IMG/VR virus record: IMGVR_UViG_3300021057_000274 | Coordinates: 248,001 to 312,000 of that record | Reading direction: 5' to 3' (one strand) | DNA: 64,000 nucleotides | In this document: positions 1-64,000 of the stretch, in pieces | Layout of the letters: each line of letters starts with the position of its first letter | Position numbering within the stretch: position 1 is the stretch's first letter | Notes under the pieces: generated by a model | What the model was told of the DNA's origin: nothing | Databases searched by the model: none | Seen by the model: only the letters and a program-made list of their open reading frames with translations | Position numbers and translations under genes: made by a program

Positions 1-15
1 GGGAGGCAGAACATC

Positions 16-312
16 GTGGTGACGCGTAACGCGAGCTACGAGGCTCCTGGAGCACAGATCGCTTCATCTCTAGATGAAGCGATCAAGCTCTGTAAGGCCG
101 TTGAAGCTCCGATCGCTTGGGTGATCGGTGGACAGCAGCTCTTCAAGGAAGCTCTCGACGTCGCGTCACTGATGAAGATCACCGTGATTCACCAAGACTT
201 TGAGGGTGACGCGTGGTTTCCGGAGTTCAAGCCTTGGATCTGGGAGGAGACGATGCGTGAGTCTTACGGCGGCCCGCTTCAGTTCGACTTCGTGACGTAC
301 GAGCTGCGTTAG
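16..312 (+). CDS. folA: Dihydrofolate reductase, C-terminal part (true start probably upstream of the window)
   Basis: WVIGGQQLFKEAL, ITVIHQDFEGDAWFPEF match the C-terminal half of DHFR. Confidence 0.85.
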   Translation: MVTRNASYEAPGAQIASSLDEAIKLCKAVEAPIAWVIGGQQLFKEALDVASLMKITVIHQDFEGDAWFPEFKPWIWEETMRESYGGPLQFDFVTYELR

Positions 313-635
313 ATCCCGCGGTCAGCTTCTTTCTTGCAGTGGTCAGGCTCAAGGATCACGTTGAGAATCGAGCAAATCACCTTGCAGAAGAGACAATCGC
401 TGCGCCCGCACTCCCACGAGATGGTCTTGTTACCGTTCCAACCGAAGAGAGCGGCGCCGGTGCGATCTAGGGTCTTGGCGATGTTGCTCGCGTAGGTGAA
501 GAGAACATCGGCAGCTGGATTTCCGAGCAAGTAGAGCAACAATCCGAACGCGACGGCTAGCAACGCGATCGGGCCAGAGATCAACGCTAGCACCGAAAAG
601 ATCAGCATCAACGCGATGACCGTCACGTACTTCAC
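309..635 (-). CDS. Small membrane protein with Cys/His motif, paralog of 52029..52391
   Basis: Two N-terminal hydrophobic helices, then D-R-x-G...TISWECG...CxFCxxxC...DHC. Confidence 0.6.
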   Translation of the reverse strand: MKYVTVIALMLIFSVLALISGPIALLAVAFGLLLYLLGNPAADVLFTYASNIAKTLDRTGAALFGWNGNKTISWECGRSDCLFCKVICSILNVILEPDHCKKEADRGI

Positions 636-958
636 GTGTGCACCGGGCCCTTCATGCAGTGCATGAGCTCATGACCGAGCGTCTCGACGCGACGGTGGTC
701 ATCGAAGCCCTTCGGCTCGAGGATGTAGATTCGGCAGACGTTTGAGGCTGGAGTTTGGAGCGCGCCGCCCTTGGAGCAACCGCGAAGCCCTTGCGCCTGG
801 TGGAGAACGTCGGTCGGACAGTGCTTGCGCAGCTCCTCTTCTGTCTTCACCATCGTCGTGATGACGTACATGCCGCCGCTCTCGCCCTGGGGCGGAGCCT
901 GATCACAGCTCATGAGGAGAGCCAGGGTCGGAAGGAGGAGAAGCTTTCTCATAGCCAA
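632..958 (-). CDS. Putative lipoprotein with HExxH zinc-peptidase motif
   Basis: Signal peptide with LLMSC lipobox; TLGHELMHC near C-terminus. Confidence 0.55.
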   Translation of the reverse strand: MAMRKLLLLPTLALLMSCDQAPPQGESGGMYVITTMVKTEEELRKHCPTDVLHQAQGLRGCSKGGALQTPASNVCRIYILEPKGFDDHRRVETLGHELMHCMKGPVHT

Positions 959-2193
959 CCGTACGTCTCGTAGTTGCCCTCGATGCGCTCGGGGACGATT
1001 GCTCCGCCCTTCATGGTAAGGTGGACCACGAGAGCGGTCGGCGGAAAATCGGTAGTCATCTTGGCATGGAGAAACTTGCCCTTCTCGCCCCCGGTGAGAC
1101 CCTTCTTCGTAGCTTCGGCCTCATACTCGTCATACTTGAGAGAAGCCTTCTTTCGCAGCTCCTTATAAGCTGCGGAGGCGCGATCGGCGTTGTACTCGAT
1201 CTTCGGCACTTCCCACGTGCGGTCGTTCTTGCCAGCGACCTTCTTCTTGAGCTCGTCGACGAAGATGCGAGCGTTGCCGATGTTGTAGACCATCTCGCCT
1301 AGACGAATCTTGTCGAGATAACCTTCTGACATGATCAGCTTGAGGAGCTCCTCGGGGCTATCCCCGCCAGGAGCCTTCGAGGACTTGAACTTGTCGAGGC
1401 GGGTCTTGATGTCTTGCGAAAGCTTGTCAGACCACGCTCTCTGGAGAGATTCAAAGTCTTGATACTTGCCTCCACCGACGCTGATCCTGTTACCCTTGAG
1501 GTTAGAGGTCTTCTTGTTCGACATGTCGGCGCCCTTGCGCCCCTCAGCGCGCTCGTCACGCTTTTGAGCGCGCTTTTTGTCAGCCATGACCGTCATGGAG
1601 CGAACATCTGCGTTCTCCTTGCGGGCAACCGTCAAGATCGCCTTGAAGAGCTTGCGGATCATCGCGACCGCGGTGATCGAGCTGACACCGTCTAGGAGGC
1701 GCTTCATCGTGAAGCCCTGATCCTCGTAGTCACGTCCGAGCTGGCCCGTGAGCTCACGGTACTCTTCCTCGGTAAAGACTCCCTTACCCTTCTCGCCCTT
1801 CTTGAAGAGCTCCGGCTCGGCGATCAGAGAGTAGACCTCAGCGTCACGTTGCTTACCGAACCCCCTGCGACCCTCCTTGATGACGGCGAGCACCTGGTCC
1901 TTGTTGTACTTGACAACGAGAGCGACCGCGCTCGGATTTTCCGTCAGGTTACGAAGCATCTCGTTAGGGTTGCCCTCAACGTTGATGACGACCTCTGAGT
2001 CTTGACCTAGCTCGTCACGAACGGAGGCGACTCGCTTTTCGCTCGAGTACGGAGTCCGCTTGCGGAGCATGCGGAGAAACGTTTTGTTCAGGACGTTGAG
2101 CTTGCCGAGCCCCTCGTAGAGCTCATAGTCGAGATCCTCTAGGGCGTCAAGGTTGCCGTTGATTTGGAGAAGCTCTACGAGAAGTTGGGTCAT
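949..2193 (-). CDS. Basic late protein, putative capsid-packaged cargo
   Basis: Long ORF; probable start ATG 2193 with RBS GAGGA; late promoter TAAATA on minus strand at 2220-2225; leader-like MTQLLVELL. Confidence 0.6.
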   Translation of the reverse strand: MTQLLVELLQINGNLDALEDLDYELYEGLGKLNVLNKTFLRMLRKRTPYSSEKRVASVRDELGQDSEVVINVEGNPNEMLRNLTENPSAVALVVKYNKDQVLAVIKEGRRGFGKQRDAEVYSLIAEPELFKKGEKGKGVFTEEEYRELTGQLGRDYEDQGFTMKRLLDGVSSITAVAMIRKLFKAILTVARKENADVRSMTVMADKKRAQKRDERAEGRKGADMSNKKTSNLKGNRISVGGGKYQDFESLQRAWSDKLSQDIKTRLDKFKSSKAPGGDSPEELLKLIMSEGYLDKIRLGEMVYNIGNARIFVDELKKKVAGKNDRTWEVPKIEYNADRASAAYKELRKKASLKYDEYEAEATKKGLTGGEKGKFLHAKMTTDFPPTALVVHLTMKGGAIVPERIEGNYETYGWL

Positions 2194-2219
2194 GAAAATC
2201 CTCTGCTTGTGGATGACCA

Positions 2220-2265
2220 TATTTATGTTTCACTTCAACAAGCTATTGCTAAAGACCGCTAAATA
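2220..2265. promoter_or_regulatory. Divergent pair of T4-type late promoters (TAAATA core)
   Basis: TATTTA at 2220-2225 (minus) and TAAATA at 2260-2265 (plus) between divergent late genes; resembles T4 gp55 consensus TATAAATA. Confidence 0.7.
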
Positions 2266-2285
2266 ATCTACCAGAGGAACTACAT

Positions 2286-3788
2286 GTGACATCTAGCGCC
2301 GACCTGATCAACGCACTACAGACCGAGGGAGCCCAGGTCTCGTTGAGCTTCACGAGATTGACGCCGACCACCGGAAAGCTGACCTGGACGCTTCCAGAGA
2401 CGCTGAAAGCTTATGACGGAATCTTGATCGTCAGCCACGTCGCTGAGATCAACCCCTCAAACTATCCGACCAACGGAGTCAAGTACACCGCGTCAGCCAA
2501 CTTGCTGACGCCAGCCGACTCGATCGGAAACGCACGCGTGGTCGCCGCGATCTACGGTGACAAGTCAACGAGCTCGGTCGACTTGACGGGGCTAGACTCC
2601 GGATCGGTCTATTACTTCGCTGGCTTCGCGGTCTCCAACGTTCGGTCATATCACCTCCCGGGGATCCGGTCTTACGGAGAGTCGCTCTCGGACGAGATCT
2701 ACGCAGGTGACATGCACAAGAGCTACGGCCCGCCTGCTAACCCGGTGGTCGGCGCGGTCTACTTTGATCGCGATCAGAAGCTCGTCTTCGTTTGGGACGG
2801 CTCAGCCTGGTTGCCGACCTCCGCCCACACCGTGATCACCGGGCAGTTTGACCCGGTGAGTCCGTTCACGGGGCTCCCTGAGGACTACCCGGCGCTGGGG
2901 GATTTTTACTTCAACACTACCCAGCAGATGCTCAAGGTTTGGAACGGCTCGGCGTGGCTTTCTGCTGAGTCGACCCAGGGCTCACCGAACTATGAGAAGC
3001 AAGGGGTAGGGACGACTGGCCGCGGATCAGCTCGAGTCAACATGATCGACATCCTCAAGCACCAGCTGGGTTACCCGAAGGTCTGCGTCGAGCTCACCGA
3101 CAGGCACTTCCAGATCGCGATCGACAACGCCCTCCAAGAGATTCGTCGGCGAACCGACTCGGCGTACAACAAGCAGTACTTCTTCATGAAGATGCACAAG
3201 AACCAGGGCATCTATTACTTGAACGACCCCTCGATCGGTACTGACAAGATCGTTGACGTTCTCAGGATTCACCGGCTCAACATGCTAGGCCTGGTCAACT
3301 TCGCGCCAGACAACATCTACGCGCAGCAGTTTCTCAACCAGTTCTTCGCGCCTGGCGTGCAATATGACCTCGTGTCGATTCACCTGATTCACTCGATGTC
3401 GGAGCTGTTCGGCCAGCTCTTCGCGGGTGAGGTCGCGTACAACTGGCGAGAAGCCTCCCGGCAGCTGTTCGTCCATCGCAACTTCGCGACCGACGAGAAG
3501 GTGATCGTTGAGACCTCCTGCGAGAAGCTCGAGGAGGAGATCCTGGTGGATCGCTGGATGCAGCAGTGGGTGCAGCAGTGGGCCGAGGCCGAGCTCATGA
3601 TGATGCTCTCTCACATCCGAGGCAAGTACGCGACGTTGCCAGGACCGGGAGGTGGCTTGTCGCTGAACGCGGCGGATCTTCGCTCCGAGGGACAGCGTTT
3701 GCAAGAGGATTGCGTGCAGCAGATCGCTGACATGCTAGTGGGTCAGCAGGGCCCTGACGGTTGGTACATTCCCATGGCGATCGGATAA
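2286..3788 (+). CDS. gp13: Neck protein gp13 homolog with N-terminal beta-sandwich and fibre-like repeats
   Basis: C-terminal LGYPKVCVELTDRHFQIAIDNAL and WVQQWAEAELMMMLSHIRGKYATLPGPGGGLSLN are typical of gp13. Confidence 0.8.
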   Translation: MTSSADLINALQTEGAQVSLSFTRLTPTTGKLTWTLPETLKAYDGILIVSHVAEINPSNYPTNGVKYTASANLLTPADSIGNARVVAAIYGDKSTSSVDLTGLDSGSVYYFAGFAVSNVRSYHLPGIRSYGESLSDEIYAGDMHKSYGPPANPVVGAVYFDRDQKLVFVWDGSAWLPTSAHTVITGQFDPVSPFTGLPEDYPALGDFYFNTTQQMLKVWNGSAWLSAESTQGSPNYEKQGVGTTGRGSARVNMIDILKHQLGYPKVCVELTDRHFQIAIDNALQEIRRRTDSAYNKQYFFMKMHKNQGIYYLNDPSIGTDKIVDVLRIHRLNMLGLVNFAPDNIYAQQFLNQFFAPGVQYDLVSIHLIHSMSELFGQLFAGEVAYNWREASRQLFVHRNFATDEKVIVETSCEKLEEEILVDRWMQQWVQQWAEAELMMMLSHIRGKYATLPGPGGGLSLNAADLRSEGQRLQEDCVQQIADMLVGQQGPDGWYIPMAIG

Positions 3789-3789
3789 C

Positions 3790-4416
3790 ATGAAGCTACA
3801 AGACATCCTAGAAGCGGCAGATGGCCGCATGCGTTTTAAGTATCGTGGCTTCGAGGTCTCGTTCTCCGAGGACGAGGATAACTTTTGGTGGATCAACTAC
3901 GAGCCGAACCTCCCATCGGAGTTTGACAAAAACAAGGTCTCCCACTGGCAAGACGGTGAGGAGAAGGCCAAGAAGGCGATCGACGCGTTTCTCGACTCGG
4001 GCGGTGACATCTCCAAGCTCAAGAAGACGAAGGTCGTCAAGCTGGGAGAGGGAGAGGACAAGTCAAGACACGAGCTCGAGTTGACCGCTGAAGAAGTGAA
4101 GCGCACGGTTCAGGGAGTCGCCAAGCTAACGATCAACGCGTGCCGGGAGGCTGTCGTCAATGACTACGAGGACGGTGATGAGTACTTCGAGACGGTGCCG
4201 TCGATCAAGCTCTCGTACGACTTTCACTACAAGAAGGGCGGCAAGGAGTATCACGAGGGTGAGATGACGGTCCACGTCTTCAGGCACCCGACCACTGGCT
4301 GGTACATCATCCGCGACGTCTACAGCGGCACGAGAGACATCGAGGTGGAGACCAAGGCCGAAGCTCTCCGAGAGCTCAAGAAGTACGTGTCGTCCTCTAA
4401 GCCGCGAGACCTCTGA
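3790..4416 (+). CDS. Hypothetical, putative capsid-packaged protein
   Basis: N-terminus MKLQDILEA; lies in late operon. Confidence 0.6.
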   Translation: MKLQDILEAADGRMRFKYRGFEVSFSEDEDNFWWINYEPNLPSEFDKNKVSHWQDGEEKAKKAIDAFLDSGGDISKLKKTKVVKLGEGEDKSRHELELTAEEVKRTVQGVAKLTINACREAVVNDYEDGDEYFETVPSIKLSYDFHYKKGGKEYHEGEMTVHVFRHPTTGWYIIRDVYSGTRDIEVETKAEALRELKKYVSSSKPRDL

Positions 4417-5357
4417 TGAAGCTAGACGAGCTATTGCTTGAGGGTGCTGGAGACCAGCCCAAGCTAAACTGGGGGAAGCTCCTTGATCTCATCAAGGACT
4501 GGGTGATCGATTGGATCAAGAAGCACAACGCGAACATTCCGATCACTCTCGGGCCAGACGGTCGGAAGCTCAAGCTCCATGACCTTCTCAAGGACACCGA
4601 TGAAGTTCACCCGTCATTTAGCGATCACGACGTCAATCGCGCTTGGGAGCGAGTCAGTGAGCATGGCCCCGGCCCCTTCTACGACGCGATCGAAAATTGC
4701 GTCGGAGAGCTGGGAGGAAATGTATATGACCACTACGTGAACCTCACGGCTGACGCTGCACGGCGGCTAAGGGTGCCGTATGACGAGATCAGCGAGCACA
4801 CAGTTAAGATCAAGTATCCGAAGCACTACGACATTAAAGAGACAGAGATCAAGCAGATGATCTGGAAGCTCTCGCCAGACATCCACCACTTCTTGAGAAG
4901 GATGGAGGAGGAGATCAAAGTCGAGACCAAGAAGAAGGCGAAGGAGTACGATGCTAAGCTTAAGACCGAGGCCGACGGCGTTTCGGCGGAGGAGCACAAG
5001 CGCTTCGTCGACTTCATCAGAAATAACTTCGACAATGAGATGACAGATTTCATCAAGTGGGTCAATGTGCAGAGGGAAAAGGGCAGGCTCGGTGATCCCA
5101 AGTGGATTAGGTTCTTGGCATGGATGCCGAAGTCCGCGATCGAAAAGCTCTCGAAGCCCGCTGACTTTGCTCCATATTTCAAGAAGGTAGCGGCCAAGAA
5201 GTTGAAGGACGAGCTCCGCAACGCGTTCGTTGAGTCTGCACGCTTTCAAAAGGATGAAAAGCTTCTCGAGTTTATGCTAAACAGGCACCTCTGGAACGCG
5301 GCGTGGCCTGAGATCGAGAGCTTCCTCAAGGGATGGATCGAGAAGAACGGTGGCTGA
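4416..5357 (+). CDS. Hypothetical, putative capsid-packaged protein
   Basis: N-terminus MKLDELLLEG; TGATG coupling to upstream gene. Confidence 0.6.
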   Translation: MKLDELLLEGAGDQPKLNWGKLLDLIKDWVIDWIKKHNANIPITLGPDGRKLKLHDLLKDTDEVHPSFSDHDVNRAWERVSEHGPGPFYDAIENCVGELGGNVYDHYVNLTADAARRLRVPYDEISEHTVKIKYPKHYDIKETEIKQMIWKLSPDIHHFLRRMEEEIKVETKKKAKEYDAKLKTEADGVSAEEHKRFVDFIRNNFDNEMTDFIKWVNVQREKGRLGDPKWIRFLAWMPKSAIEKLSKPADFAPYFKKVAAKKLKDELRNAFVESARFQKDEKLLEFMLNRHLWNAAWPEIESFLKGWIEKNGG

Positions 5358-6921
5358 GAACCCGAAGCTTACCTTCGCCCACGACGGCGCCAGGGGCGGG
5401 AAGTACGTCGTTCCGAAGCAACAGCTCGGAACTCTCGATTACTCGACCTCTGACTGCGCGACCGAGGAGGCGAAGTACCTCGCGGAGCTGATGGCCGAAT
5501 CGCTCAACATTGCGGCTGGACCGGTCAACATCTTTCCGCTCCTCGGCCTCTACAGCCAAGGCTCGACGATCGACCAGGCGGTCAACGGTTTTCCGATCTC
5601 GTCAGGCACTCCGTCAGGGTATGACGCCGCAGCTGCCTTCAACGTCAACGACGACTCGTGGCGGTCGGTTCAGCAAGGCGCCGCGGTCCTGACCGCGCCG
5701 GCCTACATCGGCTACAACTTCGGCACCAAGAAGGTCTGGGACGGCTCTCAGGAGCGCTACGTTCCAGCCGAGCCTGTTCGCAAGAAGATCGGCACGCTCA
5801 AGATTCGCCAGGGCGTCGACTCGCGTAACCGAGCGACCCAGGTGCGCGTCGAGGCGTCGGATAACGGCACGACCTGGCATCGTGTCGACGTCGTCACGCT
5901 CCCCGACTCATCGGCGCTTGAGACCGTTGGCATCCAGGCCGTCGCCGAGTACGCCCAGTGGCGATTCATCCCGACGTTCTTCAACGGCGTCGCCAGCAAC
6001 TTCCAGTGGGAGGTGGTCGAGATGCACCTGCTCGAGGAGACCCAGGTGACGCTCAACGCGATCGAGGACTACATCTTCCTCGAGAACCGCGATCGCTCGT
6101 ACGCCCAGTCATCGACGATGATCAAGTGCTCGTACGACCTGCTTGACGTGCAATCCGAGCTGGCGAAGTTCGGCATCAACCTGCCTCAGACCTACATCTT
6201 CACTTGTGCGTTCTCGACCATGGTCGGCGCGCTCGGCCGGCCGGTCGTCGTCGGTGACATCGTCGAGCTTCCGGGAGAGGTGCAGTACGACGCGAACCTT
6301 CGTCCCGTGCGGAAGTGGCTCGAGGTGACCGACGCAGGCTGGAGCACCGAGGGCTATACCCCTGACTGGAAGCCTCAGCTTTACAGGTTCTACGCGCAGC
6401 CGGTCAACCCGTCAGCCGAGCACCAGGACATCCTCGGCTTGCCGGGCGTCACCAACTCTAACCAGTCTGACGACAGCATCCTCAAGGACGGCTTCCTCTC
6501 TGACGACCTCGGCGTCAAGGTTAGCCAGGCCGTTAGCCAGGCGTCAAAGGAGGCCTCGCCGCAGCTCGGTCAAGACTCCTCAGGGATCGCCAGCGGAAAG
6601 CCCTTGGTCGGCAAGCCAGGTGAGTATGACGGGAATGACCTCTACGCCGAGGACGCGATTCCGCCTGACAACGCGACCTACACGATCGGCGACACCTTGC
6701 CGCTCCCGAGCACGATCTCCGACGGGCACTATCACCGCCAGACCTACGCTCTGGTGCCGCAGCAGATTCGTCCGCCTGACCGACTGCTCCAGTGGAACGC
6801 GACGACTGCTCGCTGGATCGTGAGAGAGACCAACATCAGGTCCGAGCCGACCTCGCACAAGAGGACGATCGCGAAGATGATCGCGTCTGACTCTAAGCAC
6901 TTACCTGACCAGAAGCTGTGA
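5350..6921 (+). CDS. gp14: Neck/head-closure protein gp14 homolog with N-terminal discoidin (F5/8 type C)-like domain
   Basis: IEDYIFLENRDRSY...ELAKFGI...LGRPVVVGDIVELP is gp14-like; YIGYNFG...RVEASDNGTTW...QWRF...WEVVEM is discoidin-like. Confidence 0.7.
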   Translation: MAENPKLTFAHDGARGGKYVVPKQQLGTLDYSTSDCATEEAKYLAELMAESLNIAAGPVNIFPLLGLYSQGSTIDQAVNGFPISSGTPSGYDAAAAFNVNDDSWRSVQQGAAVLTAPAYIGYNFGTKKVWDGSQERYVPAEPVRKKIGTLKIRQGVDSRNRATQVRVEASDNGTTWHRVDVVTLPDSSALETVGIQAVAEYAQWRFIPTFFNGVASNFQWEVVEMHLLEETQVTLNAIEDYIFLENRDRSYAQSSTMIKCSYDLLDVQSELAKFGINLPQTYIFTCAFSTMVGALGRPVVVGDIVELPGEVQYDANLRPVRKWLEVTDAGWSTEGYTPDWKPQLYRFYAQPVNPSAEHQDILGLPGVTNSNQSDDSILKDGFLSDDLGVKVSQAVSQASKEASPQLGQDSSGIASGKPLVGKPGEYDGNDLYAEDAIPPDNATYTIGDTLPLPSTISDGHYHRQTYALVPQQIRPPDRLLQWNATTARWIVRETNIRSEPTSHKRTIAKMIASDSKHLPDQKL

Positions 6922-8183
6922 AGTTAGCCGATCTCCTCCTCGAAAAGAGCAGCTACGTGATCGATAAAAAAGATCTCGTTTTCCTGAGCCACGCTCTCGA
7001 CAAGTACGAGAAGGGAGCGTCTGACGAGTGCTTCTTGAACGCGCTAGTGCAAGCGATCAAAATCGCGACCGACGGACAGGTCAAGCTCTTGATGAGTGAC
7101 CTCGAAGAGATTCTCGCCAATGATCACGGAATAGTTCCGACCTTGCATTACGTAGATGTCAAGAAGAAGCTAAAGAAGAACGTCGTCACGACTCATGACA
7201 TGAACAAGGTTCACCTTGATCTTAAGCTTAAAACTGTCAAGCACCCCTCGGAGGTCATTCCCTTTCTGAAGCAGGGAATTCCGGTGATCATCTCGATCAA
7301 CATTAATGATGCATTTTGGGACAGCTACGGCGCGGTAGTGGGTTGGAGAACTGAATTAATGATCAGGTCAACGCTCTCTAAGTACGGGGACACGCTGCCG
7401 AAGTCATACTACAAGAAGCTCAAGGCTGGCATCATCCCTTACCCGACCGTCGAGATGATGGATAGAGTTACCAAGGCTGGAACAGACATCTTTCACGCGA
7501 TCTTATGCGTCGGGTATGACGCAAAGGACAAAGCGTTCATCTGTCGTGACAATCTCACGAAGGAACATAGGGTCAAGTTCAGCGGGCTCTTTAAGGTCGA
7601 GGAGCAGTTCTTCTGGGACACCGAGCTCAAGAAGCGAAACCTGGCGGTAGTGCGTCACGGGCTGGCGGTCGACGTCGTGGTCAGCCACGCGGAGGGCCCG
7701 TCTGATCGCGTCAAGGAGCGGCTTGAAAATGTTCGCGCGAAATACGATGACGTGTTTCCGCCGTTCTTCATCGAGCTCACTAGACACATGGTGAAACTCT
7801 ATAGGGATGAGGTGAGAGAGAAGCTCGTTAAGGCTGACTGGTCGAACATCAAGGATGAGATTCACAATTATCTGAATGATAACTCCGCTGGAGAGGCCAG
7901 ATACCAGCTCGCCTCAAAGGTCACGAAGCACTTCAACGTCGAAGGCTTTGAAATGGAGGTTCGGAAAAATATCGACCGTCACCTTTACGCGATGCGCGAT
8001 GCTATCGAATTTGCGCGTAAAGAACGGAGCTTTTTCAATCGAATCTTAACAGATATTGACGCGTACTTGGACAAGCTTGACGTTAACGCTCTAGTTCAAC
8101 ACGTACTGGATCGGCCTAAGCCAGAGACTAAGCCAGAATCCAAGCCTAGCAGCGAACCGCAGATCTTTGACAGCTCAACTTAA
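6918..8183 (+). CDS. Papain-like cysteine peptidase domain protein with cargo leader
   Basis: MKLADLLLE leader; candidate catalytic Cys in DECFLNAL, His in FHAILCVGYD, followed by ICRDN. Confidence 0.55.
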   Translation: MKLADLLLEKSSYVIDKKDLVFLSHALDKYEKGASDECFLNALVQAIKIATDGQVKLLMSDLEEILANDHGIVPTLHYVDVKKKLKKNVVTTHDMNKVHLDLKLKTVKHPSEVIPFLKQGIPVIISININDAFWDSYGAVVGWRTELMIRSTLSKYGDTLPKSYYKKLKAGIIPYPTVEMMDRVTKAGTDIFHAILCVGYDAKDKAFICRDNLTKEHRVKFSGLFKVEEQFFWDTELKKRNLAVVRHGLAVDVVVSHAEGPSDRVKERLENVRAKYDDVFPPFFIELTRHMVKLYRDEVREKLVKADWSNIKDEIHNYLNDNSAGEARYQLASKVTKHFNVEGFEMEVRKNIDRHLYAMRDAIEFARKERSFFNRILTDIDAYLDKLDVNALVQHVLDRPKPETKPESKPSSEPQIFDSST

Positions 8184-8203
8184 AGGTTTACTTTTGGCAG
8201 CGG

Positions 8204-9103
8204 ATGGATAAAATCCAATCACGATTCCAGCTCTTCCTGAATGAAGGCGTGATCAAGCTCCCTCAGAAGCTGTTGAAGGACGCGACAGACCACTTCAATT
8301 ACTGGGCGCTGGCTCACGTCTTGCACCACGGGCTCAAGAAAGCTGGGAGAGATCGCGACGAGCAGCAATTTGTCCTCGCAGCGATCAAGAAGGCTGCCTT
8401 CGACGCCGGGGTCAAGATGCCGACCTCGACCGACATCGGGAAGGCAGGTCGGAACTCGACGCTCGTTCGTCGCTTCCAGCTGGGTGATCTGCCGGCGTCT
8501 TACCTCAAGAGCCTCACCCGCGTGAGCGGCGCGGAGGAGAGGGACGTCAAGCGACTCTTCGGCAGCATCGACATCAAGTTTAAGATCTTCTTCGTCCCCC
8601 ACTCTAAGACGAGAATCGGTCCGTACTGGTCGGCTGACGACCAAGAGATCGGAGTCTCGACCGTCCACGCGCACCTCTCCTCCAAGGACTTTAAGAACTT
8701 CTCGGATTACTCGCCTGCGACGATCTCGAAGCGGATGCACGTAGCTCTAGGGGACATCGAGCACGAGCTCACCCACGGAATCCAAGAGCTTGTGCTTCAA
8801 TTTCTGCACAAGGAGCAGAGCGACCCTAAGGGAGACTCCGCGCTTCACGGCAAGGGCGAGACCGAGTACTACTTGCTAGCTACCGAGTTCGACCCGTGGA
8901 TCAAGACCTCGGTGCGCCGCTTTAGAACGGTGGTGCAACACCACAAGGCGGAGCGCAACCTCACCAAGCAGAAGGAGCTCTTTCAGAGCTACTCTCAAGG
9001 TGACGGTAGCGACTTCTTCGCCGTTCTCAAGAAGCACGATCCGGAGCGCTGGAAGAAGGCGGTGCGGATCGCGTGGTCTAGCTACGAGGACAAGTACCTC
9101 TAA
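8204..9103 (+). CDS. Zincin-like metallopeptidase-motif protein with cargo leader
   Basis: IEHELTHGIQ (HExxH) followed by EYYLLATEFDPW; leader FQLFLNE|G. Confidence 0.5.
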   Translation: MDKIQSRFQLFLNEGVIKLPQKLLKDATDHFNYWALAHVLHHGLKKAGRDRDEQQFVLAAIKKAAFDAGVKMPTSTDIGKAGRNSTLVRRFQLGDLPASYLKSLTRVSGAEERDVKRLFGSIDIKFKIFFVPHSKTRIGPYWSADDQEIGVSTVHAHLSSKDFKNFSDYSPATISKRMHVALGDIEHELTHGIQELVLQFLHKEQSDPKGDSALHGKGETEYYLLATEFDPWIKTSVRRFRTVVQHHKAERNLTKQKELFQSYSQGDGSDFFAVLKKHDPERWKKAVRIAWSSYEDKYL

Positions 9104-9110
9104 GCACCAC

Positions 9111-9116
9111 TAAATA
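9111..9116 (+). promoter_or_regulatory. Late promoter, 5 nt before the gp15 start codon
   Basis: TAAATA-ggttc-GTG, no Shine-Dalgarno. Confidence 0.6.
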
Positions 9117-9121
9117 GGTTC

Positions 9122-9883
9122 GTGAGTCTACGAGCCTATTACTACAACAAGCAGCTCAAGAAGTTCATCACGGCGTTCGCCAACGTCTTCACGGGCCTCG
9201 AGGTGAGGACCGGGAAGGGCAAGGACGGCAGCGTCTCAACGATCCAGGTGCCGATCGTCTACGGGTCACGTGACCGCGTCGTTCAAGCGATCGCGTCCTC
9301 ACACACCCAGAACAAGCTCTACACCTTGCCGATGATGGCGTGCTACCTGCAGGCGATCATCATCGATCCGACCAGGCTTCACGGCGTTAACCAGATGGAC
9401 CGACGCCGCTATCTCCCGCAGGGCGGTGTCATCCCTGACGACATCAAAGCGCTCGTTCGGGTGATGCCGATCCCGTACACGATGCAGATGGAGCTGTCGG
9501 TTCACGCGTCGAACACCGATCAGCTCTTCCAGATGATGGAGCAGATCCTGATTCTCTTCGACTATGACATGCAGGTCGAGTTCAATGACGCCGGGCCAGA
9601 CTGGGCTCGCATCACGAAGCTCGTGCTGACGTCGATCAACAACGAGGAGGTCTACCCGGCTGGCACTGAAAAGCGGGCTCTAGTCTGGTCTCTCACCTTC
9701 GACCTTCCCGTCTGGTTGTCGCCGCCGGCCGAGATCCGCACGAACATCATCAACGACATCAAGATCCGGTTCGGCAACATCGACGGCTTCGAGCTCAACG
9801 AGATCGACGCCGACGGAAACCCAGCTCCGTTCAACGAGATCTTCACGTCGATCGACATAGCTTCCGATGACGTGCTACCTTGA
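9122..9883 (+). CDS. gp15: Tail terminator / sheath stabiliser gp15
   Basis: YYYNKQLKKFITAFANVF, IQVPIVYG, LPMM, PIPYTMQMELSVHASNTDQLFQMMEQILILF. Confidence 0.85.
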   Translation: MSLRAYYYNKQLKKFITAFANVFTGLEVRTGKGKDGSVSTIQVPIVYGSRDRVVQAIASSHTQNKLYTLPMMACYLQAIIIDPTRLHGVNQMDRRRYLPQGGVIPDDIKALVRVMPIPYTMQMELSVHASNTDQLFQMMEQILILFDYDMQVEFNDAGPDWARITKLVLTSINNEEVYPAGTEKRALVWSLTFDLPVWLSPPAEIRTNIINDIKIRFGNIDGFELNEIDADGNPAPFNEIFTSIDIASDDVLP

Positions 9884-9903
9884 CCTGAAAATTCACTCCT
9901 AGA

Positions 9904-9909
9904 TAAATA
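9904..9909 (+). promoter_or_regulatory. Late promoter for tail tube gene
   Basis: TAAATA upstream of RBS AGGAG and ATG 9943. Confidence 0.65.
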
Positions 9910-9942
9910 CCCTCGCTACCACTTGGAGCACTAGGAGAACGA

Positions 9943-10539
9943 ATGGGCACTCTCTCACAAATCGGCATTCCGGGCATCGGGAACACGATCCTTCACCCGA
10001 GGCAGAAGAACCGTTGGCGGGTCATCTTCAGCGGACTCGGCGGTCTTCTGGGAGCAAGCTCGACGGCTCCTAACGACCTCTCGCTCCAGCTGACCACCTT
10101 CACGCGTCCGAGCCTCTCGTACGAGGAGGTCCAGCTTGACCGCTACAACTCGCGCGTCTACGTCGCTGGCAAGCACACGTTTGACCCGTGCACCCTGACT
10201 GTTGAGGATGACATCACCAACCGCGCGGTGAGCGCGATCCAGAACCAGCTCGAGGCGCAGCAGCGCTTGATCGGCGCGACGGGCCCGTGGCTCAACACTG
10301 AAGCGACCGCGTTCGGCTACAAGTTCGGCATGATCTTCGAGGGCCTGGACGGCAACGAGACGGTCACCGAGACCTGGAAGTACGAGGGCTGCTTCATCCA
10401 AGCTGCTGACTTTGACCAGGGCGACTACGCGACCGGCGAGAAGTTCCTCATCACCGTCACCGTTCGTTACGACCACGTTCGTCATGACCTCGCCCCATCC
10501 GTCACCGGATCTGCCGTCGGCGGGTTGGTAAACGCGTAA
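9943..10539 (+). CDS. gp19: Tail tube protein gp19
   Basis: KNRWRVIF...RPSLSYEEV...YVAGKHTFDPCTLTVEDD...ETWKYEGCF...ITVTVRYD. Confidence 0.85.
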   Translation: MGTLSQIGIPGIGNTILHPRQKNRWRVIFSGLGGLLGASSTAPNDLSLQLTTFTRPSLSYEEVQLDRYNSRVYVAGKHTFDPCTLTVEDDITNRAVSAIQNQLEAQQRLIGATGPWLNTEATAFGYKFGMIFEGLDGNETVTETWKYEGCFIQAADFDQGDYATGEKFLITVTVRYDHVRHDLAPSVTGSAVGGLVNA

Positions 10540-10555
10540 GTAAGGGAGGTCCCCG

Positions 10556-10936
10556 ATGGACCTCCTTCGGGAGCTTACCCAGATCCTCGAGGGTCTTGAG
10601 GATCATAAAAAGTATCCGCTCGTTGATCGGGTCAACGCCGACCTGGTCAACGAGTTTATGCACAAGAAGCCTGCCCGCTGGGCTGACCTTGACAGCTCTG
10701 CCAAGAAGATTCCGCTTGAGCGAGTCAAGGCGATCTTCGGCGGAGATCTTCGCCGTCGCTCCTTTACGATCAAGAGCCTCTGGGGTGAGCGCCCCGAGAG
10801 CCCCTCCTCAGAATTTGTCGACTCTTTTAGAAATTACAAGGAGCCGATCGTGGTCGTAGATGACAAAAAGCACCCCAAGTACGTGATTCACTCCGGTGGC
10901 TTCAATTATCCGCGCTACATGACGGCCGTCAAGTGA
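10556..10936 (+). CDS. Hypothetical, putative capsid-packaged protein
   Basis: Leader MDLLRELTQILEG; RBS GGAGG. Confidence 0.6.
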   Translation: MDLLRELTQILEGLEDHKKYPLVDRVNADLVNEFMHKKPARWADLDSSAKKIPLERVKAIFGGDLRRRSFTIKSLWGERPESPSSEFVDSFRNYKEPIVVVDDKKHPKYVIHSGGFNYPRYMTAVK

Positions 10937-11886
10937 AACTTCTTGAAGAGCTCGTCCTCCTCCTAGAAGAGATCAGCGATCCCTACGTGGTTACGCTGGG
11001 GCGCCCTAAGAACTGGCGCCCGTTCAAGGATACGCCAGCAGGGGCGAACCTCGATGAAGATCCGCACACTTACTTGATGATCAAGACCAAGCAAACCGCT
11101 GGCATTCCCATGGCGGTGATCCGCGATCTGGGACTTAGTTACACAGACGGTGACGGCAAGATCCGGGGGAAGGCGCGCACTCTAGGGGTCGTGAAGGTGT
11201 CAACTCTAGAGGGCAAGGAAGCTGGCAAAAAGAGCCGGTCTGTCGGGTTCTACAGTTGGAAGCCTACCGGATTAGTTTTCTGGTTCAAGAATAAGTCTGA
11301 GAGCGAAGCTAAGGAAGCCATCGAGCAGCTGTTAGAGCCGGTGCTTAAGCGACAGAATAAGTACGTGGCCGCTCGAGAGAGGGCGAGAGAGACCGCGCCA
11401 CGGCGTCGAAAGGAAGCGGCAAAATATTATTCAGAGCGGCGCAAGAAGGAGCTTGAAGAGCTCAAGCAGAAATACGGAGCCGACATCGTGGAGCGAGTAA
11501 AGGTCAAGTCGATGTCCCACGAGGGTGATGACGGGTACCAATGGGCGATGTTCGTCGACGGCCGTCGAGTTCGATCAGGGATGAAGCAAGCCGAAGCTAG
11601 AGCCGCGCAACGCTCACAGTGGAGCTATCTGAAGCGGCTAAAGGAAATGACCCCCGAGGAGCGACTTAGGGAAATCAACGCCGCCCGCGGCCTGCAAGCT
11701 TACTTCATGCTTCAGGCTATGGAGGACGACGTTGATTTGCATCTCGCCGTGATCAAGCAGCACGCGAAAGAGCTAGTTGACGCGAACGACTTAGCCACTG
11801 ATACGATCGAGAACGCAAAGGTTAATGACGAACAGGCGAGGAAGATCTATAACGACCTCATCGCTAAGCTTAGGAAGAAGACATGA
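10933..11886 (+). CDS. Hypothetical basic protein, putative capsid-packaged
   Basis: Leader MKLLEELVLLLEE. Confidence 0.6.
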   Translation: MKLLEELVLLLEEISDPYVVTLGRPKNWRPFKDTPAGANLDEDPHTYLMIKTKQTAGIPMAVIRDLGLSYTDGDGKIRGKARTLGVVKVSTLEGKEAGKKSRSVGFYSWKPTGLVFWFKNKSESEAKEAIEQLLEPVLKRQNKYVAARERARETAPRRRKEAAKYYSERRKKELEELKQKYGADIVERVKVKSMSHEGDDGYQWAMFVDGRRVRSGMKQAEARAAQRSQWSYLKRLKEMTPEERLREINAARGLQAYFMLQAMEDDVDLHLAVIKQHAKELVDANDLATDTIENAKVNDEQARKIYNDLIAKLRKKT

Positions 11887-12224
11887 TCATCGTAGAACTG
11901 CTCGCCATCCTCGAGGCTAAGATCGATCCGAAGAAGTGGCCTGAGCTCAAGGCCTACTGGGACAAGTACGGCCACGGCACCAAGTTCGAAGACCTCGACG
12001 GTATCAAGGTACGAAGTGACGGCAACTACGTCGTCGTGCGCTGGAAGGAGGAGGGCGGCAAGGTAGGACTCGCCGACCTAGCGAAGTACACCGGAGGTCC
12101 GTGGGAGATGCAGAACGACAGCTTCGACGAGATCACCGAGGGTGACTGGCGGAAGCTGAAGATCGTTCCAGACTGCGACTGGTTCACGATTCCCGGCCAC
12201 CCCGACTACGACGAGGAAGAGTAA
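11883..12224 (+). CDS. Hypothetical, putative capsid-packaged protein
   Basis: Leader MIIVELLAILEA. Confidence 0.6.
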   Translation: MIIVELLAILEAKIDPKKWPELKAYWDKYGHGTKFEDLDGIKVRSDGNYVVVRWKEEGGKVGLADLAKYTGGPWEMQNDSFDEITEGDWRKLKIVPDCDWFTIPGHPDYDEEE

Positions 12225-12253
12225 GAAGCCTTGCACCACCAGGTCAGCTAGGC

Positions 12254-12259
12254 TAAATA
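12254..12259 (+). promoter_or_regulatory. Late promoter
   Basis: TAAATA in intergenic gap before 12306. Confidence 0.6.
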
Positions 12260-12305
12260 GGTAACCACCTCCGCGGTAGACGCGGTTAGCACGGGAAAGC
12301 TCAAG

Positions 12306-13328
12306 ATGGCGTTGGAACTTCTACTAGAATTGCTGGATTCGACCAGCGAGAAGTCTCCTGAGATTCAGGAGATGGCGCCATTCATCCACGCCATCGCGAG
12401 ACTCTTGTTCGGTACTAAGGCTCGCGCCGTCAAGGACTCTAAGCGCGGCAAGGAAGCCAAGTTCTTCGGGGTCGCTCACGAGCGAAGCCGGATCAAGGAC
12501 CCGAAGGGAAAGCCGCTGATGCTCACCTTCGATAACAGCACCGACTCCGGCGAGTTCGAGATCAACTCGCTACTCAAGCTCGATATCGAAAAGGACGGCG
12601 ACATCGACCTGGAGATCAAGAAGCTCTTCAAGGAGTTTCAGGTCAAGTCCAAGAAGAAGATGAACTACGTCATGCAGGGCGACCGCTACGTTCTGCGCGA
12701 GATCCACCTGGGCAAAGAGATCAACGAGCTCACCGTCGCGATGGTCGAGAAGCTCCTCAAGTTGCTCAGCAACAAACCCGAGAAGGTCGAGGAAGCCATG
12801 ACCTCTGGCGAAATTGTTGAGTTTATCAAGAAAGAGACAAGAGAAACTCAAAACTCAGATCATCCGGCTGGCGATCGCGCTTACGCAAGGGCGATCGACG
12901 ATGTCATCAAGAAGGCTAGCAAAGCTGATTTAAAGTTTGCGCAAGAACAGCTAAATGCTGCGATTAAAGAGGGCAGCTTCGGAACCGACACCCTCACCCC
13001 AGCTGCTGCAGGTAAAGTTTGGGGTAAGTTTGCTGGATGGCGCGCTGCCGTAAAGTTTCTCGGAGGTAAGCTTCCCAAGGACGTAGAAAGCGCATCGTAC
13101 CTCGACGATCTTTGGGACATCAAGCCGGGAAGGGTCGAGGAAGCGATGACGAAGAGCTTCATCACAGAGGCTGACTTCAACTTGATTCTTGACTGGTTCT
13201 CGTCGACGTCTGGCGGCCCGCAGATGGCTGACTACGCGGACAAGATCAAAGAGCGGATGCCAGGCGTGCAGCCTTGGACCTGGAAGCAAAATAAGCACTC
13301 TCTCATCAAGAAGCTCTCCAAGAAATAA
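12306..13328 (+). CDS. Modular putative capsid cargo with repeated KPxxVEEAMT linkers
   Basis: Leader MALELLLELL; VEEAMT occurs twice. Confidence 0.6.
   Translation: MALELLLELLDSTSEKSPEIQEMAPFIHAIARLLFGTKARAVKDSKRGKEAKFFGVAHERSRIKDPKGKPLMLTFDNSTDSGEFEINSLLKLDIEKDGDIDLEIKKLFKEFQVKSKKKMNYVMQGDRYVLREIHLGKEINELTVAMVEKLLKLLSNKPEKVEEAMTSGEIVEFIKKETRETQNSDHPAGDRAYARAIDDVIKKASKADLKFAQEQLNAAIKEGSFGTDTLTPAAAGKVWGKFAGWRAAVKFLGGKLPKDVESASYLDDLWDIKPGRVEEAMTKSFITEADFNLILDWFSSTSGGPQMADYADKIKERMPGVQPWTWKQNKHSLIKKLSKK
12785..13150 (+). repeat. 18-bp near-perfect direct repeat flanking a 348-nt in-frame cassette
   Basis: GGTCGAGGAAGCCATGAC at 12785-12802 and GGTCGAGGAAGCGATGAC at 13133-13150. Confidence 0.8.
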
Positions 13329-14551
13329 TGGCGGTCAAGCAATCCGACGTCCCGCAGATCGCTCAGCAGGTCGGCGTCGACCTCTCGAGGTCGAGCGCTG
13401 AGAGCGCGTCTAACCTGACCGCGCAGATCGCCGCCTGGAACGACCAGAACGCCAGCCCGGGTGACATCCTCGCGGCGACCCGCGGGATCCCGGGCACGGT
13501 CGGCGGGATTCCGGGGATCGGTAGCTCGATCCCCCAGATCGGCCGAATTCCGCTCCCGACCGCCGAGATCCCGAACATCTTGGGGCCGCTCAACCAGATC
13601 AACCTCGGCGTCGCTGGAACATGGGAGGCGACCCACTACGCGAACGATCTCAACGCCCACCACCCGAAGTTTAAGTTTCTCTTTAAGGTCGAGTTCCAGG
13701 GCTTCACGGCGAAGAACTTCTACCGGTATGTCCATCGCATCGACAAGCCCAAGGTGCGCTTCAACCACCAGGACATGAACTATTACAACTTTCGGACTCG
13801 CGTCTTGACCCACATGACGTTCGAGCCCCTCGCGATCACGTTTCTCGACGAGATCGGCAACAGCGTCAACAACTTCTTCGCCACCTACATGGCCGAGCGC
13901 TCGGGGCAGGGCGAGGGCCACGCCGACACTGACGCTGGTTTGGGCAAGGCTACCTCGACGAAGTCTTATCCCAACGGATATTCAGCCGGTCGTAAGATCA
14001 TCGTCGAGCAGATCTTTGCGAACGGCACTCACTCGAACTGGTTCACCTTCATCAACCCCCGCATCGAGGCGTTTGACTTCGATGAGCTGAACATGGAGGA
14101 CAGCCTGGGCTCGCTGCTCACGGTGATGTTCTCCTATGACGCGTTGACCTGTGACACCCACGAGCGATCGCGACTTTACGGCTGGGGTGAGACTGACCTG
14201 CTCAAGGGCGGCGACTATCCCGGCAAGAACGCGGGCGACGAGAGCGGCATGTATCGAGCTGGAGCCATCTCCGCGACGGGGAAGCCGACAGGCCGAGAGG
14301 TTAAGCCACCGACGACCTCGTCGAACTACGCGGCGCCTGACCTCGGGGAGTATCCTGACGAGGCCACGCAATCCGCGGCGCTAGAGGGACTAACCGCGCC
14401 GACGTACGAGGGGCCAAATCCAGAGGGGGCGCCAGCCTGGGTTTCAGAGAACTCCACCGATACGATCATCAATCGTAACGTCCAAGAGACCTTTACCTCA
14501 GTTCGCTCCGGGCTTAACCTCAATCCCCTGCTAGGCATCACCGTCAAATAG
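13328..14551 (+). CDS. Baseplate tail-tube-fold protein (gp48/gp54-like)
   Basis: PKFKFLFKVEF...IDKPKVRF...YNFRTRV...FEPLAITFLDE...LTVMFSYD tube fold. Confidence 0.7.
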   Translation: MAVKQSDVPQIAQQVGVDLSRSSAESASNLTAQIAAWNDQNASPGDILAATRGIPGTVGGIPGIGSSIPQIGRIPLPTAEIPNILGPLNQINLGVAGTWEATHYANDLNAHHPKFKFLFKVEFQGFTAKNFYRYVHRIDKPKVRFNHQDMNYYNFRTRVLTHMTFEPLAITFLDEIGNSVNNFFATYMAERSGQGEGHADTDAGLGKATSTKSYPNGYSAGRKIIVEQIFANGTHSNWFTFINPRIEAFDFDELNMEDSLGSLLTVMFSYDALTCDTHERSRLYGWGETDLLKGGDYPGKNAGDESGMYRAGAISATGKPTGREVKPPTTSSNYAAPDLGEYPDEATQSAALEGLTAPTYEGPNPEGAPAWVSENSTDTIINRNVQETFTSVRSGLNLNPLLGITVK

Positions 14552-14583
14552 CCTTCTAGATCTCGAAGCCGTTAAATATTCTA

Positions 14584-15090
14584 ATGGCTAAAGGAATCTA
14601 CACTCCAGAAAATCCAGCGAAGTATCACGGTGACGCACGCGCGTGTAAAGAATGCGGCTTCACCTTCAAGTCAGTAATGAGTCTTGCTCGTCACTTGACT
14701 CAAAAGCATGCAATAACTTGTCAAGCATACTGGGATAAGCACTTTCTGATTACGAATTGTATTGAATGTGGAAAACCAACCAAGTTCAAAGGCATTGGCA
14801 AAGGGTATGCTAAGGTATGCTCACATGTTTGTGGCGGGGTTAACTTTAGAAAGCAATTGAGAGCTGATCCTTACAAACAAGAGCAGTTTGCACGGCGAGT
14901 TTCATCTAATCAAAAAGCAATTTGGAGTCAACGTTCAGACAGCGAGAAGAAAGCTATTTTTGAGAAGATAGCCTATACTTCATTTAGATCTAAAATCGTT
15001 AATCGCCCAACAACGATCGTGTTTGACGACGCATGGTGGAAGTTACAAGCTCGTGTGTCACGAAATCTTGACGAGGTGTTCTTTGACTAA
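14584..15090 (+). CDS. AT-rich zinc-finger protein starting with a copy of the gp4 N-terminal motif; possible homing-endonuclease remnant
   Basis: MAKGIYTPENPAKYHGD, then CxxC-x12-H-x4-H and CIECG...CSHVC; clearly more AT-rich than flanks; TAAATA at 14573-14578. Confidence 0.55.
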   Translation: MAKGIYTPENPAKYHGDARACKECGFTFKSVMSLARHLTQKHAITCQAYWDKHFLITNCIECGKPTKFKGIGKGYAKVCSHVCGGVNFRKQLRADPYKQEQFARRVSSNQKAIWSQRSDSEKKAIFEKIAYTSFRSKIVNRPTTIVFDDAWWKLQARVSRNLDEVFFD

Positions 15091-15547
15091 TTTAGGAAAA
15101 AAGTCCAGGAACAGGGGAACGGCAAAGGGATTATTTAGACCTACCAATCCCCACAAATATCTGGGGGATCCATGCAAAATTCGCTTTCTCTCGAATTGGG
15201 AGCGCTTTTTCATGCAGTGGTGTGACCGAAACCCGAACATTCTCAGGTGGGGATCGGAGGAGTTTCGCATCCCCTACTTTCACCCTGTCAAGCAGAAGAT
15301 CTGCAACTACATTCCGGACTTCATCATCAAGTATCGGGACAAGGATGACCGCATCATCACCGAGATCCTCGAGGTGAAGCCGGCCAAGGAGGCCGTTCTC
15401 AACCTCCCGGGACGCAAGAAGATCTCGACCTACGACCAGGTTCAGCTGGCGATCAACAACGCAAAGTGGAAGGCCGCTAAGGAGTTCTGTGAGTCACACG
15501 GCATCAAGTTTCGTGTTCTCACCGAGCACCAGCTCTTTAGAAAATGA
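15083..15547 (+). CDS. gp4: Head completion nuclease gp4
   Basis: KGLFRPTNPHKYLGDP...SNWERFFMQWCDRNPNILRWGSEE...YIPDF...EVKP; probable TTG start 15083 after GAGGTG. Confidence 0.88.
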   Translation: MTNLGKKSRNRGTAKGLFRPTNPHKYLGDPCKIRFLSNWERFFMQWCDRNPNILRWGSEEFRIPYFHPVKQKICNYIPDFIIKYRDKDDRIITEILEVKPAKEAVLNLPGRKKISTYDQVQLAINNAKWKAAKEFCESHGIKFRVLTEHQLFRK

Positions 15548-16107
15548 CCAACAACTCAGATAACTCGCACGTTCTCAACGATCTCTTCAACGTCGGTGCC
15601 GCTCCGCCTCCTAAGGAGATCCAAGCGATCACCGACCCTGGCATCACGACCGCCCTCGTCCGTCCGTCGACCGGTGAGCGAGTCATCAGGCCTGAGGCTC
15701 CGCCAGCGGAAGAGGTGATCGCGGGTGAGGAGCGACTTGAGGATCTCGCGATCGACTCGAAGCTAGAACGGGTCCACGAGTCCGCGATCGAGGCTTACAA
15801 GTCACAGTTTAAGCTCTCTCAAGAGGTCGAGTCTCGCTTCTCAGCTAGAAACGCTGAGGTAGCCGCCCAGTACTTGAAGATCGCGCTCGACTCGGTCAGC
15901 CTGCGGGTTGACTCGAAGTTCAAGCGAAACAAGATCAAGCTCGCGCAGGAGAAGAAGGAGGAGGGGGCGAAGGGAAGGGGCACGATCCTCGTCGCGGACC
16001 GCAACGAGGTGCTTCGGGTCCTCAGTCAGGCGCTCCAGCAGAGCTCGCCGGCGGAGAAGACCGTCGAGGGTGAGGTGCTACCGGAGATGAAGAGTGAGGC
16101 TGAATGA
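15544..16107 (+). CDS. Probable terminase small subunit
   Basis: Helical protein between gp4 and terL; AEVAAQYLKIALD...ILVADRNEVLRVL pattern of jumbo-phage TerS. Confidence 0.6.
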   Translation: MTNNSDNSHVLNDLFNVGAAPPPKEIQAITDPGITTALVRPSTGERVIRPEAPPAEEVIAGEERLEDLAIDSKLERVHESAIEAYKSQFKLSQEVESRFSARNAEVAAQYLKIALDSVSLRVDSKFKRNKIKLAQEKKEEGAKGRGTILVADRNEVLRVLSQALQQSSPAEKTVEGEVLPEMKSEAE

Positions 16108-16801
16108 GCTCGTCGGAGTCAAGAAGCTCCAAAACTTTCGGACGGATGAGCTCGTCGACTTTCTAGATCTCTACACGCCCTACAAGCAATCTGGACGGGG
16201 TAATTTTTCGAGGGTCTTCGAGAAGGACGGAGAGATCTACAAGTTCTGGGCGCTTGACCCAGCTTATGAGCGCTTTGTCAAATATTGTTTGGCAAACAAG
16301 GGCAATAAGCATCTGCCGAGATTCTTATCTGACGTCAAGACCTTGACGGCGTTTCACACTAGGCACCGTGATCACCCGAGAAAGCTCAAGTACGTCAAGA
16401 TGGAGATCCTCGAGCCGTCTGAGATAAAGGACGCGTTCTTCAAGACCATTAACGATTACCTGTTCGGGCGTCCTCGTCGAGTGAGCGCCGACATCTTGAG
16501 GACTCGTGAAGAGGTATATCAAGAGTACGAGAAGCTTTACGGTAACAAGTATCAGAGCTTTCTTGAGACGGTTCTAGACGTGTGCGACCACGTGCGAAAG
16601 GGAGCTTCGTCGACCTTCTACCCCGACATCAGATCGGTAAACGTGATGGAGCGCGACGGGGTGCTAGTCCTCACGGATCCTGGGTATGACGAGAGGGAGA
16701 CGTACGACTGGGGAGACATCACTAGCCTCGAGGTTAGAAATCCCGACGAGCGAGTGAGCGGTCCGAAGCGTGACAAGAAAACTTTCAAGGGTACTCCATG
16801 A
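16094..16801 (+). CDS. Protein-kinase-like fold protein with cargo leader
   Basis: Gly loop GRGNFSRVF, IYKF, HLPRF, MEIL, catalytic PDIRSVNVM and VLTDP. Confidence 0.65.
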   Translation: MRLNELVGVKKLQNFRTDELVDFLDLYTPYKQSGRGNFSRVFEKDGEIYKFWALDPAYERFVKYCLANKGNKHLPRFLSDVKTLTAFHTRHRDHPRKLKYVKMEILEPSEIKDAFFKTINDYLFGRPRRVSADILRTREEVYQEYEKLYGNKYQSFLETVLDVCDHVRKGASSTFYPDIRSVNVMERDGVLVLTDPGYDERETYDWGDITSLEVRNPDERVSGPKRDKKTFKGTP

Positions 16802-17991
16802 AATTTGCCGCATTCCTGCAGCTGAACGAGGGCCTCTCAGACGACCTGGACAAGGCCGTCAAGCAACTTCTACCTCACTTGAAAGCGCTTGACTACAAGA
16901 GCACCGAGGAGAAGGTGCTCGACGCGGTGCAGCTCTTGCGAGACGGACTCGAGAGCGGAAAGATCTACAACGTCGACTATAACACCGCGAAGCAAGACCT
17001 CTCGCGCGCTCTCTCGCTGATCTGGGACGCGCAGTATAACCACAAGGTTGAGAACCACGACGGTAACACGAATAGGTGGGTATCTGAGAAGATCGGTCAC
17101 GACTTCTACTACACCAACGTCCAGCTCAACACGCTAGCCAAGGCCAAGCGCTACCTGGACAAGGTCGACCGTCAGCAGCTAGTCGCTGACCACGGGGAGA
17201 GCGCGGGGAAGATCATCGACGGCTTCAGGGACATGCTTGAGGCTGGATTAGTGTTCAACGAGGCGGTCAAGCAACTTAAGCCAAAGATCGTGATGGGACG
17301 CAAGCCAGCTCAAAACGCCGATCCGAACGCCTTCGTGTCGAAGCTGGGGAGCGTCGAGTCCCAGCAGCTGATTCACGACTCGTTGCTCAAGAGCGTTGAG
17401 GCTCAGCTAGACTCTTACGAGAAGAACATCAAGGCCTGGCTGCAAGGCCAGCTTGACCAGATCGAGAACGCAGGCGAGTACGAGTATCCGACACACCGGC
17501 AACGCGATCCGCAAACGATCTTTTTGGTCCAGCGTTGCTTCGAGTTCAAGCACGAGTACATCAACGGCAAGGAGCGGGGCGCCAGGTACTCGAACCTCAA
17601 GCTGAACGAGACGGGAAAGCACTTCCCAGCGAAAGAGGCGAAGCAGATGCGTGACTTCATCCAGACGCGCTTCCTCAACAAGGCGATCAAGAAGCTGAGC
17701 GACATCGTCGACAAGAAGGGTAACCTCGAGAAGATCGAGGAGCTCCCGCGTCGACCGGTCCACGTCAGCCGCGGCTCGGCGACGGTCGAGTGCGCCTTCA
17801 AGTTCTCCTTCGCCGACGGCTCTCACTTCTCGGTGATCAACAAGGCCGTCTCGAAGTTCTCCTACACAGGCAAGCCGTTCGACCAGTACCCGACCACCTT
17901 CCACGACGTCGTCTTTCCTGACGGCAGCAAGCTGCGGATTCCGTCAGAGGAAAAGATGGTCAAGGTCTTCACCACCGGGAAGAACGAGTGA
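16798..17991 (+). CDS. Hypothetical, putative capsid-packaged protein
   Basis: Leader MKFAAFLQLNE|G; long ORF. Confidence 0.6.
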   Translation: MKFAAFLQLNEGLSDDLDKAVKQLLPHLKALDYKSTEEKVLDAVQLLRDGLESGKIYNVDYNTAKQDLSRALSLIWDAQYNHKVENHDGNTNRWVSEKIGHDFYYTNVQLNTLAKAKRYLDKVDRQQLVADHGESAGKIIDGFRDMLEAGLVFNEAVKQLKPKIVMGRKPAQNADPNAFVSKLGSVESQQLIHDSLLKSVEAQLDSYEKNIKAWLQGQLDQIENAGEYEYPTHRQRDPQTIFLVQRCFEFKHEYINGKERGARYSNLKLNETGKHFPAKEAKQMRDFIQTRFLNKAIKKLSDIVDKKGNLEKIEELPRRPVHVSRGSATVECAFKFSFADGSHFSVINKAVSKFSYTGKPFDQYPTTFHDVVFPDGSKLRIPSEEKMVKVFTTGKNE

Positions 17992-18575
17992 AGCTCTCAA
18001 GCCTCCTCGAGGCCCCGCTCGTTGACGTCTCTTACCACAAGGGCGAGACGAGTGACCGAGACTATCAAGGCTCTGGCTTCTCAAAGGCGGATCTTCAAGT
18101 GATCTTGAAGAACATTCGTGAGGAGACCTATCTCCGAAAGCTCAAGAAGATCCCGTTCGATCTCTACGTTTACTTCATCGACGACGAGAGGTTGAACGCG
18201 TTAGGTAGCATTTTCCCCGAGCGACCGATCGCTCATGGAGAGCTGCGCAAGCACTTAGATAACGCGAGAGAGCACTCGAAGTCGGGATCGATCGCCACAA
18301 AGATTCACGGAACGATCGCCCTCTTCATCGGAGAAAAGATCCTCGCGAGGCTCGACAAGGAGCCCACCTCGGTTCACTTCGTCATGGGAGACAATTATTC
18401 GGATACCCACCCGATCGCTCCCACCCCGTGGATCGTCGTCCACCGCTTCCTCCACGCGGTAGCTCAAGATACCGAGATGCTCAGCGTGAAGCCGATCGAA
18501 AATCTCAGATCACTCATTAGCAAAAACTACCGCAAGCTCGTGAAGCATCTTTCGGGGAAGATCTACTACATCTGA
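17988..18575 (+). CDS. Cargo-leader protein with HxxxH motif, paralog of 45351..46172
   Basis: MKLSSLLE|APLVDV; WIVVHRFLH. Confidence 0.55.
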   Translation: MKLSSLLEAPLVDVSYHKGETSDRDYQGSGFSKADLQVILKNIREETYLRKLKKIPFDLYVYFIDDERLNALGSIFPERPIAHGELRKHLDNAREHSKSGSIATKIHGTIALFIGEKILARLDKEPTSVHFVMGDNYSDTHPIAPTPWIVVHRFLHAVAQDTEMLSVKPIENLRSLISKNYRKLVKHLSGKIYYI

Positions 18576-19489
18576 TGAACCTTCTCGAGATCCTCAACAA
18601 GCCAGCGGACTACAAGATCGACGTTGCCAAGAACGATCGCTTCGTCGCATCTGCGGTGATCAAGGGTCGAGAGATCGTCTTCGCCGTTGAGCTGATCGGG
18701 CGTGTGGATCCAGACTCAAAGTGGGTAGTGCGTGATGGTGATCGCGGGCAAGATATTTGGGAGATGTCGTTCGCCGAGATGCAACCCACCCACGCCGGGA
18801 TGAAGAAAGGCACCTATCAGCTCACCAAGTCTGGCGGTGAGTTCGAGGTCTTCGCGACCTGGCGAAAGTTCATGGAGGAGTTTCTCCAGCGCTACCATCC
18901 TGGCAAGATCGTCTTCACGGCCGACAAGGATCACAGCCGAGCTGATCTCTACGCCAAGCTGCTCAAGCGCTTTAACATGCCTGGCTACAAGGTTAATCGC
19001 GAGGAGTTCGGCAAGGTTGACAAGTTCGTGATCATCAAGGAGAGCCGCGAGTCTTACCAATATCCACCCTTCAAGAACGGCGAGATAGTTACGAGGGAGA
19101 ACATCAAGGACTGGGCAGACGTAAACGACGATCTCGGCGAGGTCGTTGACGAGCTCGGTTCAGATCTTAAACTTGTTTACGAACTTGCAAGTTATGAGTC
19201 GCTCGGCAAGGTAGCAGCTTGGTGGGATACCTTCGAGAGGGGCGGAATCAAGGCGCTCGCGGAGGATAAGTGGTGGTACGGCCTCGAGGTAGATCGAATC
19301 AACGACGTCGTCGAAGCGGTCAAGAAGGACAAGAAGATCTGGTTAGTCTTCGTCGCTGGCGATGCCGGCGAGACGATGGCAGCGAAGGGAGACGTGATCA
19401 CCGGTTATCACAGGCTAGCAGCATATAAGATCCTCGGTCTCAAGAAGATTCCGGTGATCTACGCTTACAGGGACGAAGATGTCAAGTAA
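18575..19489 (+). CDS. Two-module protein with C-terminal ParB/Srx-like domain
   Basis: Leader MNLLEIL; C-terminal VITGYHRLAAYKILGLKKIPVI. Confidence 0.55.
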   Translation: MNLLEILNKPADYKIDVAKNDRFVASAVIKGREIVFAVELIGRVDPDSKWVVRDGDRGQDIWEMSFAEMQPTHAGMKKGTYQLTKSGGEFEVFATWRKFMEEFLQRYHPGKIVFTADKDHSRADLYAKLLKRFNMPGYKVNREEFGKVDKFVIIKESRESYQYPPFKNGEIVTRENIKDWADVNDDLGEVVDELGSDLKLVYELASYESLGKVAAWWDTFERGGIKALAEDKWWYGLEVDRINDVVEAVKKDKKIWLVFVAGDAGETMAAKGDVITGYHRLAAYKILGLKKIPVIYAYRDEDVK

Positions 19490-21023
19490 AGAGTTTACAA
19501 AGAAGCCAAATCAAGAATACGCGTATTCGGCGCACGAGCTAGATGAGCTCAAGAAGTGCATGGCCGATCCGGTCTACTTCATCAGTAACTACTGCTACAT
19601 CCAGAACCAGGAGCTGGGACGAATCCTCTTCAAGCTCCGCCCCTACCAGGTTCGGATCATCAGAGCGTTTCAAAACAATCAACGAAACATCCTTCTGATC
19701 GGACGCCAGTCAGGGAAGACCGAGACGACCGCCGCATACGCGTACTGGTTCGCGATCTTTCACCCCGACAAGAACGTCCTCGTCGCCTCGAACAAGCAAA
19801 AGGGAGCGACCGACATCATGAACCGAATTCGGTACATGTATGAGAGCACACCTGACTTTCTCCGGCCGGGCTGCCCGTTCTACAACCGCGGCTCGATCGA
19901 GTTTGACAACAAGTCAAAGATCTTCTCCGAGGCGACCACCGAGAACACCGGTCGCGGTAAGTCTAACGCGCTGTTCATCTGCGACGAGCTAGCCCACGTC
20001 AAGAAGCGCATCCAGAAGCCGATGTGGGTGTCGATCTACCCGACGATCTCCTCAGGGAAGCTCAAGTGCATCATCATGTCGACGCCGAACGGAGACACGG
20101 ACCTCTTCTCCGAGCTGTGGCGCCAAGCCCTGTCGGAGACGAACGGATTCCACGCGGAATACGTTGACCTCTCAGAGGTGCCCGGACGCGACGAGAAGTG
20201 GCAGAAGGCGCAGATCGCTGACATCGGAGAGCTCGAGTTCAGGCAAGAGTATAAGTGTGAGTTTCTCTCGTCGGATCCCCTCTTGATCAACTCGCTCGTT
20301 CTCAACAGGCTCAAGCCAGAAGCGCCGATGTACGTTGACCGCGGGTTCGCGTTCTGGAAGGAGCCTGACCCACGAAAGACCTACGTGATCGGGGTTGACG
20401 TCGCGGAGGGCGTCGTCCAAGACTTCTCGACGATCGTGGTCTTCGAGCTAGACACTCTCGACCAGGTCGCCGAGTTTCGCAGCAACAAGGTCAAGGAGAA
20501 TCAGCTCTATGACGCGATTTGTTGGCTAGTAGGCAAGCTGCTCTCGATTCGAGATCCCCAGACTCGCCGTCGCGCCCAGATCTTTTGGTCGTTTGAAAAC
20601 AACTCGGCTGGCGCCGCCCTCGGCGCTCTTCACCTTGACAATGACAAGTTTCCAGAGGAGGCTGAGCTGCTCAACAGCCGCAAGGAGCGCTTCGGCATGC
20701 GGACGGTCAACAAGGCCAAGATCGAGGCTTGCCGCTTGCTCAAGAACCTCATCGAAAAGAAGAAGGGACACTTCAACATCAAGTCTGAAAAGCTGATCCA
20801 CGAGCTCAAGAACTACATCTCGACCGGCGCGTCGTATCAAGCCAAGCACGGGTCGACCGATGACTTGATCGCCGCGATCTTGATCGTCTGCCGAGTCATC
20901 CAGCAGATGTCGACCTTCGAGCCTGAGGTCTTTGATAAGCTCTATCGTGACCAGGGAGAGCAATTCGACGAGGTCGAGGGTAGCAGCGGATACCTCGAAC
21001 CTATGCCGTTCATGGTGGTATAA
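19479..21023 (+). CDS. gp17: Terminase large subunit gp17
   Basis: LRPYQ, Walker A GRQSGKT, Walker B FICDELAH, GVDVAEG RNase H domain, TDDLIAA. Confidence 0.95.
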   Translation: MSSKEFTKKPNQEYAYSAHELDELKKCMADPVYFISNYCYIQNQELGRILFKLRPYQVRIIRAFQNNQRNILLIGRQSGKTETTAAYAYWFAIFHPDKNVLVASNKQKGATDIMNRIRYMYESTPDFLRPGCPFYNRGSIEFDNKSKIFSEATTENTGRGKSNALFICDELAHVKKRIQKPMWVSIYPTISSGKLKCIIMSTPNGDTDLFSELWRQALSETNGFHAEYVDLSEVPGRDEKWQKAQIADIGELEFRQEYKCEFLSSDPLLINSLVLNRLKPEAPMYVDRGFAFWKEPDPRKTYVIGVDVAEGVVQDFSTIVVFELDTLDQVAEFRSNKVKENQLYDAICWLVGKLLSIRDPQTRRRAQIFWSFENNSAGAALGALHLDNDKFPEEAELLNSRKERFGMRTVNKAKIEACRLLKNLIEKKKGHFNIKSEKLIHELKNYISTGASYQAKHGSTDDLIAAILIVCRVIQQMSTFEPEVFDKLYRDQGEQFDEVEGSSGYLEPMPFMVV

Positions 21024-21035
21024 ATATTTGCTCTT

Positions 21036-21356
21036 ATGGCGACCGGCACTGTAGAAGTAAATTTTGGAGCTTTTCCAGGAGACTATGAGAAAACCGTGGA
21101 CGTCACTGGAGTAGCAGGATTCACCAGCACGTCTCTGCTCGAGGTGTGGGTGATGCCCATAGCCACGGCGACGCACACGGTCGACGAACACTTGATGGAG
21201 AGAATTCGAGTCCAAGCGTACTATCTCTCCGCAGGGTCGTTTCGAGTGGTAGCTCAGGATAACTCTGGGGTGATCTCGAAGCATCCGAACGATTCCCTGC
21301 AACCCCGCAAGCGGCGCTTGTATGGGTCTTATACGATAGGGTGGGCAACGACATGA
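21036..21356 (+). CDS. Late beta-rich protein, probable virion component
   Basis: TAAATA at 21021-21026; beta-strand-rich sequence. Confidence 0.5.
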   Translation: MATGTVEVNFGAFPGDYEKTVDVTGVAGFTSTSLLEVWVMPIATATHTVDEHLMERIRVQAYYLSAGSFRVVAQDNSGVISKHPNDSLQPRKRRLYGSYTIGWATT

Positions 21357-21970
21357 GCGCGCAGATCGCGGGAGATACCGGAGTACTGGTCGAGGTCGAT
21401 GAGGCGAAGAACTTGCAGGTGTTCCAGACTCATCCAGGCTATCCCTCCGCGGGGGGTTGGTACAGTGTTGCTGGCCGAAGCGGAACCGCGGCGATCGCCG
21501 CCGCGCTCGCCACCGACACCTCTCTCATGTCGGCTCGTCTATCCGTCTCCTCCACCCGCCGAGCGTATATCATGAGGATGCGAGTCAACATGGGAACGCT
21601 CACCGCAGGCGCAGCCGGTGGAGTTCCATCCATCTTAGGCTTGCAGAGATTCAACGGCGCTACCCCGTCCGGCGGCGTCCAGCGCACCGCGGCCCGTTTC
21701 GCTCTAAGCAAGGGCTCGGCATCGGACATCACCGACATCAGAGACAACAATGCGGCGCTGACGATGACGAGCGTAGCGTTTCTGGATGAGATCGCTTGGA
21801 CGTTGACTCCGACCAACGGCGCAGGTGTTTCAAACTATGACTGGATCATGGAACCGGATGCTCCGATCGAGCTAGCCCCGGGCGAAGGCCTCTGTCTTCG
21901 CACGAGGCAGGTCGGTCCAGCGACAGCGACGTGGTTTTTCACCTACTCAATGTATTGGTACGAAAGGTAA
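21353..21970 (+). CDS. Probable virion structural protein
   Basis: Gly/Ala/Thr-rich, late operon, ATGA overlap. Confidence 0.5.
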   Translation: MSAQIAGDTGVLVEVDEAKNLQVFQTHPGYPSAGGWYSVAGRSGTAAIAAALATDTSLMSARLSVSSTRRAYIMRMRVNMGTLTAGAAGGVPSILGLQRFNGATPSGGVQRTAARFALSKGSASDITDIRDNNAALTMTSVAFLDEIAWTLTPTNGAGVSNYDWIMEPDAPIELAPGEGLCLRTRQVGPATATWFFTYSMYWYER

Positions 21971-21972
21971 AA

Positions 21973-22329
21973 ATGTCCCACAAGGAATACATCTCAGGAT
22001 CGGCTTTCACGACAGACGAGCTTCCGATGGATTGCATCCGTTGGATTCCGCCAGCAGGCGGGACGTATCACGTCACGATCGCAGTGGTCGGACGTCGCAT
22101 CGATGGGCCTGGCGACATCGCTTTTACTCAGTTGGCGCTGTACACCAGCCGTGACGGAGTTCTCTCGCAAGTCGGAAAAGCGCCAGAGTCGAAGGTAACT
22201 TCTCACAACCAATATGCCGTGGACGTGACGATCAACAACCCTGAGATCGTGGTCTCCGTCTCTGGGTTAGCAGGTCACACCATCCAGTGGCAGGGCGAGA
22301 TCAACGGGTTCCAGCTCGGGCCGTTTTAA
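21973..22329 (+). CDS. Probable virion structural protein
   Basis: Beta-rich ORF in late operon. Confidence 0.45.
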   Translation: MSHKEYISGSAFTTDELPMDCIRWIPPAGGTYHVTIAVVGRRIDGPGDIAFTQLALYTSRDGVLSQVGKAPESKVTSHNQYAVDVTINNPEIVVSVSGLAGHTIQWQGEINGFQLGPF

Positions 22330-22348
22330 GATCATTGTAAATAACCTC

Positions 22349-22648
22349 ATGTCAGATCTTCTCTTTCTTCTCGCAATCTGCGTCGTTGTCGGATTCTCTC
22401 TCTATTTTTTCTCGAGACGCGAGGACGAGCAAGATGAGGAGGTAATGAAGAAGACCGACGCGTTTAGGAGTCCTGATCCTGCCAAGGATGAGGTAGCTCC
22501 GAGCGTCGTCAAGGAAGAGGTCTGGCCCTTCCCGACGGTTCGCCCAGAAGATCTAGGCGCAATCATCGGGGATCCAGACGTCCCAGCCCCTAAGAAGAAG
22601 CGCGTCACACGCAAGCGTAAGCCTGTAGCAAAGAAGCCACCTAAGTAA
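22349..22648 (+). CDS. Single-pass membrane protein, late and leaderless
   Basis: N-terminal hydrophobic helix; TAAATA at 22338-22343, 5 nt before ATG. Confidence 0.55.
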   Translation: MSDLLFLLAICVVVGFSLYFFSRREDEQDEEVMKKTDAFRSPDPAKDEVAPSVVKEEVWPFPTVRPEDLGAIIGDPDVPAPKKKRVTRKRKPVAKKPPK

Positions 22649-22694
22649 CTCCAAGCTACTTGATCTAAGTTCTCAACCATGAGGAGATCGAGTA

Positions 22695-22931
22695 GTGTCC
22701 TACGTCATCGAAAGTTCTTGGAAGTGCATGCACTGTGGTCAAGTGACAGAGTTCAAGTATGCTGGTGCCAACCCCGAGTTTTGTAGCAACGTTTGCAAGT
22801 TTAGGTGGCGCGACGAGCGCTGGCAGATCGAGAAGTTAATCGCAGACCTCTCAAGAAAATTTCCCGGTACTAAATTGGCGGATAAGATGCTTTCGCTATG
22901 GGATTCACGACGCAAGAGCGAGAAGCGGTAG
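22695..22931 (+). CDS. Small zinc-finger protein
   Basis: CMHCG...FCSNVC. Confidence 0.5.
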   Translation: MSYVIESSWKCMHCGQVTEFKYAGANPEFCSNVCKFRWRDERWQIEKLIADLSRKFPGTKLADKMLSLWDSRRKSEKR

Positions 22932-23371
22932 TCGCGAGATATCAGCGCAGGATCGAGCTCGGGCGTCTCACGTTTGCACCGATCGGTGTCGGGAATTACT
23001 GCACCGGCACGATCGTGCTAGTGGGAGAGCAAGCTTCAAACCCGACGGAGAAGACCGCCAACCAGCAGCCCTTTTGCTCCGATAAGGGCTGCTCTGGCTG
23101 GTTGAACTTGCTTCTCGAGCAAGAGCAGATTCCAGAGGAGAAGCTCTTCTGGCTTAACGCCAAGAACAACGACGGCACGCTGATTGATCCCAAGGTGATC
23201 GAGAACATCGCACCGAAGGTGGTGATCACCCTGGGAAAGACAGCGTGCGACCTCCTCTCGAGGTCTAACATCTCTTACCTCCACCACTATCATCCGCAGT
23301 ATTGGAAGCGCTTTCGGAACAAGCAGCGTTACCCGCTCTTGGACACTCTCGACGCCTTCGTCAGATACTGA
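22898..23371 (+). CDS. Uracil-DNA glycosylase superfamily protein
   Basis: IVLVGEQAS, F...GCSGWL, WLNA, VVITLGKTA, HHYHPQYWKRF. Confidence 0.6.
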   Translation: MGFTTQEREAVVARYQRRIELGRLTFAPIGVGNYCTGTIVLVGEQASNPTEKTANQQPFCSDKGCSGWLNLLLEQEQIPEEKLFWLNAKNNDGTLIDPKVIENIAPKVVITLGKTACDLLSRSNISYLHHYHPQYWKRFRNKQRYPLLDTLDAFVRY

Positions 23372-23415
23372 GAAAATATCATTAAGCAAGTCAGCGGTTT
23401 AGTATGGCTCATGAA

Positions 23416-23421
23416 TAAATA
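23416..23421 (+). promoter_or_regulatory. TAAATA promoter upstream of gp32
   Basis: Motif in AT-rich intergenic region. Confidence 0.45.
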
Positions 23422-23496
23422 CTTCGTGAACGCATCGAGCGATGCCCACACATTCATAACTGTGTAAGACCGCAATAATCGTAATAAGGGAAAGTC

Positions 23497-24408
23497 ATGG
23501 CTCTTGACCTCGCGCAGCTGAAAGCTGCATTCGCAAAGAAGTCCGAAACTTCCGGTGGTGAAAACACCGGCTTCTGGGATAAGTTCTATCCCTTCTACAA
23601 GATGGGCTTCGACGAGACGGTCGTCTTCCGCTTCCTTCCGGATCTGGATGACGAGAACCCGCTGGCGTTCATCGTCGAAAACATGTATCACAAGTTCAAG
23701 GTGAACGGTCAGGACAAGCGAGTTGCTTGCCTGAAGATGTACGGTGAGAAGTGCCCGGCCTGCGACCTGTCCAAGCAATTCTACGACCAGGGCAACAACG
23801 ACATGGGCCTGATGTTCTGGAGGAAGATCGATTACATCGCCCAGGGCCTGGTGCTGTCGTCTCCGTTCGAGTACCCGATCGCTCCGACCGAAAATCCGGT
23901 TCGCATGGTCTCGCTCATGAAGAAGATCTACAAGAAGATCGAGACCGAGATCGTCAAGGGCGACATGGACCAGATTCCGTGGGACCTGGTCAACGGATAC
24001 AACTTCAACATCAACAAGACCAAGCAAGGCGAATACGCCGACTACTCTGGCTCCGCCTTCGCCCGTCGGTCGTCAGCGATTCCCGAGGACCTGATCGCGC
24101 GCATGGAGCTTCACGACCTCAAGAAGTTCCGCTACGCCAAGGTCGAGCGCGAGCAGATCGAGGCGATGATCGAGGCCGCTCTCACCGGAAAGTCCTACGA
24201 GGCTGAGAAGGGCGCAGCGTCGCCGGCCGTCCAGGCGGCGATCAACGCGCCGAAGGCTGCTCAACCGGCTGAGGCCGTCGTGCAAGCGATGACCCAGGCA
24301 ACTCCGGCGGCGGCACCGACCGCAGCTGAGGCAGGCGGACAGAAGCTCTCCGCCTCCGAGATCCTGAAGAAGCTGAAAGAACGTTCGGCTGCTCAGCAGA
24401 GCAAGTAA
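23497..24408 (+). CDS. gp32: Single-stranded DNA-binding protein gp32
   Basis: VFRFLP, ACLKMYGEKCPAC, GYNFNINKTKQGEYADY, Ala-rich tail ending EILKKLK. Confidence 0.9.
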   Translation: MALDLAQLKAAFAKKSETSGGENTGFWDKFYPFYKMGFDETVVFRFLPDLDDENPLAFIVENMYHKFKVNGQDKRVACLKMYGEKCPACDLSKQFYDQGNNDMGLMFWRKIDYIAQGLVLSSPFEYPIAPTENPVRMVSLMKKIYKKIETEIVKGDMDQIPWDLVNGYNFNINKTKQGEYADYSGSAFARRSSAIPEDLIARMELHDLKKFRYAKVEREQIEAMIEAALTGKSYEAEKGAASPAVQAAINAPKAAQPAEAVVQAMTQATPAAAPTAAEAGGQKLSASEILKKLKERSAAQQSK

Positions 24409-24417
24409 CGAACGCGC

Positions 24418-24447
24418 GAGGCTACCTGTCTCACGACAGGTAGCCTC
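24418..24447 (+). other. Perfect 13-bp hairpin between gp32 and uvsX
   Basis: GAGGCTACCTGTC-TCAC-GACAGGTAGCCTC; no U tract. Confidence 0.7.
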
Positions 24448-24468
24448 TCATCTCTCTAAGGATTCACG

Positions 24469-25557
24469 ATGTCGAAGGTAGTTCTTCCCTTTCTCAAGAA
24501 GTTTAAGAAGCAGATCTCTGACCTCGAGAACGTCTCGCTCGAGTTTCGCCCACCCGCGTATTGGTACTCGACCGGAAACTACGCGGTCAACCGCATCCTC
24601 AGCGGTGACTACTTCAGAGGCATCCCGCAGGGGCGTGCGACGATCCTCGCCGGACCGTCAGATTCGGGCAAGTCCTTCCTCCTGAGCAACATCTATCGCG
24701 AGGCTCAAAAGGCCGGCGCGTTCATCCTCTCGATCGACTCAGAGGGTGCGCTTGACCCGACGTACCTCGGTAAGCTCGGCATCGACGTCAGCGAGGACAG
24801 GTTCCTCCCCGTCCAGGTCGTCACCGTCTCGGACGTCATCAAGGTCATCTCCGACTTCATCAAGCAGTACCAGGACACCTACGGCAAGTGGAACTTCAAC
24901 GCGCCTCAAGTCGTCATCGGCGTCGACTCACTCGACATGCTCCTCACGGACACCGAGGACGAGAACGTCAACAAGGGCGTGCAGAAGGGCGACCAGGGCC
25001 AACGGGCCAAGCAGCTCAAGGCGTTTCTCCGCGGCAACGTCGTCTCGCGGATCAAAGCGTTGCCGATGTCCTTCATCGGCACGCACCAGGTCTATCCGGC
25101 TGACGTGCTGGAGGGTGAGGGCAAGTGGAAGATCAACGGAGCGATCCGCTACTCCGCGTCACAGATCGCCCTCACCACCAAGCTCAAGCTGAAGGCTGAG
25201 GACCAGGTCACCGGCATCAGGATGTACGTCGAGACCTTCAAGTCGCGCTTCGCGAAGCTCGGATCGAAGGTTGAGGTGCTGGTCCCGTACGACAAGGGCA
25301 TGGCTCCGATGTCCGGGCTGACCGAGCTGCTCAAGCTTGACGGCGTCATCACCGAGCCGTCCAAGGGCTGGATGGCGGCTGAGTTTCCAGGCGAACCCGT
25401 CATGAAGTTTCAACGTAGCGACGTCGACGAGAAGCTCGCGATGAAGCTCCTCACTCACCCAGCTCTCAAGCGGATGGCTGCTCAGTTCGACGAGCTAGTC
25501 TCGACGCCAGAGCTAGATGTAACCGAAGAAGATGACGTGAAGGTGGTCACCGCATGA
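24469..25557 (+). CDS. uvsX: RecA-like recombinase UvsX
   Basis: YSTGNYAVNRILSG, Walker A GPSDSGKS, IDSEGA, VDSL, KSRFAK. Confidence 0.92.
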   Translation: MSKVVLPFLKKFKKQISDLENVSLEFRPPAYWYSTGNYAVNRILSGDYFRGIPQGRATILAGPSDSGKSFLLSNIYREAQKAGAFILSIDSEGALDPTYLGKLGIDVSEDRFLPVQVVTVSDVIKVISDFIKQYQDTYGKWNFNAPQVVIGVDSLDMLLTDTEDENVNKGVQKGDQGQRAKQLKAFLRGNVVSRIKALPMSFIGTHQVYPADVLEGEGKWKINGAIRYSASQIALTTKLKLKAEDQVTGIRMYVETFKSRFAKLGSKVEVLVPYDKGMAPMSGLTELLKLDGVITEPSKGWMAAEFPGEPVMKFQRSDVDEKLAMKLLTHPALKRMAAQFDELVSTPELDVTEEDDVKVVTA

Positions 25558-25802
25558 AAGCTACCGAATTTTGCTACTGGCTCCAAGGGTTCTTCGAGCT
25601 CTCTTCTGCCGGGCACCAAGTTGGAGGCCTCACTGCTCACCAGGCGGCGATGATCAAGAAGCATCTTGATCTGGTGTTCAAGCACGAGATCGACCCGTCG
25701 TATCCGACTCACCAGCAGGAGGAGCTGAACGCGATCCATGCCCCCAGCGGAGGCAGCGGAGTGATCAACCCAGGGATGTTCGACGGCCTGATTAGGTGCT
25801 GA
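25554..25802 (+). CDS. Phage hypothetical protein
   Basis: MKATEFCYWLQGFFEL N-terminus; coupled ORF. Confidence 0.6.
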   Translation: MKATEFCYWLQGFFELSSAGHQVGGLTAHQAAMIKKHLDLVFKHEIDPSYPTHQQEELNAIHAPSGGSGVINPGMFDGLIRC

Positions 25803-25803
25803 C

Positions 25804-26088
25804 ATGAAGGGAATGCTACGTGACCTAGTGATGATCCTTCCGATCTCGGAGGGAATGGGACAGACCGAGTCTGGAATCACGGTCGTCACCCATGACAAGG
25901 GGCCTAAGAAGGGCGTCGTCGTCGCGGTCGGACCAGGCAAGATGGTCAAGGGAAAGTTCGTCCCGACCACCGTCAAGCCAGGAGATCAGATCGTCTACGT
26001 TCTCAACAACTTGCAAGAGGTCAAGGTCAAGGGCGACGTCCTCCACGTCGTTCCAGAGACCGAGGTCCTCGCGACGCTTGCGCCGTGA
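25804..26088 (+). CDS. groES: Co-chaperonin GroES
   Basis: TESGI...KGVVVAVGPG...VKPGDQIVY...HVVPETEVLA. Confidence 0.85.
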   Translation: MKGMLRDLVMILPISEGMGQTESGITVVTHDKGPKKGVVVAVGPGKMVKGKFVPTTVKPGDQIVYVLNNLQEVKVKGDVLHVVPETEVLATLAP

Positions 26089-26291
26089 AATCGAAACCGC
26101 GGATAAAGCTGACGACGGTGGCACAAGCCGAGAGATCGGTCATCCACGCAGCCAAGCGATTGGTCAACGAGCGCATCGGGTACGAAGACTACGATAACCT
26201 TCTCCCCGGGGGAGTCGTAGGTGCGCTAGAAAAGCTGGAACGCTCCGTGGCTAAACTCGTCCGAATTCGCCGGGCTCAGGGAGCTAAGTGA
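26085..26291 (+). CDS. Hypothetical protein
   Basis: Coupled ORF in operon. Confidence 0.5.
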   Translation: MKSKPRIKLTTVAQAERSVIHAAKRLVNERIGYEDYDNLLPGGVVGALEKLERSVAKLVRIRRAQGAK

Positions 26292-26761
26292 GCCGCCTCA
26301 TCGCCGACGCGAAGCGTGCGATCAAGCAGAACCAGGTGCCTGCCAAGATCGCCGAATATGAGTTGCTGATCGACGAGTCAGAGAAGCTCTTCGAGCTCAA
26401 CGGCAAGAAGCTCGAGGACTCGGTCAAGAATCACGCCAAGGACCTCATGTTCTACGACATGATGCTCCAGGAGTGCAAGACGATCGAGTACATCGTCAAG
26501 CAAGAGATGGAGGCCGTTGAGTCGAACCTCTTCACCAAGCTGACGAGCATCGGTCACGGTCAGCGAGCGATCGGTACCAGGGAGGCACCCCAATACATCA
26601 AGGGAGATCCGGCGTACGTGAACCTCTACCAGATCTTGATCGAGGTGCAGTACACCCGCACGAGGTTAGAGGCTGTCGTCGAGGCTCTCAAGAGCATGGC
26701 GTACTCGCTCAACAACATCGTCAAGATTCGAGTGTCACAGCTCGAACATACCACACTGTGA
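26288..26761 (+). CDS. uvsY: Recombination mediator UvsY
   Basis: Coiled coil; YIKGDP; downstream of uvsX and upstream of uvsW; SMAYSLNNIVKIR. Confidence 0.75.
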   Translation: MSRLIADAKRAIKQNQVPAKIAEYELLIDESEKLFELNGKKLEDSVKNHAKDLMFYDMMLQECKTIEYIVKQEMEAVESNLFTKLTSIGHGQRAIGTREAPQYIKGDPAYVNLYQILIEVQYTRTRLEAVVEALKSMAYSLNNIVKIRVSQLEHTTL

Positions 26762-26768
26762 GAAAAGC

Positions 26769-27266
26769 ATGAAAGATAATCTAGAAGAGATCGGCGTCAA
26801 GCTAGAAACGCTCGAGAGTTTTCGTGAAACGATCAGGAGATTCTTTTCTGAGGCTGAAGTGATTCCGGTTCGCGGACCCTCTTTCGAGGTGCGTGACGGC
26901 AAGTATACGAAAACTCTCACCACTCGAGCGTTCGGGATCCAGGGAAAAGCTCCCTACAACCACACCATTCGCCCGGTCAGCGGCTACTGGATGGAAGATG
27001 ACTCGGAGAGGTCACGCTCGTTGCTCATCGAGCTCTGGTACTCTCACTTCGCTGAGCAATTCAAGAGCGCGAGGCAGATCTTCGTCAATCAGTTGCCGAA
27101 GGCAACGATCATTCCCTACTACACGATCTCGCCAGAGATCTACGAGAAGGTAGAGATGGAGACGTCGGAGAAGCACGTTCTCATCGACCAGCCGATCTTC
27201 TCCTTCAAGGACGTTCACCCCGTGTACATCGGTACGTGCTACGCGTCGCTCCACGTGATCTCATGA
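26769..27266 (+). CDS. Hypothetical protein
   Basis: ORF in operon. Confidence 0.5.
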   Translation: MKDNLEEIGVKLETLESFRETIRRFFSEAEVIPVRGPSFEVRDGKYTKTLTTRAFGIQGKAPYNHTIRPVSGYWMEDDSERSRSLLIELWYSHFAEQFKSARQIFVNQLPKATIIPYYTISPEIYEKVEMETSEKHVLIDQPIFSFKDVHPVYIGTCYASLHVIS

Positions 27267-27424
27267 GCCCAGACGTCATCGAAGAGCTCCTCGAGAGGAT
27301 CATCGATCGCATCGACAACAGCTCACTCCTCGGAGCGGCGTGGGACTGCCACTACGCGGATGAGCAAGAGAAGTTCAAGAACAGGCTGCGGAAAACTCTA
27401 AGGGAGGTACTAAGTGGAAGGTGA
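27263..27424 (+). CDS. Hypothetical protein
   Basis: ATGA overlap with upstream gene. Confidence 0.45.
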   Translation: MSPDVIEELLERIIDRIDNSSLLGAAWDCHYADEQEKFKNRLRKTLREVLSGR

Positions 27425-27701
27425 ACAATTGACTCTACCCGGGATCGAAGTTCAGAGCTTTTGCCCGGTTGGCTTGACGGGTGAGGACAAGGATAAGACC
27501 ATCGAGGAGCTTCAGCGGATGCTCTCGCTACAGTTCGAGGTCATCGACTCGGTGCTCAAGCTCAACGATCAGCTCTTGAAGATGCTTGAGGCAGAGATTC
27601 TCTCACTGGAGAAGAAGCTTGGAGACCAGAGACCCGAAGAGCGAAAGCAACAGCTCTCTCAGCTCCGCGCCCAGCAGCTCGACCGTCCCTTCTTCCGGTA
27701 G
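27414..27701 (+). CDS. Hypothetical coiled-coil protein
   Basis: RBS GGAGG; ORF in operon. Confidence 0.5.
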   Translation: MEGEQLTLPGIEVQSFCPVGLTGEDKDKTIEELQRMLSLQFEVIDSVLKLNDQLLKMLEAEILSLEKKLGDQRPEERKQQLSQLRAQQLDRPFFR

Positions 27702-27951
27702 AGTCGTCAACCTTCGGGTTGACGACTTCGACGTTTACATCGGTCGCGGCACGAAGTGGGGCAACCCCTTCGTCGTCGGCCGAGACGGAAGTCGGTCCAA
27801 GTGCGTCAAGCTCTACGCGGAGTGGCTGGCGACTCAGCATGAGCTGGTCGCCCAGGTTCGAGAGCTCAGGGGAAAGGTGCTCGGCTGCTATTGCAAGCCG
27901 AAGGCGTGTCACGGAGATCTTCTAGTAGAGCTAGCTAATGCTGACGACTGA
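27619..27951 (+). CDS. DUF4326-family protein
   Basis: DVYIGRGTKWGNPF...LRGKVLGCYCKPKACHGDLL; probable TTG start after GGAG. Confidence 0.8.
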   Translation: METRDPKSESNSSLSSAPSSSTVPSSGRVVNLRVDDFDVYIGRGTKWGNPFVVGRDGSRSKCVKLYAEWLATQHELVAQVRELRGKVLGCYCKPKACHGDLLVELANADD

Positions 27952-28306
27952 GAAGCTGATGAAGATGTTCGAGAGCCAACTCTCCAGGGCCATGGCTTTT
28001 CAAGAGAGTCAAATCCCGACGGTCTCAGACTTGACCGCAGAGCAACTCGAGATCTCAAAGAAGGTATACGGTGACGACTTGAGCGACGAGACGCTACGAG
28101 CTCGCTACGAGTCATGGGTCGGGAAAAAGCAACTCTTTTTCATGGCCGAGACATTCGTTGATGGTTTACTCAAGATTCAGGTCTTGGAAGTGCATGACAC
28201 CGATATTCCTAGCATGGCGGACAAGTGGGTAATCTCTCCATACGCTAACGACGACGGAATGGACAAACACGCTATCACGCTACCGCGGCTGAGAGAGCGT
28301 GTCTAA
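27938..28306 (+). CDS. Hypothetical protein
   Basis: ORF in operon. Confidence 0.5.
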   Translation: MLTTEKLMKMFESQLSRAMAFQESQIPTVSDLTAEQLEISKKVYGDDLSDETLRARYESWVGKKQLFFMAETFVDGLLKIQVLEVHDTDIPSMADKWVISPYANDDGMDKHAITLPRLRERV

Positions 28307-29714
28307 GATCTGCACCATCCACGTCCACGACGAGGTCAACTGCCGCGTCGACGGGCTTCAACCCCAGGACCTCCAGGTCATCTGGGAGAAGTTCGGGATC
28401 TTCGTTGACGGCTACTTTCACATGCCTGCGTACCAGCTCAGGCGGTGGGACGGGAAGATCCGGTTCTTCGACAAGAACGGCAAGACCTACACCAAGCTTC
28501 TTGACGAGATCGTTCCCTACCTTGACACGTGGGGCTACGAGGTCAAGCTAGAGGATCACCGCGTTCAAGCGCCGGTGATCACCGACAGGATCGGAGAGGA
28601 GTTCTTCAATCTCGACGACGGGTGGAAGCTCCGCCCCTACCAGGTCGAGGTCGTCAACGCGCTTCTCTCGGAGGGCTCAGGCTTCGCGGTCTGCGCGACC
28701 GGCGCTGGCAAGACGAGCATGTGCGCGGCGCTCGCGACCGTCCTCTACCTGAACGGTCTCCAGGTCCTCGTCATCGTGCCGTCATCCGACCTGGTCACTC
28801 AGACCGTCGATGACTTTCGTGACAAGCTCAGGATGTATCCGATCACGGTCGGCGAGTACTCCGGAAGCGACAAGGACATCGATCACCCGATCGTCGTCGG
28901 CACCTGGCAAGCGCTTCAAAATGTGCCGCACTACATGCAGTTCTTTCAAGCAGTTCTCGTTGACGAGGCGCACGGCGCGAAGGCGAACGTCATCAAGGAC
29001 TTGCTGAACAACCACGGAAAGCACATCTCTCACAGATATGGCTTCACCGGAACGTTTCCGAAGCCCAAGGCTGACCAGTATAACCTCAAGGCGTCGATCG
29101 GCCAGATCATTCGTGAGGTCACCGCGCGCTGGCTGATCGACCACGGCTACCTAGCGGAAATCGAGATCATCCCTGTCGAGACGGTCGACGAGGATCCTGA
29201 CCTACCCGACTACGCCTCAGAGCAGGCCTACCTCGCGAAGCACGGCGAGCGGACCGCCGCGATCGCGGCGTTCATCGCTGAGAAGCGCGCTGAGCTAGGC
29301 AACACTCTCGTGCTGATCAACCAACAGAAGCTCCAGCAGGGACGCGAGATGGCGGAGATGATCGACGGCGCGGTCTACATGGCGGGCGAGACGAAGAAGG
29401 ACTTTCGGCGCGAGTACTACGACCGCTTTGACACCAACGACCACGAGTGCGGGGTGCTGTCGGCGGGGATCGCGGCGGTTGGGATCGACATCCCACGGAT
29501 CTTCTGCGGTGCTCTGGTCGACGCACCGAAGTCGTTCGTCAAGTGCATCCAGGGCGTCGGGCGGACGCTCCGCAAGGCGGATGACAAGAACAGAGTCGTC
29601 GTCTTCGACGTCTACTCGAAGTTGAAGTACAGCAAGAAGCACTGGAGAGAGCGCAAGAAGTACTACGCTGAGGCGGAGTATCCGGTCAGCGACACCATCA
29701 AGCTGAGGTATTGA
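28299..29714 (+). CDS. uvsW: SF2 DNA helicase UvsW
   Basis: WDGKIRFF, LRPYQ, ATGAGKT, VDEAH, GFTGT, GIDIP, QGVGRTLR. Confidence 0.93.
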   Translation: MSKICTIHVHDEVNCRVDGLQPQDLQVIWEKFGIFVDGYFHMPAYQLRRWDGKIRFFDKNGKTYTKLLDEIVPYLDTWGYEVKLEDHRVQAPVITDRIGEEFFNLDDGWKLRPYQVEVVNALLSEGSGFAVCATGAGKTSMCAALATVLYLNGLQVLVIVPSSDLVTQTVDDFRDKLRMYPITVGEYSGSDKDIDHPIVVGTWQALQNVPHYMQFFQAVLVDEAHGAKANVIKDLLNNHGKHISHRYGFTGTFPKPKADQYNLKASIGQIIREVTARWLIDHGYLAEIEIIPVETVDEDPDLPDYASEQAYLAKHGERTAAIAAFIAEKRAELGNTLVLINQQKLQQGREMAEMIDGAVYMAGETKKDFRREYYDRFDTNDHECGVLSAGIAAVGIDIPRIFCGALVDAPKSFVKCIQGVGRTLRKADDKNRVVVFDVYSKLKYSKKHWRERKKYYAEAEYPVSDTIKLRY

Positions 29715-29715
29715 C

Positions 29716-30021
29716 ATGCAAACTTTAAAGTTGGCGCCTGAGTTGTTTCTGGCGCTAGAGAGAGGCATCAAGAAGGTTACCATCCGCCTGGGTCAACGCG
29801 ATGTCACGCTCGGACGTTTGCTTTTTGAGAGCACGACAAACGTTGACGTCAAGAAGTCGGTTTTCGTGAGAAGTGTCACCCTCACGCGCTTTATCGATCT
29901 CTCCCCTGATGTTGTACAAGCCGAGGGAGCTAAAGATCTAGATGAGCTCTACGAGGCGATGCGGAAGTTCTATCCTAACCTCATGTGGCATGACGTCGTC
30001 ACGGTGATCACATGGCTCTAA
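29716..30021 (+). CDS. ASCH domain protein
   Basis: LERGIKKVTIRLG...QAEGAKDLDELYEAMRKFYP...VTVI. Confidence 0.75.
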   Translation: MQTLKLAPELFLALERGIKKVTIRLGQRDVTLGRLLFESTTNVDVKKSVFVRSVTLTRFIDLSPDVVQAEGAKDLDELYEAMRKFYPNLMWHDVVTVITWL

Positions 30022-30287
30022 GCGTATCGCCGAGTCGCAAGATCTACTACGTATTCTCTGAGGCTGGAGGCGAGGTCGAAGCGATGTTCGACGAGCACGA
30101 TAACATGTTCTCGTACTGGTATTGCAATGACGCTCACTGGCGCAACGAATATTTCGGACACTTCATGAAACAGCTCGGTGTCGAGGTGATCGTGGCTTCC
30201 AGACATCCCGAAATCTATGAGCGACTGTTCCAGATCTTGAAGCGAGAACTCATCAAGGACGGAAACTGGAACGAGGAGGACGAGTGA
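30012..30287 (+). CDS. Hypothetical protein
   Basis: ORF in dense small-gene run. Confidence 0.5.
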   Translation: MALSVSPSRKIYYVFSEAGGEVEAMFDEHDNMFSYWYCNDAHWRNEYFGHFMKQLGVEVIVASRHPEIYERLFQILKRELIKDGNWNEEDE

Positions 30288-30535
30288 GCATCCTCTCCCA
30301 TCACGGACCAAAATCCAAGTGCTTCGCTCCCTGCCAGCCCGGCACCTTCTGCGCGTGCACAGGCAAGATGATTCCCTACGAGCTCGCCGCGCTCCCCTCA
30401 GAGAGCAGCCTCATCGCGACGGCTCTCACGATGTACGCCGAGTGGGTGCACGTGCATGACGGTGATTCTCAGCTAGAGGAGAAGCTCTGGGAGCTAGCCA
30501 CTAAGTATCGAAAGAAGCCCAACGATGAGACGTAA
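30284..30535 (+). CDS. Hypothetical Cys-containing protein
   Basis: Coupled ORF. Confidence 0.45.
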   Translation: MSILSHHGPKSKCFAPCQPGTFCACTGKMIPYELAALPSESSLIATALTMYAEWVHVHDGDSQLEEKLWELATKYRKKPNDET

Positions 30536-30848
30536 GATCTGCGTTCAGATTCAACCGAAGAAGACCGGACCGTACGGAGCCGCGATCGCGATCACGCGCT
30601 TGCTCGAGCTCGGCAAGAACGATGACATTCGTGAGCTCTTCATGTACCGCGGACGAGACCACGTCACCTTTACGTTCGTCGCGCGCAAGACAAGCTTGAT
30701 CATCAGAGAGATTCGCACGATTGAAAAGATCCTCTGGAAACAAGCCGAAAACGGAGGGATGATCGCGGTGCGAGAAGGCTCTCGCGGCTGGGATAATTAC
30801 ACCATGCTCTACGGCAAGGGTGGAGCCTACATCAAGGAGAACACATGA
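30525..30848 (+). CDS. Hypothetical protein
   Basis: Coupled ORF. Confidence 0.5.
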   Translation: MRRKICVQIQPKKTGPYGAAIAITRLLELGKNDDIRELFMYRGRDHVTFTFVARKTSLIIREIRTIEKILWKQAENGGMIAVREGSRGWDNYTMLYGKGGAYIKENT

Positions 30849-31120
30849 AGATCACGATCGCAGATTTTGACTACACCAAGTCCGACGGCGACACGACCCA
30901 CCGTCGCATCCTCGTGCTCGGCCGGCCGTCCGACTCTTACTTCGGCGTCGAGGTTGACTCGGAGAAGGACATTGACCGCTACGCCGCTTACCTTCTCGAG
31001 AAGGAGGAGATGGACGAGAAGCTCAAGAAGAAGCACAAGATCAACGACGCGACCGTGAGGTATCGTCGCTTCAAGGAGGACGGGATCACGGTCCTCGCCG
31101 AGGACAAGCGAGAGGTCTGA
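30845..31120 (+). CDS. Hypothetical protein, WYL/Sm-like beta pattern
   Basis: FDYTKSDGDTTHRRILV; RBS AGGAG. Confidence 0.5.
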   Translation: MKITIADFDYTKSDGDTTHRRILVLGRPSDSYFGVEVDSEKDIDRYAAYLLEKEEMDEKLKKKHKINDATVRYRRFKEDGITVLAEDKREV

Positions 31121-31302
31121 TGGCTAAGAAAAAACGGCCTCCTGAGATGCAGGAGGCCGTTGACCTCTTCATGAAGTTTCTCAACGAGGTCATGGAGGAG
31201 GACTTTCGCCGCATGCGCGCGGGTTACGAGACGATCGCCGAGCGCTCAGAGCGACTCTCTCGACGCGACGCGCGCGGGCGCTGGAAGAAAGCCGAGTCCT
31301 AA
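31120..31302 (+). CDS. Hypothetical protein
   Basis: RBS GAGG; coupled ORF. Confidence 0.45.
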   Translation: MAKKKRPPEMQEAVDLFMKFLNEVMEEDFRRMRAGYETIAERSERLSRRDARGRWKKAES

Positions 31303-31333
31303 ACTAACAATTTTCTTTCACGGAAATTTGAGT

Positions 31334-31339
31334 TACAAT
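31334..31339 (+). promoter_or_regulatory. Sigma70-like -10 element
   Basis: TACAAT in AT-rich intergenic gap. Confidence 0.5.
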
Positions 31340-31361
31340 CTCAAGGTCCAATCCAAAGGGA

Positions 31362-31874
31362 ATGATGCAATTCTTAGCTGACTTCAAATTTCCATACATC
31401 ATCGACAACGTCTCAGGTCCCGTCGTTCCGAAGTATTGCTGGTACTACGACGTTGAGGTCAACGACTTCCTCCTCAGGCCGATCCACCTTCTCGAGGAGA
31501 CCACTGGCCCGACGGTAACGGTGATGATCAACGGACTCACCTTCAAGGTTCCCGCCTCGTGGAACCTTCTCGTGGTCGACGAGGAGACCAAGCTCGTCGA
31601 CACGGTGCAGATCACGCAGTGCACCTCTAGCAACTACCAGGCGTTTCTGATGCACCCTGACGAAAACCGTCCCGCGTTCTCGTCGGTCGTGTTGCTTGAC
31701 CTCTCGATGAGAGAGGCCTGCGTTCACGTCACGATCCCGAAGATGCACATGATCCTCCACCCGGTCGGACCGATCACCAACGGTACCAAGGACCGCAACT
31801 TCTCTTGCTTGCTCTCGCCCCAAGACCTCGGCAAGCACATGATCGGGATGACGGCGATGGAGGTGTTGATCTGA
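31362..31874 (+). CDS. Hypothetical protein
   Basis: ORF after promoter. Confidence 0.55.
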   Translation: MMQFLADFKFPYIIDNVSGPVVPKYCWYYDVEVNDFLLRPIHLLEETTGPTVTVMINGLTFKVPASWNLLVVDEETKLVDTVQITQCTSSNYQAFLMHPDENRPAFSSVVLLDLSMREACVHVTIPKMHMILHPVGPITNGTKDRNFSCLLSPQDLGKHMIGMTAMEVLI

Positions 31875-31995
31875 ACCCGTACCTCTCGCCGAAAGCGATC
31901 AAGTTAGCCTCTACGTCTAGCAAGAGAGCCTCAATCATGAGGCTACAACGTGCTGGAATTCTCACGAAGACCGGCAGATTGGCAAAGCCTTACCG

Positions 31996-32193
31996 ATGAA
32001 AAAATACGAACAGCTCCAAACCCCCCGAGAGAAAGCGGCGCACCTCGAGGATCTCATGACTACTCTCTACAGCGGCCTGCGCGGCTGCTGTGGGCAGCTC
32101 CACGCGTACTCAGATAACCGCGAGCTCATCAAGCGCCTGCTCCAGGGAGAGCTAGAGCGCCAACAAGCCATCGCAAAGTGCAGAAGTACCTAG
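31996..32193 (+). CDS. Hypothetical protein
   Basis: ORF in operon. Confidence 0.45.
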   Translation: MKKYEQLQTPREKAAHLEDLMTTLYSGLRGCCGQLHAYSDNRELIKRLLQGELERQQAIAKCRST

Positions 32194-32717
32194 GACCAGA
32201 ACGCCGTGAAGGCACCTACGTAAGCGCAAAGTATAAGCAGAAGTCAGCGATCGATCTAATGGCCTGGGCAACTCTCTGCGGCATCCCCGAGCCGCTCCCG
32301 TTCGCGAAGTATCACACCACGATCCTCTACAGCCGAGTTCAGCTCCCCGCCGCTCACGGCCTCATCTATGACTCACGGAAGAGCGATGAGGTTTGGGAGT
32401 GTATGCCGATCGAGCTCAAGCTCTTCGAGTCACGCGGCCGTCTCGGCGAGGTCGGAAAAGCAGCGCTCTGCCTCGTTCTCAGCGCTCCTCAGATCGAGAA
32501 CATCCACGTGCAACTCCGCGCTGCAGGCGGCACCCACGACTTCGATGACTATGTTCCTCACCTCACCCTCACCTATAAGTGCCCACCCGACTTCGACCTC
32601 ACGAGCCTGCCACTCCCGACCGAGGCTCTCCTGGTAGATCAAGTCAAGGCTGAGCCGCTTGATCTAGAGTGGGCTGAAAAGAAGAAGGTAAAGACCGATG
32701 AGAAGCAAGCCAACTAA
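32178..32717 (+). CDS. acb1: Anti-CBASS nuclease Acb1 (2H phosphoesterase, T4 57B-like)
   Basis: GTYVSAKY, HTTILYSRV, GGTHDFDDYVPHLTLTY, EPLDLEW closely parallel T4 57B (HSTICYSRV, GATHDFDDYTPHITLSY, EPLKLDW). Confidence 0.85.
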   Translation: MQKYLGPERREGTYVSAKYKQKSAIDLMAWATLCGIPEPLPFAKYHTTILYSRVQLPAAHGLIYDSRKSDEVWECMPIELKLFESRGRLGEVGKAALCLVLSAPQIENIHVQLRAAGGTHDFDDYVPHLTLTYKCPPDFDLTSLPLPTEALLVDQVKAEPLDLEWAEKKKVKTDEKQAN

Positions 32718-32961
32718 CTCAAACTACCGCGACAACTATGACGCGATCTTCGGCAAGAAGAAGCCAGAGGTGACCTATGAGCTCTGGCAAGATCATCCCG
32801 GGAGCAACTCCTTCACGTTCATCAGCGAGACGAACGAGTCGTCTAGACGCTCCCTCGCGCCAGACGCGATCCTCCTAACGAAGATCACGTCGTCGTCGTT
32901 CTACCGCGCGAATCAGCTCAAGAACTCCTTCCTCAAGGAGTACACGAAGGAGCACAAGTGA
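32698..32961 (+). CDS. Hypothetical protein
   Basis: Coupled ORF. Confidence 0.5.
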   Translation: MRSKPTNSNYRDNYDAIFGKKKPEVTYELWQDHPGSNSFTFISETNESSRRSLAPDAILLTKITSSSFYRANQLKNSFLKEYTKEHK

Positions 32962-34103
32962 AGGCCGCGATCGACCTGATCTGCCGCAAGCTCGCGTCGA
33001 GCGAGTACTCTCACCAGGTGAGCTGGGCTCACCTCAGGGCCAACCAGCTCCGCAACATCGCGAGAGAGAACCCCGGCTGCGGGATCCCTGAGACGATCGA
33101 GGTCCAGGACTTTGACGGCCCTCGCCACTCCCGCGACTGGTCAGAGTACGACGTCGTCTACATCTACCACGGGATGGACTACAAGCCAGGCCCGTACATC
33201 AACGTCTTCGACGGTTTGGTCGAGCACGCCGCCAAGTTCTTCGAGCGCCTGATCTGGCCGCAGCATCGCCACATCAAGTTCGTCTCGCTCGACATCGAGA
33301 TGCCACCCTACGGTCGTCTCTGTCGAGACAAGAAGGGTACCCGCTCTGCCTACTGGGCGAACGTCGACTGGAACGCGGTGCAAGCCAAGTGCGAAGCGAT
33401 CACCGAGGTCGTCCGCGACCCATGCAAGCACTTCGCGCCGGGCAAGTACCGACATCTCGTGATCGGCGACTCTCACGCGCACTCGGCCTACAAGGCTACC
33501 TCGATGGTTCTCCGCAAGGACGAGCGTACTCTCGCTGGCGTGCTGCGCAAGGGCATCGAGAACGAGATCAAGGAGTACGGCGGTTGGGACATGAGCGAGA
33601 TCGACTCGCTCACTTGTTACTGGGGAAACATCGACATCCGTCACCACCTCTGCCGCACCGCTGATCCGCTTCAGGCGACTCGCGACCTGCTCAAGACCTA
33701 TGAGGACGCGTTGCTCAAGTTGAATCGTCCGATCGAGCTCGTGACGATGCTACCGATCGAGGATGAGTCGCGCCCCCTCCCAAAGTCGGGCTATTACGGT
33801 GATCGCTCTGACAACAAAACGCCCTTCTTTGGCTCTCGCGCTGAGCGCATCAAGGTCATGACCGCCTTCAATGATCTCCTTCGCGAGATGGCTGCGAGAA
33901 ACTCAGGCTGGACGATCTACGAGTGGCCCAAGCTCTGGTACGAAATGGACGGCGTCGAGTTCATGGACACGATCATGGAGCGCCCACGCTCGGTGCATCT
34001 AGCGAGAAAGTACTATCGTTGGGACCTCCTCAACAACGTACCCAACCCGAACCACGCGCCCGCCGCTGTGCCTGTCCCAAAGAAGAGCCTCCTCGAGTTC
34101 TGA
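32958..34103 (+). CDS. SGNH/GDSL-fold protein, putative DNA-modification enzyme
   Basis: VIGDSHAH block I, GNIDIRHH block III, SVHL block V; ends KKSLLEF. Confidence 0.65.
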   Translation: MKAAIDLICRKLASSEYSHQVSWAHLRANQLRNIARENPGCGIPETIEVQDFDGPRHSRDWSEYDVVYIYHGMDYKPGPYINVFDGLVEHAAKFFERLIWPQHRHIKFVSLDIEMPPYGRLCRDKKGTRSAYWANVDWNAVQAKCEAITEVVRDPCKHFAPGKYRHLVIGDSHAHSAYKATSMVLRKDERTLAGVLRKGIENEIKEYGGWDMSEIDSLTCYWGNIDIRHHLCRTADPLQATRDLLKTYEDALLKLNRPIELVTMLPIEDESRPLPKSGYYGDRSDNKTPFFGSRAERIKVMTAFNDLLREMAARNSGWTIYEWPKLWYEMDGVEFMDTIMERPRSVHLARKYYRWDLLNNVPNPNHAPAAVPVPKKSLLEF

Positions 34104-34104
34104 G

Positions 34105-34503
34105 ATGAGCGCTCGGCTCTACAAGTCGCACACCTACGTCGATGACTACACGGTCGTCGTACATGCCACCGGGTTTGACTTGAACGACCACCCGGACCTG
34201 CAAAATGATCTCCACATCAAGTGCGAAGCTATCTTCACTAAGTCGTTTGCGATATTTGACGGCATCGGGATGCTTGAGAACCTTCACACCGCGGAGACCG
34301 CGAGGGCTCTCCTCGATCGGCTCTCTAGCATCTTGACGGAGCAGATGGGGATTGAGGTTAAGATCATTGACTTTCAAGCCTCTTTAGACTTGCTGCACAT
34401 GAGGAATCTCGCTTACTTCAAGGTCAGCATCGATCCAGAGGTCTATAAGAACGCCGGAGCTAAGAGGTTGCTTGAGCTCCTCTGTCAACCAGCTCAAGAA
34501 TAA
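34105..34503 (+). CDS. Hypothetical protein
   Basis: ORF in operon. Confidence 0.5.
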   Translation: MSARLYKSHTYVDDYTVVVHATGFDLNDHPDLQNDLHIKCEAIFTKSFAIFDGIGMLENLHTAETARALLDRLSSILTEQMGIEVKIIDFQASLDLLHMRNLAYFKVSIDPEVYKNAGAKRLLELLCQPAQE

Positions 34504-34533
34504 ATACCCTCACGATGCGTTGCTTGTTAGAAT
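34501..34533 (+). promoter_or_regulatory. TAAAT-N20-GTTAGAAT promoter before ino1
   Basis: Same motif and spacing at 46459 and 62891. Confidence 0.6.
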
Positions 34534-34716
34534 AGCATCGTCGACCTACTCTCTGCTGAGCACAGTCTCGGACGAGCCAAAAGCCGGCAACACCAGGTGG
34601 TGTTGATCGTCGTAAAACTGATTCCGGTTCATAGCGGTCATCTAGGTTCATCCTCCTTGATCGTCGACGCAACGGCCGTGTAGCCGTTTTGAGCAACAGA
34701 CGTACAGGAAGCCAAA

Positions 34717-35859
34717 ATGTCTAAGAAAATTCGTGTCGCCGTAGCAGGCATCGGAAATTGCTTTTCCTCTCTCTATCAGGGTCTCGAGTTCTACAAGGAC
34801 ACCGACCCGGACAGCGGGATCATTCCGGGCGTGATGCACATGCGCATCGGTGGCTATCATCCGGCCGATATCCAGATCGTTGCGGCATTCGACGTCGATC
34901 GACGCAAGGTCGGTCGCCCCGTCGGCGAGGCGATCTTCGCTGCACCGAACTGCGCTCGCGTGTTCTGTCAGGATGTTCCGGACGGACCGATTGTGCAGAT
35001 GGGTCCGGTCATGGATGGGGTGTCGGATTACATGCAAGAGCAGCCAGAGAAGATCGGCTTTCGCGTCTCGAACGAGGAGCCGGTCAACATCGTTCAGGTT
35101 CTTCAAGATACGAAGGCAGACATTCTGATCAACTACCTCCCGGTCGGCTCCGAGACCGCCTCTAAGCATTACGCTCAGTGCGCGATCGCTGCTGGGGTCG
35201 CTTTCATGAATTGCATCCCGGTCTTCATCGCCTCTGATCCGGAGTGGGAGAAACGGTTCATCGAGGCTGGGCTTCCGATCATCGGCGATGACATGCGCAG
35301 CCAGTTCGGGGCGTCGATCATGTCGCAGATCCTCCAAGAGACCGCCTTCGATCGCGGCTGTGACGTGCTCTACCACCAGCAGATCAACATCGGGGGCAAC
35401 ACGGACTTCAACAACATGATGGTGCAAAGTCGGCTGAAGTCAAAGAAGATCTCGAAGGAGAACGTGATTCGCGCTCAGAACGACCTGCGCGGAATCCCGG
35501 TTGACCCCGACGCGCTCTTCGCCGGGCCCTCGACGTTCATCCCGTACCTCAAGGACAACAAGGTCGCGTACATCAATCACCGTCTGCTCGGGTTCGGCGG
35601 CGCTCCGATCGACATCGACGTCAAGCTCTCGGTGCAAGACTCCGAGAACTCGGCGGGGGTGGTGATCGACGCGGTGCGCTACCTCAAGGTCGCGAGAGAA
35701 GAGGGGATCGTCGGCGCTCTGCGCGGACCGTCGGCCTTCACCCAGAAGACCCCTCCACAGCAGATGCGCCTCAACGACGCGAAGGAGGAGTGTGACGCGT
35801 TCGCGAGGCGCGACCTGGCGGCGCTCAAGGCGGTCAACAAGTTCAAGAGCAAGATCTAA
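34717..35859 (+). CDS. ino1: myo-inositol-1-phosphate (inositol-3-phosphate) synthase, bacterial/archaeal type
   Basis: VAVAGIGNCFSSLYQG, VAAFDVD, NYLPVGSE, GDDMRSQFGA, NIGGNTDF, SKKISK, DSENSAG, KTPP. Confidence 0.93.
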   Translation: MSKKIRVAVAGIGNCFSSLYQGLEFYKDTDPDSGIIPGVMHMRIGGYHPADIQIVAAFDVDRRKVGRPVGEAIFAAPNCARVFCQDVPDGPIVQMGPVMDGVSDYMQEQPEKIGFRVSNEEPVNIVQVLQDTKADILINYLPVGSETASKHYAQCAIAAGVAFMNCIPVFIASDPEWEKRFIEAGLPIIGDDMRSQFGASIMSQILQETAFDRGCDVLYHQQINIGGNTDFNNMMVQSRLKSKKISKENVIRAQNDLRGIPVDPDALFAGPSTFIPYLKDNKVAYINHRLLGFGGAPIDIDVKLSVQDSENSAGVVIDAVRYLKVAREEGIVGALRGPSAFTQKTPPQQMRLNDAKEECDAFARRDLAALKAVNKFKSKI

Positions 35860-35870
35860 CCAAGGAATCA

Positions 35871-37097
35871 ATGAGCACCAACTCGATCTACAACTTCAAC
35901 GTCGGAGTACACAGCGCAGAGGAAGCGGCAGGCATGTCGATCCTGGCGATGCAGGAGCGCTTTCGCAAGCTCGGCGTCTCGTTCTTCAGCTGGGAGAAGG
36001 AGATGGTCGTTAACATGCCGAAGAAGCTCTTTCTCGACGAGGTGCTCAGGATCATCGAGGAGCTAGACGAGAGCATCAGCTACACCAACGTGATGGTGCT
36101 CTCGCCTGGCATCGTCGAGATAACGCTCTCGAAGCAACGGCCAGAGAGCATGCTCGAGACCCAGGACGAGCTTCGAGTCTACATCAAGCTCAACAGCTGG
36201 GAGTACTACGACGAGTACGGTGAGGAGACTCAGTTCCCCTTCGTCACCCAAAAGGACGAGATGGTCTGCGTCGCGAACATCGAGGTGATGGGACAGAGCT
36301 GGCTCGCCGAGATCTTCATCCCGAAGCTGCTCGAGTGCGTCAATCAGCACCGCCAGTCCGACAAGATCTCGCTCATCAAGTGGCTCTACTCGTCTCAGCA
36401 TGGCACCGCGAGCAAGGTCTTTCAGATTCGCAAGGACTGGGAGATCAACCCCGTCTACTACCCGTGGCTCAAGCAGCATCTCAGCGAGCTAAACATCGCT
36501 GGGGAGGAGAGCCTTCGTCCCTACTACCACGCCTTCCTCAAGAGCCAGTCACAGATCCTCGTGCTCTTCGGTGAACCTGGCACCGGCAAGACGTCGTTCA
36601 TCCGTGACATGATCTGCGAGATGGGACTCAACGCGCTCATCTCGTACGACCTCAAGGTGCTGACGTCGGATCACACGTTCATCGAGTACCTGACGAGCGA
36701 CATCTTCGACCTGATCGTGGTCGAGGACGCTGACGACCTGCTCACCTCCTCCCGGAGCGAGAACAACAAGGTCATCTCGAAGATCCTCAACGTCTCGGAC
36801 GGCATCATCAAGCTCCCCAAGAAAAAGATGATCTTCACGACGAACTTGCGCGACGTCAGCGAGATCGACAACGCGGTCTACCGTCTCGGTCGCTGCTTCG
36901 ACGTCGTTAACTTCAGAAAGCTCGACCACGTTGAGGCTCAGAGCGTCGCTGACGCGCTTGACATCAAGCTTCCAGAGAAGAAGGGCGACAGCTACGCATT
37001 GTCAGACCTCTTCTTCTTGAAGAACCTCGGGAACAGCGATGATCCGTTCGTCAAGCGCAACGAGGAGCGTCTCAAGAAGAAGCTAGGCTTCGTTTGA
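35871..37097 (+). CDS. AAA+ ATPase
   Basis: GEPGTGKTS, LIVVEDAD, ILNVSDG, IFTTN, RLGRCFD. Confidence 0.85.
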   Translation: MSTNSIYNFNVGVHSAEEAAGMSILAMQERFRKLGVSFFSWEKEMVVNMPKKLFLDEVLRIIEELDESISYTNVMVLSPGIVEITLSKQRPESMLETQDELRVYIKLNSWEYYDEYGEETQFPFVTQKDEMVCVANIEVMGQSWLAEIFIPKLLECVNQHRQSDKISLIKWLYSSQHGTASKVFQIRKDWEINPVYYPWLKQHLSELNIAGEESLRPYYHAFLKSQSQILVLFGEPGTGKTSFIRDMICEMGLNALISYDLKVLTSDHTFIEYLTSDIFDLIVVEDADDLLTSSRSENNKVISKILNVSDGIIKLPKKKMIFTTNLRDVSEIDNAVYRLGRCFDVVNFRKLDHVEAQSVADALDIKLPEKKGDSYALSDLFFLKNLGNSDDPFVKRNEERLKKKLGFV

Positions 37098-37693
37098 CGA
37101 TTCACAATCTCTTTCCGATCCCAATCGGCTCTTACAAGATCGGAAGAGAGCTGACGCTTGATGAGCTAAAGTATCTCGACGGCTTACTAAGACGACCGAA
37201 CGTCGGAAACGCTACCAGTTGCAGCTCAACGATCCTTGAGAGCCAGGAGCTGAGCGAGCTTACAAGGTTCATCCTCGGATCACTTAAGAGCTACTTCATC
37301 CAGGTCTACGACCCGCTCCACGACGTTAAGCTCAAGATCACCCAGAGCTGGTGCAACTACACGAAGCCCGGTCAGCATCACCACAAGCACAACCACGGCA
37401 ACAGCTTCATCTCAGGCGTGTTCTACGTCAAGGCCGACAAGATGATCGATAAGCTTTACTTTTATCAGGACGCGTATCAGCAACTCCAAATTCAGCCCAA
37501 AGTTTGGAATCTCTGGAACGCGCGCTCGTGGTGGCTAGAGGTAGGAGCTGGTGACTTACTCCTCTTCCCCTCTGCCTTGACCCACGAAGTAGCCGCGGTT
37601 GAGGGCACCGAAGAGCGAATCAGCATCTCCTTCAACACCTTCCCCATCGGAATCCTCGGGGACGAGAGAGATCTAACGCTGGTAAAAGTTTAG
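37094..37693 (+). CDS. 2OG-Fe(II) oxygenase (TIGR02466-like)
   Basis: SWCN...HHKHNHGNSFISGVFYV...GDLLLFPSALTHEV...RISISFN. Confidence 0.85.
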   Translation: MTIHNLFPIPIGSYKIGRELTLDELKYLDGLLRRPNVGNATSCSSTILESQELSELTRFILGSLKSYFIQVYDPLHDVKLKITQSWCNYTKPGQHHHKHNHGNSFISGVFYVKADKMIDKLYFYQDAYQQLQIQPKVWNLWNARSWWLEVGAGDLLLFPSALTHEVAAVEGTEERISISFNTFPIGILGDERDLTLVKV

Positions 37694-38470
37694 CAGAGCT
37701 TGAAAGAGCTTAGGTCTGTCGCACGCGTACATCCCAGCGCAGTTTAGGCAATTGTATTCAATCACCTTGAAGCTGCCGTCGGTCATCCGCACGAAGTCGA
37801 CAACGTAGTTTCGAGCTGGCGCGTAGTGAAGCTTGACGACGTTGAAGAACGACGTGACGTCTCGCACCTCGCTAGGCGTCAAGCGCTCGTAAGTGATCTT
37901 CGCTCCGATCTTGTAGACCGAAGAGGTGATAAGCTTGCCGTCAACGACGAAGTTGCGGTACTCCCTCTCCATCCCGTCGACGAGAGTTGCGCACAGCACT
38001 TGCTCGTCGTTCGGATGGTCGGAGAACGATGAGTCTTGGATCGACTTGCCAAAGATCGCGGCGTAGGGAGTTTGACCCTCCTCAACGATCGTGCCGGCGA
38101 ACGCTTTCAAGTCCCGCGTCGGCTTGATGAAGACGGGAGCAGTGACTGGCACGTCGCGAATCGTGCCGAAGCGCGCGAAGAAGGCGTGCGAGTTGAGGAG
38201 CAACTTTCCGAGGGCCTTGTGGTAGAAGGCCTGATCAAACGCGAGCGGGTCATAGTTCACGACGGCGCTGTGCGGAAGCACGCCGCGCTCCCGCATCTTC
38301 AGCATCTTCGTCGATCCGAGCATGATGACTCGGTCGTACTCGTAAAACTTCTCGAGCTCGACGATCTCGTCACTGAATGGGATTAACCCGAACCAGATCG
38401 GATCATGAACTCCGATCGACTGGAGCGCGAGCTGGTTCTCCATCAGCTCTTGCTCGCGCATGTGACTCAA
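37673..38470 (-). CDS. ATP-grasp protein (DUF4343/R2K-like)
   Basis: FIKPTRDLKAFAG, EYRNFVVDGKLITSSVY, YVVDF, VIEYN...AGMY. Confidence 0.8.
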   Translation of the reverse strand: MSHMREQELMENQLALQSIGVHDPIWFGLIPFSDEIVELEKFYEYDRVIMLGSTKMLKMRERGVLPHSAVVNYDPLAFDQAFYHKALGKLLLNSHAFFARFGTIRDVPVTAPVFIKPTRDLKAFAGTIVEEGQTPYAAIFGKSIQDSSFSDHPNDEQVLCATLVDGMEREYRNFVVDGKLITSSVYKIGAKITYERLTPSEVRDVTSFFNVVKLHYAPARNYVVDFVRMTDGSFKVIEYNCLNCAGMYACDRPKLFQALLNFYQR

Positions 38471-38489
38471 CTGAACTCCGAAGGTGATC

Positions 38490-38582
38490 TTAGGGATGTG
38501 ATTTTCTCCAGGGACACCAAACGGATGGCCATTGCGGATGACTAAAGATCGAGCGCTTGCAGTGCTTGCACACGGGGATCAT
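38490..38582 (-). CDS. Small Cys-rich peptide (30 aa, not in supplied ORF track)
   Basis: MIPVCKHCKRSIFSHPQWPSVWCPWRKSHP; ATG 5 nt after minus-strand TACAAT. Confidence 0.4.
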   Translation of the reverse strand: MIPVCKHCKRSIFSHPQWPSVWCPWRKSHP

Positions 38583-38587
38583 GAGAA

Positions 38588-38640
38588 ATTGTAACATCTC
38601 CGTCAACTATTGTACATCGCGTCAAGATCTATGTTAGAAT
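38588..38640. promoter_or_regulatory. Back-to-back sigma70-like promoters sharing palindromic TGTACA
   Basis: TGTACA at 38611-38616; TAGAAT at 38635-38640 (+) and TACAAT at 38588-38593 (-). Confidence 0.55.
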
Positions 38641-38646
38641 TTGACG

Positions 38647-39090
38647 ATGGTAGAGTTGAGAGATCTCGAGCTGAAAGATACAGCGGAGCTTTACGCGCTG
38701 ATCGAGATCTCGCGCAAGGATCTTCTCAATCTCTGGTGGGCGGAGTCAGCGACGTTCGAGTCGACAGCCCAGTTCATCGAGAACGCTAGACGGAGCTCGA
38801 ATCACGTCAAGGCGATCGTCGTTGACGGTCAGATCGCCGGCTGCATCTCTCTCATCGACATGCCAGACGGGAGCTTTCAGCTCGGGTACTGGTTAGGGAC
38901 TCCGCATCGCGGAAAGAGACACATTCAGCACGCGGTCGAGAAGATCAAGACCTTAGCAGAAGCGTACAGGCGTCAGATCATCGTGCGCATCAAGTCCAAG
39001 AACGTGAAGAGCCTGAGCGTCGTCAAGGGCGCAGGCTTCACGCATGTTGGCAACGACGGAGAGTGGACCTGGCACGTTTGGCGGCCGTAA
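38647..39090 (+). CDS. GNAT acetyltransferase (RimJ/RimL type)
   Basis: IAGCISL...LGYWLGTPHRGK...NVKSLSVVKGAGF. Confidence 0.85.
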   Translation: MVELRDLELKDTAELYALIEISRKDLLNLWWAESATFESTAQFIENARRSSNHVKAIVVDGQIAGCISLIDMPDGSFQLGYWLGTPHRGKRHIQHAVEKIKTLAEAYRRQIIVRIKSKNVKSLSVVKGAGFTHVGNDGEWTWHVWRP

Positions 39091-40232
39091 ACATTCTTCC
39101 CGACTTCAAGCAAGATCTGGATCGTAGCCTCATCCCGCAGATCCAGCGCTTCTGGACCAAGATCAACGAGCGTCAGCTCCACTTCATGGGAGTGCCAGGC
39201 TTTGAGACCTACGACACCGACGGAGATGAAGCTCTCGGGCGAGACGTCGAGTTCTTCCACTTCAGCATCTGCGCTGATGCCCGCATGCGCTACCTCGGAG
39301 AGAACTTCGTTCTCAACGATGATCAGCTCCTTGACCCCGTCAACAAGCTCTCTAACGCGGTCGTCGCGCACCTGTACGGCGGCCGTCGGATTTACTCGCT
39401 CTTCACGGGCGTCACTGACCCTCGCAAGGCGTACCTGGACTTTTCGCGAGTGGGAAGTGACCCTGACTACGTCAGGATGGTGCGTAGCAACGCTGAATAC
39501 GCGAAGCTACACGGTTTCAAGTTCTACGGCACAACGGAGCTACACACGTCTCTCCAGACTGCTGCGCGAAATTTCTGCCGAGACAAGTATGGTGATCCTG
39601 GCCGACCCGCAAGCAATGTCGACATTATCGAGTGGATCGCCTCCTGGCGCGACAAGGGGTTATTTGAAGCGCTTCTCGGGGCGACATCACTGGGAGAGAC
39701 CTTTGAGCACATCAAGTCCCTACCAGGAGTTGGCGCATACTACGGATACCACCTCGCCGTAGATTGCTCGCTCTTCCCGTTCACGAGATACCACCATGAC
39801 GAGCCGTTTTGCGTGCCCGGCGGCGGTTGCCAAACGACGTTGAAGATGCTCTTCCCGAGGCTCACCGCGTCGAAGAAGTTTCCCTTCGGCGAGGCGGTGG
39901 TCTGGATCGAGCAGAACCAGAAGGACCTGTTTCCGACGCTCCAGTTCCATCCGGCCCTTTGGAACATCGAGCGAGACGGGAAGAAGGTCTTTCCCTTCGA
40001 GCAGAACAAGCTGATGGTCTACGGTCTCGAGGTCGGGCTTTGCCAATTCGGAGTTTATTGCCACCTCAAGAAGAATCCTCACCTGATCGAGCGCCGCAAG
40101 GTCGGCGTCGATCCTGACCTGACGCCCCTCATCCTGCGAGAGCAGGGCGCGCCAGTTACCCCCGAGGAGCTGCGTGAGCTTCAGAGCGAAGCCGCGGCCC
40201 CGACGGCCACGAAGGGTCTCCTGGAGTTCTGA
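39063..40232 (+). CDS. aGPT-Pplase / amino-acid:DNA-transferase-like base hypermodification enzyme (HhH helical fold)
   Basis: IKSLPGVGAYYGYHLAVD HhH, VPGGGC loop, LEVGLCQFGVY; ends KGLLEF. Confidence 0.7.
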   Translation: MDLARLAAVNILPDFKQDLDRSLIPQIQRFWTKINERQLHFMGVPGFETYDTDGDEALGRDVEFFHFSICADARMRYLGENFVLNDDQLLDPVNKLSNAVVAHLYGGRRIYSLFTGVTDPRKAYLDFSRVGSDPDYVRMVRSNAEYAKLHGFKFYGTTELHTSLQTAARNFCRDKYGDPGRPASNVDIIEWIASWRDKGLFEALLGATSLGETFEHIKSLPGVGAYYGYHLAVDCSLFPFTRYHHDEPFCVPGGGCQTTLKMLFPRLTASKKFPFGEAVVWIEQNQKDLFPTLQFHPALWNIERDGKKVFPFEQNKLMVYGLEVGLCQFGVYCHLKKNPHLIERRKVGVDPDLTPLILREQGAPVTPEELRELQSEAAAPTATKGLLEF

Positions 40233-40432
40233 TGGGTCACTACTCTGAGCAGTACGAAGCTTCCGCTCGCGAGGAAGCGAAGCGCGAGAAGAAGCGTGCT
40301 CGACAGCAGCTGACGGCGATGGCGGAATTTCGCGACCAGCTGATCGGCAACATCGGTGCCGACGGCATCTCGCCGCGGCACCTGGACGCTTTTCAAGACA
40401 TGATGAACGAGACGAAGCTGCGCGCGAGATGA
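40232..40432 (+). CDS. Hypothetical protein
   Basis: TGATG coupled ORF. Confidence 0.5.
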   Translation: MGHYSEQYEASAREEAKREKKRARQQLTAMAEFRDQLIGNIGADGISPRHLDAFQDMMNETKLRAR

Positions 40433-40665
40433 AGCACAGCGAGCTTTTTTTAGACGTGTACATCAAGCCCGTCCAACCAGTCGAGTACTTTACCGTCTCG
40501 GTAGATGTCGGTGACGGCGAGGTGATCGTGCGAGATCTCACGATCTTGAAGAGCCGTAACGCAGATCTAACGCCAGAGCAGGAGAAGCTCTGGGAGATCT
40601 TCGCCTCCGCTGGATTCGTAGCCAGTCGCAAATTTTCAATTAACAAAGACCTCAAGATAGGATAA
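40429..40665 (+). CDS. Hypothetical protein
   Basis: Coupled ORF. Confidence 0.45.
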   Translation: MKHSELFLDVYIKPVQPVEYFTVSVDVGDGEVIVRDLTILKSRNADLTPEQEKLWEIFASAGFVASRKFSINKDLKIG

Positions 40666-40677
40666 AATCTAACAAAT

Positions 40678-41400
40678 ATGCTCACTGGCTCTTACTATAA
40701 GAAGGGCGAGGGGTTCGTGGATGTACCCCTTAAGCAACACAAGACCGGGCTCTACTTCCGTCCTGGCTCCCACGATCGCGCGGCGATCGTCGACTGTACC
40801 GGCGGGCGCGACTACGTCACCGTCAACTGCGCTGGGCACCGCGTCCTCGACCTGGGCGGCAACATCGGCGCGTTCATCTTCAAGGCCGCTAGGGAGGGAG
40901 CAGAGCGAGTACTCTCGTTCGAGCCCGAGCCCAGCAACTTCAAGGTGCTCCAGGCCAACCTCGAGCACGCGATCAAGCCGCTCAACAGCTCGACGATCGT
41001 CGAGGCTCGCCAGCAGGCGGTCGCCGACAAGCATGACAAGCTCGAGCTGATCGTCGGCGGCAGCTACAGCACGGGCACCCCGTCGCTGACCGCCAAGAAG
41101 GGCAAGGACAAGGTCGGCATCCTCGTTGACGTCGTGCCGTTCAAGGAGGTCTGCGAGGAGTTCAAGCCGACGCTCCTCAAGATGGACATTGAGGGCGCCG
41201 AGTACTCGTTCATCTTCGACGGCCTTCCGGAGTCGATCCGCGAGTTCGTCTTCGAGATCCACGGTCAGAACGCTCGCGAGAACGAGCTGATGCACAAGTG
41301 CTGGGAGATGTACACGAGGGACTGGGACGTCGTCTCACGCTTCGATCGCAAGTTCTTCGGTAAGACCCACCTGATCATCGCTCACCTCAAGCGGAAGTGA
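40678..41400 (+). CDS. FkbM-family SAM-dependent methyltransferase
   Basis: VLDLGGNIGAF, VLSFEPEPSNF, LLKMDIEGAEY. Confidence 0.88.
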   Translation: MLTGSYYKKGEGFVDVPLKQHKTGLYFRPGSHDRAAIVDCTGGRDYVTVNCAGHRVLDLGGNIGAFIFKAAREGAERVLSFEPEPSNFKVLQANLEHAIKPLNSSTIVEARQQAVADKHDKLELIVGGSYSTGTPSLTAKKGKDKVGILVDVVPFKEVCEEFKPTLLKMDIEGAEYSFIFDGLPESIREFVFEIHGQNARENELMHKCWEMYTRDWDVVSRFDRKFFGKTHLIIAHLKRK

Positions 41401-41633
41401 CCACGACGCCGATCCTCCCGACCGCGGGGGAGGAGATGACTGGGAATGAGCTGATCGCTCAGCTGCGTGAGCATCAGCTCACGCACAAGATCTGGGCAGA
41501 GTGGTTCGAAGCGCATCCGGAAGATCCTCGACAACACACCGAGGGAATCGGCGACGCGGTCTTCCATCGGCAGATCGAGGCGAAGTACTCAGAGATGATC
41601 CGCTGTGTGCAACGATTGATGAGTGAAGCCTGA
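41397..41633 (+). CDS. Hypothetical protein
   Basis: Coupled ORF. Confidence 0.5.
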   Translation: MTTTPILPTAGEEMTGNELIAQLREHQLTHKIWAEWFEAHPEDPRQHTEGIGDAVFHRQIEAKYSEMIRCVQRLMSEA

Positions 41634-42925
41634 TGCGCGTCGTGATCATCGGACAGCAGCTGAACCGCAACCACGCGGATCGGTTAAAGGGCGGCATTCA
41701 GACCTGTGAGCGCCTCCACGTCAAGCTGCTCAACGAGCTCGGGCACGAGATCCACTTCATCGCGGCCGCCGACACCGAACCCTTCACTCCCCACGCCAAG
41801 CTTCACCTCCTGGAGCTGCCGTCCGAAGAGACGCTCGGCGAGCTCTCGAGAGCTGACAAGGCTAAGGTCAGCCGCCAGAAGACCGTTGAGATCCGTGACA
41901 CGATCAGCGAGATTCGTCCTGACTTCATCATCAACCACAGCTACTCGAGCTCGCACGTCCGACTGCTCGCTGATCACGTCGAGCAGGGAATTCCGGGAAT
42001 CTTCTTCAACCACCAAAATCCAGTCGTCGCGAGCGACATCAGTCTGATCGCCAAGCTCGAGCAGTACATTCGCATGACTAAGCTTGGAGGAGCGCTTGTC
42101 TGCGTCTCTCCGTTCTCCCGTGACCTCTGGCGGAGGGCGATCCGCAAGCGCCTCAAGTCAGCGTCGTTCGCCTTCGTCGAGGAGGAGATGATCGACCAGG
42201 TTTATAACATGGTCTGCCCGCCAGCGTATATCGACCAGGTTAAGGTGTGGCGCTCTGATCCGAGCAACATCTTCGTGATCATCAGTCGCCCGACCAGGGA
42301 GAAGAACGTCGCTGGCTTTCTTGAGGTCTACGAGAGATCGCGTCTTAAGAATCCGGTGGTCATCTTTCTCGCTGTCGGCGGTGACCTCGAGAGCAACGAG
42401 TACTGGTTAGCCGAGCTGAAACCGATCATCGAGAGGCTCAAGGAGCAAGGTGTTCCGATCAAGGTGCGATCGAACGCTCCGCGCGCTGACGTCCTCTCTG
42501 CGCTTGAGACGGCCGCCTTCAACGTCATCCCGTGGGTCGACGAGTCGGCCTCGATCGTCGCGCTTGAGGGGGCTCAGTACGGCACGATCCCGCTCATGAT
42601 GTCGAAGACGCGTGAGGACGGATCACTGACCGGTCACGCGGCCCAATCACTCATCCAGCTCAACTCCCCCTACCTCGAGATGCTCCCAGCAGGTCGCAAG
42701 CATCAAGAGCGCGCGGCAGCCAGGCTTCGCGACACGGTTCAAAGCTACGAGATGAGTTCGCCCGACGAGCAGTACAAGATCAGAAACTATTTGCGAGATC
42801 GTACTCTACGAAAGCACTCGCTTACGTGCCGAGTTAATGATCTTGCTGACATCATGGCTGAGGTGAGATTTCGCGTGAGCTCGCATGCGACGATTCCAGC
42901 CATCGTACGTTTATTGGAGATGTGA
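41633..42925 (+). CDS. GT-B fold glycosyltransferase (GT4-like)
   Basis: MRVVII...GGIQ...LGHEIHF, VCVSPF, ISRPTREKN, ESASIVALEGAQYGTIP; ends IVRLLEM. Confidence 0.8.
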   Translation: MRVVIIGQQLNRNHADRLKGGIQTCERLHVKLLNELGHEIHFIAAADTEPFTPHAKLHLLELPSEETLGELSRADKAKVSRQKTVEIRDTISEIRPDFIINHSYSSSHVRLLADHVEQGIPGIFFNHQNPVVASDISLIAKLEQYIRMTKLGGALVCVSPFSRDLWRRAIRKRLKSASFAFVEEEMIDQVYNMVCPPAYIDQVKVWRSDPSNIFVIISRPTREKNVAGFLEVYERSRLKNPVVIFLAVGGDLESNEYWLAELKPIIERLKEQGVPIKVRSNAPRADVLSALETAAFNVIPWVDESASIVALEGAQYGTIPLMMSKTREDGSLTGHAAQSLIQLNSPYLEMLPAGRKHQERAAARLRDTVQSYEMSSPDEQYKIRNYLRDRTLRKHSLTCRVNDLADIMAEVRFRVSSHATIPAIVRLLEM

Positions 42926-43095
42926 TGACTTTTGATTACGGCCTCATGGCGCAAACGGTGAAAGCTTTCTCAGACGTGATGGAGCAGATCCAGAAATCTG
43001 AGCAGTGTTCTACCGCGATTCGGGTCGGTGCGCTCCAAGCTCAAGCTGGTCTTACTCCGCTGATGAGGGCGATCCTGGAAGAGTATAAGAAGTGA
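42925..43095 (+). CDS. Small hypothetical protein (56 aa, not in supplied track)
   Basis: MTFDYGLMAQ...ILEEYKK fills the gap with coupled start and stop. Confidence 0.5.
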   Translation: MTFDYGLMAQTVKAFSDVMEQIQKSEQCSTAIRVGALQAQAGLTPLMRAILEEYKK

Positions 43096-43475
43096 ACTCG
43101 TTCGACATCGACGGTGTTATCTACATCAGCGCTGAGTTAGGCGGAATCTTTCCAGGACCGCATGACGTGATCATCACCGGGCGCAGCTTCGAGGAGGCTC
43201 CTGAGACGATCGCGATGCTCACTAAGCGTGGCATCTCGAACTACGTCTACTTCAACCCGCTCCCGTTCGCTCAAAAGACTCGGGTATCGTCTGGAGAGCA
43301 CAAGGCCCGCATCTTAAATAATCTAAGAGAACAAGGCATCAAGGTCGGCATTCACTTCGAGGATGACCCGATCCAGGCTCAAGTGATCGCTGATCAAGCC
43401 CCACACGTCGCGATCGTTCTCCTCCAGCATGACCTGACAGAGAGGGAAAATGTCCGTCACCCGATGCCAGACTGA
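43092..43475 (+). CDS. Capless HAD-superfamily phosphatase
   Basis: SFDIDGVI motif I, ITGRS motif II, HKARIL, HFEDDP motif IV. Confidence 0.8.
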   Translation: MNSFDIDGVIYISAELGGIFPGPHDVIITGRSFEEAPETIAMLTKRGISNYVYFNPLPFAQKTRVSSGEHKARILNNLREQGIKVGIHFEDDPIQAQVIADQAPHVAIVLLQHDLTERENVRHPMPD

Positions 43476-43489
43476 CATTTTCTGGGGAA

Positions 43490-43495
43490 TAAATA
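43490..43495 (+). promoter_or_regulatory. Late promoter
   Basis: TAAATA then RBS AGGAG. Confidence 0.65.
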
Positions 43496-43513
43496 AGCTC
43501 ATAGGAGACTTAT

Positions 43514-44149
43514 ATGATCCCAGATCTTCCCGAAAATGGCATTCTCATGCCTAAGATGGTCAACCGGTTTCGTGTCACTTTTCATCGATGTCACAACCTC
43601 AAGCGCGTCGCTGAGGGGCTCAGCCTTCAGGTTCTCGACGTCTCCCTGCCGTCCGTTGATCGGCTCCTCTCCACCTCGCGGAGTCGAGGTAAGAAGGTCT
43701 ACGGGCTCGAGACCGAGGAGGGGGCTCTAACCCTCACGTTTGAGGATGACCTCCAGTCTCGCGCGATCACGGCGATTTATGACGAGCTGATCGTTGATGA
43801 GGGAAACAGCTTCACCGTTCGCGTCGACTTCTTTAACGGCAACGGAGACGTGACCGAGACGTATGAGTTTAGAGGATCAGTCGGACCGATCACCGGCCCG
43901 ATCTTTGATTATTCTGGCGGTGACTCAGGAAATCGCTCCGCCTCGATCAGGTTTCCGAGCTATGTGAACACGACAACCGACGCGCTCAGCAAAGAAACGC
44001 TCGCTCTCATGAAGTTGATCTCGACCGCTGAGCTTAATTACGGTTGGGGTGAGAAGAGGCCGGGGGTAGTGCGCCGTAGCTTGAGCATCAACGTCGGGAA
44101 CGCCTTCACTCACTCCATCGTCACCAAGCGTCCGACGGAGGCGAAATGA
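43514..44149 (+). CDS. Tail-tube (gp19) paralog with C-terminal extension
   Basis: ILMPKMVNRFRVTF, LSLQV, LTLTFEDD, VTETYEF align with ILHPRQKNRWRVIF, LSLQL, CTLTVEDD, VTETWKY of 9943..10539. Confidence 0.7.
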   Translation: MIPDLPENGILMPKMVNRFRVTFHRCHNLKRVAEGLSLQVLDVSLPSVDRLLSTSRSRGKKVYGLETEEGALTLTFEDDLQSRAITAIYDELIVDEGNSFTVRVDFFNGNGDVTETYEFRGSVGPITGPIFDYSGGDSGNRSASIRFPSYVNTTTDALSKETLALMKLISTAELNYGWGEKRPGVVRRSLSINVGNAFTHSIVTKRPTEAK

Positions 44150-45354
44150 GCTTGAAGTGGGGAACGATCGTTCCGCTCATCGGCGGGCTCACCTTGGCTG
44201 GAAAGCGAGCGACCGGCCAGGACCCAAACTTCCTCCTGACATATACGCCGTTCGGAGAGAACGAGAAGAACGTGCGCGCCTACTTCCCGAACGTTCCCTA
44301 TCACCAGCTCGACACCGAGGACCGCGGCGGCTTCGACGTCGCGGCGAACAGAGACGTTGACTTCGTTCAGGCCCTCTGTCCCTGCGCCGGACTCTCGCTG
44401 CTGAGCTCAGGCTCCCCCGAGCAGCGCGCTAAGCAAAACTACTGGATGCTCGAGACCGCCAAGTTCATGACGGGCGAGCTTCGTCCGCGGGTCTTCTGGG
44501 GCGAGAACGCTCCGGGTCTCTATAGCAACACCGGCGAGCACGTGCGTAACGAGCTCCGCCAGATCGGGGAGAGGAACGGCTACTCGTTCTCCGTCTACGC
44601 GACGTCAACTCACTTCCACGGAATTCCTCAGACCCGCAAGCGCACGTTCTACTTCTTCTGGCGTGACGGTGAGGCGCCGGTGATGGAGTACTACCGAAAG
44701 CCTGTCAAGAACTTCACCGAGTACATGCGTGAGGTGCCGAAGGACTCGATTCACCACACCGCCGACGACATCCAGGCGGCGCGTGACACTCTCAACACCA
44801 ACCCGTTCATCATGTTCCTCCAGGAGAAGCATGACGGCAAGGGCATCGAGAAGATGCGCGAGTGGCTGGTGCGAAAGGACATGAAGAGCTTCACCCTCAA
44901 CACTTACCTGTTGCTCAGCGAGCAGTTCGAGGAGTGCATGGACTGGCTGAAGCAGCGCGGCCACGACAAGCACCTTCGTCTCGCTCAAAAGGTCTGGGAG
45001 AAGGTGACCTCGAAGGGCGGCTTCTGGGACGGCAGCTTCCCGATGTATCGCGGCGACCTGATGTTCGCGACCCTCATCTCTCGGACGCTCTACGCGATTC
45101 ACCCTGAGGAGGAGCGCGTTCTGACGACACGCGAGATGATGCATCTGATGGGGATGCCGCATGACCTGCCGTTGGTGACGGGCGGCTTGAATCACATCTG
45201 CCAGAACGTGCCGGTGTCGACGGGCGCTGACATGACTAACGAGGTGATCGCTTACCTGAGGGGCGAGCGGGAGAGCAGCGGGGCGCGGTTCACGATGCAG
45301 AGCAACATCACCCAGCGCATTGACCACAGCGAGTCGGCGCTGCTAAGCTTTTAG
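44146..45354 (+). CDS. C5 DNA cytosine methyltransferase-like protein
   Basis: CPCAGLS (motif IV), GENAPG (VI), IPQTRKRTF (VIII), LTTREMMHLMGMP (IX), CQNVPV (X); ends ALLSF. Confidence 0.85.
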   Translation: MSLKWGTIVPLIGGLTLAGKRATGQDPNFLLTYTPFGENEKNVRAYFPNVPYHQLDTEDRGGFDVAANRDVDFVQALCPCAGLSLLSSGSPEQRAKQNYWMLETAKFMTGELRPRVFWGENAPGLYSNTGEHVRNELRQIGERNGYSFSVYATSTHFHGIPQTRKRTFYFFWRDGEAPVMEYYRKPVKNFTEYMREVPKDSIHHTADDIQAARDTLNTNPFIMFLQEKHDGKGIEKMREWLVRKDMKSFTLNTYLLLSEQFEECMDWLKQRGHDKHLRLAQKVWEKVTSKGGFWDGSFPMYRGDLMFATLISRTLYAIHPEEERVLTTREMMHLMGMPHDLPLVTGGLNHICQNVPVSTGADMTNEVIAYLRGERESSGARFTMQSNITQRIDHSESALLSF

Positions 45355-46172
45355 ATCCCCTGGTCGAACTTGGTGACGTAGACGCCCCTCGCTTCGGCTA
45401 GGATCTTCTCAAAGATCCTAGCTCCGCTCTCTGCGAGCTTATCTAAGCCTCGTTGAAGGACCTCGTTCTTCGCCTTGGCGAACTCGACCTTGTCCTTGAA
45501 CATGTATTGAGTGAAGAGCTCCGTGGTCAGCTCCTCTTGTTGCACGTCGATCAAGTGCTGCTTCGACTTCGTGATCACGAAGTTCTTGATGAACCAATCC
45601 ATGGGCGTAGAGTCCTCGCTAGGTTCGTCACCCCAGCGGCTTGAAGCCCAATCGTCGATCTCTTGCTCGTACTTCTCTAGCTCCTTGGCCATCTGTGACG
45701 TCGAGAGCGTGATGGTGTGGAGGAAGTCGTGCACGAATCCCCAACCCGAGTAGTGAGTGATGTCCTCGTACCCCCTCTTTGGTCCGTGATCCTCGAAGAC
45801 GTAGACGTTGATCGCGTTAGAGTGATAGGGCAGGAGCGCTTTGACACGCTCTGAAGAAGAGTTGATGAGATGTGCGATCGCAACGGCTAGATACTCGAAG
45901 TCAACCTTAAGGTAGAAGAAGTCGTTAGTCGCGTCGCGAATCCGCTCTGGGTTGTGTTGCTTAGCGTCTTTCCAGATCTCGTTGTAGGTAACGCCGCGCA
46001 CGAGGTTGTAGTAGATCGGCGTCTTGACCTTTCCGAGCACTCGCTTAGCGACCTTTAAGACCGACTCATCTGTCATCTTGCCGATCTTGGATTTCGCGTA
46101 GCGCGGCGCCCTGAGTTGAACGTGGTTGACGTCCTCTAGAGGCGCCTCTGTGAGGAGCTCAGAGATCTTCAC
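45351..46172 (-). CDS. Cargo-leader protein with HxxxH motif, paralog of 17988..18575
   Basis: MKISELLTE|APLEDV; WGFVHDFLH. Confidence 0.6.
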   Translation of the reverse strand: MKISELLTEAPLEDVNHVQLRAPRYAKSKIGKMTDESVLKVAKRVLGKVKTPIYYNLVRGVTYNEIWKDAKQHNPERIRDATNDFFYLKVDFEYLAVAIAHLINSSSERVKALLPYHSNAINVYVFEDHGPKRGYEDITHYSGWGFVHDFLHTITLSTSQMAKELEKYEQEIDDWASSRWGDEPSEDSTPMDWFIKNFVITKSKQHLIDVQQEELTTELFTQYMFKDKVEFAKAKNEVLQRGLDKLAESGARIFEKILAEARGVYVTKFDQGI

Positions 46173-46368
46173 GAGCGGGGTGCTTGGGCTTGCGACGAAA
46201 CTGGGTCTGATCGCGAAAAGATCGGCCGCTAGGGATCGGCGGGCGGCGAGAGCCTGGCGTGCGCTTGCAGTTCGACGAGTGCTTCTCCGTCGTCGTCTTG
46301 CAATCGGGGCAAGGTTGGATTCTCAATTTCCCGCTCATGATCTCGATCAGCTCTCTCAGCAATTCCAT
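46159..46368 (-). CDS. Small basic zinc-binding protein with cargo-like leader
   Basis: MELLRELIE; CPDC...H..NC; RBS AGGAG; late promoter 46386-46391 (-). Confidence 0.55.
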   Translation of the reverse strand: MELLRELIEIMSGKLRIQPCPDCKTTTEKHSSNCKRTPGSRRPPIPSGRSFRDQTQFRRKPKHPAREDL

Positions 46369-46458
46369 GTCTTCTCCTAAGAGCTTATTTACCTCTAGAC
46401 GAGGTGAGAAATCATCTCTGGCTCAGTCCTGTACAGGTCCTCAACTCCAGCTTAGGCA

Positions 46459-46491
46459 TAAATATCCTAGGATCGCAACCAAGGTTAGAAT
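46459..46491 (+). promoter_or_regulatory. TAAAT-N20-GTTAGAAT promoter before nrdA leader
   Basis: Same motif and spacing as 34501 and 62891. Confidence 0.6.
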
Positions 46492-46498
46492 AACTCAA

Positions 46499-46721
46499 GC
46501 TGTAACGTTTGACCGCTTAGCGGCTCAGAACAAGTACAGGTCAAGTAAGAATAATTGCCTTGCCGGCGATCCTAACAATAAAAAGACTGCGGTCGAGCAT
46601 GTGACCAGCGGACCGGCGCAAGCGGCGATTGCCCTTCACAGCGAGAGCTGATTTAGGAGCTGCCGTGTTCATGAAAAGTGATCACGGAGCTCCTTTTCTT
46701 TTTCGCTGTGCGACATAGCGA
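46499..46721 (+). ncRNA. Putative structured leader or small RNA upstream of nrdA
   Basis: ORF-free about 240 nt with several stems (46509-46544; 46553-46630; 46656-46693; 46703-46721). Confidence 0.4.
46656..46703 (+). terminator. Intrinsic-terminator-like hairpin 31 nt before nrdA start
   Basis: GGAGCT-G-CCGTG...CACGG-AGCTCC followed by TTTTCTTTTT. Confidence 0.55.
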
Positions 46722-46734
46722 CAGAGAATGAGAG

Positions 46735-49092
46735 ATGTCGATCCAAGTTACGAAGCGCAACGGAGAGCGCGAACCGCTCGACGTTGAGAAGATGCACCGG
46801 GTGTTGGAGTGGGCCTGCGAGGAGCTAGCAGGTGTTTCGGTCTCCGACATCGAGATGAAGTCCCACATTCAATTTTACGACGGAATCGCTACCTCAGAGA
46901 TTCACGACATCACCACCTCGGCGGCCGAGGACCTGATCTCGGAGGAGCGCCCCAACTACCAGTACGTCGCCGCGCGAATGATGATCTTCGACCTGCGGAA
47001 GAAGGTCTTCGGCTCGTACGAGCCCATCCGCCTTCTCGACATCGTCAAGCGCAACGCTGAGAGGGGCATCTACGACAAGAACATCCTGTCATGGTATACC
47101 GAGGAGGAGTGGCTCAAGCTAGGCTCCTATCTCAAGCATGAGCGTGACTTCAAGCTGACGGCGGCGGCGGTCAAGCAGATCAAGGATAAGTACCTCATCC
47201 AGGACCGGTCGACACGTACCTACTACGAGACCCCGCAGATCGCGTTCATGTTGATCGCGGCGACTGGCTTTCACAAGTACCCGAAGGCGACCAGGCTCCA
47301 GTACGTGCGCGACATGTACGACGCCATCTCGAAGTTTCAGGTCTCCCTCCCCACTCCGATCCTCGGTGGCCTTCGCTCGAGCATCAAGCAGTTCAGCTCG
47401 TGCGTCTTGATCGATGTCGGTGACAGCCTTGAGTCGCTGACCGACGCGACCAAGATGATGACCAAGTACGTCTCGAAGCGAGCCGGACTTGGCATCAACG
47501 GCGGGAGGATTCGTGCGCTCGGGTCGAAGGTCGGCAAGGGTGAGATCGTCCACACCGGCGTCACCCCGTACTATCGGATGTTCGAGTCGGCGATCAAGAG
47601 CTGTTCAGCTGGCGGCATCCGTGACGCCGCGGCGACGCTCTACGCTCCCGTTTGGCATCGCGAGATCGAGGACATCATGGTCCTCAAGAACAACAAGGGC
47701 ACTCACGAGACCCGAGTGCGTCGCCTTGATTACGCGATCCAGTGGGACACCTATCTGCTTCGCCGGGCGGCCAAGAAGCAACCGATCACCCTGTTCTCTC
47801 CCCATGAGGTTCCTGATCTCTATGAGGCGTACTTTGGCAAGGATCGCAAGAAGTTCGAGGAGCTCTACGAGAGCTACGAGAGAGATCCAGCGATCAAGTA
47901 CAAGAAGGTGGTTGACGGGCGTGAGCTACTGACGACGTTTCTCAAGGAGTCACAAGAGACCGGTCGTCTCTATGGGTTCCTCGCGGACAACGTCAACCTC
48001 CACACCCCGTTCAAGGACCCGATCTTCATGTCGAACCTGTGCGTCGAGATCTGTCTCCCGACGACTCCAGTTCTCAACAAGTACTCGAACTTTGAGGAGC
48101 GTGACGACTTCGCCAAGGACGCGACGGTAGACTTCGAGGGACTCATCCAGCTCTGCACGCTCGCGGCGGTTAACCTCGGGAGCCTCAACCTCGACGAGAC
48201 GCACGACATGGAGAAGCGGATGGATCTCCTCGTGCGCTTCCTCAACGAGCTGATCGACTATCAGGACTACCCGGTGCCTCAAGCCTACCGAGCGACGATG
48301 AAGTACCGTCCGCTCGGCATCGGCGCGATCAACTACGCGTACCTCCTGGCGAAGAACGGACTCAAGTACTCCGACCCGGAGAGCCACAACCTGACTCACC
48401 GTGTCGCCGAGCAGATGTACTACTTCGCGCTCAAGGCGTCAAACAACTTGGCCAAGGAGCGAGGCGCTTGCAACGGCTTCGTTGACACGATCTACGCGGA
48501 CGGCAAGCTCTTGATCGACACCTACGCCAGGACGGTCGACGAGGTGCACACCGAAAAGCTCCATCTCGCGTGGGACGAGCTTCGCCGAGAGGTCAAGGAG
48601 CACGGCGTGCGCAACGCGACGCTCCTCGCTTTCATGCCGTCAGAGTCATCTAGCTCTGTTTCAAACGCGACGAGCGGGGTCGATCCGATCCGCTCCGTCG
48701 TCACCCGAAAGGCGAACAAGAAGACGTCGTTCGTTCAGGTCGCGCCCGAGGCGATGCGATTGAAGAACCAATATCACCTGCTCTGGGACATGACCGCGAG
48801 GGACATGGACGGCGTCATCAAGAACATGGCCGTGCTTCAAAAGTTTACGTGCCAGTCGATCTCGACCAACTTCTCCTACAACCCAGAGCACTACCCCGAG
48901 AAGAAGATCCCTCTCGAGGTGCTGATCAACCACTTTCTCCTGGCGACAAAGCTAGGCCTGAAGACCAGGTACTACGTCAACACCAAGGGAGAGCGTGACC
49001 ACACCGAGGAAGCTGAGAAGCAACCCGCCACCGTCGTTGAAGTCACCCCTGAGCTAGCCCCCGAGGGTGACTGCGACTCTTGCAAGATCTGA
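46735..49092 (+). CDS. nrdA: Ribonucleotide reductase class Ia alpha subunit
   Basis: ATP cone VTKRNGERE, QFSSCVLI, SNLCVEICLP, CTLAAVNLG, MPSESSS, C-terminal CDSCKI. Confidence 0.97.
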   Translation: MSIQVTKRNGEREPLDVEKMHRVLEWACEELAGVSVSDIEMKSHIQFYDGIATSEIHDITTSAAEDLISEERPNYQYVAARMMIFDLRKKVFGSYEPIRLLDIVKRNAERGIYDKNILSWYTEEEWLKLGSYLKHERDFKLTAAAVKQIKDKYLIQDRSTRTYYETPQIAFMLIAATGFHKYPKATRLQYVRDMYDAISKFQVSLPTPILGGLRSSIKQFSSCVLIDVGDSLESLTDATKMMTKYVSKRAGLGINGGRIRALGSKVGKGEIVHTGVTPYYRMFESAIKSCSAGGIRDAAATLYAPVWHREIEDIMVLKNNKGTHETRVRRLDYAIQWDTYLLRRAAKKQPITLFSPHEVPDLYEAYFGKDRKKFEELYESYERDPAIKYKKVVDGRELLTTFLKESQETGRLYGFLADNVNLHTPFKDPIFMSNLCVEICLPTTPVLNKYSNFEERDDFAKDATVDFEGLIQLCTLAAVNLGSLNLDETHDMEKRMDLLVRFLNELIDYQDYPVPQAYRATMKYRPLGIGAINYAYLLAKNGLKYSDPESHNLTHRVAEQMYYFALKASNNLAKERGACNGFVDTIYADGKLLIDTYARTVDEVHTEKLHLAWDELRREVKEHGVRNATLLAFMPSESSSSVSNATSGVDPIRSVVTRKANKKTSFVQVAPEAMRLKNQYHLLWDMTARDMDGVIKNMAVLQKFTCQSISTNFSYNPEHYPEKKIPLEVLINHFLLATKLGLKTRYYVNTKGERDHTEEAEKQPATVVEVTPELAPEGDCDSCKI

Positions 49093-49093
49093 G

Positions 49094-50251
49094 ATGACCA
49101 ACACCGTCTTCAACCTCAACAAGGTTGACCTCAACGAGCAACCGATGTTTTTCGGCAAGAAGGCGAACATCGCTCGCTACGACCAGGAGAAGTATCCCGC
49201 CTTTTCAAAGGCTACCAAGACCATGAAGAGCTTCTTCTGGAACCCCGAGGAGATCAACCTCCAGAAGGACGCATCGGACTTCAAGGCGTTATCAGACCAC
49301 GAGAAGCACATCTTCACGAAAAACATCGCGTACCAGGTGCTGCTTGACAGCGTTCAGGAGCGCGGCCCGCTCTATGCCTTTTTGCCGTGGTGCACTCTCC
49401 CGGAGCTCGAAGCCTCACTGATCTGGTGGGCGGCGTTCGAGCAGATCCACAGCCAGTCCTACCAATGGATCTTGCAAAACCTCTTTCCGGACCCCGCGAC
49501 GATCTTCGACACGATCATGGACGACTCGAACATCATGACCCGGGCCGGCGCGATCATCAAGTACTACGATGACTTCGTCCAGTACTCCGAGCAGTACCGT
49601 GTGCTGGGGCCGGGCACTCACCGCCTGATCACGTATCCTGAAGGGCCGCACGCGCCCCAGACCAAGGAGGACTTCGAGCTCTCGGAGTACGAGCTGAAGC
49701 GCAAGCTCTACCTCGCGCTCGTCTCGGTCTACGCTCTCGAGTCGATCCGCTTCTACGTCTCGTTCGCGTGCAGCTTCGCGTTCGGGCAGCAAGGCAAGAT
49801 GAAGGGGAACGCAGACATCATCAAGCTGATCGCGAAGGATGAGGCGCAGCACGTCGGGATCACAGTAAACATCCTCCGCAACTTGATGCGCAAGGAGGGC
49901 GACAAGGACTTCGTCAAGATCGCCAAGGACGAGGAGGAAACGGTCTACCAGATCTTCGACGAGGTGGTCAGCCAAGAGAAGGAGTGGGCGGCATACCTGT
50001 TCAAGGATGGCTCGATCGTCGGCTTGAACGAGACGCTCCTCTGTCAGTATCTCGAGTATCTGGCGAATAAGCGCCTTCGCGGTCTCGGCTTGAAGTCGCG
50101 CTATGACGCGAACGTCAATCCGTTCGGCTGGATCACGACCTGGCTCTCCTCCGAGGACGAGCAGGTGGCCCCGCAGGAGAAGGAGGTTACCTCCTACCTG
50201 GTGAACGTGCTCGACACGAACGTCAACGAAGAAAACCTGATCGAAATTTGA
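49094..50251 (+). CDS. nrdB: Ribonucleotide reductase class Ia beta subunit
   Basis: FFWNPEEI, LLDSVQ, EQIHSQSY, ALESIRFYVSFACSFAF, DEAQH, VAPQE. Confidence 0.96.
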   Translation: MTNTVFNLNKVDLNEQPMFFGKKANIARYDQEKYPAFSKATKTMKSFFWNPEEINLQKDASDFKALSDHEKHIFTKNIAYQVLLDSVQERGPLYAFLPWCTLPELEASLIWWAAFEQIHSQSYQWILQNLFPDPATIFDTIMDDSNIMTRAGAIIKYYDDFVQYSEQYRVLGPGTHRLITYPEGPHAPQTKEDFELSEYELKRKLYLALVSVYALESIRFYVSFACSFAFGQQGKMKGNADIIKLIAKDEAQHVGITVNILRNLMRKEGDKDFVKIAKDEEETVYQIFDEVVSQEKEWAAYLFKDGSIVGLNETLLCQYLEYLANKRLRGLGLKSRYDANVNPFGWITTWLSSEDEQVAPQEKEVTSYLVNVLDTNVNEENLIEI

Positions 50252-50252
50252 C

Positions 50253-50597
50253 ATGAAGTTAAACGAGCTCCAGCGAAAATTCTATCACGTGACGTTCGCC
50301 CAGAACGTGTCAAGCATCTTACGGCATGGGTTGGGTGGCAAGAGAGCTACCCAGCGCTGGAGCTTCTCGAATGGAAGGGTTTGTCTAGCCGATTCGATTG
50401 AGAAGGCTAAGAGATATGCGAACTCGGTCGGACAGCCAGATGAGTGGGATGGAAAGTTCGTTGTTATAGAGGTCGAGATTCCAGATGAGTCGAAACTCAG
50501 CCAAGACTCGAACATCGACGGCAAGACCGCCGATGGATACTTTGAGTATGACGGCGTGATTCCTCCCTCACATCTCAAGGTGCACGACACTTACTAG
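50253..50597 (+). CDS. ADP-ribosyltransferase/KptA-fold protein with cargo leader
   Basis: FYHVT...SILRHGL...VCLADS...VIEVEI...IPPSHL; leader MKLNEL. Confidence 0.65.
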   Translation: MKLNELQRKFYHVTFAQNVSSILRHGLGGKRATQRWSFSNGRVCLADSIEKAKRYANSVGQPDEWDGKFVVIEVEIPDESKLSQDSNIDGKTADGYFEYDGVIPPSHLKVHDTY

Positions 50598-50626
50598 TTT
50601 GAGATGGGTGGAGCTAAATATGCTCC

Positions 50627-51025
50627 ATGAAGATCTCCGAGCTCTACGAGTCAAGGTGGATTGAGAGCCCCAGGCTTGACGTCTCTACTGAGGGTAACTC
50701 CAAGCGAGTCTTCTTCACCGCTAAGCTGAAGAAGGACCACCGTCGTGATTGGGACAAGGACGAGGTAGCTGTCGAGGCGACCGTTGACCTTGACAAGCCA
50801 GTCGCTCGCATCAACCAGATCAACGCGTGGATGTCACACCGTAGCCTCGGGCAAGAGCTTCTCTCGCACATCCTCTTTCACCTCAAGAAGAACGGCTATA
50901 AGAAGGTGACCGCTTACACCGAGCGGTTCAACTTCAATCCGCAATCCATGGTCAAGCGGCTCGGAGCTGTTGAGACAGGGAAGACCGAGCACGGCGTGAC
51001 CTGGGAGTGGGACCTTGAGGCTTGA
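50627..51025 (+). CDS. GNAT-like protein with cargo leader
   Basis: MKISELYE|S; INQINAW...RSLGQELLSHI; TAAATA at 50615-50620. Confidence 0.55.
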   Translation: MKISELYESRWIESPRLDVSTEGNSKRVFFTAKLKKDHRRDWDKDEVAVEATVDLDKPVARINQINAWMSHRSLGQELLSHILFHLKKNGYKKVTAYTERFNFNPQSMVKRLGAVETGKTEHGVTWEWDLEA

Positions 51026-52001
51026 TGAGATCTCGCAGCGCGCCAGCAGCTGGGAGGATCTGCCGTTCAGAGCTGCTACCGGTGAGGGGCCCTCTCTAGA
51101 GGACGTCGTTCCTGAGCGCGCCCCGAACGGCGATTTCATCTTCTACCACGGTACGTCTCTCACAACCGCCGAGAAGATCGTCAAGGACAAGATGATCATG
51201 CGAGACGACCTCGGTTACTCAGGGATAGGTACTACCCGCGGAGCCGTTAGCGTCTACGGCATCATGAAAGCTTCTAAGGAAAATCTCCGTCGCAGACTCA
51301 AGATGGTGCCAGGGATGATGCATGACGACCCAAAGGCTGAAAAGAGCGCGGTTCTTCGAGTGCGCATCTCCCGAGATTGGTTCAAGGCCCATCCAGATTC
51401 GGTCTCTAGAGAGACCGGAGGCTCTGGAAAGAACCAGTTCTTGATTCGCCCGCCGCGCGGAGAAAAGGGTGTGCCGCTAGAGCACGCTGAGATCGTACGG
51501 GCAGCTGGAGAGGAGCTGCGCGAGACGGTCAAGAGCCAGGACGTCGGAGTCTTCGTCACTTCTGCCTTCGAGAACGCGGGGATCAAGAACGTCAAGATCG
51601 TCGGGTCGCTGATGCGAAAGGGCAAGGGAAACGACATCGACGTCAAGGTCGACGCACCAGGGAGATTTGAGGCCGTCGAGTCAAGGGCCTTCAGCGTCGC
51701 TCACAAGCTGTCCAAGATGATCGGCGAGTACTCGAGAGGAAAGCATGATCGCGTCGACGTCTTCTTGAAGATGCAACCAGAGTGGGTCAATGACCGCGCG
51801 ACCGCTAAGCTGATCATCAGGCGGTACCTGGATGACCATGACGAAAACTTCCCGAACTACGGCGGATCTGACGGGATCTATCATGAGCCTGAGGTCGTGG
51901 ACATCAACAAGGTCAAGTACTTGATCATCTCCGTCGGCGGAGGGTGGATGATCCAACGTGGATATTGGCTCCATGAACCTGAAGATACGGTCAAGGGGTA
52001 A
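51015..52001 (+). CDS. ART-like domain fused to Pol-beta-type nucleotidyltransferase domain
   Basis: FYHGTS...AVLRVRI N-terminal module; IVGSLMRKGKGNDIDVKV and RVDVF C-terminal module. Confidence 0.6.
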   Translation: MRLDEISQRASSWEDLPFRAATGEGPSLEDVVPERAPNGDFIFYHGTSLTTAEKIVKDKMIMRDDLGYSGIGTTRGAVSVYGIMKASKENLRRRLKMVPGMMHDDPKAEKSAVLRVRISRDWFKAHPDSVSRETGGSGKNQFLIRPPRGEKGVPLEHAEIVRAAGEELRETVKSQDVGVFVTSAFENAGIKNVKIVGSLMRKGKGNDIDVKVDAPGRFEAVESRAFSVAHKLSKMIGEYSRGKHDRVDVFLKMQPEWVNDRATAKLIIRRYLDDHDENFPNYGGSDGIYHEPEVVDINKVKYLIISVGGGWMIQRGYWLHEPEDTVKG

Positions 52002-52028
52002 ATAGCTAGCAACCGCGGGGAGAGTGTC

Positions 52029-52391
52029 ATGAGCGTGAACTGGAAGCGCTGGAGAGCGAAGGTCAAGCTCTACTTCATTAGGCTCTTCGTGTTGTGGCTT
52101 CCGTTCTCGCTGGGTTGCTTGGTCGCGATCCCGGTCTCCCTCGTCGCCGTTCTCAGCAACAGCACCTACGCGAAAAACATGTTGCTCGGCATGGATCGGC
52201 TCGCGGCGTCGGTCCTCCATTGGACCGGCAAGAACACGATCAGCGCCGAGTGCGGTGCGGTTCTACAACCCCCGCTTACCTTCGCTGAGCTCTCGATGCG
52301 TTGCATCTTCTGCATGCTTCTCTGCAGGATGATCGAGCTGTTTGACGCTGGACACTGTAAAAACAACGCGATCGATGAAAAACTCATCTAG
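52029..52391 (+). CDS. Membrane protein, paralog of 309..635
   Basis: TM helix; MDRLAA...TISAECG...CIFCMLLC...GHC; TAAATA at 51999-52004. Confidence 0.6.
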   Translation: MSVNWKRWRAKVKLYFIRLFVLWLPFSLGCLVAIPVSLVAVLSNSTYAKNMLLGMDRLAASVLHWTGKNTISAECGAVLQPPLTFAELSMRCIFCMLLCRMIELFDAGHCKNNAIDEKLI

Positions 52392-52457
52392 AAGTGATCT
52401 CGTAGATAAATACTGGTCGAATCGGTCGCAGGACCGTAACCTACTCAGGAGATCTAC

Positions 52458-52781
52458 ATGACTGCAGGAAAGCTTTGGACCGTCGAGGTCACCGATACGG
52501 GCGGCGGTGTCCTTCGCCTCGATTCAGCGTTGTACGAGGATGTGAACTACAACGCCGTTGCGCCGCACAACGCGTCACACGTCGTTCAGGTTCGCCAGAA
52601 CCTCATCAAGGACATGAAGCCCTTCACGACTAGCAACACCGCCGTCAAGGCGTCGTACAAGGTCGAGAAGTTTCTCATCGCAGGTGACCTTGCGGCTCAC
52701 GTCGCTAAGTCGCTCACGACGCTCACCTCTGACGCGGGTACCGACATCGGTGCCGCGGGTTACACCGTCAGCGCCGCCTAA
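52458..52781 (+). CDS. Late small protein, probable virion component
   Basis: TAAATA at 52407-52412, RBS AGGAG, followed by terminator. Confidence 0.55.
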   Translation: MTAGKLWTVEVTDTGGGVLRLDSALYEDVNYNAVAPHNASHVVQVRQNLIKDMKPFTTSNTAVKASYKVEKFLIAGDLAAHVAKSLTTLTSDAGTDIGAAGYTVSAA

Positions 52782-52802
52782 TAGCGGTTCAGCAGATGTG
52801 AC

Positions 52803-52830
52803 AAAGGCCACCCTCGGGTGGCCTTTTCAT
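52803..52830. terminator. Bidirectional intrinsic terminator
   Basis: AAAGGCCACC-CTCG-GGTGGCCTTTTCAT between convergent genes. Confidence 0.85.
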
Positions 52831-52843
52831 TTGGCGCGGTAGC

Positions 52844-53191
52844 CTAAGATTTTATCGCGTAGTTGATCTCGTGGTACGCGCGCTCAAGATTTTCAAGCGC
52901 TTCTGCGATCGTGTTATGGGTGTCGATGAGATAGCCCTTATAGTTGGACGGGGCATGATCGCCGTGCGCGATGCCGTTAGGCTTCTTGGGGAAGTCGGCT
53001 TCATGCCTCAGGCGATTCGCGATCTCACGATGCTTAGCAGCCTCCGTGAGAAGAGCCTTTTGATCACAGATCGTGGCGAGGGCTTTCGCGAGCCTGTCGT
53101 ACTCTTTGAAGCCCTCCATGTCACGTCCCTTTTTAGGTTTCGAGGGAATTCCCTTGGGCCAGGCTTCAACGAGAAAAGCTTTAAGTTTCAT
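52844..53191 (-). CDS. Putative capsid-packaged internal protein
   Basis: MKLKAFLVE|A; RBS AAGGA; minus-strand TAAATA at 53209-53214. Confidence 0.65.
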   Translation of the reverse strand: MKLKAFLVEAWPKGIPSKPKKGRDMEGFKEYDRLAKALATICDQKALLTEAAKHREIANRLRHEADFPKKPNGIAHGDHAPSNYKGYLIDTHNTIAEALENLERAYHEINYAIKS

Positions 53192-53404
53192 GGTGATTTC
53201 CTTTCGTCTATTTACCGCAAGTTCTTTCCTATAGCCCAACCATTAGCCAAATAAGCAGCCAATTCAATTATCACCGCCGAGGGCTTTTGGGATAATGTGA
53301 TGGCGCTCTTTGTAACCTTTGATCTTACGGGCTTTGGATCGATGACAGATCTCGAGATACCATTTTGTGTACTTATTATCTAAGAACATGATACTATACC
53401 CGAT

Positions 53405-54712
53405 ATGGCGATCGTAAACAAAAAGCGGCTCAAACAATATCTAGAAGCAGAGCAAAACGTGCTTTTTCGGGGTGCGCACGGCATCGGCAAAACGGCTATC
53501 GTTAAGGAGATATTTGCCGAGGGCGGAGGGAAGTGGAAATATTTTTCAGCGTCCACTATGGATCCTTGGGTTGACTTTGTCGGTGTGCCGAAAGTGATTA
53601 CAGATTTGTCTGGAAATCATTCTCTAGAGCTTGTTCGCCCTACCGAATTTGATGATGTTGAATACTTATTCTTCGACGAGTTCAACCGCGCGCCTGACAA
53701 GGTGCTCAACGCGACGATGGAGCTCATCCAGTTCAAGAGCATCAACGGTCACAAGCTCAAGCGCCTCAAGGTGATCTGGGCGGCGATCAACCCCGAGGAC
53801 GACGCCGACACCTACAAGGTCAACCACCTCGACCCCGCGCACCTCGATCGATTTCAAGTTCACATCGACCTGCCGTACGACGTTGACGTTGACTACTTCA
53901 AGGGAAAGTATCCCACGCTGTGGAAGGCGTTCGTTGACTGGTGGAAGGATCTCCCGGAGGACGTCAAGAAGGAGGTCTCACCTCGGCGCCTCGACTACGC
54001 CGCGACCGCTTACCAGAAGGACTTTCGCCTCGAGGACTTTCTCCCGTTCAAGTCGAACGTCAAGAAGCTTCGAGACATGCTCAAGTCGATCCCGTTCGCC
54101 GAGGAGCTGAGCCAGATCAAGAACGGCACCGAGGCGCACTCGTTCCTCAAGAACCCGAACAACACCCTGCAGCTCCTCAAGATGGTGCGGCAGAACGACT
54201 CGAACGCGACAGACTTCTTCACGAAGTACGCGTACGGCATGCCCCAGGAGCTTGCGGCGCCGTTCACCGAGCTCCTCGAGGCCAGGAACATGGGCTTCAT
54301 GCGGAAAGAGGTCACCACCCTAGCAGCCATCCTGGAGAAGATTCCAGTCACTGGCGCTAGCTCGTCGGGTACCCTCGTCGCCGGAATGATCAACGCCGTC
54401 GATTGGGACGTCATCATGAAGGGGAAGTCACCCGAGAACGAGATGCGCGCCCTGCTGACGACGAAGGGGCATCTGGTCTCCAGGTTCACGAATCGAGCGA
54501 GCGACGCCTTTCAGAACGCGACCAAAGCGCAGCTCGAGCGCATCTTGTGGGGCCCCCTCGGGAGGGTCGGCAACGAGATCTCGAACTTCCAGGTCATGCT
54601 CGCCGCGGCTAGCAAGATCAGAGCGTTTGACAACGCGAACGAGGTGCGGATGATCAACGCCAAGCTCGAGGCGACCGGGCTCTTGGACTGGAAAATCATC
54701 TCTCCGCCGTGA
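53405..54712 (+). CDS. MoxR-like AAA+ ATPase
   Basis: GAHGIGKT, LFFDEFNRA, WAAINP, LDPAHLDRF, VSPRR. Confidence 0.88.
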   Translation: MAIVNKKRLKQYLEAEQNVLFRGAHGIGKTAIVKEIFAEGGGKWKYFSASTMDPWVDFVGVPKVITDLSGNHSLELVRPTEFDDVEYLFFDEFNRAPDKVLNATMELIQFKSINGHKLKRLKVIWAAINPEDDADTYKVNHLDPAHLDRFQVHIDLPYDVDVDYFKGKYPTLWKAFVDWWKDLPEDVKKEVSPRRLDYAATAYQKDFRLEDFLPFKSNVKKLRDMLKSIPFAEELSQIKNGTEAHSFLKNPNNTLQLLKMVRQNDSNATDFFTKYAYGMPQELAAPFTELLEARNMGFMRKEVTTLAAILEKIPVTGASSSGTLVAGMINAVDWDVIMKGKSPENEMRALLTTKGHLVSRFTNRASDAFQNATKAQLERILWGPLGRVGNEISNFQVMLAAASKIRAFDNANEVRMINAKLEATGLLDWKIISPP

Positions 54713-56055
54713 TCAAGCCTGTCCCCGAGAAGGAGCTCCTCAAGATCGCGGCGGCTCTAGAGGACTACCACAAGATCTTCTACACCTTCTGGGAGATGTC
54801 GGACGTCTTGTATGACGACTCTCTCCCGACCGCGGCCGTCGAGTTCTTGAAGGGGGAGCGAAAGCCTCGGCTGTTGATCAACGAGGAGTTCTGGAAGAAG
54901 CTCAACCACCGGGAGCGGCTGTTCGTCGCTTGCCACGAGTGCCTCCACGTCATCCTCGATCACGGACAACGCAACGGGAGGGAGGTCAAGGGATCGACCC
55001 CGCACCTGGTCAACGTCGCCCAGGACATCACGATCAACGAGATGATCGTCGACGTCTTCGGTTACGAGCGCAAGGACTTCAGGAAGTGGAAGGATCTCTG
55101 CTGGATCGACACGTGCTTCGATGACCCGACGATCGTCAAGCGAAACCAGAAGTTCACGTATTACCTCGAGATGCTGATCAAGCACGGGAAGAAAGATCTT
55201 CCGAAGGTCTTCGATCGGCACCAGCCCTCTCAGTCTGACGAGAAGAAGTCGGGATCTCAGCCCAGTGACCCGAAGCCAAGCCCCGGCGACCCGAAGTCTG
55301 CTGATCCTGCGCCGACGGGTGAAGAGGAGTCTCAAGAGCAGCGTGACGCCAGGCAATCGGCGGCTGAGAAGCTCGCGGCTGATCTCTCGCCTGAGGAGAT
55401 CCATGACATCATGGAGGCTGGCGAGCTGGGCGGTGACCTGGCCGCCGCGATAAACGCGGTCCTCGGCGACAAGAAGGAGCGAGCTCGGGTGAGGTTCGCG
55501 AAGATGGTCGCTCGGCTGAAGCGGACACGAATGAAGCTCAAGGAGAGCGAATTCGAGACGTTCTCCCGAGATGATCGGCGCTTCGACGATGTCGTGCGAT
55601 CGTACGGCGCCGTGCTTCCCGGGAAGGGTGAGGCCTTCAGGCCCGCCAAGGATCGCATCCTCGCGTACGTCTACATGGACGTCTCGATGTCGTGCGTCGC
55701 GTATCTGCCGATCTTCGAGAAGATCTGGGCCGCGTTTGACGCCGAAAAGGACATCTTCGAGTGTGAGACGTACATCTTCGACACGAAGGTGACCCCTCAC
55801 AAGCCGGGAGACGACGCGCGCGTCGGCGGAGGGACCTGGTTCAACATCATCGAGGAGAGCGTTCTCGGGCGCAAGGCCGAGACAGGCCGCTACCCCGACG
55901 CGGTCTTCGTCATCACCGACGGCGACTGCGCGCCGAGTACCGCGGTCGACCCGCTGGTGCCTGAGCGATGGGTCTGGCTGCTGATCGATCGCGCCGAGCT
56001 CAAGTACATCCCGAAAGGATCTAGGTGGTACTGGATCAAGGACGTAGTTTTCTAA
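54709..56055 (+). CDS. HExxH metallopeptidase plus VWA domain protein (DUF2201-like), MoxR partner
   Basis: ACHECLHVILDH, VNVAQDITIN, YMDVSMS, GGGTWF, VITDG. Confidence 0.85.
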   Translation: MIKPVPEKELLKIAAALEDYHKIFYTFWEMSDVLYDDSLPTAAVEFLKGERKPRLLINEEFWKKLNHRERLFVACHECLHVILDHGQRNGREVKGSTPHLVNVAQDITINEMIVDVFGYERKDFRKWKDLCWIDTCFDDPTIVKRNQKFTYYLEMLIKHGKKDLPKVFDRHQPSQSDEKKSGSQPSDPKPSPGDPKSADPAPTGEEESQEQRDARQSAAEKLAADLSPEEIHDIMEAGELGGDLAAAINAVLGDKKERARVRFAKMVARLKRTRMKLKESEFETFSRDDRRFDDVVRSYGAVLPGKGEAFRPAKDRILAYVYMDVSMSCVAYLPIFEKIWAAFDAEKDIFECETYIFDTKVTPHKPGDDARVGGGTWFNIIEESVLGRKAETGRYPDAVFVITDGDCAPSTAVDPLVPERWVWLLIDRAELKYIPKGSRWYWIKDVVF

Positions 56056-56083
56056 ATCACCGCCTGATGTTACAATCTATCCG

Positions 56084-56491
56084 ATGGTAGGCACGAAGCT
56101 CTGGTCGCGGTTGAGGAAGCGTCGCGAAGCGGTTAAGGCGCAGACGCCGAAGCTCGAGAAGCCAAACTGGAGAGAGGTTCAAGTTTCAGCGGCGAGGTTT
56201 CAGGCCCAGCAAGCTCGTGAGGTCGCGAAGCGCCGAGAGCTCAATCCTGATCTCAGCCACGTGCCCAGCCTCGGCGAGTACGTGCCGCAGCCGATCGTCG
56301 ATCCGCTCGCGCACGTGCCGCCGGAGGACCGGGAGGAGTATCGCCGCCGCGAGGAGATCGCTCGCCGCGAGACGGCTGAGAAGATGAAGAAAGTGGCGCC
56401 GCTCTACAACAAGGGCGGTCCGCAGTACATCGGTGACGACCCGCAGCTCGTCGGTAGCGTCGCGTCAGGAACAAACAGGAGACGAAGCTGA
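56084..56491 (+). CDS. Hypothetical protein of T4-like phage type
   Basis: APLYNKGGPQYI motif; TACAAT at 56071-56076. Confidence 0.55.
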   Translation: MVGTKLWSRLRKRREAVKAQTPKLEKPNWREVQVSAARFQAQQAREVAKRRELNPDLSHVPSLGEYVPQPIVDPLAHVPPEDREEYRRREEIARRETAEKMKKVAPLYNKGGPQYIGDDPQLVGSVASGTNRRRS

Positions 56492-56658
56492 TGCTCAGCT
56501 GGTCGATCGGATTTTTCATCATCGCTGTCATCTCAGCCGTCTACGGATTTTCGAACATTGACCCGGCTGGCGCGCCTGAGATCGCGAGGATCATCTTCGT
56601 GGTCTCCGTCGTGTTGTTCATGTTCTCGCTGCTCGCAGAGCTGTTTCGTCGGCCATGA
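56491..56658 (+). CDS. DUF1328/YtjA-like small membrane protein (not in supplied track)
   Basis: MLSWSIGFFIIAVISAVYGFSNIDPAGAPEIARIIFVVSVVLFMFSLLAELFRRP. Confidence 0.7.
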   Translation: MLSWSIGFFIIAVISAVYGFSNIDPAGAPEIARIIFVVSVVLFMFSLLAELFRRP

Positions 56659-56822
56659 GACTGAGCTTGCTCTTGCTCGTCCTCCTGGGAGGATGCTCGC
56701 CGATCGTGGTTCATGAGGACGCGATCATCACCTGCTGGGCGAATGATCGTGTCGACGCCGACTGGATGTACTGCAAGCGAAAGCCGCGCTTTGACGGCAC
56801 TACTGGCGATCCTTCGAAGTGA
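56655..56822 (+). CDS. Small lipoprotein (not in supplied track)
   Basis: MRLSLLLLVLLGGC lipobox; two further Cys. Confidence 0.55.
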   Translation: MRLSLLLLVLLGGCSPIVVHEDAIITCWANDRVDADWMYCKRKPRFDGTTGDPSK

Positions 56823-56910
56823 AGCGTTTGATCGGTGACCTCTTATTCATCGTCGGAACGTTTACTCTCTTTCTAGTCTTGATCGCGCCGCCGGGTTCAA
56901 TTCTCTACAG

Positions 56911-57336
56911 GTGGCTTCATTGAAGATCATCGAGACCGGCCATGTCTACGACCTGAAGAACCTGGAGTCGCCTGGGTTCCAGAGGCTCACGTTCATCAAG
57001 CGGTCAGGCGGCGCGATTCAGTACGCTGACGAGCATCCGGGCACGAACACTCAAGAGGTGCTTCGCGCGCTGATCGAGCGCACCGAGTATCTCAACTCGG
57101 TCATTCCCTGCGCCGAGACTCAGGACGCAGTTTACTTTTTGCGAATGGCGCTGTACAGCTACGAGGTGAGAGCCTGGCGAAGGAAGCAAGAAAAGCTGAA
57201 CAAGAAGGCGCCGCAGCACAACGACGCGGCGACGATGAGCGCTCACCGCGACGATTTCAAGGATATTCCCTTTTCATGGCACAACATCGAGGAGTTACCC
57301 GTGGGAGAGGACGGACATGTCATTGTACAGACCTGA
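56911..57336 (+). CDS. Tad1-like cyclic-nucleotide sponge candidate
   Basis: GHVYDL...QRLTFIK...HPGTNTQEVLRALIER...ETQDAVYFLRMAL...R..RR parallels the Tad1 layout H-x-Y...IKFQKG...HGV...LL..V.DR...REN..A......AL.W...R..DR. Confidence 0.55.
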   Translation: MASLKIIETGHVYDLKNLESPGFQRLTFIKRSGGAIQYADEHPGTNTQEVLRALIERTEYLNSVIPCAETQDAVYFLRMALYSYEVRAWRRKQEKLNKKAPQHNDAATMSAHRDDFKDIPFSWHNIEELPVGEDGHVIVQT

Positions 57337-57835
57337 AGAGTTTGCTCTGGCGTTAGCTAGAGAGGTCATCGACGCCGAGGCGAAGGGTCACACTCACACC
57401 ATCTCGACTCTCGCGCTCGCGAGAGTGCTCACGGAGCAAGTGAGCACTCACACCGCGCTGACGCTCGCCCGCGCCGTTCTCAAGCTGAAAAATCCTTTGG
57501 CTCCCACGCGAGAGGATATAGAATATTTCGACCGGCGCCGCGATGAGGCGTTCGAGAACTTGAAGCTCCCTCAATTCAGGAGGAAGGATGCTGATCTCAA
57601 GAGAGGCGATCGAGGCCTTCCTAGCAAGGCCAAAGCCCAGGATGCCAGCGCACATGCTAGAGACCTATCTCCTGGAGCTGGAGGCGCGAATGCGCCTCAA
57701 CCCGTCGAGCTACACGAGGGAGACGGAGGACGGTCCAGCGCTCTTCAACGGGAACCCGGACCTGTCGTATCCGGTGATCTCGGACACTCTCCTGATCATC
57801 GAAATCCTGAAGAAAAGGTACCCGGACCTGACTGA
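57317..57835 (+). CDS. Hypothetical protein (3' part overlaps next gene)
   Basis: RBS GAGGA; internal repeat TLALAR/TLARAV. Confidence 0.4.
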   Translation: MSLYRPEEFALALAREVIDAEAKGHTHTISTLALARVLTEQVSTHTALTLARAVLKLKNPLAPTREDIEYFDRRRDEAFENLKLPQFRRKDADLKRGDRGLPSKAKAQDASAHARDLSPGAGGANAPQPVELHEGDGGRSSALQREPGPVVSGDLGHSPDHRNPEEKVPGPD

Positions 57836-57884
57836 CGAGGAGAAGCAAAAGGGTTGCTTGCGTCCAGTCTGGAGGGACATGTGA
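57588..57884 (+). CDS. Hypothetical protein
   Basis: Strong RBS AGGAGG. Confidence 0.55.
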   Translation: MLISREAIEAFLARPKPRMPAHMLETYLLELEARMRLNPSSYTRETEDGPALFNGNPDLSYPVISDTLLIIEILKKRYPDLTDEEKQKGCLRPVWRDM

Positions 57885-58087
57885 AGATCACGGTAACCGC
57901 GCGCACGGTTAAGCCCGAGATAGAGTCTGGTGACTGGACTCCTGAGGGGCAAAAACGCAGGGAGGGTCGATGGAACCAAGTCGGAGAGATCACCAATCGG
58001 TCAGACTCGCACGGCACCGTCTACGAGCTGACGTTCAAGGACAAGCATAAGGCTTGGTACGAGCCCCGGGAGCTGATCCTGGAGTGA
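57881..58087 (+). CDS. Small SH3-like hypothetical protein
   Basis: GEIT...VYELTF...AWYEPRELILE. Confidence 0.5.
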   Translation: MKITVTARTVKPEIESGDWTPEGQKRREGRWNQVGEITNRSDSHGTVYELTFKDKHKAWYEPRELILE

Positions 58088-58106
58088 ACATTCTAAGGTA
58101 AAGGGC

Positions 58107-58868
58107 ATGAGCAGAGACGACATCGGTGACAGGTTCAAGGACTACGAGGCGAGCTTCGACTATACGCTCCCTCGGCGAGTGCCCATGATCATCAGGGTAG
58201 ACGGACGAGCGTTTCACGGCATCAACCTCGAGAAGCCCTTCGACGAGCAGTTTTGGGAGTACATGGCCGCGACCGCGGTGGCCCTCTGCAAGGAGATCCA
58301 GGGCGCAGTCATGGCCTACTTCCAGTCAGACGAGATCTCGATCGTCGTGCGAGACGACTTTGACGATCGCACCGAAGCGTGGATGAAGAAGCGCTTGTCC
58401 AAGATCTTAAGCCTCTCGGCGGCGACCGCGTCGGTCTCGTTCAACGCCGCGGTGCGCGGCGCGCTGATTCAGCGTAACATCGGTGATCGCCAGTTTGACA
58501 GCCGGGTGCTCCTGGTGCCGAGCGTGTCCGAGGTGGTCAATTACATGATCTGGCGTCAACAAGACGCGATGCGCAACTCGATCAGCATGGTCGCCCAATC
58601 GATCTTTACCCAGGGGCAGCTCAACGGAGTGCCGACGATCGATCTGCTCGAGATGATTCGTGACGCCGGCCACCCTTGGGAGGATTACGCTCTCAAGTTT
58701 CAACGCGGGTGTGTCGTGCACAAGATCGCGACGATCTCTCCCTTCGTCGATCCCCGCAACGGGAGCGTCGTGACACCGACCCGAAGACACTGGAACGTGG
58801 ACATCGGGACTCCGATCTTCACGGAGCATCGTGACTACCTCAAGAGCATCTACGAAAATCACCCGTGA
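58107..58868 (+). CDS. tRNA-His guanylyltransferase Thg1-like protein
   Basis: IIRVDGRAFH, KPFD, YFQSDEISIV, FDSRV, NYMIWRQQDAMRNSI. Confidence 0.93.
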   Translation: MSRDDIGDRFKDYEASFDYTLPRRVPMIIRVDGRAFHGINLEKPFDEQFWEYMAATAVALCKEIQGAVMAYFQSDEISIVVRDDFDDRTEAWMKKRLSKILSLSAATASVSFNAAVRGALIQRNIGDRQFDSRVLLVPSVSEVVNYMIWRQQDAMRNSISMVAQSIFTQGQLNGVPTIDLLEMIRDAGHPWEDYALKFQRGCVVHKIATISPFVDPRNGSVVTPTRRHWNVDIGTPIFTEHRDYLKSIYENHP

Positions 58869-59068
58869 CGTTTTACGTCCTGCTCGCGGTGATCCAGATT
58901 CTCCCTTCTCACCCTGACTTCGGCACCCTCAAGCTCCCGGCGGTCTCTCTCACGGAGATCGTAGCTAGCTCAACCGAGTGCTACGCTAAGCTGAGGACGA
59001 TCGCCGCTAACGTTGAAGCCGAGGGCAATCTCAAGATTCGCGAAGCGAGGTGCAGCCGCTTTGAGTAG
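58865..59068 (+). CDS. Hypothetical protein
   Basis: Coupled ORF. Confidence 0.4.
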   Translation: MTFYVLLAVIQILPSHPDFGTLKLPAVSLTEIVASSTECYAKLRTIAANVEAEGNLKIREARCSRFE

Positions 59069-59072
59069 GATG

Positions 59073-59101
59073 TTTACTTTCTCGGCAGCTTGATGTACAA
59101 T
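59073..59101 (+). promoter_or_regulatory. Sigma70-like promoter
   Basis: TTTACT-17nt-TACAAT. Confidence 0.65.
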
Positions 59102-59137
59102 AATCGGGCATGAATAACATTCCAAAAAGAAAAAAGA

Positions 59138-59728
59138 TTGATCCAAAAAGAAGAACAAGCTAACGATTGGTTTAGCTCCGACCCGCACTACCACCACTCT
59201 AAGATCATCCAGTATTGCAACAGACCGTACGCCTCCAAGCAGGAGATGAACGAAGCGCTGATCGCCAACTGGAACGCGGTTGTCAAGCCTCAGGATAACG
59301 CTTATTGCCTGGGCGACTTTGTCTTCGGTGACGAGCGAGACGCGATCAAGATCGTCAATCGGCTTAACGGTAACAAGCGTTGGATCCGAGGGAATCATGA
59401 CAGCAAGCTGTGGCGAAGCAAGGAGCTGCGCTCGCTCTTCTCGTGGACCGGTGACTACCTCGAGCTGAAGATCGCTGACCCCGACGCCGATCGCGGAATC
59501 CAGATGATCTGCTTGTTCCACTACCCGATGATCGTGTGGAACAAGTCACACCGCGGCTCGTGGCACCTGCATGGCCACTGCCACAACAAGCTCAAGTACC
59601 CGTTCGAGGCTCGCATCCTCGACGTCGGTGTCGACGGTCACGGATATCGCCCGATCTCATATCAGGAGGTCAAGGCGATCATGAGAAAGAAGAAGTTCAC
59701 CGCGGTAGACCATCACGTAGAGCTCTGA
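59138..59728 (+). CDS. Calcineurin-like metallophosphoesterase
   Basis: FSSDPHYHH, CLGDF, IRGNHD, LFHYP, HLHGHCH, DVGVD. Confidence 0.9.
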   Translation: MIQKEEQANDWFSSDPHYHHSKIIQYCNRPYASKQEMNEALIANWNAVVKPQDNAYCLGDFVFGDERDAIKIVNRLNGNKRWIRGNHDSKLWRSKELRSLFSWTGDYLELKIADPDADRGIQMICLFHYPMIVWNKSHRGSWHLHGHCHNKLKYPFEARILDVGVDGHGYRPISYQEVKAIMRKKKFTAVDHHVEL

Positions 59729-59743
59729 GATGTAAATAGGCTC

Positions 59744-60310
59744 ATGGATCTCCTCCGTGAACTTATCAACGTTTCAGAAGCTACAGAGAAAGAGCTGATC
59801 GACCAGTTTGAGGACTGGGACGACAAGCAGCTCAAGCAAGCCGCTGAGATGGGCAACGAGGAGGCCGGGCGTGAGCTGTCTCGACGCGCAAAGTTCGGCA
59901 CTAGAAACTACGACAAGCCGGGTCAAAAGCCCTTCATGGAGGCGACGATCGACGCCTTCAAGCAGATGACCGAGATTAAGTTTGATCCAGATCGCACCGA
60001 TCCGGCCGACATCTTCATCGAGATGCGCAAGATCATCGCTCAGGTGGCATATACCTTCCTGGTACACGAGAAACAGCAACACGACAAGCGCCAAGCGCAT
60101 GATGAGGACGAGGACAAGACCGAGTTCAACTTCTCGTTCGACGCGCTCGCCGACGAATGCCAAGACGTGTGGCGTCAAGTCAAGACCTTCGCGGATGACA
60201 GAATGAACAGCCACAGTGACTGGCTCGAGTACATCCATGACGGCACCTTCCTAGATCTTCCGAAGGATCCTCCGCTGTCAGGTTTTGCTGGAAAAAAGAA
60301 GTCCAAGTGA
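59744..60310 (+). CDS. Putative capsid-packaged protein, leaderless late gene
   Basis: MDLLRELINVSE|A; TAAATA at 59733-59738. Confidence 0.6.
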   Translation: MDLLRELINVSEATEKELIDQFEDWDDKQLKQAAEMGNEEAGRELSRRAKFGTRNYDKPGQKPFMEATIDAFKQMTEIKFDPDRTDPADIFIEMRKIIAQVAYTFLVHEKQQHDKRQAHDEDEDKTEFNFSFDALADECQDVWRQVKTFADDRMNSHSDWLEYIHDGTFLDLPKDPPLSGFAGKKKSK

Positions 60311-60645
60311 AGCTCAAGACGTTTCTAGCTGAGGGGAAGGGCAAGCTCACCGAGAGGGACGTCGGCCGAGACGCTGAGGTGATCTTCCGCATCACCACGA
60401 ACGCCGTGAAGTTCGACGACGACATCTATGGCTTCGGCTACTTTGGTAAGATCATCGAGGTCACTGACAAGCACGTAGTGTTCGAGGCGGAGCGCGCTGG
60501 TCAGTATACGGCTTACACCGCTCCTGGAAACGGCGTCGAGCTCAAGGGCAGTCACAAGATCAAGATCACGATGGATCTAGATAAGGCGAGTCGCGTTGAC
60601 GCGCATCCAGACGATGACTTCATCGCAATTCACTTTGCTGCTTAA
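60307..60645 (+). CDS. Putative capsid-packaged protein
   Basis: MKLKTFLAE|G, very like the T4 internal-protein leader MKTYQEFIAE. Confidence 0.6.
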   Translation: MKLKTFLAEGKGKLTERDVGRDAEVIFRITTNAVKFDDDIYGFGYFGKIIEVTDKHVVFEAERAGQYTAYTAPGNGVELKGSHKIKITMDLDKASRVDAHPDDDFIAIHFAA

Positions 60646-60716
60646 TTTCACTAAAATCCGTATCACTCTTCTCAAAATGTGATACAATCGCTCTGATATT
60701 CAGAACGGAGGCGTTC

Positions 60717-61757
60717 TTGAAGGCAGAGATCAAGTGGAACGGCACCAGAGGGAAGTACGAGCTGGTCGCCAAGGGCAAGGTCCTCTCCCGCTCAAAGCGG
60801 TTTGAACACTTAGAGTACCTGGTCCGCACCCAAAAGTACGACAAGATCGTCAAGGCGGGAGTCACCGACTGCGAGGTCGTGTCACATCCTGGAGACGGCG
60901 TGACCGTCTCGACCCCAGACGCGACGGAGGTTTACGCGGGCTTCTCGATCGATGAGCGCTTCGCTCACACCGAGCAGCTCGTTTACATGGTCATCAACGG
61001 CACGGCGAAGTCTTGCCTGATCACCGGTGAGGGCGGCGTCGGAAAGACGTACCTCGTCGTCAAGTGCCTCGAGACCGCCGGCAAGGTCAACGTCAACAAG
61101 TGCGCGCCGACGATCGAAGAGCTCGAGGAGGTCAAGGTCTCCGTCGAGGACGACGAGATCGTCATCGAGCAGAAGGTCGCCAAAGCGATGAACCGTCCGA
61201 CAGGTGACTTCGTCGTCGTCAAGGGCTACGCCTCGGCCGCGGCGCTCTACCGCATTCTCTGGGAGAACCGCAACCGCATCATCATCTTCGATGACTGCGA
61301 CTCGGTGTTCAAGCACACTGACGCGCTGATGCTGCTCAAGTCAGCGCTCGACTCCTACGAGGAGCGTTGGGTAGCATGGAACGTCGAGCGCCAGCGAGAG
61401 ACCGACCTTCCGGACTCGTTTCAGTTCAAGGGAGCGATCATCTTCATCTCTAACCTCCCCCTCGAGAAGATCGATGAGGCGGTGCGCACACGCTGCTTCA
61501 AGGTCGACATCTCGATGACCAAGCAGCAGCGGATCGCTCGGATTCGCTCACAGCTTCCGAACGTCATGATCGAGAATCCAAAGGTCACGCCGCAGGTTCG
61601 CGAGGAGGCTCTCGCCCTGATGGAGAAGCACCTCAAGGTGATCAAGGATGTCAACTTCCGGTCGCTGATGAACGTCATCTCGGTGAGAATCGACCCGAAC
61701 GTCGGACAGAAGCCCGACTGGGAGAAGCTCGGTCTCTTTGTTCTCTTGGAGCGCTGA
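60717..61757 (+). CDS. AAA+ ATPase
   Basis: GEGGVGKT, IIFDDCD, IIFISN, AVRTR; TACAAT at 60683-60688; RBS GGAGG. Confidence 0.85.
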   Translation: MKAEIKWNGTRGKYELVAKGKVLSRSKRFEHLEYLVRTQKYDKIVKAGVTDCEVVSHPGDGVTVSTPDATEVYAGFSIDERFAHTEQLVYMVINGTAKSCLITGEGGVGKTYLVVKCLETAGKVNVNKCAPTIEELEEVKVSVEDDEIVIEQKVAKAMNRPTGDFVVVKGYASAAALYRILWENRNRIIIFDDCDSVFKHTDALMLLKSALDSYEERWVAWNVERQRETDLPDSFQFKGAIIFISNLPLEKIDEAVRTRCFKVDISMTKQQRIARIRSQLPNVMIENPKVTPQVREEALALMEKHLKVIKDVNFRSLMNVISVRIDPNVGQKPDWEKLGLFVLLER

Positions 61758-61758
61758 C

Positions 61759-62106
61759 ATGAAGGCGACGATGGAGCAGTACTTGGTATGGTGGGTCAAT
61801 CAGGTGGATTGCGAGGCGATCGGTGAGAAGCTCAACCAGGCTCTCCCGACGGCGCCGGTCTACTTGCAGACCCAGTACATCTCCAGATATGGCCGCGGCG
61901 GCAGAGGGAGACTCTGGATCTCTCCGCTGTTGAACTTGCCCAGCGACGTCGCGATCGACCCGTGGCCATCCACTCCGCTCGGAGAGGTTCTCGCCGGCGA
62001 TTACGGCGGCATCGTCATCAAGGCCGAGGACGCGCCGTGGGCGCTGCCAGGCGTCATCACCGATCTCAAGCTGCGCCGAGTCTACCCGATTACCGTGGAG
62101 CGCTAA
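61759..62106 (+). CDS. Hypothetical protein
   Basis: ORF in operon. Confidence 0.5.
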   Translation: MKATMEQYLVWWVNQVDCEAIGEKLNQALPTAPVYLQTQYISRYGRGGRGRLWISPLLNLPSDVAIDPWPSTPLGEVLAGDYGGIVIKAEDAPWALPGVITDLKLRRVYPITVER

Positions 62107-62109
62107 ATC

Positions 62110-62673
62110 ATGTCCTCTCTCCGTGAGCAACTCCTCCAGCTTCTGGCCAACAAGGGGCACTCGCCCGTCGTCGAGGTCATCGGCATCATCTTCGATGACC
62201 AGTATCTCGAGAAGGGCATGCAAGCTCGCGTAGTCGAGATTCATGAGGGGGTCGAGGGCGATCCCCAGATGGACGAGATCATCCTCGACTTCAGCGACTT
62301 TGTCAGATCGAACCGGGCTCTCGAGCGACCCTCCTACTACGATCGAGCTGGCGTGCCGCGCTTGACCGCGACGGAGTCAGGGCACGTCCCGAAGAACAAT
62401 CGGGAAGAGATCTACATCATGCACGACCAGTACGACAAGTGCTTGAAGCTCAACGACCGCCCGCTCTTCTTCGAATATCTTCGTCTGGTCGAGAGCGGAG
62501 ACATCGGTAGATCGACTCCGATGGTCACCTACGTTGAGTGGCTTGAGCGCGGCGACGCGGCGTTTCGCAAGGCGGCCGAGATCGTGCGCGAGCAGGGTAA
62601 GCTCCACAGGTGCAGCGCGCTCTCGATCGAGAGCACTTGCGCGGCGCTCTACGCGGCGAAGCTCGATGGCTAA
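62110..62673 (+). CDS. Hypothetical protein
   Basis: ORF in operon. Confidence 0.5.
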   Translation: MSSLREQLLQLLANKGHSPVVEVIGIIFDDQYLEKGMQARVVEIHEGVEGDPQMDEIILDFSDFVRSNRALERPSYYDRAGVPRLTATESGHVPKNNREEIYIMHDQYDKCLKLNDRPLFFEYLRLVESGDIGRSTPMVTYVEWLERGDAAFRKAAEIVREQGKLHRCSALSIESTCAALYAAKLDG

Positions 62674-62893
62674 GGAGCACTTGAAGCTTCCCGAGTTCGA
62701 CAGGGTCGAGAAAGAGCTCGAGCTCATCTCGAGCGACTCCAACGTTCGCCTCGTGGTTGACTTCGACGACGTTAACCATGACGTCGTGGAGGAGCTGACG
62801 AAGCTGATCGTCAAGGCGGTCAATAACATTCCCGTCGAGGAGTGGAGAGGGGCTGTCAAGGCGGGTAGAGATCGTCATCGGGAAGATCACTAA
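62666..62893 (+). CDS. Hypothetical protein
   Basis: Overlapping start; ORF in operon. Confidence 0.45.
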   Translation: MAKEHLKLPEFDRVEKELELISSDSNVRLVVDFDDVNHDVVEELTKLIVKAVNNIPVEEWRGAVKAGRDRHREDH

Positions 62894-62923
62894 ATTCCTA
62901 GCTCTTCCAGAGTGTGTTAGAAT
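62891..62923 (+). promoter_or_regulatory. TAAAT-N20-GTTAGAAT promoter before dCMP deaminase
   Basis: Same spacing as 34501 and 46459. Confidence 0.6.
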
Positions 62924-62931
62924 TTCACTCT

Positions 62932-63486
62932 GTGAGACAACGAAAATCTCTCGATGAAACTTATCTCAGAATGGCTGAGGAGCTGGCGGACGGTAGAGTC
63001 TACGCCACCCGAGCTCAGGTCGGCGCCCTCCTGGTCAAGAACAAGACCATCATCGCCGAGGGATACAACGGCATGCCCGAGGGGTTTCCGAACGAGGACG
63101 TCGAGTACGTTGACGCGGAGGGGAACCTCCGTACGAGTCCCCTCGTTATTCACGCCGAGGCCAACATCTTCGACAAGCTCTCGAAGAACGGCTCGAACGC
63201 TGGTGCTCGTGACGCTACTCTCTATTGTAGCTTTTCTCCTTGCGTTCCCTGCGCTCTCCGCATCATCAATAACAGGGTCAAGAGGGTCGTCTTTCGAAAC
63301 CTATATCGGGACGTCACTTGCTTCGAGTATCTCAAGAAGGCCAACATCGAGATCGTTCACCTGCCATCCAGGGAGACCGTAGATGTCGAATCAGTGCGCG
63401 CTTCTCCACCCTATTTCTCGCGGAGTTGGAAGTTTCTCGCCGAGATTATCGCTCGTGTCAGTCGTCGTGGATCGCGAGCGTCGTAA
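62932..63486 (+). CDS. dCMP deaminase
   Basis: YLRMA, QVGALLVK, GYNGMP, IHAEANI, SPCVPCA, RVVF...YRD. Confidence 0.93.
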   Translation: MRQRKSLDETYLRMAEELADGRVYATRAQVGALLVKNKTIIAEGYNGMPEGFPNEDVEYVDAEGNLRTSPLVIHAEANIFDKLSKNGSNAGARDATLYCSFSPCVPCALRIINNRVKRVVFRNLYRDVTCFEYLKKANIEIVHLPSRETVDVESVRASPPYFSRSWKFLAEIIARVSRRGSRAS

Positions 63487-63673
63487 CAAGATCTACGCGA
63501 TCATTCGCGAGAGCCGAAAGGTCTTTCCCAAGGCCGAAGAGCAAGCGCGGCGAAAGAAGTGGGTGAGAGCTCGCCTCTTCATGACGTTCAGGGGCATCAA
63601 GGAGGTCAAGGTCCGCATGGACGGCGCGAGGAACGTCACGACCGCGCGCAGCTTGCCAGGGCTTGAGCTCTAA
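63383..63673 (+). CDS. Hypothetical basic protein (start uncertain)
   Basis: ORF overlapping the deaminase tail. Confidence 0.35.
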   Translation: MSNQCALLHPISRGVGSFSPRLSLVSVVVDRERRNKIYAIIRESRKVFPKAEEQARRKKWVRARLFMTFRGIKEVKVRMDGARNVTTARSLPGLEL

Positions 63674-64000
63674 GCCTCTCGACCTCGGAGACCGGCTCCT
63701 CTGGCCTGACGGCGTCAGCACGGTAACGCCAGAGAAGCTTTCCGACTACATCGTCAAGGTCGGAGCTAGTAAGCTGGCGGTGACGGAGCTCACGCCAGAG
63801 ATCGAGCAGTTCAACCAGACCTCCGACGCTCAGATCGGCGTCAAGACCGACGTTGACCCGACTCTCTTTCCTCCAGCATGGACGCTTCCAGAGCGGTATA
63901 AATATCTGGATCTTGAGTCGTACCTTGTCGGGCTAGCTGATAAGATCGAGCGAGACGAGCTCTACGAGAAGCGATTGCAACGCCTCTCGGAGGAGATCGA
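63663..64000 (+). CDS. 5' part of a small DnaE (Pol III alpha)-fragment-like protein, truncated by window end
   Basis: Open frame LSSKPLDLGDRLLWPDG...WTLPERYKYLDLESYL...KRLQRLSEEI resembles the N-terminus of the split DnaE-like gene of jumbo phages. Confidence 0.5.
   Translation, partial: MSSKPLDLGDRLLWPDGVSTVTPEKLSDYIVKVGASKLAVTELTPEIEQFNQTSDAQIGVKTDVDPTLFPPAWTLPERYKYLDLESYLVGLADKIERDELYEKRLQRLSEEI

Follow-up and report, generated by a model that had tools for sequence, protein, structure and literature searches.

A polymerase-like C-terminal tail on predicted DNA-modification enzymes of a jumbo phage and its probable role in tethering them to the sliding clamp

Genes of the locus and their C-termini

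The stretch analysed here (the window) comprises 64,000 nucleotides, positions 248,001 to 312,000 of the IMG/VR record IMGVR_UViG_3300021057_000274, which belongs to a 390-kb jumbo phage. It contains a cluster of genes for predicted DNA-modification and small-molecule enzymes, of which four end in nearly the same short peptide. The features are as follows.

32958-34103 (+), SGNH/GDSL-fold enzyme (381 aa) with an N-terminal domain of unknown function, ending in a Pro/Ala-rich linker plus KKSLLEF (tail codons 34083-34100)
34717-35859 (+), inositol-3-phosphate synthase homolog, no tail
35871-37097 (+), AAA+ ATPase, no tail
37094-37693 (+), 2OG-Fe(II) oxygenase, no tail
37673-38470 (-), R2K ATP-grasp, no tail
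38641-39090 (+), GNAT, no tail
39063-40232 (+), aGPT-pyrophosphorylase-like (HhH glycosylase-like) group:DNA transferase candidate (389 aa) without a kinase P-loop, ending ...AAAPTATKGLLEF
40678-41400 (+), FkbM-family methyltransferase, no tail
41633-42925 (+), GT-B glycosyltransferase (430 aa), ending ...AIVRLLEM, an F-to-M variant of the tail
43092-43475 (+), small HAD/PNK-phosphatase-like protein (127 aa), no tail
44146-45354 (+), C5 pyrimidine DNA methyltransferase-like enzyme (402 aa) with a PC catalytic motif, ending ...HSESALLSF

A sequence-only reading had noticed that the four modification enzymes share an LL(E/S)(F/M) ending and had proposed that it tethers them to the sliding clamp. 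To verify whether the observation was real, the open reading frames (ORFs) were re-examined. All four exist and match the gene calls of the source record. Their ends are ...PVPKKSLLEF (stop 34101-34103), ...PTATKGLLEF (40230-40232), ...PAIVRLLEM (42923-42925) and ...HSESALLSF (45352-45354). Among 638 six-frame ORFs of at least 30 aa in the window, LL[ES][FM]-COOH occurs only on these four, and the relaxed pattern [LIVM][LIVMF][EDQSTN][FWYM]-COOH adds one spurious antisense ORF. In 117.6 kb of this genome (186 greedy ORFs) the strict motif is expected 0.0135 times, giving a Poisson P(>=4) of 1.4e-9, although this value is post hoc because the motif was defined from the data. The shared ending is not a DNA repeat: the Leu-Leu codons are CTC CTC, CTC CTG, TTA TTG and CTG CTA, and the downstream DNA is unrelated. 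A fifth carrier, a 125-aa ORFan (L011:12746-13123) ending ...PQPSTAVPTPKGLIQF, lies among replisome genes about 9.5 kb beyond the right end of the window.

The fold assignments of the four enzymes mostly hold. The AlphaFold model of the SGNH-like enzyme (pLDDT 89.8) matches many GDSL enzymes, esterases and acyltransferases among them, with a Foldseek probability of 1.0 and a target TM-score of 0.5-0.6. The GDSH and GNID blocks are invariant or nearly so, whereas block V was not resolved. The aGPT-like assignment is supported by Pfam HMUDK_hel (1.3e-12) and by a best PDB structural match to the PaMx11 gp46 5-PmdU glycinyltransferase (8Z2N) with Z 10.7 over 230 residues, followed by OGG-type glycosylases at Z 6-8.4. 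These Z values are modest for a helical protein. The block H-D-E-x-F-C-x-P-G of this family (H245-D246-E247-x-F249-C250) is invariant. The glycosyltransferase label rests on Pfam Glyco_transf_4 and Glycos_transf_1, and that of the C5 methyltransferase on Pfam DNA_methylase (PF00145, 7.5e-15) and TIGR00675, together with the sequences ...ALCPCAGLS... and ...GENAPG.... Of the untailed genes, the inositol-3-phosphate synthase homolog was recognized by TIGR03450 (1.3e-109) and Pfam Inos-1-P_synth, the HAD-like protein by phrog_415, the FkbM methyltransferase by Pfam and TIGR01444, and the accessory genes at 35871-39090 by Pfam. The models put the tails outside the folded domains: residues ~365-381 of the SGNH-like enzyme have a pLDDT of ~58 and residues 381-389 of the aGPT-like enzyme have a pLDDT below 50. 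This indicates that the tails are unstructured.

Conservation and covariation of the tail

To examine whether the tail is under selection, homologs of the four families were compared. In the aGPT-like family, 103 of 120 homologs at 38-70% identity keep a tail after a polar spacer of divergent sequence (13-64 residues across 91 homologs). Covarying tails were carried by 70 homologs of the SGNH-like enzyme, and twelve orthologs of the C5 methyltransferase-like enzyme have tails of the locus type (SSLLEF, STLLSF, LDEFML, MSSYFQ). Representatives of the glycosyltransferase family end LLIEF, SLMEF, NLLDF, PLFEF, TLLEF, DLIEW, NTLF, SLEDFFS, IEDFFV and SVFDMFGG, and thus span the same spectrum, although in some relatives these tails are looser (RELIRY, KALWE). 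The tail is therefore conserved in all four families.

Subsequently, the tails of unrelated proteins were compared within 78 related loci (numbered with the prefix L). They match within a locus and differ between clades, and in at least three independent clades the family B DNA polymerase (PolB) carries the same tail variant as the SGNH-like, aGPT-like and C5 methyltransferase-like enzymes of the same locus. In L128-L165, PolB ends ..STSLF, the SGNH-like enzyme ..TSLF or ..NSLF and the aGPT-like enzyme ..NALF or ..QTLF. In L175/L176/L185 the corresponding ends are ..ATLEDFF[TV], ..NTLE[ED]FFV and ..NTLEEFFV, with ..LDEFML on the C5 methyltransferase. In L147, PolB ends ..SLEDFFG, the aGPT-like enzyme ..LSSFFD, the SGNH-like enzyme ..VENFFS and the C5 methyltransferase ..MSSYFQ. 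In the nearest clade (L111-L116) and in the syntenic L292 all tails are of the LLEF type, whereas in L166-L183 a divergent full-length PolB lacks the tail and so do the enzymes. An unbiased tail-similarity scan of every ORF in these loci returned almost only PolB, the C5 methyltransferase and two unknown ~400-aa LLEF proteins. Permuting PolB among clades reached the observed similarity in 12 of 720 permutations, or in 3 of 120 in a conservative version. As the number of independent clades is small, the P value is only about 0.02.

The predicted small-molecule enzymes of the module behaved differently. The inositol-3-phosphate synthase-like protein, a core member that presumably makes a small-molecule precursor, is present in 75 of 78 related loci and is never tailed. 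The HAD-like protein, also a core member, is present in 70 loci and is never tailed, and the FkbM methyltransferase, a frequent accessory, is present in 37 loci with non-motif ends such as GYDCWFKK. This fits the corollary that the tail marks DNA-acting enzymes.

To find out whether the tail class is confined to clamp clients in a complete genome, Aeromonas phage 44RR2.8t was scanned. The pattern L[DEF]x[FLM][FYM] in the last 10 residues of 1,066 ORFs hit only gp43B, gp33 and the aGPT-like fusion ORF233c, and gp55 carries it within its last 12 residues. In addition, the PolBs of group 2.2 jumbo phages end FDSLFGW, FADLFGF or GFLEW(I), the last being close to LLEF/LLEW.

A probable tether to the replication clamp

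The C-termini by which T4-type phages hold the clamp have been described as hydrophobic and acidic peptides that follow divergent linkers of variable length and are interchangeable between proteins (reviewed in PMC2988020). T4 gp43 ends ASLDFLFG and gp55 PSLDFLYEAND, whereas 44RR gp33 ends NTLDFLM and gp43 NNLFDMFDI. The tails SLLEF, GLLEF and ALLSF share with these the extreme C-terminal position outside the folded domain, the hydrophobic and in part acidic composition with an aromatic residue, the divergent linker and the presence on several unrelated proteins of one genome. The glycosyltransferase ends in Met, but most of its family ends in F or W. The tails differ in that the carriers are DNA-modification enzymes rather than polymerase or transcription factors, and in that LLEF is strictly terminal and shorter than the T4 SLDFLF or RB69 SLFDMFDF epitopes. 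The phage encodes a T4-type clamp loader, as gp44-like (phrog_168, 1e-67) and gp62-like subunits lie about 3 kb beyond the end of the window. No clamp was recognized in 118 kb of this genome, although the lineage (group 2.2 jumbo phages) typically has one (PMC7824862).

Taken together, the comparative evidence suggests that the LL(E/S)(F/M) ending is this lineage's version of the T4-type clamp-binding epitope, and that the four enzymes most likely ride the replication clamp and modify DNA as it is copied. This reading is well supported but by comparison with related genomes only: PolB, gp55, gp33 and the clamp of this phage were not found in about 64 kb beyond the window or in two targeted scans, so that an LLEF-type tail has not been seen on a polymerase of the LLEF clade itself, and physical binding, co-replicative timing and the chemistry of the modification are inferred. 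Each enzyme has a folded catalytic domain, a flexible spacer of about 10-60 residues and a peptide of 4-6 residues, which would dock in the hydrophobic pocket on the C-face of the PCNA-like clamp. That would keep the enzyme on newly replicated duplex DNA, so that bases are modified immediately behind the fork, before host nucleases can reach unmodified DNA. The tail behaves as a portable address, which is carried by whichever enzyme of the module acts on DNA, including non-homologous enzymes swapped into the same gene slot. The clamp-tether proposal of the sequence-only reading is thus supported, but its term modification machine overstates the evidence, which shows independently tethered clients rather than a complex.

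It is possible, though unlikely, that the tail docks on a shared hub other than the gp45-type clamp, such as the host beta-clamp (DnaN), the phage SSB, the clamp loader or the AAA+ ATPase of the cluster, and that PolB uses the same hub. The clamp gene was not found in about 128 kb of this genome, an AAA+ ATPase sits inside the cluster here and in L292, and the SLF-type tails of one clade (QNALF, QQTLF, INSLF) resemble what is probably the bacterial beta-clamp motif, QL[SD]LF. Terminal acidic-aromatic ends such as -E-F may also occur on SSB-type tails that dock on partner proteins. However, in T4 and RB69 the homologous PolB, gp55 and gp33 tails are experimentally clamp-binding (PMC2988020), and the T4-type (RFC-like) loader implies a phage clamp. 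The four tails of the window have no Gln at -5 and have E or S at -2, where QLxLF has Leu, nor does any of them fit the PIP box Qxx[LIVM]xx[FY][FY]. The AAA+ gene is absent from most tailed loci (1 of 78), and the gp32-like SSB of this phage has its own unrelated C-terminus. It is still less likely that the tail is a degradation, regulatory or sorting signal that times or places the enzymes without tethering them to DNA. Hydrophobic C-terminal peptides can presumably act as degrons, the genome encodes an 830-aa AAA protein downstream of the window, and the present data do not measure binding. Nevertheless, in related genomes the same tail sits on the replicative polymerase and, in 44RR2.8t, on gp33 and gp55, where its function is known to be clamp binding. 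It is absent from the metabolic enzymes of the same operon, which would need the same timing, and from structural and packaged proteins in the window. Coincidence, composition or a DNA-level repeat, suggested only by the 4-residue length and post hoc definition of the motif, is effectively refuted by the statistics, the differing codons and downstream DNA, and the conservation and covariation across hundreds of homologs in four families.

Relation to known modification systems

That a phage DNA-modifying enzyme works at the fork by holding the clamp was proposed for T4 alpha-glucosyltransferase and gp45 (Sommer et al., 2004, cited in PMC6024577). This interaction was not reproduced in a 2025 preprint (bioRxiv 10.64898/2025.12.06.692756), although that study used C-terminal His tags. 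T4 alpha-glucosyltransferase (...KEQFDIITK) and beta-glucosyltransferase (...AFKKAIDL) have no polymerase-like tail, whereas the enzymes described here carry an explicit, conserved and covarying one. In the thymidine hypermodification clusters of phages M6, ViI, PaMx11 and PhiW-14 (5-HMUDK + aGPT-Pplase/AADT; PMC5889632, PMC8989533) an HhH glycosylase-like group:DNA transferase with a conserved Cys/Glu block acts post-replicatively on DNA and is accompanied by tailoring enzymes. In the present cluster no P-loop 5-hmdU kinase was found, nor was a hydroxymethylase (gp42/Td homolog) in the 118 kb searched, about two thirds of the genome not having been examined; gp42-like genes occur in 17 related loci. 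The partners also differ, being inositol-3-phosphate synthase-like, HAD, SGNH, GT and C5 methyltransferase-like. No prior description was found, and the main text of PMC8989533 uses neither the word clamp nor replisome.

More tentatively, the tail could define a clamp clientome in T4-like and jumbo phages, in which any enzyme that must act on nascent DNA acquires the tail variant of the polymerase, as do non-homologous enzymes swapped into the same slot. Reading C-termini against the PolB tail would then predict which orphan phage enzymes work on DNA. On this reading the core module (inositol-3-phosphate synthase-like, HAD, aGPT-like and SGNH-like, with optional GT, C5 methyltransferase and FkbM) installs a so far undescribed hypermodification on a pyrimidine C5 position, possibly cyclitol- or sugar-derived, co-replicationally.

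Whether phage DNA modification is physically coupled to the replication fork has been argued for T4 since 2004 and was recently contested. The present data give sequence-level evidence for such coupling, as four or more unrelated families of DNA-modifying enzymes carry a tail that in related genomes is the polymerase's own and co-evolves with it. They also offer annotators a simple rule, namely to compare C-termini with the PolB tail in order to separate DNA-acting from precursor-making enzymes in hypermodification clusters. Finally, they flag a widespread, uncharacterized modification module that is found in more than 70 viral contigs, from marine T4-likes to a 390-kb jumbo phage.

Tailed enzymes and their genomic setting

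The window is part of a jumbo myovirus contig of about 390 kb (IMGVR_UViG_3300021057_000274, also ENA ERZ27257322 k141_1025171). Its large terminase is only 44% identical to that of Ralstonia phage RsoM2USA and 39% identical to that of PA5oct-like phages, and a megablast search of the region against cultured phages gave no match. The window carries T4-like structural genes, a gp32-like SSB, UvsX, UvsY, UvsW and ribonucleotide reductase. Just beyond its right end lie a T4-type clamp loader (gp44-like, phrog_168 at 1e-67, plus gp62-like) and two separate small ORFs that match different parts of Pol III alpha (phrog_11127 and phrog_11778; L010:11554-12087 and L010:18690-19274, where L010 is a stretch of flanking sequence), i.e. 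the split minimal Pol III alpha. This combination marks the 'group 2.2' jumbo phages, which have a T4-like replisome with a family B polymerase (PolB), an RFC-like loader and, typically, a PCNA-superfamily clamp (PMC7824862). The window further encodes an Acb1-like 2H phosphoesterase that is possibly an anti-CBASS protein (32178-32717), a Thg1-like tRNA-His guanylyltransferase (58107-58868) and a dCMP deaminase (62914-63486).

Four ORFs of the window, which match the gene calls of the source, end in a shared short tail:

32958-34103, SGNH-like protein with a predicted GDSL/SGNH fold, ending KKSLLEF
39063-40232, aGPT-like protein, ending TKGLLEF
41633-42925, GT-B glycosyltransferase (GT), ending VRLLEM
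44146-45354, C5 DNA methyltransferase-like (C5-MTase-like) enzyme with the Pro-Cys motif, ending SALLSF

To examine whether this ending is particular to these proteins, 638 six-frame ORFs of at least 30 aa in the window were scanned, and the strict motif occurred only on these four. In 117.6 kb of stitched genome the motif is expected 0.0135 times, which gives a P(>=4) of about 1e-9, although this is a post hoc figure. The codons for the shared residues differ and the downstream DNA is unrelated, so the ending is not a repeated DNA element. A fifth carrier was found among replisome genes about 9.5 kb beyond the right end of the window (L011:12746-13123, in a further flanking stretch). It is a 125-aa ORFan without a family that has a folded-looking N-terminal part, a Pro/Ala-rich linker and KGLIQF at its end, and it is a candidate non-enzymatic clamp client, possibly gp33-like. 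A different, T4-style L-D-x-F tail (PLLDTLDAFVRY) was observed at the end of a 157-aa ORF (22898-23371, +) immediately upstream of the gp32-like SSB. This ORF has no family hit and could be another clamp client.

The protein at 32958-34103 had no Pfam hit. However, a confident model (pLDDT 89.8) has a GDSL/SGNH fold in its C-terminal half, and the family keeps GDSH and GNID blocks, so that the SGNH label of the sequence-only reading holds. The protein at 39063-40232 hits only the helical domain of 5-hmdU DNA kinases and has no P-loop. Its best structural match is the PaMx11 5-PmdU glycinyltransferase, an aGPT-Pplase2 (Z 10.7), ahead of HhH glycosylases, and it carries an invariant HDExFC block that is reminiscent of the catalytic Cys/Glu described for that family (PMC8989533). 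Profile searches against PDB sequences for the SGNH-like and aGPT-like families gave nothing.

Around the four genes sit untailed genes, namely an inositol-3-phosphate synthase homolog (MIPS-like; 34717-35859, 1e-109), a small HAD-like protein (43092-43475), an FkbM methyltransferase, an AAA+ ATPase, a 2OG oxygenase, an ATP-grasp and a GNAT. The S-B43 CmoX carboxymethylcytosine cluster is a different system.

Conservation of the tail and its covariation with the PolB tail

In the aGPT-like family 103 of 120 homologs at 38-70% identity end in a recognisable hydrophobic(-acidic) tail. Of these, 64 have the form Phi-Phi-[EDQ]-[FWY]-COOH (mostly CLLEF), 20 have a T4-like L-[DE]-x-F-[FI]-x form and 6 have xLF-COOH. 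The tail is preceded by a polar and charged spacer of 13-64 residues that is divergent. An exhaustive search of the GT family showed the same spectrum (LLIEF, SLMEF, NLLDF, PLFEF, TLLEF, DLIEW, NTLF, SLEDFFS, IEDFFV and SVFDMFGG), and LLEM is therefore an F-to-M variant of LLEF. The terminal Met codon of the GT lies directly before a TGATGA stop/start overlap with the next small ORF (42920-42927), which may constrain the last residue and could explain M in place of F.

To investigate whether the tails of unrelated proteins change together, 78 viral loci (numbered L) were collected with an alignment of aGPT-like proteins. These loci define a conserved core of MIPS-like (75 loci), aGPT-like (74), HAD-like (70) and SGNH-like (70) genes. 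FkbM (37), a C5-MTase-like gene (12), a GT (2) and, usefully, PolB are often nearby. Within a locus the tails of unrelated proteins agree, whereas they differ between clades.

Table. C-terminal tails of PolB and of the modification enzymes by clade (a dash marks an empty entry)
L128-L165: PolB ..STSLF / ..ASALF; SGNH-like ..TSLF / ..NSLF; aGPT-like ..NALF / ..QTLF; C5-MTase-like -; GT -
L175, L176, L185: PolB ..ATLEDFF[TV]; SGNH-like ..NTLE[ED]FFV; aGPT-like ..NTLEEFFV; C5-MTase-like ..LDEFML; GT -
L147: PolB ..SLEDFFG; SGNH-like ..VENFFS; aGPT-like ..LSSFFD; C5-MTase-like ..MSSYFQ; GT -
Nearest clade L111-L116: PolB not in locus; SGNH-like SLLEF / MLLDF; aGPT-like CLLEF; C5-MTase-like SSLLEF / STLLSF; GT DLLSWN
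Syntenic jumbo relative L292: PolB not in locus; SGNH-like GSLLQF; aGPT-like CLLEF; C5-MTase-like STLLSF; GT RELIRY
L166-L183: PolB divergent, full-length, no hydrophobic tail; SGNH-like no tail; aGPT-like no tail; C5-MTase-like no tail; GT -

In the nearest clade two unrelated proteins of ~400 aa occupy the GT slot and end NNLLEF and KSLLEF; one of them has a weak T4 beta-GT hit. In the clade L166-L183 the enzymes of the module lack the tail and the neighbouring PolB, which is full-length but very divergent (about 818 aa, 24% identity to the PolB of locus L175), also lacks a hydrophobic C-terminus. The aGPT-like protein is longer in this clade (487 aa). The MIPS-like, HAD-like and FkbM proteins never carry a tail. 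An unbiased tail-similarity scan over every ORF in these loci returned essentially only PolB, the C5-MTase and the unknown LLEF proteins. When PolB was permuted among clade representatives, the observed similarity was reached in 12 of 720 permutations (3 of 120 in the conservative version), a test that is limited by the small number of clades.

Tails of clamp clients and the search for the phage clamp

To verify whether the tail is found on known clamp clients, the complete genome of Aeromonas phage 44RR2.8t was examined, which carries the aGPT-like domain in a 795-aa fusion, ORF233c. The pattern L[DEF]x[FLM][FYM] within the last 10 residues of 1,066 six-frame ORFs hit only three proteins: gp43B (NNLFDMFDI), gp33 (NTLDFLM) and ORF233c (CSLDGLFAI). 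gp55 (NLDNFYEDEPET) carries it slightly further from its end. T4 gp43 and gp55 end ASLDFLFG and PSLDFLYEAND. Polymerases of group 2.2 jumbo phages end FDSLFGW, FADLFGF or GFLEW(I), the last close to LLEF/LLEW, and about 150 other T4-like polymerases end [ST]FDxLFxF[ED]. The T4 epitopes have been described as short hydrophobic and acidic C-termini after divergent linkers of variable length, interchangeable among gp43, gp55 and gp33 (PMC2988020). That is the architecture found here.

PolB, gp55, gp33 and the clamp of this phage were not retrieved within the 9 kb to the left and about 55 kb to the right of the window that were read, or by two targeted scans. The flanks yielded the clamp loader, the split Pol III alpha fragments, the ligase, a bactofilin-like protein and a PrkA / DUF444 / SpoVR trio (like the yeaG-yeaH-ycgB stress operon) followed by rIIA/rIIB (L293:7046-14702, again flanking sequence). 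There is no synteny with phage Paride beyond the loader. An alignment-based scan returned 80 other contigs and a codon-biased KKKRY...RSDT DNA pattern returned 104 other contigs, but these motifs proved variable between clades. A local gp45 profile search of 118 kb of this genome found nothing significant. Of the ORFs considered as the clamp, a 217-aa protein is zinc-finger-like and a 230-aa protein is unknown. A 211-aa ORF (43514-44149, +), which lies inside the modification cluster and overlaps the start of the C5-MTase gene, has a predicted tail-tube (gp19/Phage_TTP_2) fold by ESM Atlas structure comparison (TM about 0.6) without a sequence-family hit, an odd location for a tube-like protein. 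The ligase tail has no motif. This is uninformative, because T4 ligase uses a different, 'unique' mode of clamp interaction according to the title of Shi et al., 2018 (listed in PMC7824862).

A possible clamp tether on DNA-modification enzymes

The only phage precedent is the interaction of T4 alpha-glucosyltransferase with gp45 (Sommer 2004, cited in PMC6024577). A 2025 preprint could not reproduce it, although C-terminally His-tagged enzymes were used, and T4 alpha-GT and beta-GT have no polymerase-like tail. The main text of one thymidine-hypermodification paper (PMC8989533) never uses the words clamp or replisome, and full-text searches found no description of clamp-binding tails on hypermodification enzymes or of this MIPS-containing module. 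The tail would thus be a known type of docking peptide on new classes of client, with clear comparative support.

The tail might instead dock on another hub, such as host DnaN or the AAA+ ATPase of the cluster, or it might be a degron or sorting signal. Both are less likely, mainly because the same peptide sits on the polymerase in related genomes, and in 44RR2.8t on gp33 and gp55, where its function is known. The same argument speaks against chance.

As to the modification itself, the inositol-3-phosphate synthase homolog and the HAD-like protein co-occur with the aGPT-like and SGNH-like genes in more than 70 loci, whereas in 44RR2.8t the aGPT-like fusion instead sits next to a Na+/solute symporter (L007:9100-13080, in the 44RR2.8t genome). 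This hints at a cyclitol- or sugar-derived DNA modification.

On comparative evidence, without binding data and without the polymerase and clamp of this phage itself, the best-supported reading is that the tail is the lineage-specific clamp-binding epitope, and that it tethers DNA-acting modification enzymes to the sliding clamp behind the fork. The sequence-only reading had proposed that the four enzymes form a replisome-coupled modification machine, but a machine in the sense of a stable complex is not shown. On the clamp-tether reading, the presence or absence of the tail would divide the module into DNA-acting enzymes and precursor-making enzymes.

What the first reader, a model, noticed from the sequence alone, without database searches (positions are those of the whole stretch)
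34501..62923. A promoter motif TAAAT-N20-GTTAGAAT precedes ino1, nrdA and dCMP deaminase
Seen: TAAATACCCT (34501), TAAATATCCT (46459) and TAAATTCCTA (62891) each begin exactly 25 nt before GTTAGAAT (34526, 46484, 62916). Two of the three targets make dNTPs. Inference: a middle-mode promoter class analogous to the T4 MotA box plus -10, placing ino1 in the DNA-precursor regulon and supporting a DNA-modification role.
Basis: partly seen in the sequence, partly recalled or inferred. Interest (0 to 1): 0.6.

Follow-up and report, generated by a model that had tools for sequence, protein, structure and literature searches.

The report
DNA-metabolism promoter class in jumbo phage
A two-box promoter (an A-rich box plus a host-type -10) recurs at exact spacing, and is conserved in related phages, in front of the nucleotide-synthesis, replication and ino1-like genes of a 389-kb T4-related phage; it marks a third, probably "middle", transcription class in a phage that lacks T4's MotA and AsiA proteins.

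Summary
Genome-wide (389 kb, T4-superfamily jumbo phage), 5 of 10 plus-strand STTAGAAT have WAAAT exactly 25 nt upstream (P~1e-10). Relaxing the -10 to TAnAAT gives 8 such promoters, and every one precedes nucleotide-metabolism or replication genes: two ThyA-like operons, a DsbA-like gene leading to the DNA polymerase, a FEN/RNase H cluster, ino1-like, nrdAB, dCMP deaminase and the clamp loader. Orthologous nrdA and ino1 promoters in diverged relatives (72-78% protein identity, 43-44% GC against 58%) keep only the two boxes and the exact spacing.

GTTAGAAT is a sigma70-type -10 with G at -14, as in the phage's ~46 T4-early-like promoters (gTTTACT-17-TGnTAnAAT). The box sits where the -35 should be but does not match it.

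Two caveats apply. First, TAAATA is also this phage's general late motif: 99 copies, a gp55 homolog is encoded, and it precedes structural genes. At nrdA and ino1 the box reads ATAAATA, so those two may carry overlapping late and sigma70 promoters. Second, there are no MotA or AsiA homologs, the geometry differs from T4 (17 bp against 12), and no transcript data could be obtained.

Verdict: a real promoter class and a real DNA-metabolism regulon. The "middle mode with an activator" reading is plausible but untested.

The parts
34501..34510 (+). Upstream box TAAATACCCT of the ino1 promoter. It contains the late-type heptamer ATAAATA (34500-34506).
   Evidence: The box is conserved as TAAATACTCT at the same 25-nt offset in relative L016.
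34526..34533 (+). GTTAGAAT: sigma70-type -10 (TAGAAT 34528-34533) with G at -14. Predicted start is near 34540.
   Evidence: In L016 the element lies 31 nt before the conserved CCTAC of the leader, where AT-rich relatives have TATAAT (31-32 nt).
34512..34541 (+). Inverted repeat ACGATGC / GCATCGT enclosing the -10.
   Evidence: fold, z = -1.4. L016 has a different but complementary pair of arms around its -10.
34540..34716 (+). ino1 leader: conserved structured RNA motif (stem, CCTACTCTCT, AACTGA at 34616) and a terminator-like hairpin with a T run (34672-34691).
34717..35859 (+). ino1-like gene (myo-inositol-1-phosphate synthase family). An AAA ATPase (35871-37097) and a 2OG-Fe(II) oxygenase (37094-37693) follow.
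38611..38640 (+). Fourth GTTAGAAT promoter: TGTACA-18-TAGAAT with TG, and no WAAAT box. The ATG of the GNAT gene (38647) is the 7th nt after TAGAAT, so the transcript is predicted to be leaderless. The 5-hmdU DNA kinase gene is at 39078.
46459..46468 (+). Upstream box TAAATATCCT of the nrdAB promoter (ATAAATAT at 46458-46465).
   Evidence: ATAAATAT is invariant in the two orthologous nrdA promoters L080 and L081.
46484..46491 (+). GTTAGAAT -10 of the nrdAB promoter. Predicted start is near 46498.
   Evidence: It reads GTTAGAAT in L080 and GTTACAAT in L081, at the same offset.
46498..46734 (+). nrdA leader. It is strongly structured and carries a terminator-like hairpin with TTTTCTTTTT (46656-46703) about 30 nt before the ATG.
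   Evidence: (z = -3.86).
46735..50251 (+). nrdA (46735-49092) and nrdB (49094-50251).
62891..62900 (+). Upstream box TAAATTCCTA of the dCMP deaminase promoter. It does not contain the late hexamer.
62916..62923 (+). GTTAGAAT -10, flanked by the inverted repeat CAGAGTG (62908) / CACTCTG (62926). Predicted start is near 62930.
62971..63486 (+). dCMP deaminase. An alternative ATG lies at 62954.

Best explanation
These are genuine promoters of a third class in a T4-superfamily jumbo phage that transcribes with the host RNA polymerase. The downstream box (G/C)TTA(G/C)AAT is a sigma70-type -10 hexamer with G at -14, read by sigma70 regions 2 and 3, with a start about 7 nt after the hexamer. The upstream box WAAAT(A/T)(T/C)CCT spans about -39 to -30. 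It occupies the -35 position but does not match the phage's own early -35 (T[T/G]TACT). Most likely it is contacted by something other than a normal sigma region 4 to -35 interaction, namely an unidentified phage-encoded early factor. That would make the class functionally analogous to T4 middle promoters but not homologous to them. The class drives the pre-replicative DNA-metabolism set: nrdAB, dCMP deaminase, two ThyA-like operons, a MazG-like gene, a DsbA-like gene with DNA polymerase, a FEN/RNase H cluster, the clamp loader and ino1-like. At nrdA and ino1 the box reads ATAAATA, the gp55-type late motif. Those two genes are therefore probably also transcribed late, from a start about 28 nt further upstream. 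Both then pass through long leaders with terminator-like hairpins that add a second layer of control. Shown: the motif, its statistics, its conservation, gene content, and the absence of MotA and AsiA. Inferred: start sites, timing, and which protein reads the box.
For: Exact 25-nt offset: 5 of 10 STTAGAAT sites, P~1e-10, and 0 of 100 shuffles.

The -10 assignment:
- GTTAnAAT or TGnTAnAAT is the -10 of ~46 promoters with T[T/G]TACT 17 bp upstream.
- At 38633 the ATG is the 7th nt after TAGAAT, as at ~18 other promoters.
- In L016, GTTAGAAT lies where AT-rich relatives have TATAAT relative to the conserved leader.

A distinct class:
- The WAAAT box associates with TAGAAT (6/15 against 2/81, Fisher p=1.3e-4).
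- The early -35 avoids TAGAAT (1/15 against 41/81, p=1.4e-3).
- The generic sigma70 scan does not call the three sites.

Regulon: all 8 WAAAT-box promoters precede nucleotide or replication genes.

Phylogenetic footprint: nrdA promoters of L080 and L081 (72-74% NrdA identity, GC 43-44%) keep ATAAATAT and GTTA(G/C)AAT at the same offset while the spacer, flanks and leader diverge. The ino1 promoter of L016 does the same.

Late motif: TAAATA has 99 copies, of which 70 are intergenic and 3 antisense, and no flanking conservation. It precedes portal, sheath, baseplate and adaptor genes. A gp55 homolog is present.
Against:
- No MotA, AsiA or region-4-containing sigma is encoded, so the proposed factor has no candidate beyond a DsbA-like protein and an 86-aa HTH protein.
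- The box shares T1, C5 and T6 with the early -35 at the same 17-bp spacing. Intermediates exist, such as AAAATTTACG and AAAGTTTTCT, so it could be a weak -35 plus an A-tract read by sigma70 and alpha alone.
- In all five nrdA and ino1 orthologs the conserved part is ATAAATA, the late motif. This suggests the late promoter, not an activator site, is what is selected there.
- The class is small (5 strict, 8 relaxed members).
- Gene calls are my own crude ones.
- Other replication genes (gp32, the gp41-like helicase) use TAAATA only.
Confidence: 0.55

Rival explanations
1. The sites are ordinary host-sigma70 promoters of the extended -10 type. A degenerate -35 (TwyCCT) and an adjacent A-tract act as a UP-like element. 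No phage factor is involved. The class is just the weak or moderate end of the early promoter family, tuned for enzymes needed in modest amounts.
For: The spacing is the same 17 bp as in the early class, and G at -14 is shared. Intermediates exist: AAAATTTACG..GGTAGAAT at genome 8580, AAAGTTTTCT and ACAATTTTCT with GTTACAAT. No activator gene was found.
Against: The same deviations from the early consensus recur together: C instead of A at -35 position 4, AAA upstream, and G in the -10. They covary significantly and are held in orthologs across strong divergence. A merely degenerate -35 would be expected to drift. Functional coherence is 8 of 8.
Confidence: 0.2
2. The box is simply a gp55-type late promoter (TAAATA, start 11 nt after its T) lying upstream of an independent sigma70 promoter. 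The two promoters are tandem and give expression both before and after replication. There is no bipartite element.
For: ATAAATA is perfectly conserved in the nrdA (3 phages) and ino1 (2 phages) promoters. TAAATA is the stand-alone late motif and a gp55 homolog is present.
Against: It does not explain the invariant 25-nt offset in 8 of 8 paralogs and orthologs. It does not explain the six class members whose box is not TAAATA: TAAATT at 62891, AAAATA at genome 140032, and AAAATT at four sites. None of the other ~90 TAAATA sites has a -10-like element downstream.
Confidence: 0.15
3. GUUAGAAU acts at the RNA level. Transcripts starting at TAAATA+11 would begin with a hairpin that displays GUUAGAAU in its loop, as a site for a phage RNA-binding protein or nuclease or as a 5' stabiliser. 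Alternatively, the downstream -10-like element acts as a sigma-dependent promoter-proximal pause site, as at lambda PR'.
For: Inverted repeats enclose GTTAGAAT at 34512-34541, 62908-62932 and 38620-38646, and in L016 with different arm sequences. The hairpins would begin at about +1 of a TAAATA-initiated RNA.
Against: There is no such hairpin at nrdA, at genome 140056 or 48838, or in L080 and L081. At 38633 there is no TAAATA, and the 3' arm lies between the -10 and a leaderless ATG, so the repeat cannot be in the RNA. Individual folds are not significant (z about -1.2 to -1.5). Repeats flanking the -10 also occur at 20% of early-type promoters.
Confidence: 0.04
4. The motif arises by chance co-occurrence or as a recently duplicated cassette with no function.
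For: The number of sites is small.
Against: P~1e-10 and 0 of 100 shuffles. Spacers are unrelated while the boxes are conserved. Orthologs are conserved. All sites are intergenic and point at genes.
Confidence: 0.01

Closest known systems
Bacteriophage T4 middle promoters (MotA box plus sigma70 -10; sigma appropriation by MotA and AsiA)
   Same: A host-type -10 is kept while the -35 is replaced by a phage-specific box. The promoters precede nucleotide-metabolism and replication genes. The phage also has T4-like early promoters (GTTTAC-type -35, TGn, -10) and late promoters (TATAAATA-like, gp55). The -10 often carries an extension.
   Different: The box sequence (WAAATwyCCT) is unrelated to (a/t)(a/t)(a/t)TGCTTtA. 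It lies 17 bp from the -10 hexamer rather than 12+/-1 bp, so it is centred near -35 rather than -30 (PMC2988021). No MotA or AsiA homolog is encoded. Timing is unknown.
T4-type late promoters (TATAAATA, gp55/gp33/sliding clamp)
   Same: At ino1 and nrdA the box contains ATAAATA, the phage encodes a gp55 homolog, and TAAATA alone marks the structural genes.
   Different: Late promoters have no second element. Here a -10-like box is fixed 27 nt downstream. Six of the eight class members lack the exact hexamer. The genes served are enzymes, not virion parts.
T4 early / sigma70 extended -10 promoters (class A here: gTTTACTtt-N-TGnTAnAAT)
   Same: Same -10 family, G at -14, 17-bp geometry and + orientation. 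Some have a leaderless ATG 7 nt after the -10.
   Different: The -35 consensus is not met. An extra AAA lies upstream. There is a preference for G as the third base of the -10. The gene class differs: enzymes rather than small early ORFs.
preQ1-II riboswitch (RF01054), for the ino1 leader only
   Same: The order of elements is the same: a 5-bp hairpin, then a 5-6-bp stem enclosing a pyrimidine-rich loop, an A-rich linker, and AAAGGAG before the ATG. In phage Moby the gene sits in a 7-deazaguanine cluster.
   Different: The score is 17.5 bits against a gathering score of 47 (E 0.8). The invariant CCUAC and AACUGA are not preQ1-II features. This phage has no TGT, QueC or FolE. The window version is twice as long and ends in a terminator-like hairpin.

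Membership tests
T4 middle (MotA-dependent) promoter | Good sigma70 -10 (TAnnnT), often with TGn | tested here: met
   TAGAAT or TACAAT with G at -14 in most members; TG in 2 of the 3 window sites.
T4 middle (MotA-dependent) promoter | MotA box (a/t)(a/t)(a/t)TGCTTtA 12+/-1 bp upstream of the -10 | tested here: not met
   The box is WAAATwyCCT and ends 17 bp before TAGAAT. The definition is from PMC2988021.
T4 middle (MotA-dependent) promoter | Phage encodes MotA and AsiA | tested here: not met
   phmmer with T4 MotA and AsiA found nothing at E<=1. Pfam MotCF, MotA_activ and AsiA found nothing at E<=1.
T4 middle (MotA-dependent) promoter | Serves pre-replicative genes (nucleotide metabolism, replication) | tested here: met
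   8 of 8 WAAAT-box promoters.
T4 middle (MotA-dependent) promoter | Activated a few minutes after infection, dependent on early phage proteins | not testable with these tools
T4-type late promoter (gp55) | TATAAATA-like -10 motif as the sole element | tested here: inconclusive
   ATAAATA is present at 34500 and 46458 and in their orthologs. It is absent at 62891 (TAAATT). A second fixed element is present, unlike the other TAAATA sites.
T4-type late promoter (gp55) | gp55-like sigma encoded | tested here: met
   Genome 218517-219182: phmmer against T4 gp55 gives 3.9e-7, phrog_234 'late sigma transcription factor' gives 4.8e-27, and there is a weak Sigma70_r2 hit. The gene is next to gp47 and gp46 homologs.
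Sigma70 -35/-10 promoter (this phage's early class) | T[T/G]TAC[T/A] 16-18 bp upstream of the -10 | tested here: not met
   The hexamers are TACCCT, TATCCT and TTCCTA. The sites were not called by the sigma70 scan. The early -35 is depleted among TAGAAT promoters.
preQ1-II riboswitch (ino1 leader) | Reaches the Rfam gathering score | tested here: not met
   17.5 bits against 47 in L014. There was no hit in the window or in 7 relatives at gathering threshold.

The most novel reading that the evidence does not exclude
The upstream box is read by the phage's own TAAATA-recognising machinery. That would be the gp55-like sigma or the T4-DsbA-like double-stranded-DNA-binding protein, acting from the -35 position on sigma70 polymerase. 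This would be a MotA/AsiA-independent middle mode that evolved out of late-promoter recognition in T4-superfamily jumbo phages. It would tie expression of DNA-precursor genes to the approach of the late switch.
Probability: 0.12. Interest if true: 0.75.

Novelty: new variant of a known kind. Interest (0 to 1): 0.5.

Why it matters
T4's three-stage programme (early, middle, late) is the textbook example of a phage re-aiming host RNA polymerase. MotA and AsiA, however, are confined to a subset of T4 relatives, and how the others time their DNA-metabolism genes is largely unknown. This uncultivated 389-kb relative keeps T4-like early and late signals. It also shows a third, well-defined and conserved two-box signal in front of its nucleotide-synthesis, replication and DNA-modification-associated genes.

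That gives a concrete sequence to test with purified polymerase and candidate phage proteins. It also gives an annotation tool: the box flags genes of unknown function, such as the 225-aa ORF at genome 140150 and ino1-like, as part of the DNA-metabolism programme.

Tried and rejected
- Rfam: nothing at gathering threshold in the window, in the ino1 leader or in 7 relatives.
- Close relatives for other promoters: NrdA in IMG/VR reached at most 48% identity and nothing was found in GTDB genomes. The clamp loader and dCMP deaminase found nothing in IMG/VR. megablast against phage GenBank found nothing. Only the metagenome scan gave useful orthologs.
- FliA/sigma28 (TAAA-N15-GCCGATAA, recalled from memory): the spacing (19 against 25) and the -10 do not fit; rejected.
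- Mini-ORF starting at the ATG at 34515: present only at site 1; treated as coincidence.
- Hairpin with GTTAGAAT in the loop as the functional unit: present at only 3 of 6 sites. Inverted repeats around the -10 are modestly enriched at early-type promoters (20% with at least 5 bp, against 6% in shuffles). Recorded but not adopted.
- preQ ligand for the ino1 leader: the phage lacks TGT, QueC and FolE.
- Covariance model built from AT-rich leaders (R1): it did not recover the GC-rich versions, so stem covariation was counted by script instead.
- Pfam and PHROGs gave nothing for several neighbouring ORFs.

Full report
**Setting**

The window is bases 248,001-312,000 of a single 389,331-bp contig. 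IMG/VR lists the contig as a virus record, 98% complete. The same sequence is a 395,730-bp metagenome contig. GC content is 57.8% and genes lie mostly on the + strand.

The phage belongs to the T4 superfamily. phmmer with T4 proteins finds homologs of gp43, gp44, gp46, gp47, gp32, RNase H, DsbA and the late sigma gp55. PHROGs confirm the late sigma (phrog_234, 4.8e-27), the DsbA-like regulator, the clamp loader, portal, sheath and baseplate. No polymerase of its own was looked for beyond sigma families. The only sigma-like gene found is the gp55 homolog.

- GTTAGAAT occurs 4 times in the window, all on the + strand, against 0.77 expected. Genome-wide it occurs 6 times on + and never on -.
- WAAAT-N20-STTAGAAT gives 3 window matches and none in 100 shuffles.
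- Genome-wide, 5 of 10 +-strand STTAGAAT have WAAAT at -25, and no other offset from 15 to 40 is populated. Binomial P is about 1e-10.
- The two extra strict members are at genome 48814/48838 (AAAATTTCCT...CTTAGAAT) and 140032/140056 (AAAATATCCT...GTTAGAAT).

**The phage's three signal types**

De novo k-mer analysis of intergenic DNA shows three signals.

- *Early-like class.* About 46 sites match gTTTACTtt, a 17-bp spacer (40 of 46) and TGnTAnAAT or GTTAnAAT. From my knowledge of T4, this resembles the T4 early consensus.
- *TAAATA class.* There are 99 copies, of which 70 are intergenic, 26 are sense within gene ends, and only 3 are antisense. One-mismatch variants do not behave this way.
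  - There is no flanking conservation.
  - The motif precedes baseplate, portal, sheath, adaptor and virion genes, and also the gp41-like helicase and gp32.
  - With the gp55 homolog present, this is the T4-type late promoter.
  - The distance from its T to the start codon peaks at 11 nt (28 genes at 10-14 nt). This predicts leaderless late mRNAs.

**GTTAGAAT is a -10**

- It belongs to the GTTAnAAT/TGnTAnAAT family used by the early-like class.
- The fourth window copy (38633) has TGTACA 18 bp upstream. The sigma70 scan calls it a promoter. The GNAT gene's ATG (38647) is the 7th nt after TAGAAT, an arrangement seen at about 18 early-like promoters.
- Upstream of ino1-like genes in many phages there is a conserved leader. 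In AT-rich relatives, TATAAT or GTTATAAT lies 28-32 nt before the leader's invariant CCTAC. In L016, GTTAGAAT lies 31 nt before it.

**The upstream box defines a separate class**

- The six bases 17 bp upstream of TAGAAT (TACCCT, TATCCT, TTCCTA) share only T1, C5 and T6 with T[T/G]TACT. The generic scan does not call these sites.
- Among 96 oriented TAnAAT sites, WAAAT at -27 goes with TAGAAT (6/15 against 2/81, p=1.3e-4). The early -35 avoids TAGAAT (1/15 against 41/81, p=1.4e-3).

The eight WAAAT-box promoters and the genes they precede:

| Genome position | Window position | Genes downstream |
|---|---|---|
| 8580 | – | second ThyA-like gene, thymidylate-kinase-like gene |
| 48840 | – | MazG-like pyrophosphohydrolase, unknown ORF, ThyA |
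| 134588 | – | DsbA-like gene, 86-aa HTH, gp43 polymerase |
| 140058 | – | unknown 225-aa ORF … FEN/RNase H |
| 282528 | 34528 | ino1-like, AAA ATPase, 2OG oxygenase |
| 294486 | 46486 | nrdA, nrdB |
| 310918 | 62918 | dCMP deaminase |
| 315136 | – | gp44/gp62 clamp loader |

**Conservation in relatives**

A metagenome scan with NrdA found two relatives, L080 and L081, with 72% and 74% identity and GC of 44% and 43%.

- Upstream of nrdA, L080 has TAAATATCTT-N15-GTTAGAAT and L081 has TAAATATTTC-N15-GTTACAAT.
- In the three-way alignment only ATAAATAT, GTTA.AAT and a few scattered bases are invariant. The spacer, flanks and leader have diverged.
- For ino1, L016 (78% identity, GC 43%) has TAAATACTCT-N15-GTTAGAAT.

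The offset is 25 nt in all 8 paralogs and orthologs examined.

**What this means mechanistically**

Two conserved boxes at an invariant distance, with free sequence between them, are the signature of one complex touching both. The arrangement keeps a host -10 and replaces the -35 with a phage-specific box in front of pre-replicative enzymes. That is what T4 middle promoters do (PMC2988021). Membership in the T4 middle class fails, however:

- The box sequence differs.
- It sits 17 bp rather than 12+/-1 bp from the -10.
- MotA and AsiA are absent.

I therefore describe the class as working like a middle promoter, with an unknown reader of the box. Candidates worth testing are the DsbA-like protein and the small HTH protein encoded just upstream of the polymerase gene. 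Both are themselves behind a WAAAT-box promoter.

The main complication is that in all five nrdA and ino1 orthologs the conserved part of the box is ATAAATA, the late motif. The simplest reading is that the class box is A-rich (AAAAT[T/A]...). At nrdA and ino1 a T in the first position additionally creates a late promoter. That gives two starts, at about 34512 and 34540 for ino1 and about 46470 and 46498 for nrdA.

A purely tandem-promoter model does not explain the fixed offset, and it does not explain the six members that lack the exact hexamer. A purely weak sigma70 promoter model does not explain the covariation or the conservation of the deviant bases. None of these models can be settled without 5'-end data, which I could not obtain.

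**Downstream control**

Both long leaders end in terminator-like hairpins shortly before the ATG.

- The nrdA leader is 46498-46734, with fold z = -3.86. It has a 16-bp interrupted stem followed by TTTTCTTTTT at 46656-46703. L081 has an analogous hairpin plus T run.
- The ino1 leader has one at 34672-34691.

Promoter class alone therefore does not set expression of these two operons.

**ino1**

The gene is a bona fide Inos-1-P_synth family member. It has 60-81% identical homologs in many T4-like phages. Evidence for a DNA-modification role is only by neighbourhood.

- Here the gene lies beside an ATP-grasp, GNAT, 5-hmdU DNA kinase, methyltransferase and glycosyltransferase cluster.
- In Stenotrophomonas phage Moby it lies between FolE and QueC, a DpdA-like gene and QueE.
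- In L007 the gene is driven by an early-type promoter, so the promoter class is not tied to the gene across phages.

**Verdict**

The feature is real, conserved and larger than described. It is a new variant of a known kind: a phage temporal promoter class that keeps the host -10. The MotA analogy is reasonable as function, not as family. Timing and the box reader remain open.

Noticed in passing
window 34540-34691; also L007, L009-L016, L018-L021, L028-L031 and L034 just upstream of their ino1-like genes: A conserved structured leader RNA is specific to phage ino1-like genes across GC contents of 29-58%. A 4-6-bp stem abuts an invariant CCUAC. Six or more different complementary arm pairs are seen, for example CGAGAC/GUCUCG, UGGGC/GCCCA, CGCGC/GCGCG and CGUC/GACG. 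The stem is followed by a linker and an invariant AACUGA, then either AAAGGAG-ATG or, in the window, a terminator-like hairpin. Mean stem length is 5.36 bp against 3.52+/-0.30 in shuffles. No Rfam family matches; there is only a sub-threshold preQ1-II-like architecture (17.5 bits). It occurs once in this genome. It is a candidate new riboswitch or protein-binding leader.
   Followed up: partly
window 46498-46734: The nrdA leader is unusually stable (z = -3.86). It carries a strong terminator-like hairpin plus TTTTCTTTTT at 46656-46703, about 30 nt before the nrdA ATG. This suggests attenuation or antitermination control of ribonucleotide reductase. L081 has an analogous hairpin.
   Followed up: partly
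genome-wide; in the window for example TAAATA at 9111, 22338, 50615 and 59733 (ATG 10-12 nt after the T): About 28 genes have the late motif TAAATA 10-14 nt before the start codon (mode 11). About 18 early-type promoters have the ATG 5-8 nt after the -10. Many leaderless mRNAs are therefore predicted in both classes, which is unusual for a T4 relative and hints at a host that translates leaderless mRNAs well.
   Followed up: partly
window 38588-38640: Back-to-back divergent promoters share one palindromic -35, TGTACA (38611-38616). On the + strand it pairs with TAGAAT for the GNAT and 5-hmdU kinase operon. On the - strand it pairs with TACAAT for the ATP-grasp gene (37673-38461).
   Followed up: partly
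window 37673-45354, and genome 8905-9579 and 50155-51039: A thymidine-hypermodification-type cluster is present: R2K ATP-grasp, GNAT, 5-hmdU DNA kinase, methyltransferase, glycosyltransferase and DNA methyltransferase. Two ThyA-family genes lie elsewhere; one may be a dUMP hydroxymethylase. The phage probably carries hypermodified thymidine.
   Followed up: no
genome-wide class A promoters, for example genome 23159, 323136, 328522 and 369513; window 31309-31339 and 56046-56076 are weaker relatives: A subset of early-type promoters are nearly identical cassettes of about 45 nt (TGTACTttttGAGAGttttGAGTTAAAATTCTC). From memory, these are reminiscent of the promoter-early stem-loop cassettes described in T4-type phages. 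Inverted repeats enclosing the -10 are enriched (20% with at least 5 bp, against 6% in shuffles).
   Followed up: partly
L104 (Stenotrophomonas phage Moby, 28187-33601): The ino1-like gene of Moby sits inside a 7-deazaguanine DNA-modification cluster (FolE, ino1, a 123-aa hypothetical, QueC, DpdA-like, QueE), between the uvsX and gp41 homologs. The jumbo phage itself has no TGT, QueC or FolE.
   Followed up: partly
window 46386-46391 (- strand) and 46159-46368 (- strand): A minus-strand TAAATA with a Shine-Dalgarno sequence and an ATG 23 nt downstream suggests a small (69 aa) late gene diverging from the nrdA promoter region. My gene caller did not call it.
   Followed up: no
genome 219185: AAAATATCCT lies upstream of the gp47 homolog, but the -10 at the class offset is poor (GATCTAAT; TAATAT lies 3 nt further on). 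It is a possible degenerate ninth member.
   Followed up: no

What the first reader, a model, noticed from the sequence alone, without database searches (positions are those of the whole stretch)
34717..43475. Phage-encoded myo-inositol synthesis: Ino1 plus a candidate inositol-phosphate phosphatase
Seen: full-length Ino1 with NAD-binding and catalytic Lys motifs, and a capless HAD phosphatase directly downstream of the glycosyltransferase module. No CTP:inositol-phosphate cytidylyltransferase or phosphatidylinositol synthase is in the window. The E. coli-like class Ia RNR hints at a proteobacterial host, and many Proteobacteria lack Ino1, which would explain carrying it (inference).
Basis: partly seen in the sequence, partly recalled or inferred. 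Interest (0 to 1): 0.6.

Follow-up and report, generated by a model that had tools for sequence, protein, structure and literature searches.

The report
Inositol cassette inside phage DNA-modification operon
A jumbo phage carries an inositol-phosphate synthase and a tiny phosphatase that travel together in hundreds of phages, almost always inside gene clusters that chemically decorate phage DNA, so the inositol is probably raw material for a new kind of DNA decoration rather than a general metabolite.

Summary
Both genes are real. Window 34717-35859 encodes a full-length Ino1 whose catalytic residues are conserved. Window 43092-43475 encodes a 127-aa capless HAD phosphatase with all four HAD motifs.

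In 80 distinct viral loci seeded with the HAD alone, Ino1 lies within 1 kb upstream in 70 of the 74 loci with room upstream. Start and stop codons often overlap. The other four share this window's split layout.

In 79 of 80 loci the pair sits inside a DNA base-hypermodification operon, of three kinds:
- TET/JBP, amino-acid:DNA transferase and P-loop kinase.
- dUMP-hydroxymethylase-like, dCMP deaminase, 5-hmdU DNA kinase, an SGNH-fold protein and a C5-methyltransferase-like protein (this window's type).
- 7-deazaguanine genes.

The 7 kb between Ino1 and HAD here holds the 5-hmdU DNA kinase plus tailoring enzymes.

The 389-kb genome has no CDP-alcohol transferase, inositol-phosphate cytidylyltransferase-type enzyme or IMPase.

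Best reading (inferred, about 0.5): the cassette supplies a cyclitol that is attached to activated 5-hydroxymethyl-uracil in DNA. Free inositol synthesis remains the main rival. No paper in the searchable library links Ino1 to DNA modification.

The parts
32958..34103 (+). 'F17' protein, 381 aa. It has an N-terminal Rossmann-like domain and a C-terminal SGNH/GDSL-fold domain. It is a constant partner of the 5-hmdU DNA kinase and a candidate new DNA-modifying transferase or esterase.
   Evidence: No Pfam hit. It matches phrog_13881 and the N-terminal half of phrog_17781, whose other half matches the kinase. The AF2 model has pLDDT 89. SGNH folds match at Z 11-12 over residues 160-368. GDSH 170-173, G223, N224 and H347 are invariant or nearly so in 27 homologues. 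It is not related to AADT (hhalign probability 0.1). Homologues sit beside Ino1-HAD-HMUDK in 51 loci.
34105..34503 (+). 132-aa ORF of unknown function between F17 and Ino1.
   Evidence: No Pfam, NCBIfam or PHROG hit. No homologue in the fetched loci.
34717..35859 (+). Ino1, a myo-inositol-1-phosphate (inositol-3-phosphate) synthase homologue of 380 aa.
   Evidence: Homologues are found in 19 GenBank phage records, 31 IMG/VR loci by the Ino1 query, and more than 120 protein clusters at 72% identity or above.
35871..37097 (+). AAA-type ATPase, 408 aa. Lineage-specific insert.
   Evidence: PF00004 at 39.6 bits and phrog_14322. The only homologue in the fetched loci is in L111, also upstream of the kinase.
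37094..37693 (+). 2OG-Fe(II) oxygenase of the PF13759/TIGR02466 type, 199 aa. Possible tailoring enzyme.
   Evidence: PF13759 at 83.5 bits, TIGR02466 at 75.8 bits and phrog_81.
37673..38470 (-). ATP-grasp ligase of the R2K clade, 265 aa. Possible tailoring enzyme.
   Evidence: PF18299 at 69.4 bits and PF14243 at 59.5 bits.
38641..39090 (+). GNAT acetyltransferase, 149 aa. Possible tailoring enzyme.
   Evidence: PF13302 at 48.2 bits.
39063..40232 (+). 5-hydroxymethyl-dU DNA kinase (5-HMUDK), 389 aa. It activates 5-hmdU in DNA for substitution.
   Evidence: PF18723 HMUDK_hel at 48.2 bits against a cut-off of 25. Homologues are in 59 fetched loci, usually directly after the HAD. Its function is taken from PMC8989533.
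40678..41400 (+). FkbM-family methyltransferase, 240 aa. Possible O-methylation of the appended group.
   Evidence: PF05050 at 55.9 bits. Homologues lie between TET/JBP and AADT, or after the HAD, in 10 loci.
41633..42925 (+). GT4 (GT-B fold) glycosyltransferase, 430 aa.
   Evidence: PF13439 at 30.7 bits, plus weaker GT1 and GT4 models. There is no PDB sequence hit. Homologues precede the HAD in the split-type loci L019/L020 and L111.
43092..43475 (+). Capless (C0) HAD phosphatase, 127 aa. It is the constant partner of Ino1.
   Evidence: The family has 503 clusters, none of them annotated. Relatives are encoded on 370 IMG/VR contigs.
43514..44149 (+). 211-aa ORF of unknown function.
   Evidence: No family hit.
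44146..45354 (+). C5-pyrimidine methyltransferase-like protein, 402 aa. It is a conserved member of the HMUDK-type cluster.
   Evidence: PF00145 at 55.6 bits. The PC motif (79-80), ENA (120-122), QxRxR (162-166) and QNVP (353-356) are invariant in 18 homologues. Homologues follow F17 in 29 loci.
62914..63486 (+). dCMP deaminase. It probably supplies dUMP for 5-hmdU synthesis.
   Evidence: PF00383 at 71 bits. It is homologous to the deaminase that directly precedes Ino1 in type-B loci. A ThyA-like protein 49% identical to the type-B one lies outside the window, at genome C1:8902-9570.

Best explanation
Ino1 and the mini-HAD form a two-gene 'cyclitol supply' cassette that belongs to a post-replicative DNA hypermodification pathway.

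Shown:
- Both proteins look catalytically competent.
- They are inherited together.
- They are wedged, often with overlapping start and stop codons, between the enzymes that make, activate and substitute 5-hydroxymethyl-pyrimidines in DNA.

Inferred mechanism:
1. The phage makes 5-hmdU DNA using dCMP deaminase and a ThyA-like dUMP hydroxymethylase. In sister lineages a TET/JBP oxygenase does this instead.
2. The 5-hmdU DNA kinase phosphorylates the hydroxymethyl group.
3. Ino1 turns host glucose-6-phosphate into inositol-3-phosphate.
4. A transferase lets a ring hydroxyl attack the exocyclic C5-methylene and form an ether. In sister lineages the transferase is AADT. Here it is probably the SGNH-fold F17 protein, the C5-methyltransferase-like protein, or both.
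5. The HAD removes the phosphate. It may act on free inositol phosphate beforehand. Alternatively it may act on the DNA-bound group afterwards, which its capless, Pnkp-like build would suit.
6. In this phage the GT4 glycosyltransferase, FkbM methyltransferase, GNAT, ATP-grasp ligase and 2OG oxygenase would then elaborate the appended group.

The likely benefit is protection of phage DNA from host nucleases.
For: Pairing of Ino1 and HAD:
- HAD homologues lie beside Ino1 in Moby, Cr30 and RP13 and in about 26 of 31 Ino1-seeded loci.
- In the HAD-seeded census, 70 of 74 loci with room upstream have Ino1 within 1 kb upstream. The other four share this window's split layout.
- Start and stop codons overlap in L013 (Ino1, HAD, kinase) and in L037 (Ino1, HAD, HMUDK, F17).

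Context:
- 79 of 80 distinct loci have DNA-modification markers within 8 kb. 44 are HMUDK/F17 type, 28 are TET/AADT/P-loop-kinase type and 7 are QueC/DpdA type.
- Pfam identifies these neighbours: Tet_JBP, ADDT and Ploopntkinase3, HMUDK, and QueC (GenBank annotation).
- On the Ino1 tree the three contexts are interleaved, with at least 16 changes. The association has therefore been kept or re-made many times.
- The cultured carriers fit. Cr30 has Tet_JBP at 74 bits and ADDT at 181 bits. RP13 has HMUDK at 162 bits. Moby has Ino1-HAD between FolE and QueC/DpdA/QueE.
- One locus has a divergent mini-HAD fused to QueC directly after Ino1.

Chemistry precedent:
- The ViI transferase adds the serine side-chain hydroxyl to the exocyclic methylene of phosphorylated 5-hmdU (PMC8989533).
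- A small HAD is proposed to dephosphorylate a sugar phosphate that feeds DNA arabinosylation in phage DLP3 (PMC13326640).

No alternative sink:
- The whole genome has no PI synthase or CDP-alcohol transferase, no NTP_transf_3 and no IMPase.
- All 14 control genomes already have an IMPase.
Against: - No enzyme has been shown to use inositol as a nucleophile on DNA, and no chemical data exist for any of these phages.
- Type-D phages keep Ino1-HAD although they lack HMUDK and ADDT (positive control). These include the complete genomes of Moby and of a 168-kb and an 88-kb contig. The pair is therefore either also used with 7-deazaguanine chemistry or useful on its own.
- The region is a variable island in T4-like genomes, so co-location could partly reflect shared position rather than shared function.
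- Many loci are related metagenomic fragments and are not independent.
- Context classes were assigned by tblastn best hits.
- The tree is a quick, midpoint-rooted one.
- MIPS homologues can make other cyclitols. The second-best PDB hit is Ari2, a five-membered-cyclitol-phosphate synthase.
Confidence: 0.5

Rival explanations
1. One reading: Ino1 and HAD simply make free myo-inositol in the infected cell as an auxiliary metabolic function. Possible uses are as an osmolyte, for the cell envelope, or in host take-over, in hosts that lack Ino1. Their place in DNA-modification islands would then be positional coincidence.
For: - The pair is self-sufficient for glucose-6-P to inositol.
- The E. coli and Caulobacter controls lack PF01658.
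- Type-D phages without thymidine-hypermodification kinases or transferases keep the pair.
- No recognisable inositol-using transferase is present.
Against: - 79 of 80 loci place the pair inside modification operons, flanked on both sides and often translationally coupled.
- The context changes type at least 16 times on the Ino1 tree, yet it is always a DNA-modification context.
- All 14 control genomes already have an IMPase, so the obligatory HAD is unexplained.
- The HAD is a capless, Pnkp/lipin-like type.
Confidence: 0.25
2. The HAD is a nucleic-acid phosphatase, and its tie to Ino1 is indirect. It might remove phosphate from unreacted phosphorylated 5-hmdU, or from 3'-phosphate DNA ends, as the T4 Pnkp phosphatase domain does.
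For: - The best structural matches are T4 Pnkp 3'-phosphatase (Z 12.3) and Pnkp1 (Z 12.2).
- It hits phrog_415, 'polynucleotide kinase'.
- In types A and B it directly precedes a DNA-base kinase.
Against: - The HAD follows Ino1 even where no such kinase exists (type D).
- In this window it is separated from the kinase but still present.
- Co-occurrence with Ino1 is complete, whereas co-occurrence with kinases is not.
- Identity to Pnkp is only 12%.
Confidence: 0.1
3. In this window's lineage the pathway follows mycothiol-like logic on a small molecule. Ino1 makes inositol-3-P, the GT4 enzyme glycosylates it as MshA does, and the HAD directly downstream dephosphorylates the product as MshA2 does. 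The ATP-grasp and GNAT enzymes then add to it. The product may or may not be attached to DNA afterwards.
For: - In the split-type loci the HAD has moved from behind Ino1 to behind the GT4 gene (window, L019/L020, L111).
- Ino1's best NCBIfam model is the mycothiol-type INO1.
- GNAT and a ligase are present.
- That MshA is a GT4 enzyme using inositol-3-P, followed by a phosphatase, is established knowledge recalled from memory. A paper notes that phage DNA glycosyltransferases resemble MshA structurally.
Against: - The GT4 protein has no sequence hit to MshA or to any PDB chain and no NCBIfam hit.
- Most loci have Ino1-HAD without any GT4.
- The extra enzymes are unique to this window among the fetched loci.
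Confidence: 0.1
4. The Ino1 homologue does not make myo-inositol phosphate. It makes another cyclitol phosphate from another sugar phosphate, as the five-membered-cyclitol-phosphate synthase Ari2 does.
For: - The second-best solved relative is Ari2, 6K96, E 2e-59. In that alignment it shares the same conserved Lys/Asp positions.
- The TIGR03450 equivalog cut-off is not reached.
Against: The protein is much closer to M. tuberculosis Ino1 (339 bits) than to Ari2 (205 bits).
Confidence: 0.05

Closest known systems
Mycobacterium tuberculosis Ino1 (PDB 1GR0), a short bacterial/archaeal-type myo-inositol-1-phosphate synthase
   Same: Same length class. It aligns end to end (E 4.5e-100). The Rossmann motif, the SKK.SK stretch and the Lys/Asp positions are conserved.
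   Different: It scores below the NCBIfam equivalog cut-off (366.7 against 638). It is encoded by a phage. Its partner is a HAD rather than an IMPase. Its context is DNA modification, not mycothiol or PI synthesis.
Annotated phage Ino1 genes (Caulobacter phage Cr30 gp121, Stenotrophomonas Menderavirus such as Moby gp039, Ralstonia phage RP13 ORF125)
   Same: Homologues at 42-63% identity. Each has the same small HAD nearby and DNA-modification genes around it.
   Different: In those records the HAD is 'hypothetical'. The Ps15 paper lists Ino1 only as a bacteria-like gene and reads the neighbouring genes as tRNA queuosine genes. No link to DNA modification is made. Here Ino1 and HAD are split by a 7-kb insert.
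Thymidine hypermodification pathways of phages ViI, M6, SP10 and PhiW-14 (5-HMUDK plus AADT/aGPT-Pplase; PMC8989533)
   Same: A 5-hmdU DNA kinase is present. Sister loci have AADT and TET/JBP. There is a precedent for a hydroxyl nucleophile, O-serinyl-thymidine.
   Different: The known pathways use amino acids or polyamines from the cell pool and carry no Ino1. This genome has no AADT. It has instead an SGNH-fold protein and a C5-methyltransferase-like protein as constant partners.
T4 polynucleotide kinase/phosphatase, C-terminal HAD 3'-phosphatase domain (PDB 5UJ0, 1LTQ)
   Same: Best structural match: Z 12.3, rmsd 2.5 A, 108 residues. It is capless and has the DxDG(T/V) and (S/T)GR motifs.
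   Different: Identity is 12%. There is no fused kinase domain. It is strictly linked to Ino1.
Sugar-supply branch of the arabinosyl-5-hydroxycytosine pathway in phages DLP3 and RB69 (PMC13326640)
   Same: The phage encodes its own small pathway to make the group put on DNA, including a small HAD proposed to dephosphorylate a sugar phosphate.
   Different: That pathway goes on through a kinase and a nucleotidyltransferase to an NDP-sugar used by glycosyltransferases. No nucleotidyltransferase of the PF12804 type is found here, and the product is a carbocyclic polyol.
IMPase family (SuhB/ImpA, PF00459), the usual inositol-monophosphate phosphatase
   Same: It would catalyse the step proposed for the HAD.
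   Different: Unrelated fold. It is absent from this genome but present in all 14 control genomes.

Membership tests
myo-inositol-1-phosphate synthase (MIPS/Ino1, EC 5.5.1.4) | Catalytic domain PF01658 above the gathering score | tested here: met
   76.6 bits against a cut-off of 27. The genome search gives 79.3 bits.
myo-inositol-1-phosphate synthase (MIPS/Ino1, EC 5.5.1.4) | Full-length two-domain architecture with an N-terminal NAD-binding Rossmann motif | tested here: met
   It aligns to 1GR0 over residues 2-362 and to TIGR03450 over 5-362 of 380. G11, G13 and C15 are invariant.
myo-inositol-1-phosphate synthase (MIPS/Ino1, EC 5.5.1.4) | Conserved active-site Lys/Asp residues | tested here: met
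   D192, K282, D308 and K344 align with Mtb D197, K284, D310 and K346 and are invariant in 68 phage sequences. That these four are essential in Mtb Ino1 is recalled from memory and could not be confirmed in the library.
myo-inositol-1-phosphate synthase (MIPS/Ino1, EC 5.5.1.4) | NCBIfam equivalog score (TIGR03450, mycothiol-type INO1) | tested here: not met
   366.7 bits against a cut-off of 638. It is a homologue but is not assigned as an equivalog.
myo-inositol-1-phosphate synthase (MIPS/Ino1, EC 5.5.1.4) | Converts glucose-6-phosphate to inositol-3-phosphate | not testable with these tools
   Needs an enzyme assay. Ari2 (6K96) shows that homologues can make other cyclitols.
HAD superfamily phosphatase | Four catalytic motifs: DxDx(T/V), S/T, K, (E/D)DD | tested here: met
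   D5, D7, G8 and V9; T29, G30 and R31; K71; E90, D91 and D92. All are invariant or conserved in at least 90% of 31 sequences.
HAD superfamily phosphatase | Rossmannoid HAD core fold | tested here: met
   The model has pLDDT 92. HAD structures fill the top of both fold searches.
HAD superfamily phosphatase | Pfam HAD model above the gathering score | tested here: not met
   PF00702 scores 19.3 bits against 26.4. The family carries no precomputed Pfam domain.
IMPase-type inositol monophosphatase (PF00459) | IMPase fold and motifs | tested here: not met
   The genome has no PF00459 match. The candidate phosphatase has a HAD fold. If it does this job it is an analogue, not a member.
T4 Pnkp-type polynucleotide 3'-phosphatase | HAD phosphatase domain joined to a P-loop polynucleotide kinase and acting on DNA or RNA ends | tested here: inconclusive
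   Structural similarity is Z 12.3. There is no fused kinase. A separate P-loop or 5-hmdU kinase gene follows the HAD in most loci. The substrate was not testable.
5-hmdU-based thymidine hypermodification cluster | 5-hmdU DNA kinase present | tested here: met
   PF18723 at 48.2 bits at 39063-40232.
5-hmdU-based thymidine hypermodification cluster | A route to 5-hmdU (dUMP hydroxymethylase or T-dioxygenase) | tested here: inconclusive
   A ThyA-like gene at genome C1:8902-9570 is 49% identical to the one next to Ino1 in type-B loci (PF00303 at 40.4 bits). A dCMP deaminase lies at 62914-63486. There is no Tet_JBP. Hydroxymethylase versus methylase specificity cannot be read from sequence here.
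5-hmdU-based thymidine hypermodification cluster | AADT/aGPT-Pplase transferase | tested here: not met
   The genome has no PF18724 (positive control). F17 is unrelated to AADT. A different transferase must act if the pathway is complete.
5-hmdU-based thymidine hypermodification cluster | Modified thymidine in virion DNA | not testable with these tools
   Needs nucleoside LC-MS.
Mycothiol-type MshA/MshA2 steps | GT4 enzyme recognisably related to MshA | tested here: not met
   There are only generic GT4/GT1 Pfam hits, with no NCBIfam hit and no PDB sequence hit.

The most novel reading that the evidence does not exclude
These phages carry a carbocyclic polyol on their DNA. This would be myo-inositol, further methylated, glycosylated or acylated in some lineages, ether-linked to the C5-methyl of thymine, and possibly joined to a 7-deazaguanine in Menderavirus-type phages. 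It would be made by an Ino1-HAD supply cassette together with previously unrecognised transferases (the SGNH-fold F17 protein and/or a C5-methyltransferase-like enzyme that attacks C6). The plain inositol adduct would have the same mass as the base-J nucleoside, so it could have been mistaken for a hexose.
Probability: 0.4. Interest if true: 0.9.

Novelty: new variant of a known kind. Interest (0 to 1): 0.75.

Why it matters
- Phage DNA hypermodifications known so far append amino acids, polyamines or sugars. A cyclitol would be a new chemical class of natural DNA modification, with an ether bond that glycosidases cannot cut.
- The cassette is common. At least 370 IMG/VR contigs and about 500 protein clusters carry the HAD alone, and the family is entirely unannotated.
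- It occurs in cultured phages of tractable hosts: Cr30 on Caulobacter, Menderavirus on Stenotrophomonas and RP13 on Ralstonia. The idea can therefore be tested directly by nucleoside mass spectrometry and knock-outs.
- It points to two candidate new DNA-modifying enzyme families: the SGNH-fold F17 protein and a divergent C5-methyltransferase-like family.
- It gives a function to a large family of 'hypothetical' mini-HAD proteins.
- It corrects GenBank annotations. In Cr30 the 'SNF2' protein is a TET/JBP oxygenase. The 'small terminase' clusters with a P-loop kinase family, although its own Pfam hits are weak.
- Even if the inositol stays free, an obligatory Ino1-HAD pair in hundreds of phages is an unexplained auxiliary pathway.

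Tried and rejected
- Megablast of the region against GenBank phages found no match.
- PDB sequence searches gave nothing useful for the HAD (only a designed TIM barrel), for F17 or for GT4.
- F17 was tested as a divergent AADT and rejected (hhalign probability 0.1).
- The whole genome has no Tet_JBP, ADDT, IMPase, CDP-alcohol transferase or NTP_transf_3. The Tet_JBP and first ADDT searches had no positive control genome. ADDT was later validated on Cr30 and three contigs.
- Rfam found no family in the window.
- Promoter- and terminator-like sites around the genes are no more frequent than in shuffled sequence.
- The IMG/VR 'provirus' label was checked. GC is uniform at 0.55-0.61 and there are 48 tRNA genes and T4-like core genes. 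No host flank was identified, so the host could not be named.
- The Ari2 papers and the Mtb Ino1 mutagenesis papers are not in the library. Residues that discriminate G6P-using from F6P-using enzymes could therefore not be checked.
- Only one HAD-QueC fusion was found. Its closest relative is an ordinary QueC.
It was rebuilt without them.
It was not run, and no claim of binding is made.
- Two paper searches failed on forbidden characters.

Full report
**Observation.** The coordinates of the finding are the outer limits of two real ORFs.

Window 34717-35859 (+) encodes a 380-aa protein.
- It hits Pfam PF01658 (Inos-1-P_synth) at 76.6 bits against a cut-off of 27.
- It aligns end to end with NCBIfam TIGR03450 at 366.7 bits. 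This is below the equivalog cut-off of 638.
- Its best solved relative is M. tuberculosis Ino1, 1GR0, E 4.5e-100.
- The residues that align with Mtb D197, K284, D310 and K346 are D192, K282, D308 and K344. They are invariant in 68 phage homologues that are 42-82% identical to it, as are the SKK.SK stretch and N228/D230.
- That those four residues are essential in the Mtb enzyme is my recollection. I could not confirm it in the paper library.

Window 43092-43475 (+) encodes a 127-aa protein that starts at a GTG just after an in-frame stop.
- It carries all four HAD motifs: FDIDGV, ITGR, K71 and EDD. These are invariant or nearly so in 31 homologues.
- Its model has pLDDT 92.
- Structural searches place it nearest the capless T4 Pnkp 3'-phosphatase domain (Z 12.3, rmsd 2.5 A, 108 residues). 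Next come Pnkp1, the lipin/LNS2 phosphatases and class-B acid phosphatases. The ESM Atlas look-alikes agree.
- Pfam's HAD model is below threshold.

**The genome.** The window is bases 248001-312000 of a 389,331-bp virus record.
- GC content is uniform and there are 48 tRNA genes.
- T4-like core genes are present: TerL, gp32, UvsX-like, UvsW and class I RNR.
- It is a jumbo T4-like phage. I saw no host flank despite the 'provirus' label.

**The pair is a conserved cassette.**
- tblastn of the window's proteins against the three groups of GenBank phages that carry Ino1 showed the small HAD within a few genes of Ino1 in all three. These are Stenotrophomonas Menderavirus, Caulobacter Cr30 and Ralstonia RP13.
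- In 31 IMG/VR loci found with Ino1, the HAD follows Ino1 directly wherever the contig allows.
- The converse test was seeded with the HAD alone. It found relatives on 370 viral contigs, of which 80 were fetched.
- Among 80 loci with distinct HAD DNA, 74 have room upstream. Ino1 lies within 1 kb upstream in 70 of them. The other four have this window's split layout.
- Start and stop codons overlap in L013 (Ino1 10001-11140, HAD 11137-11514, kinase 11511-12065).
- They also overlap in L037 (Ino1 6731-8008, HAD 8001-8396, HMUDK 8393-9559, F17 9559-10596).
- The HAD family has 503 clusters in the large protein collection. All are 'hypothetical' and none has a Pfam domain.

Pfam scans of the conserved neighbours gave:
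- Tet_JBP, the amino-acid:DNA transferase ADDT and P-loop nucleotide kinase 3;
- the 5-hmdU DNA kinase;
- ThyA-like proteins and dCMP deaminase;
- QueC. DpdA and QueE are identified only by Moby's GenBank annotation.

Four layouts recur:
- A: TET/JBP, sometimes FkbM, AADT, Ino1, HAD, P-loop kinase.
- B: ThyA-like, dCMP deaminase, Ino1, HAD, 5-HMUDK, 'F17', C5-methyltransferase-like.
- C: this window's type. F17, Ino1, inserts, 5-HMUDK, GT4, HAD, C5-methyltransferase-like.
- D: Ino1, HAD and QueC within 7-deazaguanine clusters.

Of the 80 loci, 79 have such markers within 8 kb: 44 of B/C type, 28 of A type and 7 of D type.

In this window:
- The 7.2 kb between Ino1 and HAD holds an AAA ATPase, a 2OG oxygenase, an ATP-grasp ligase on the opposite strand, a GNAT, the 5-HMUDK, an FkbM methyltransferase and a GT4 glycosyltransferase.
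- F17 lies just upstream of Ino1 and the C5-methyltransferase-like gene just downstream of the HAD.
- F17, Ino1, HMUDK, HAD and the C5-methyltransferase-like protein are shared with many loci. The oxygenase, ligase and GNAT were seen only here.
- A dCMP deaminase (62914-63486) and a ThyA-like gene at genome position 8902-9570 match the type-B genes.

**Independence of the association.** On a quick maximum-likelihood tree of 68 Ino1 sequences, the layouts are interleaved and need at least 16 changes.
- Ino1-HAD has therefore stayed put while the flanking chemistry was swapped on both sides, or it has moved between modification islands, many times.
- Caveats: the tree is a quick search with a midpoint root, layout labels depend on contig length and tblastn best hits, and many contigs are related.

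**Partner proteins.**
- F17 has no Pfam or PDB sequence match and is not an AADT.
- Its model (pLDDT 89) has a C-terminal SGNH/GDSL hydrolase fold (Z 11-12). GDSH, G223, N224 and H347 are invariant or nearly so.
- One PHROG family matches F17 over its N-terminal half and the kinase over its other half.
- The C5-methyltransferase-like family keeps the catalytic Pro-Cys, ENV-like, QxRxR and motif-X residues.
- The characterised transferases of ViI and M6 work by Cys attack on C6, loss of phosphate and capture of the exocyclic methylene by an amine or a hydroxyl (PMC8989533).
- A C5-methyltransferase-like enzyme could plausibly do the same where AADT is absent. This is inference only.

**What the inositol is for.**
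- The genome encodes no CDP-alcohol phosphatidyltransferase, no NTP_transf_3-type cytidylyltransferase and no IMPase. The control genomes ring for all three. The lipid and CDP-inositol routes are therefore not phage-encoded.
- All 14 control genomes have an IMPase. The invariable HAD is thus not needed just to free inositol.
- The HAD's capless build resembles enzymes that act on polymers or membrane-bound substrates.
- The serine-hydroxyl precedent and the DLP3 precedent of a small HAD in a sugar-supply branch for DNA glycosylation (PMC13326640) make the following chemically reasonable. Inositol, or inositol phosphate later trimmed by the HAD, would be the group attached to activated 5-hmdU.
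- The FkbM methyltransferase and GT4 enzyme fit tailoring of a polyol.
- In split-type loci the HAD sits behind GT4. This recalls the MshA then MshA2 order of mycothiol synthesis (recalled knowledge). However, the GT4 protein shows no specific similarity to MshA.

**Evidence against.**
- Type-D phages include three complete or near-complete genomes. They keep Ino1-HAD although they lack HMUDK and ADDT (positive control).
- In those phages the pair either serves 7-deazaguanine chemistry or has value on its own.
- A single locus with a divergent mini-HAD fused to QueC directly after Ino1 hints at the first option. The fusion is rare.
- No chemical data exist.
- I therefore give the DNA-modification reading about 0.5, free inositol synthesis about 0.25, and the rest to the other rivals.

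**Comparison with what is known.**
- Phage Ino1 genes are already annotated in GenBank.
- The Ps15 paper lists Ino1 only as a bacteria-like acquisition and interprets the neighbouring genes as tRNA queuosine genes.
- Papers on thymidine hypermodification, phage TET and T-dioxygenases and DNA glycosylation do not mention Ino1. Where 'inositol' appears, it refers only to structural resemblance of glycosyltransferases to MshA or PimA.
- Within the searchable library, the Ino1-HAD cassette and its tie to DNA hypermodification are not described.
- I rate it a new variant of a known kind of system.

**Steps not run.** No binding claim is made.

Noticed in passing
window 32178-32717 (+): An Acb1 anti-CBASS phosphodiesterase homologue (PF23474, 89.6 bits) lies just upstream of the modification cluster. 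Homologues hold the same position in L016, L019/L020 and L065.
   Followed up: partly
L002 (Caulobacter phage Cr30) 4709-6037 and 12964-13602: These look like GenBank mis-annotations. The 'putative SNF2 DNA repair protein' gp129 hits Tet_JBP at 74.3 bits. The 'terminase small subunit' gp114 clusters with the P-loop nucleotide kinase 3 family. gp123 is a strong ADDT match (180.7 bits).
   Followed up: yes
L036 526-1686 (+): A 386-aa protein fuses a divergent mini-HAD (FDYDGT, HTAR, DD motifs) to QueC, directly after Ino1. Only this one instance was found.
   Followed up: partly
genome G000 C1:123181-123255 (outside the window): ARAGORN calls a tRNA with anticodon CTA (an amber reader, labelled tRNA-Pyl) among the genome's 48 tRNA genes. 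I did not look into whether the phage uses amber suppression.
   Followed up: no
window 58107-58868 (+): A Thg1-like tRNA-His guanylyltransferase homologue (PF04446, 91.6 bits), which is unusual for a phage.
   Followed up: no
window 53405-56055 (+): An adjacent MoxR-like AAA_3 ATPase and a DUF2201_N putative metallopeptidase-domain protein, of unknown role.
   Followed up: no
genome G000 as a whole: IMG/VR labels the 389-kb record 'provirus'. However, GC is uniform at 0.55-0.61 and T4-like replication and packaging genes are present. It looks like a free jumbo phage genome.
   Followed up: partly
genome G000 C1:50158-51036 and C1:8902-9570: There are two thymidylate-synthase-family genes. One is canonical-looking (318 bits). 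The other is short and divergent (about 40 bits) and matches the ThyA-like gene found next to Ino1 in type-B loci, so it is a candidate dUMP hydroxymethylase. The first search flagged a TGA inside the extended frame of the second.
   Followed up: partly
window 43092-43475, residues 111-127: The HAD's C-terminal tail (consensus DLVEKENVRH) is highly conserved but modelled with low confidence (pLDDT 50-74). It may close over the active site or contact a partner, so 'capless' may be only partly true.
   Followed up: no
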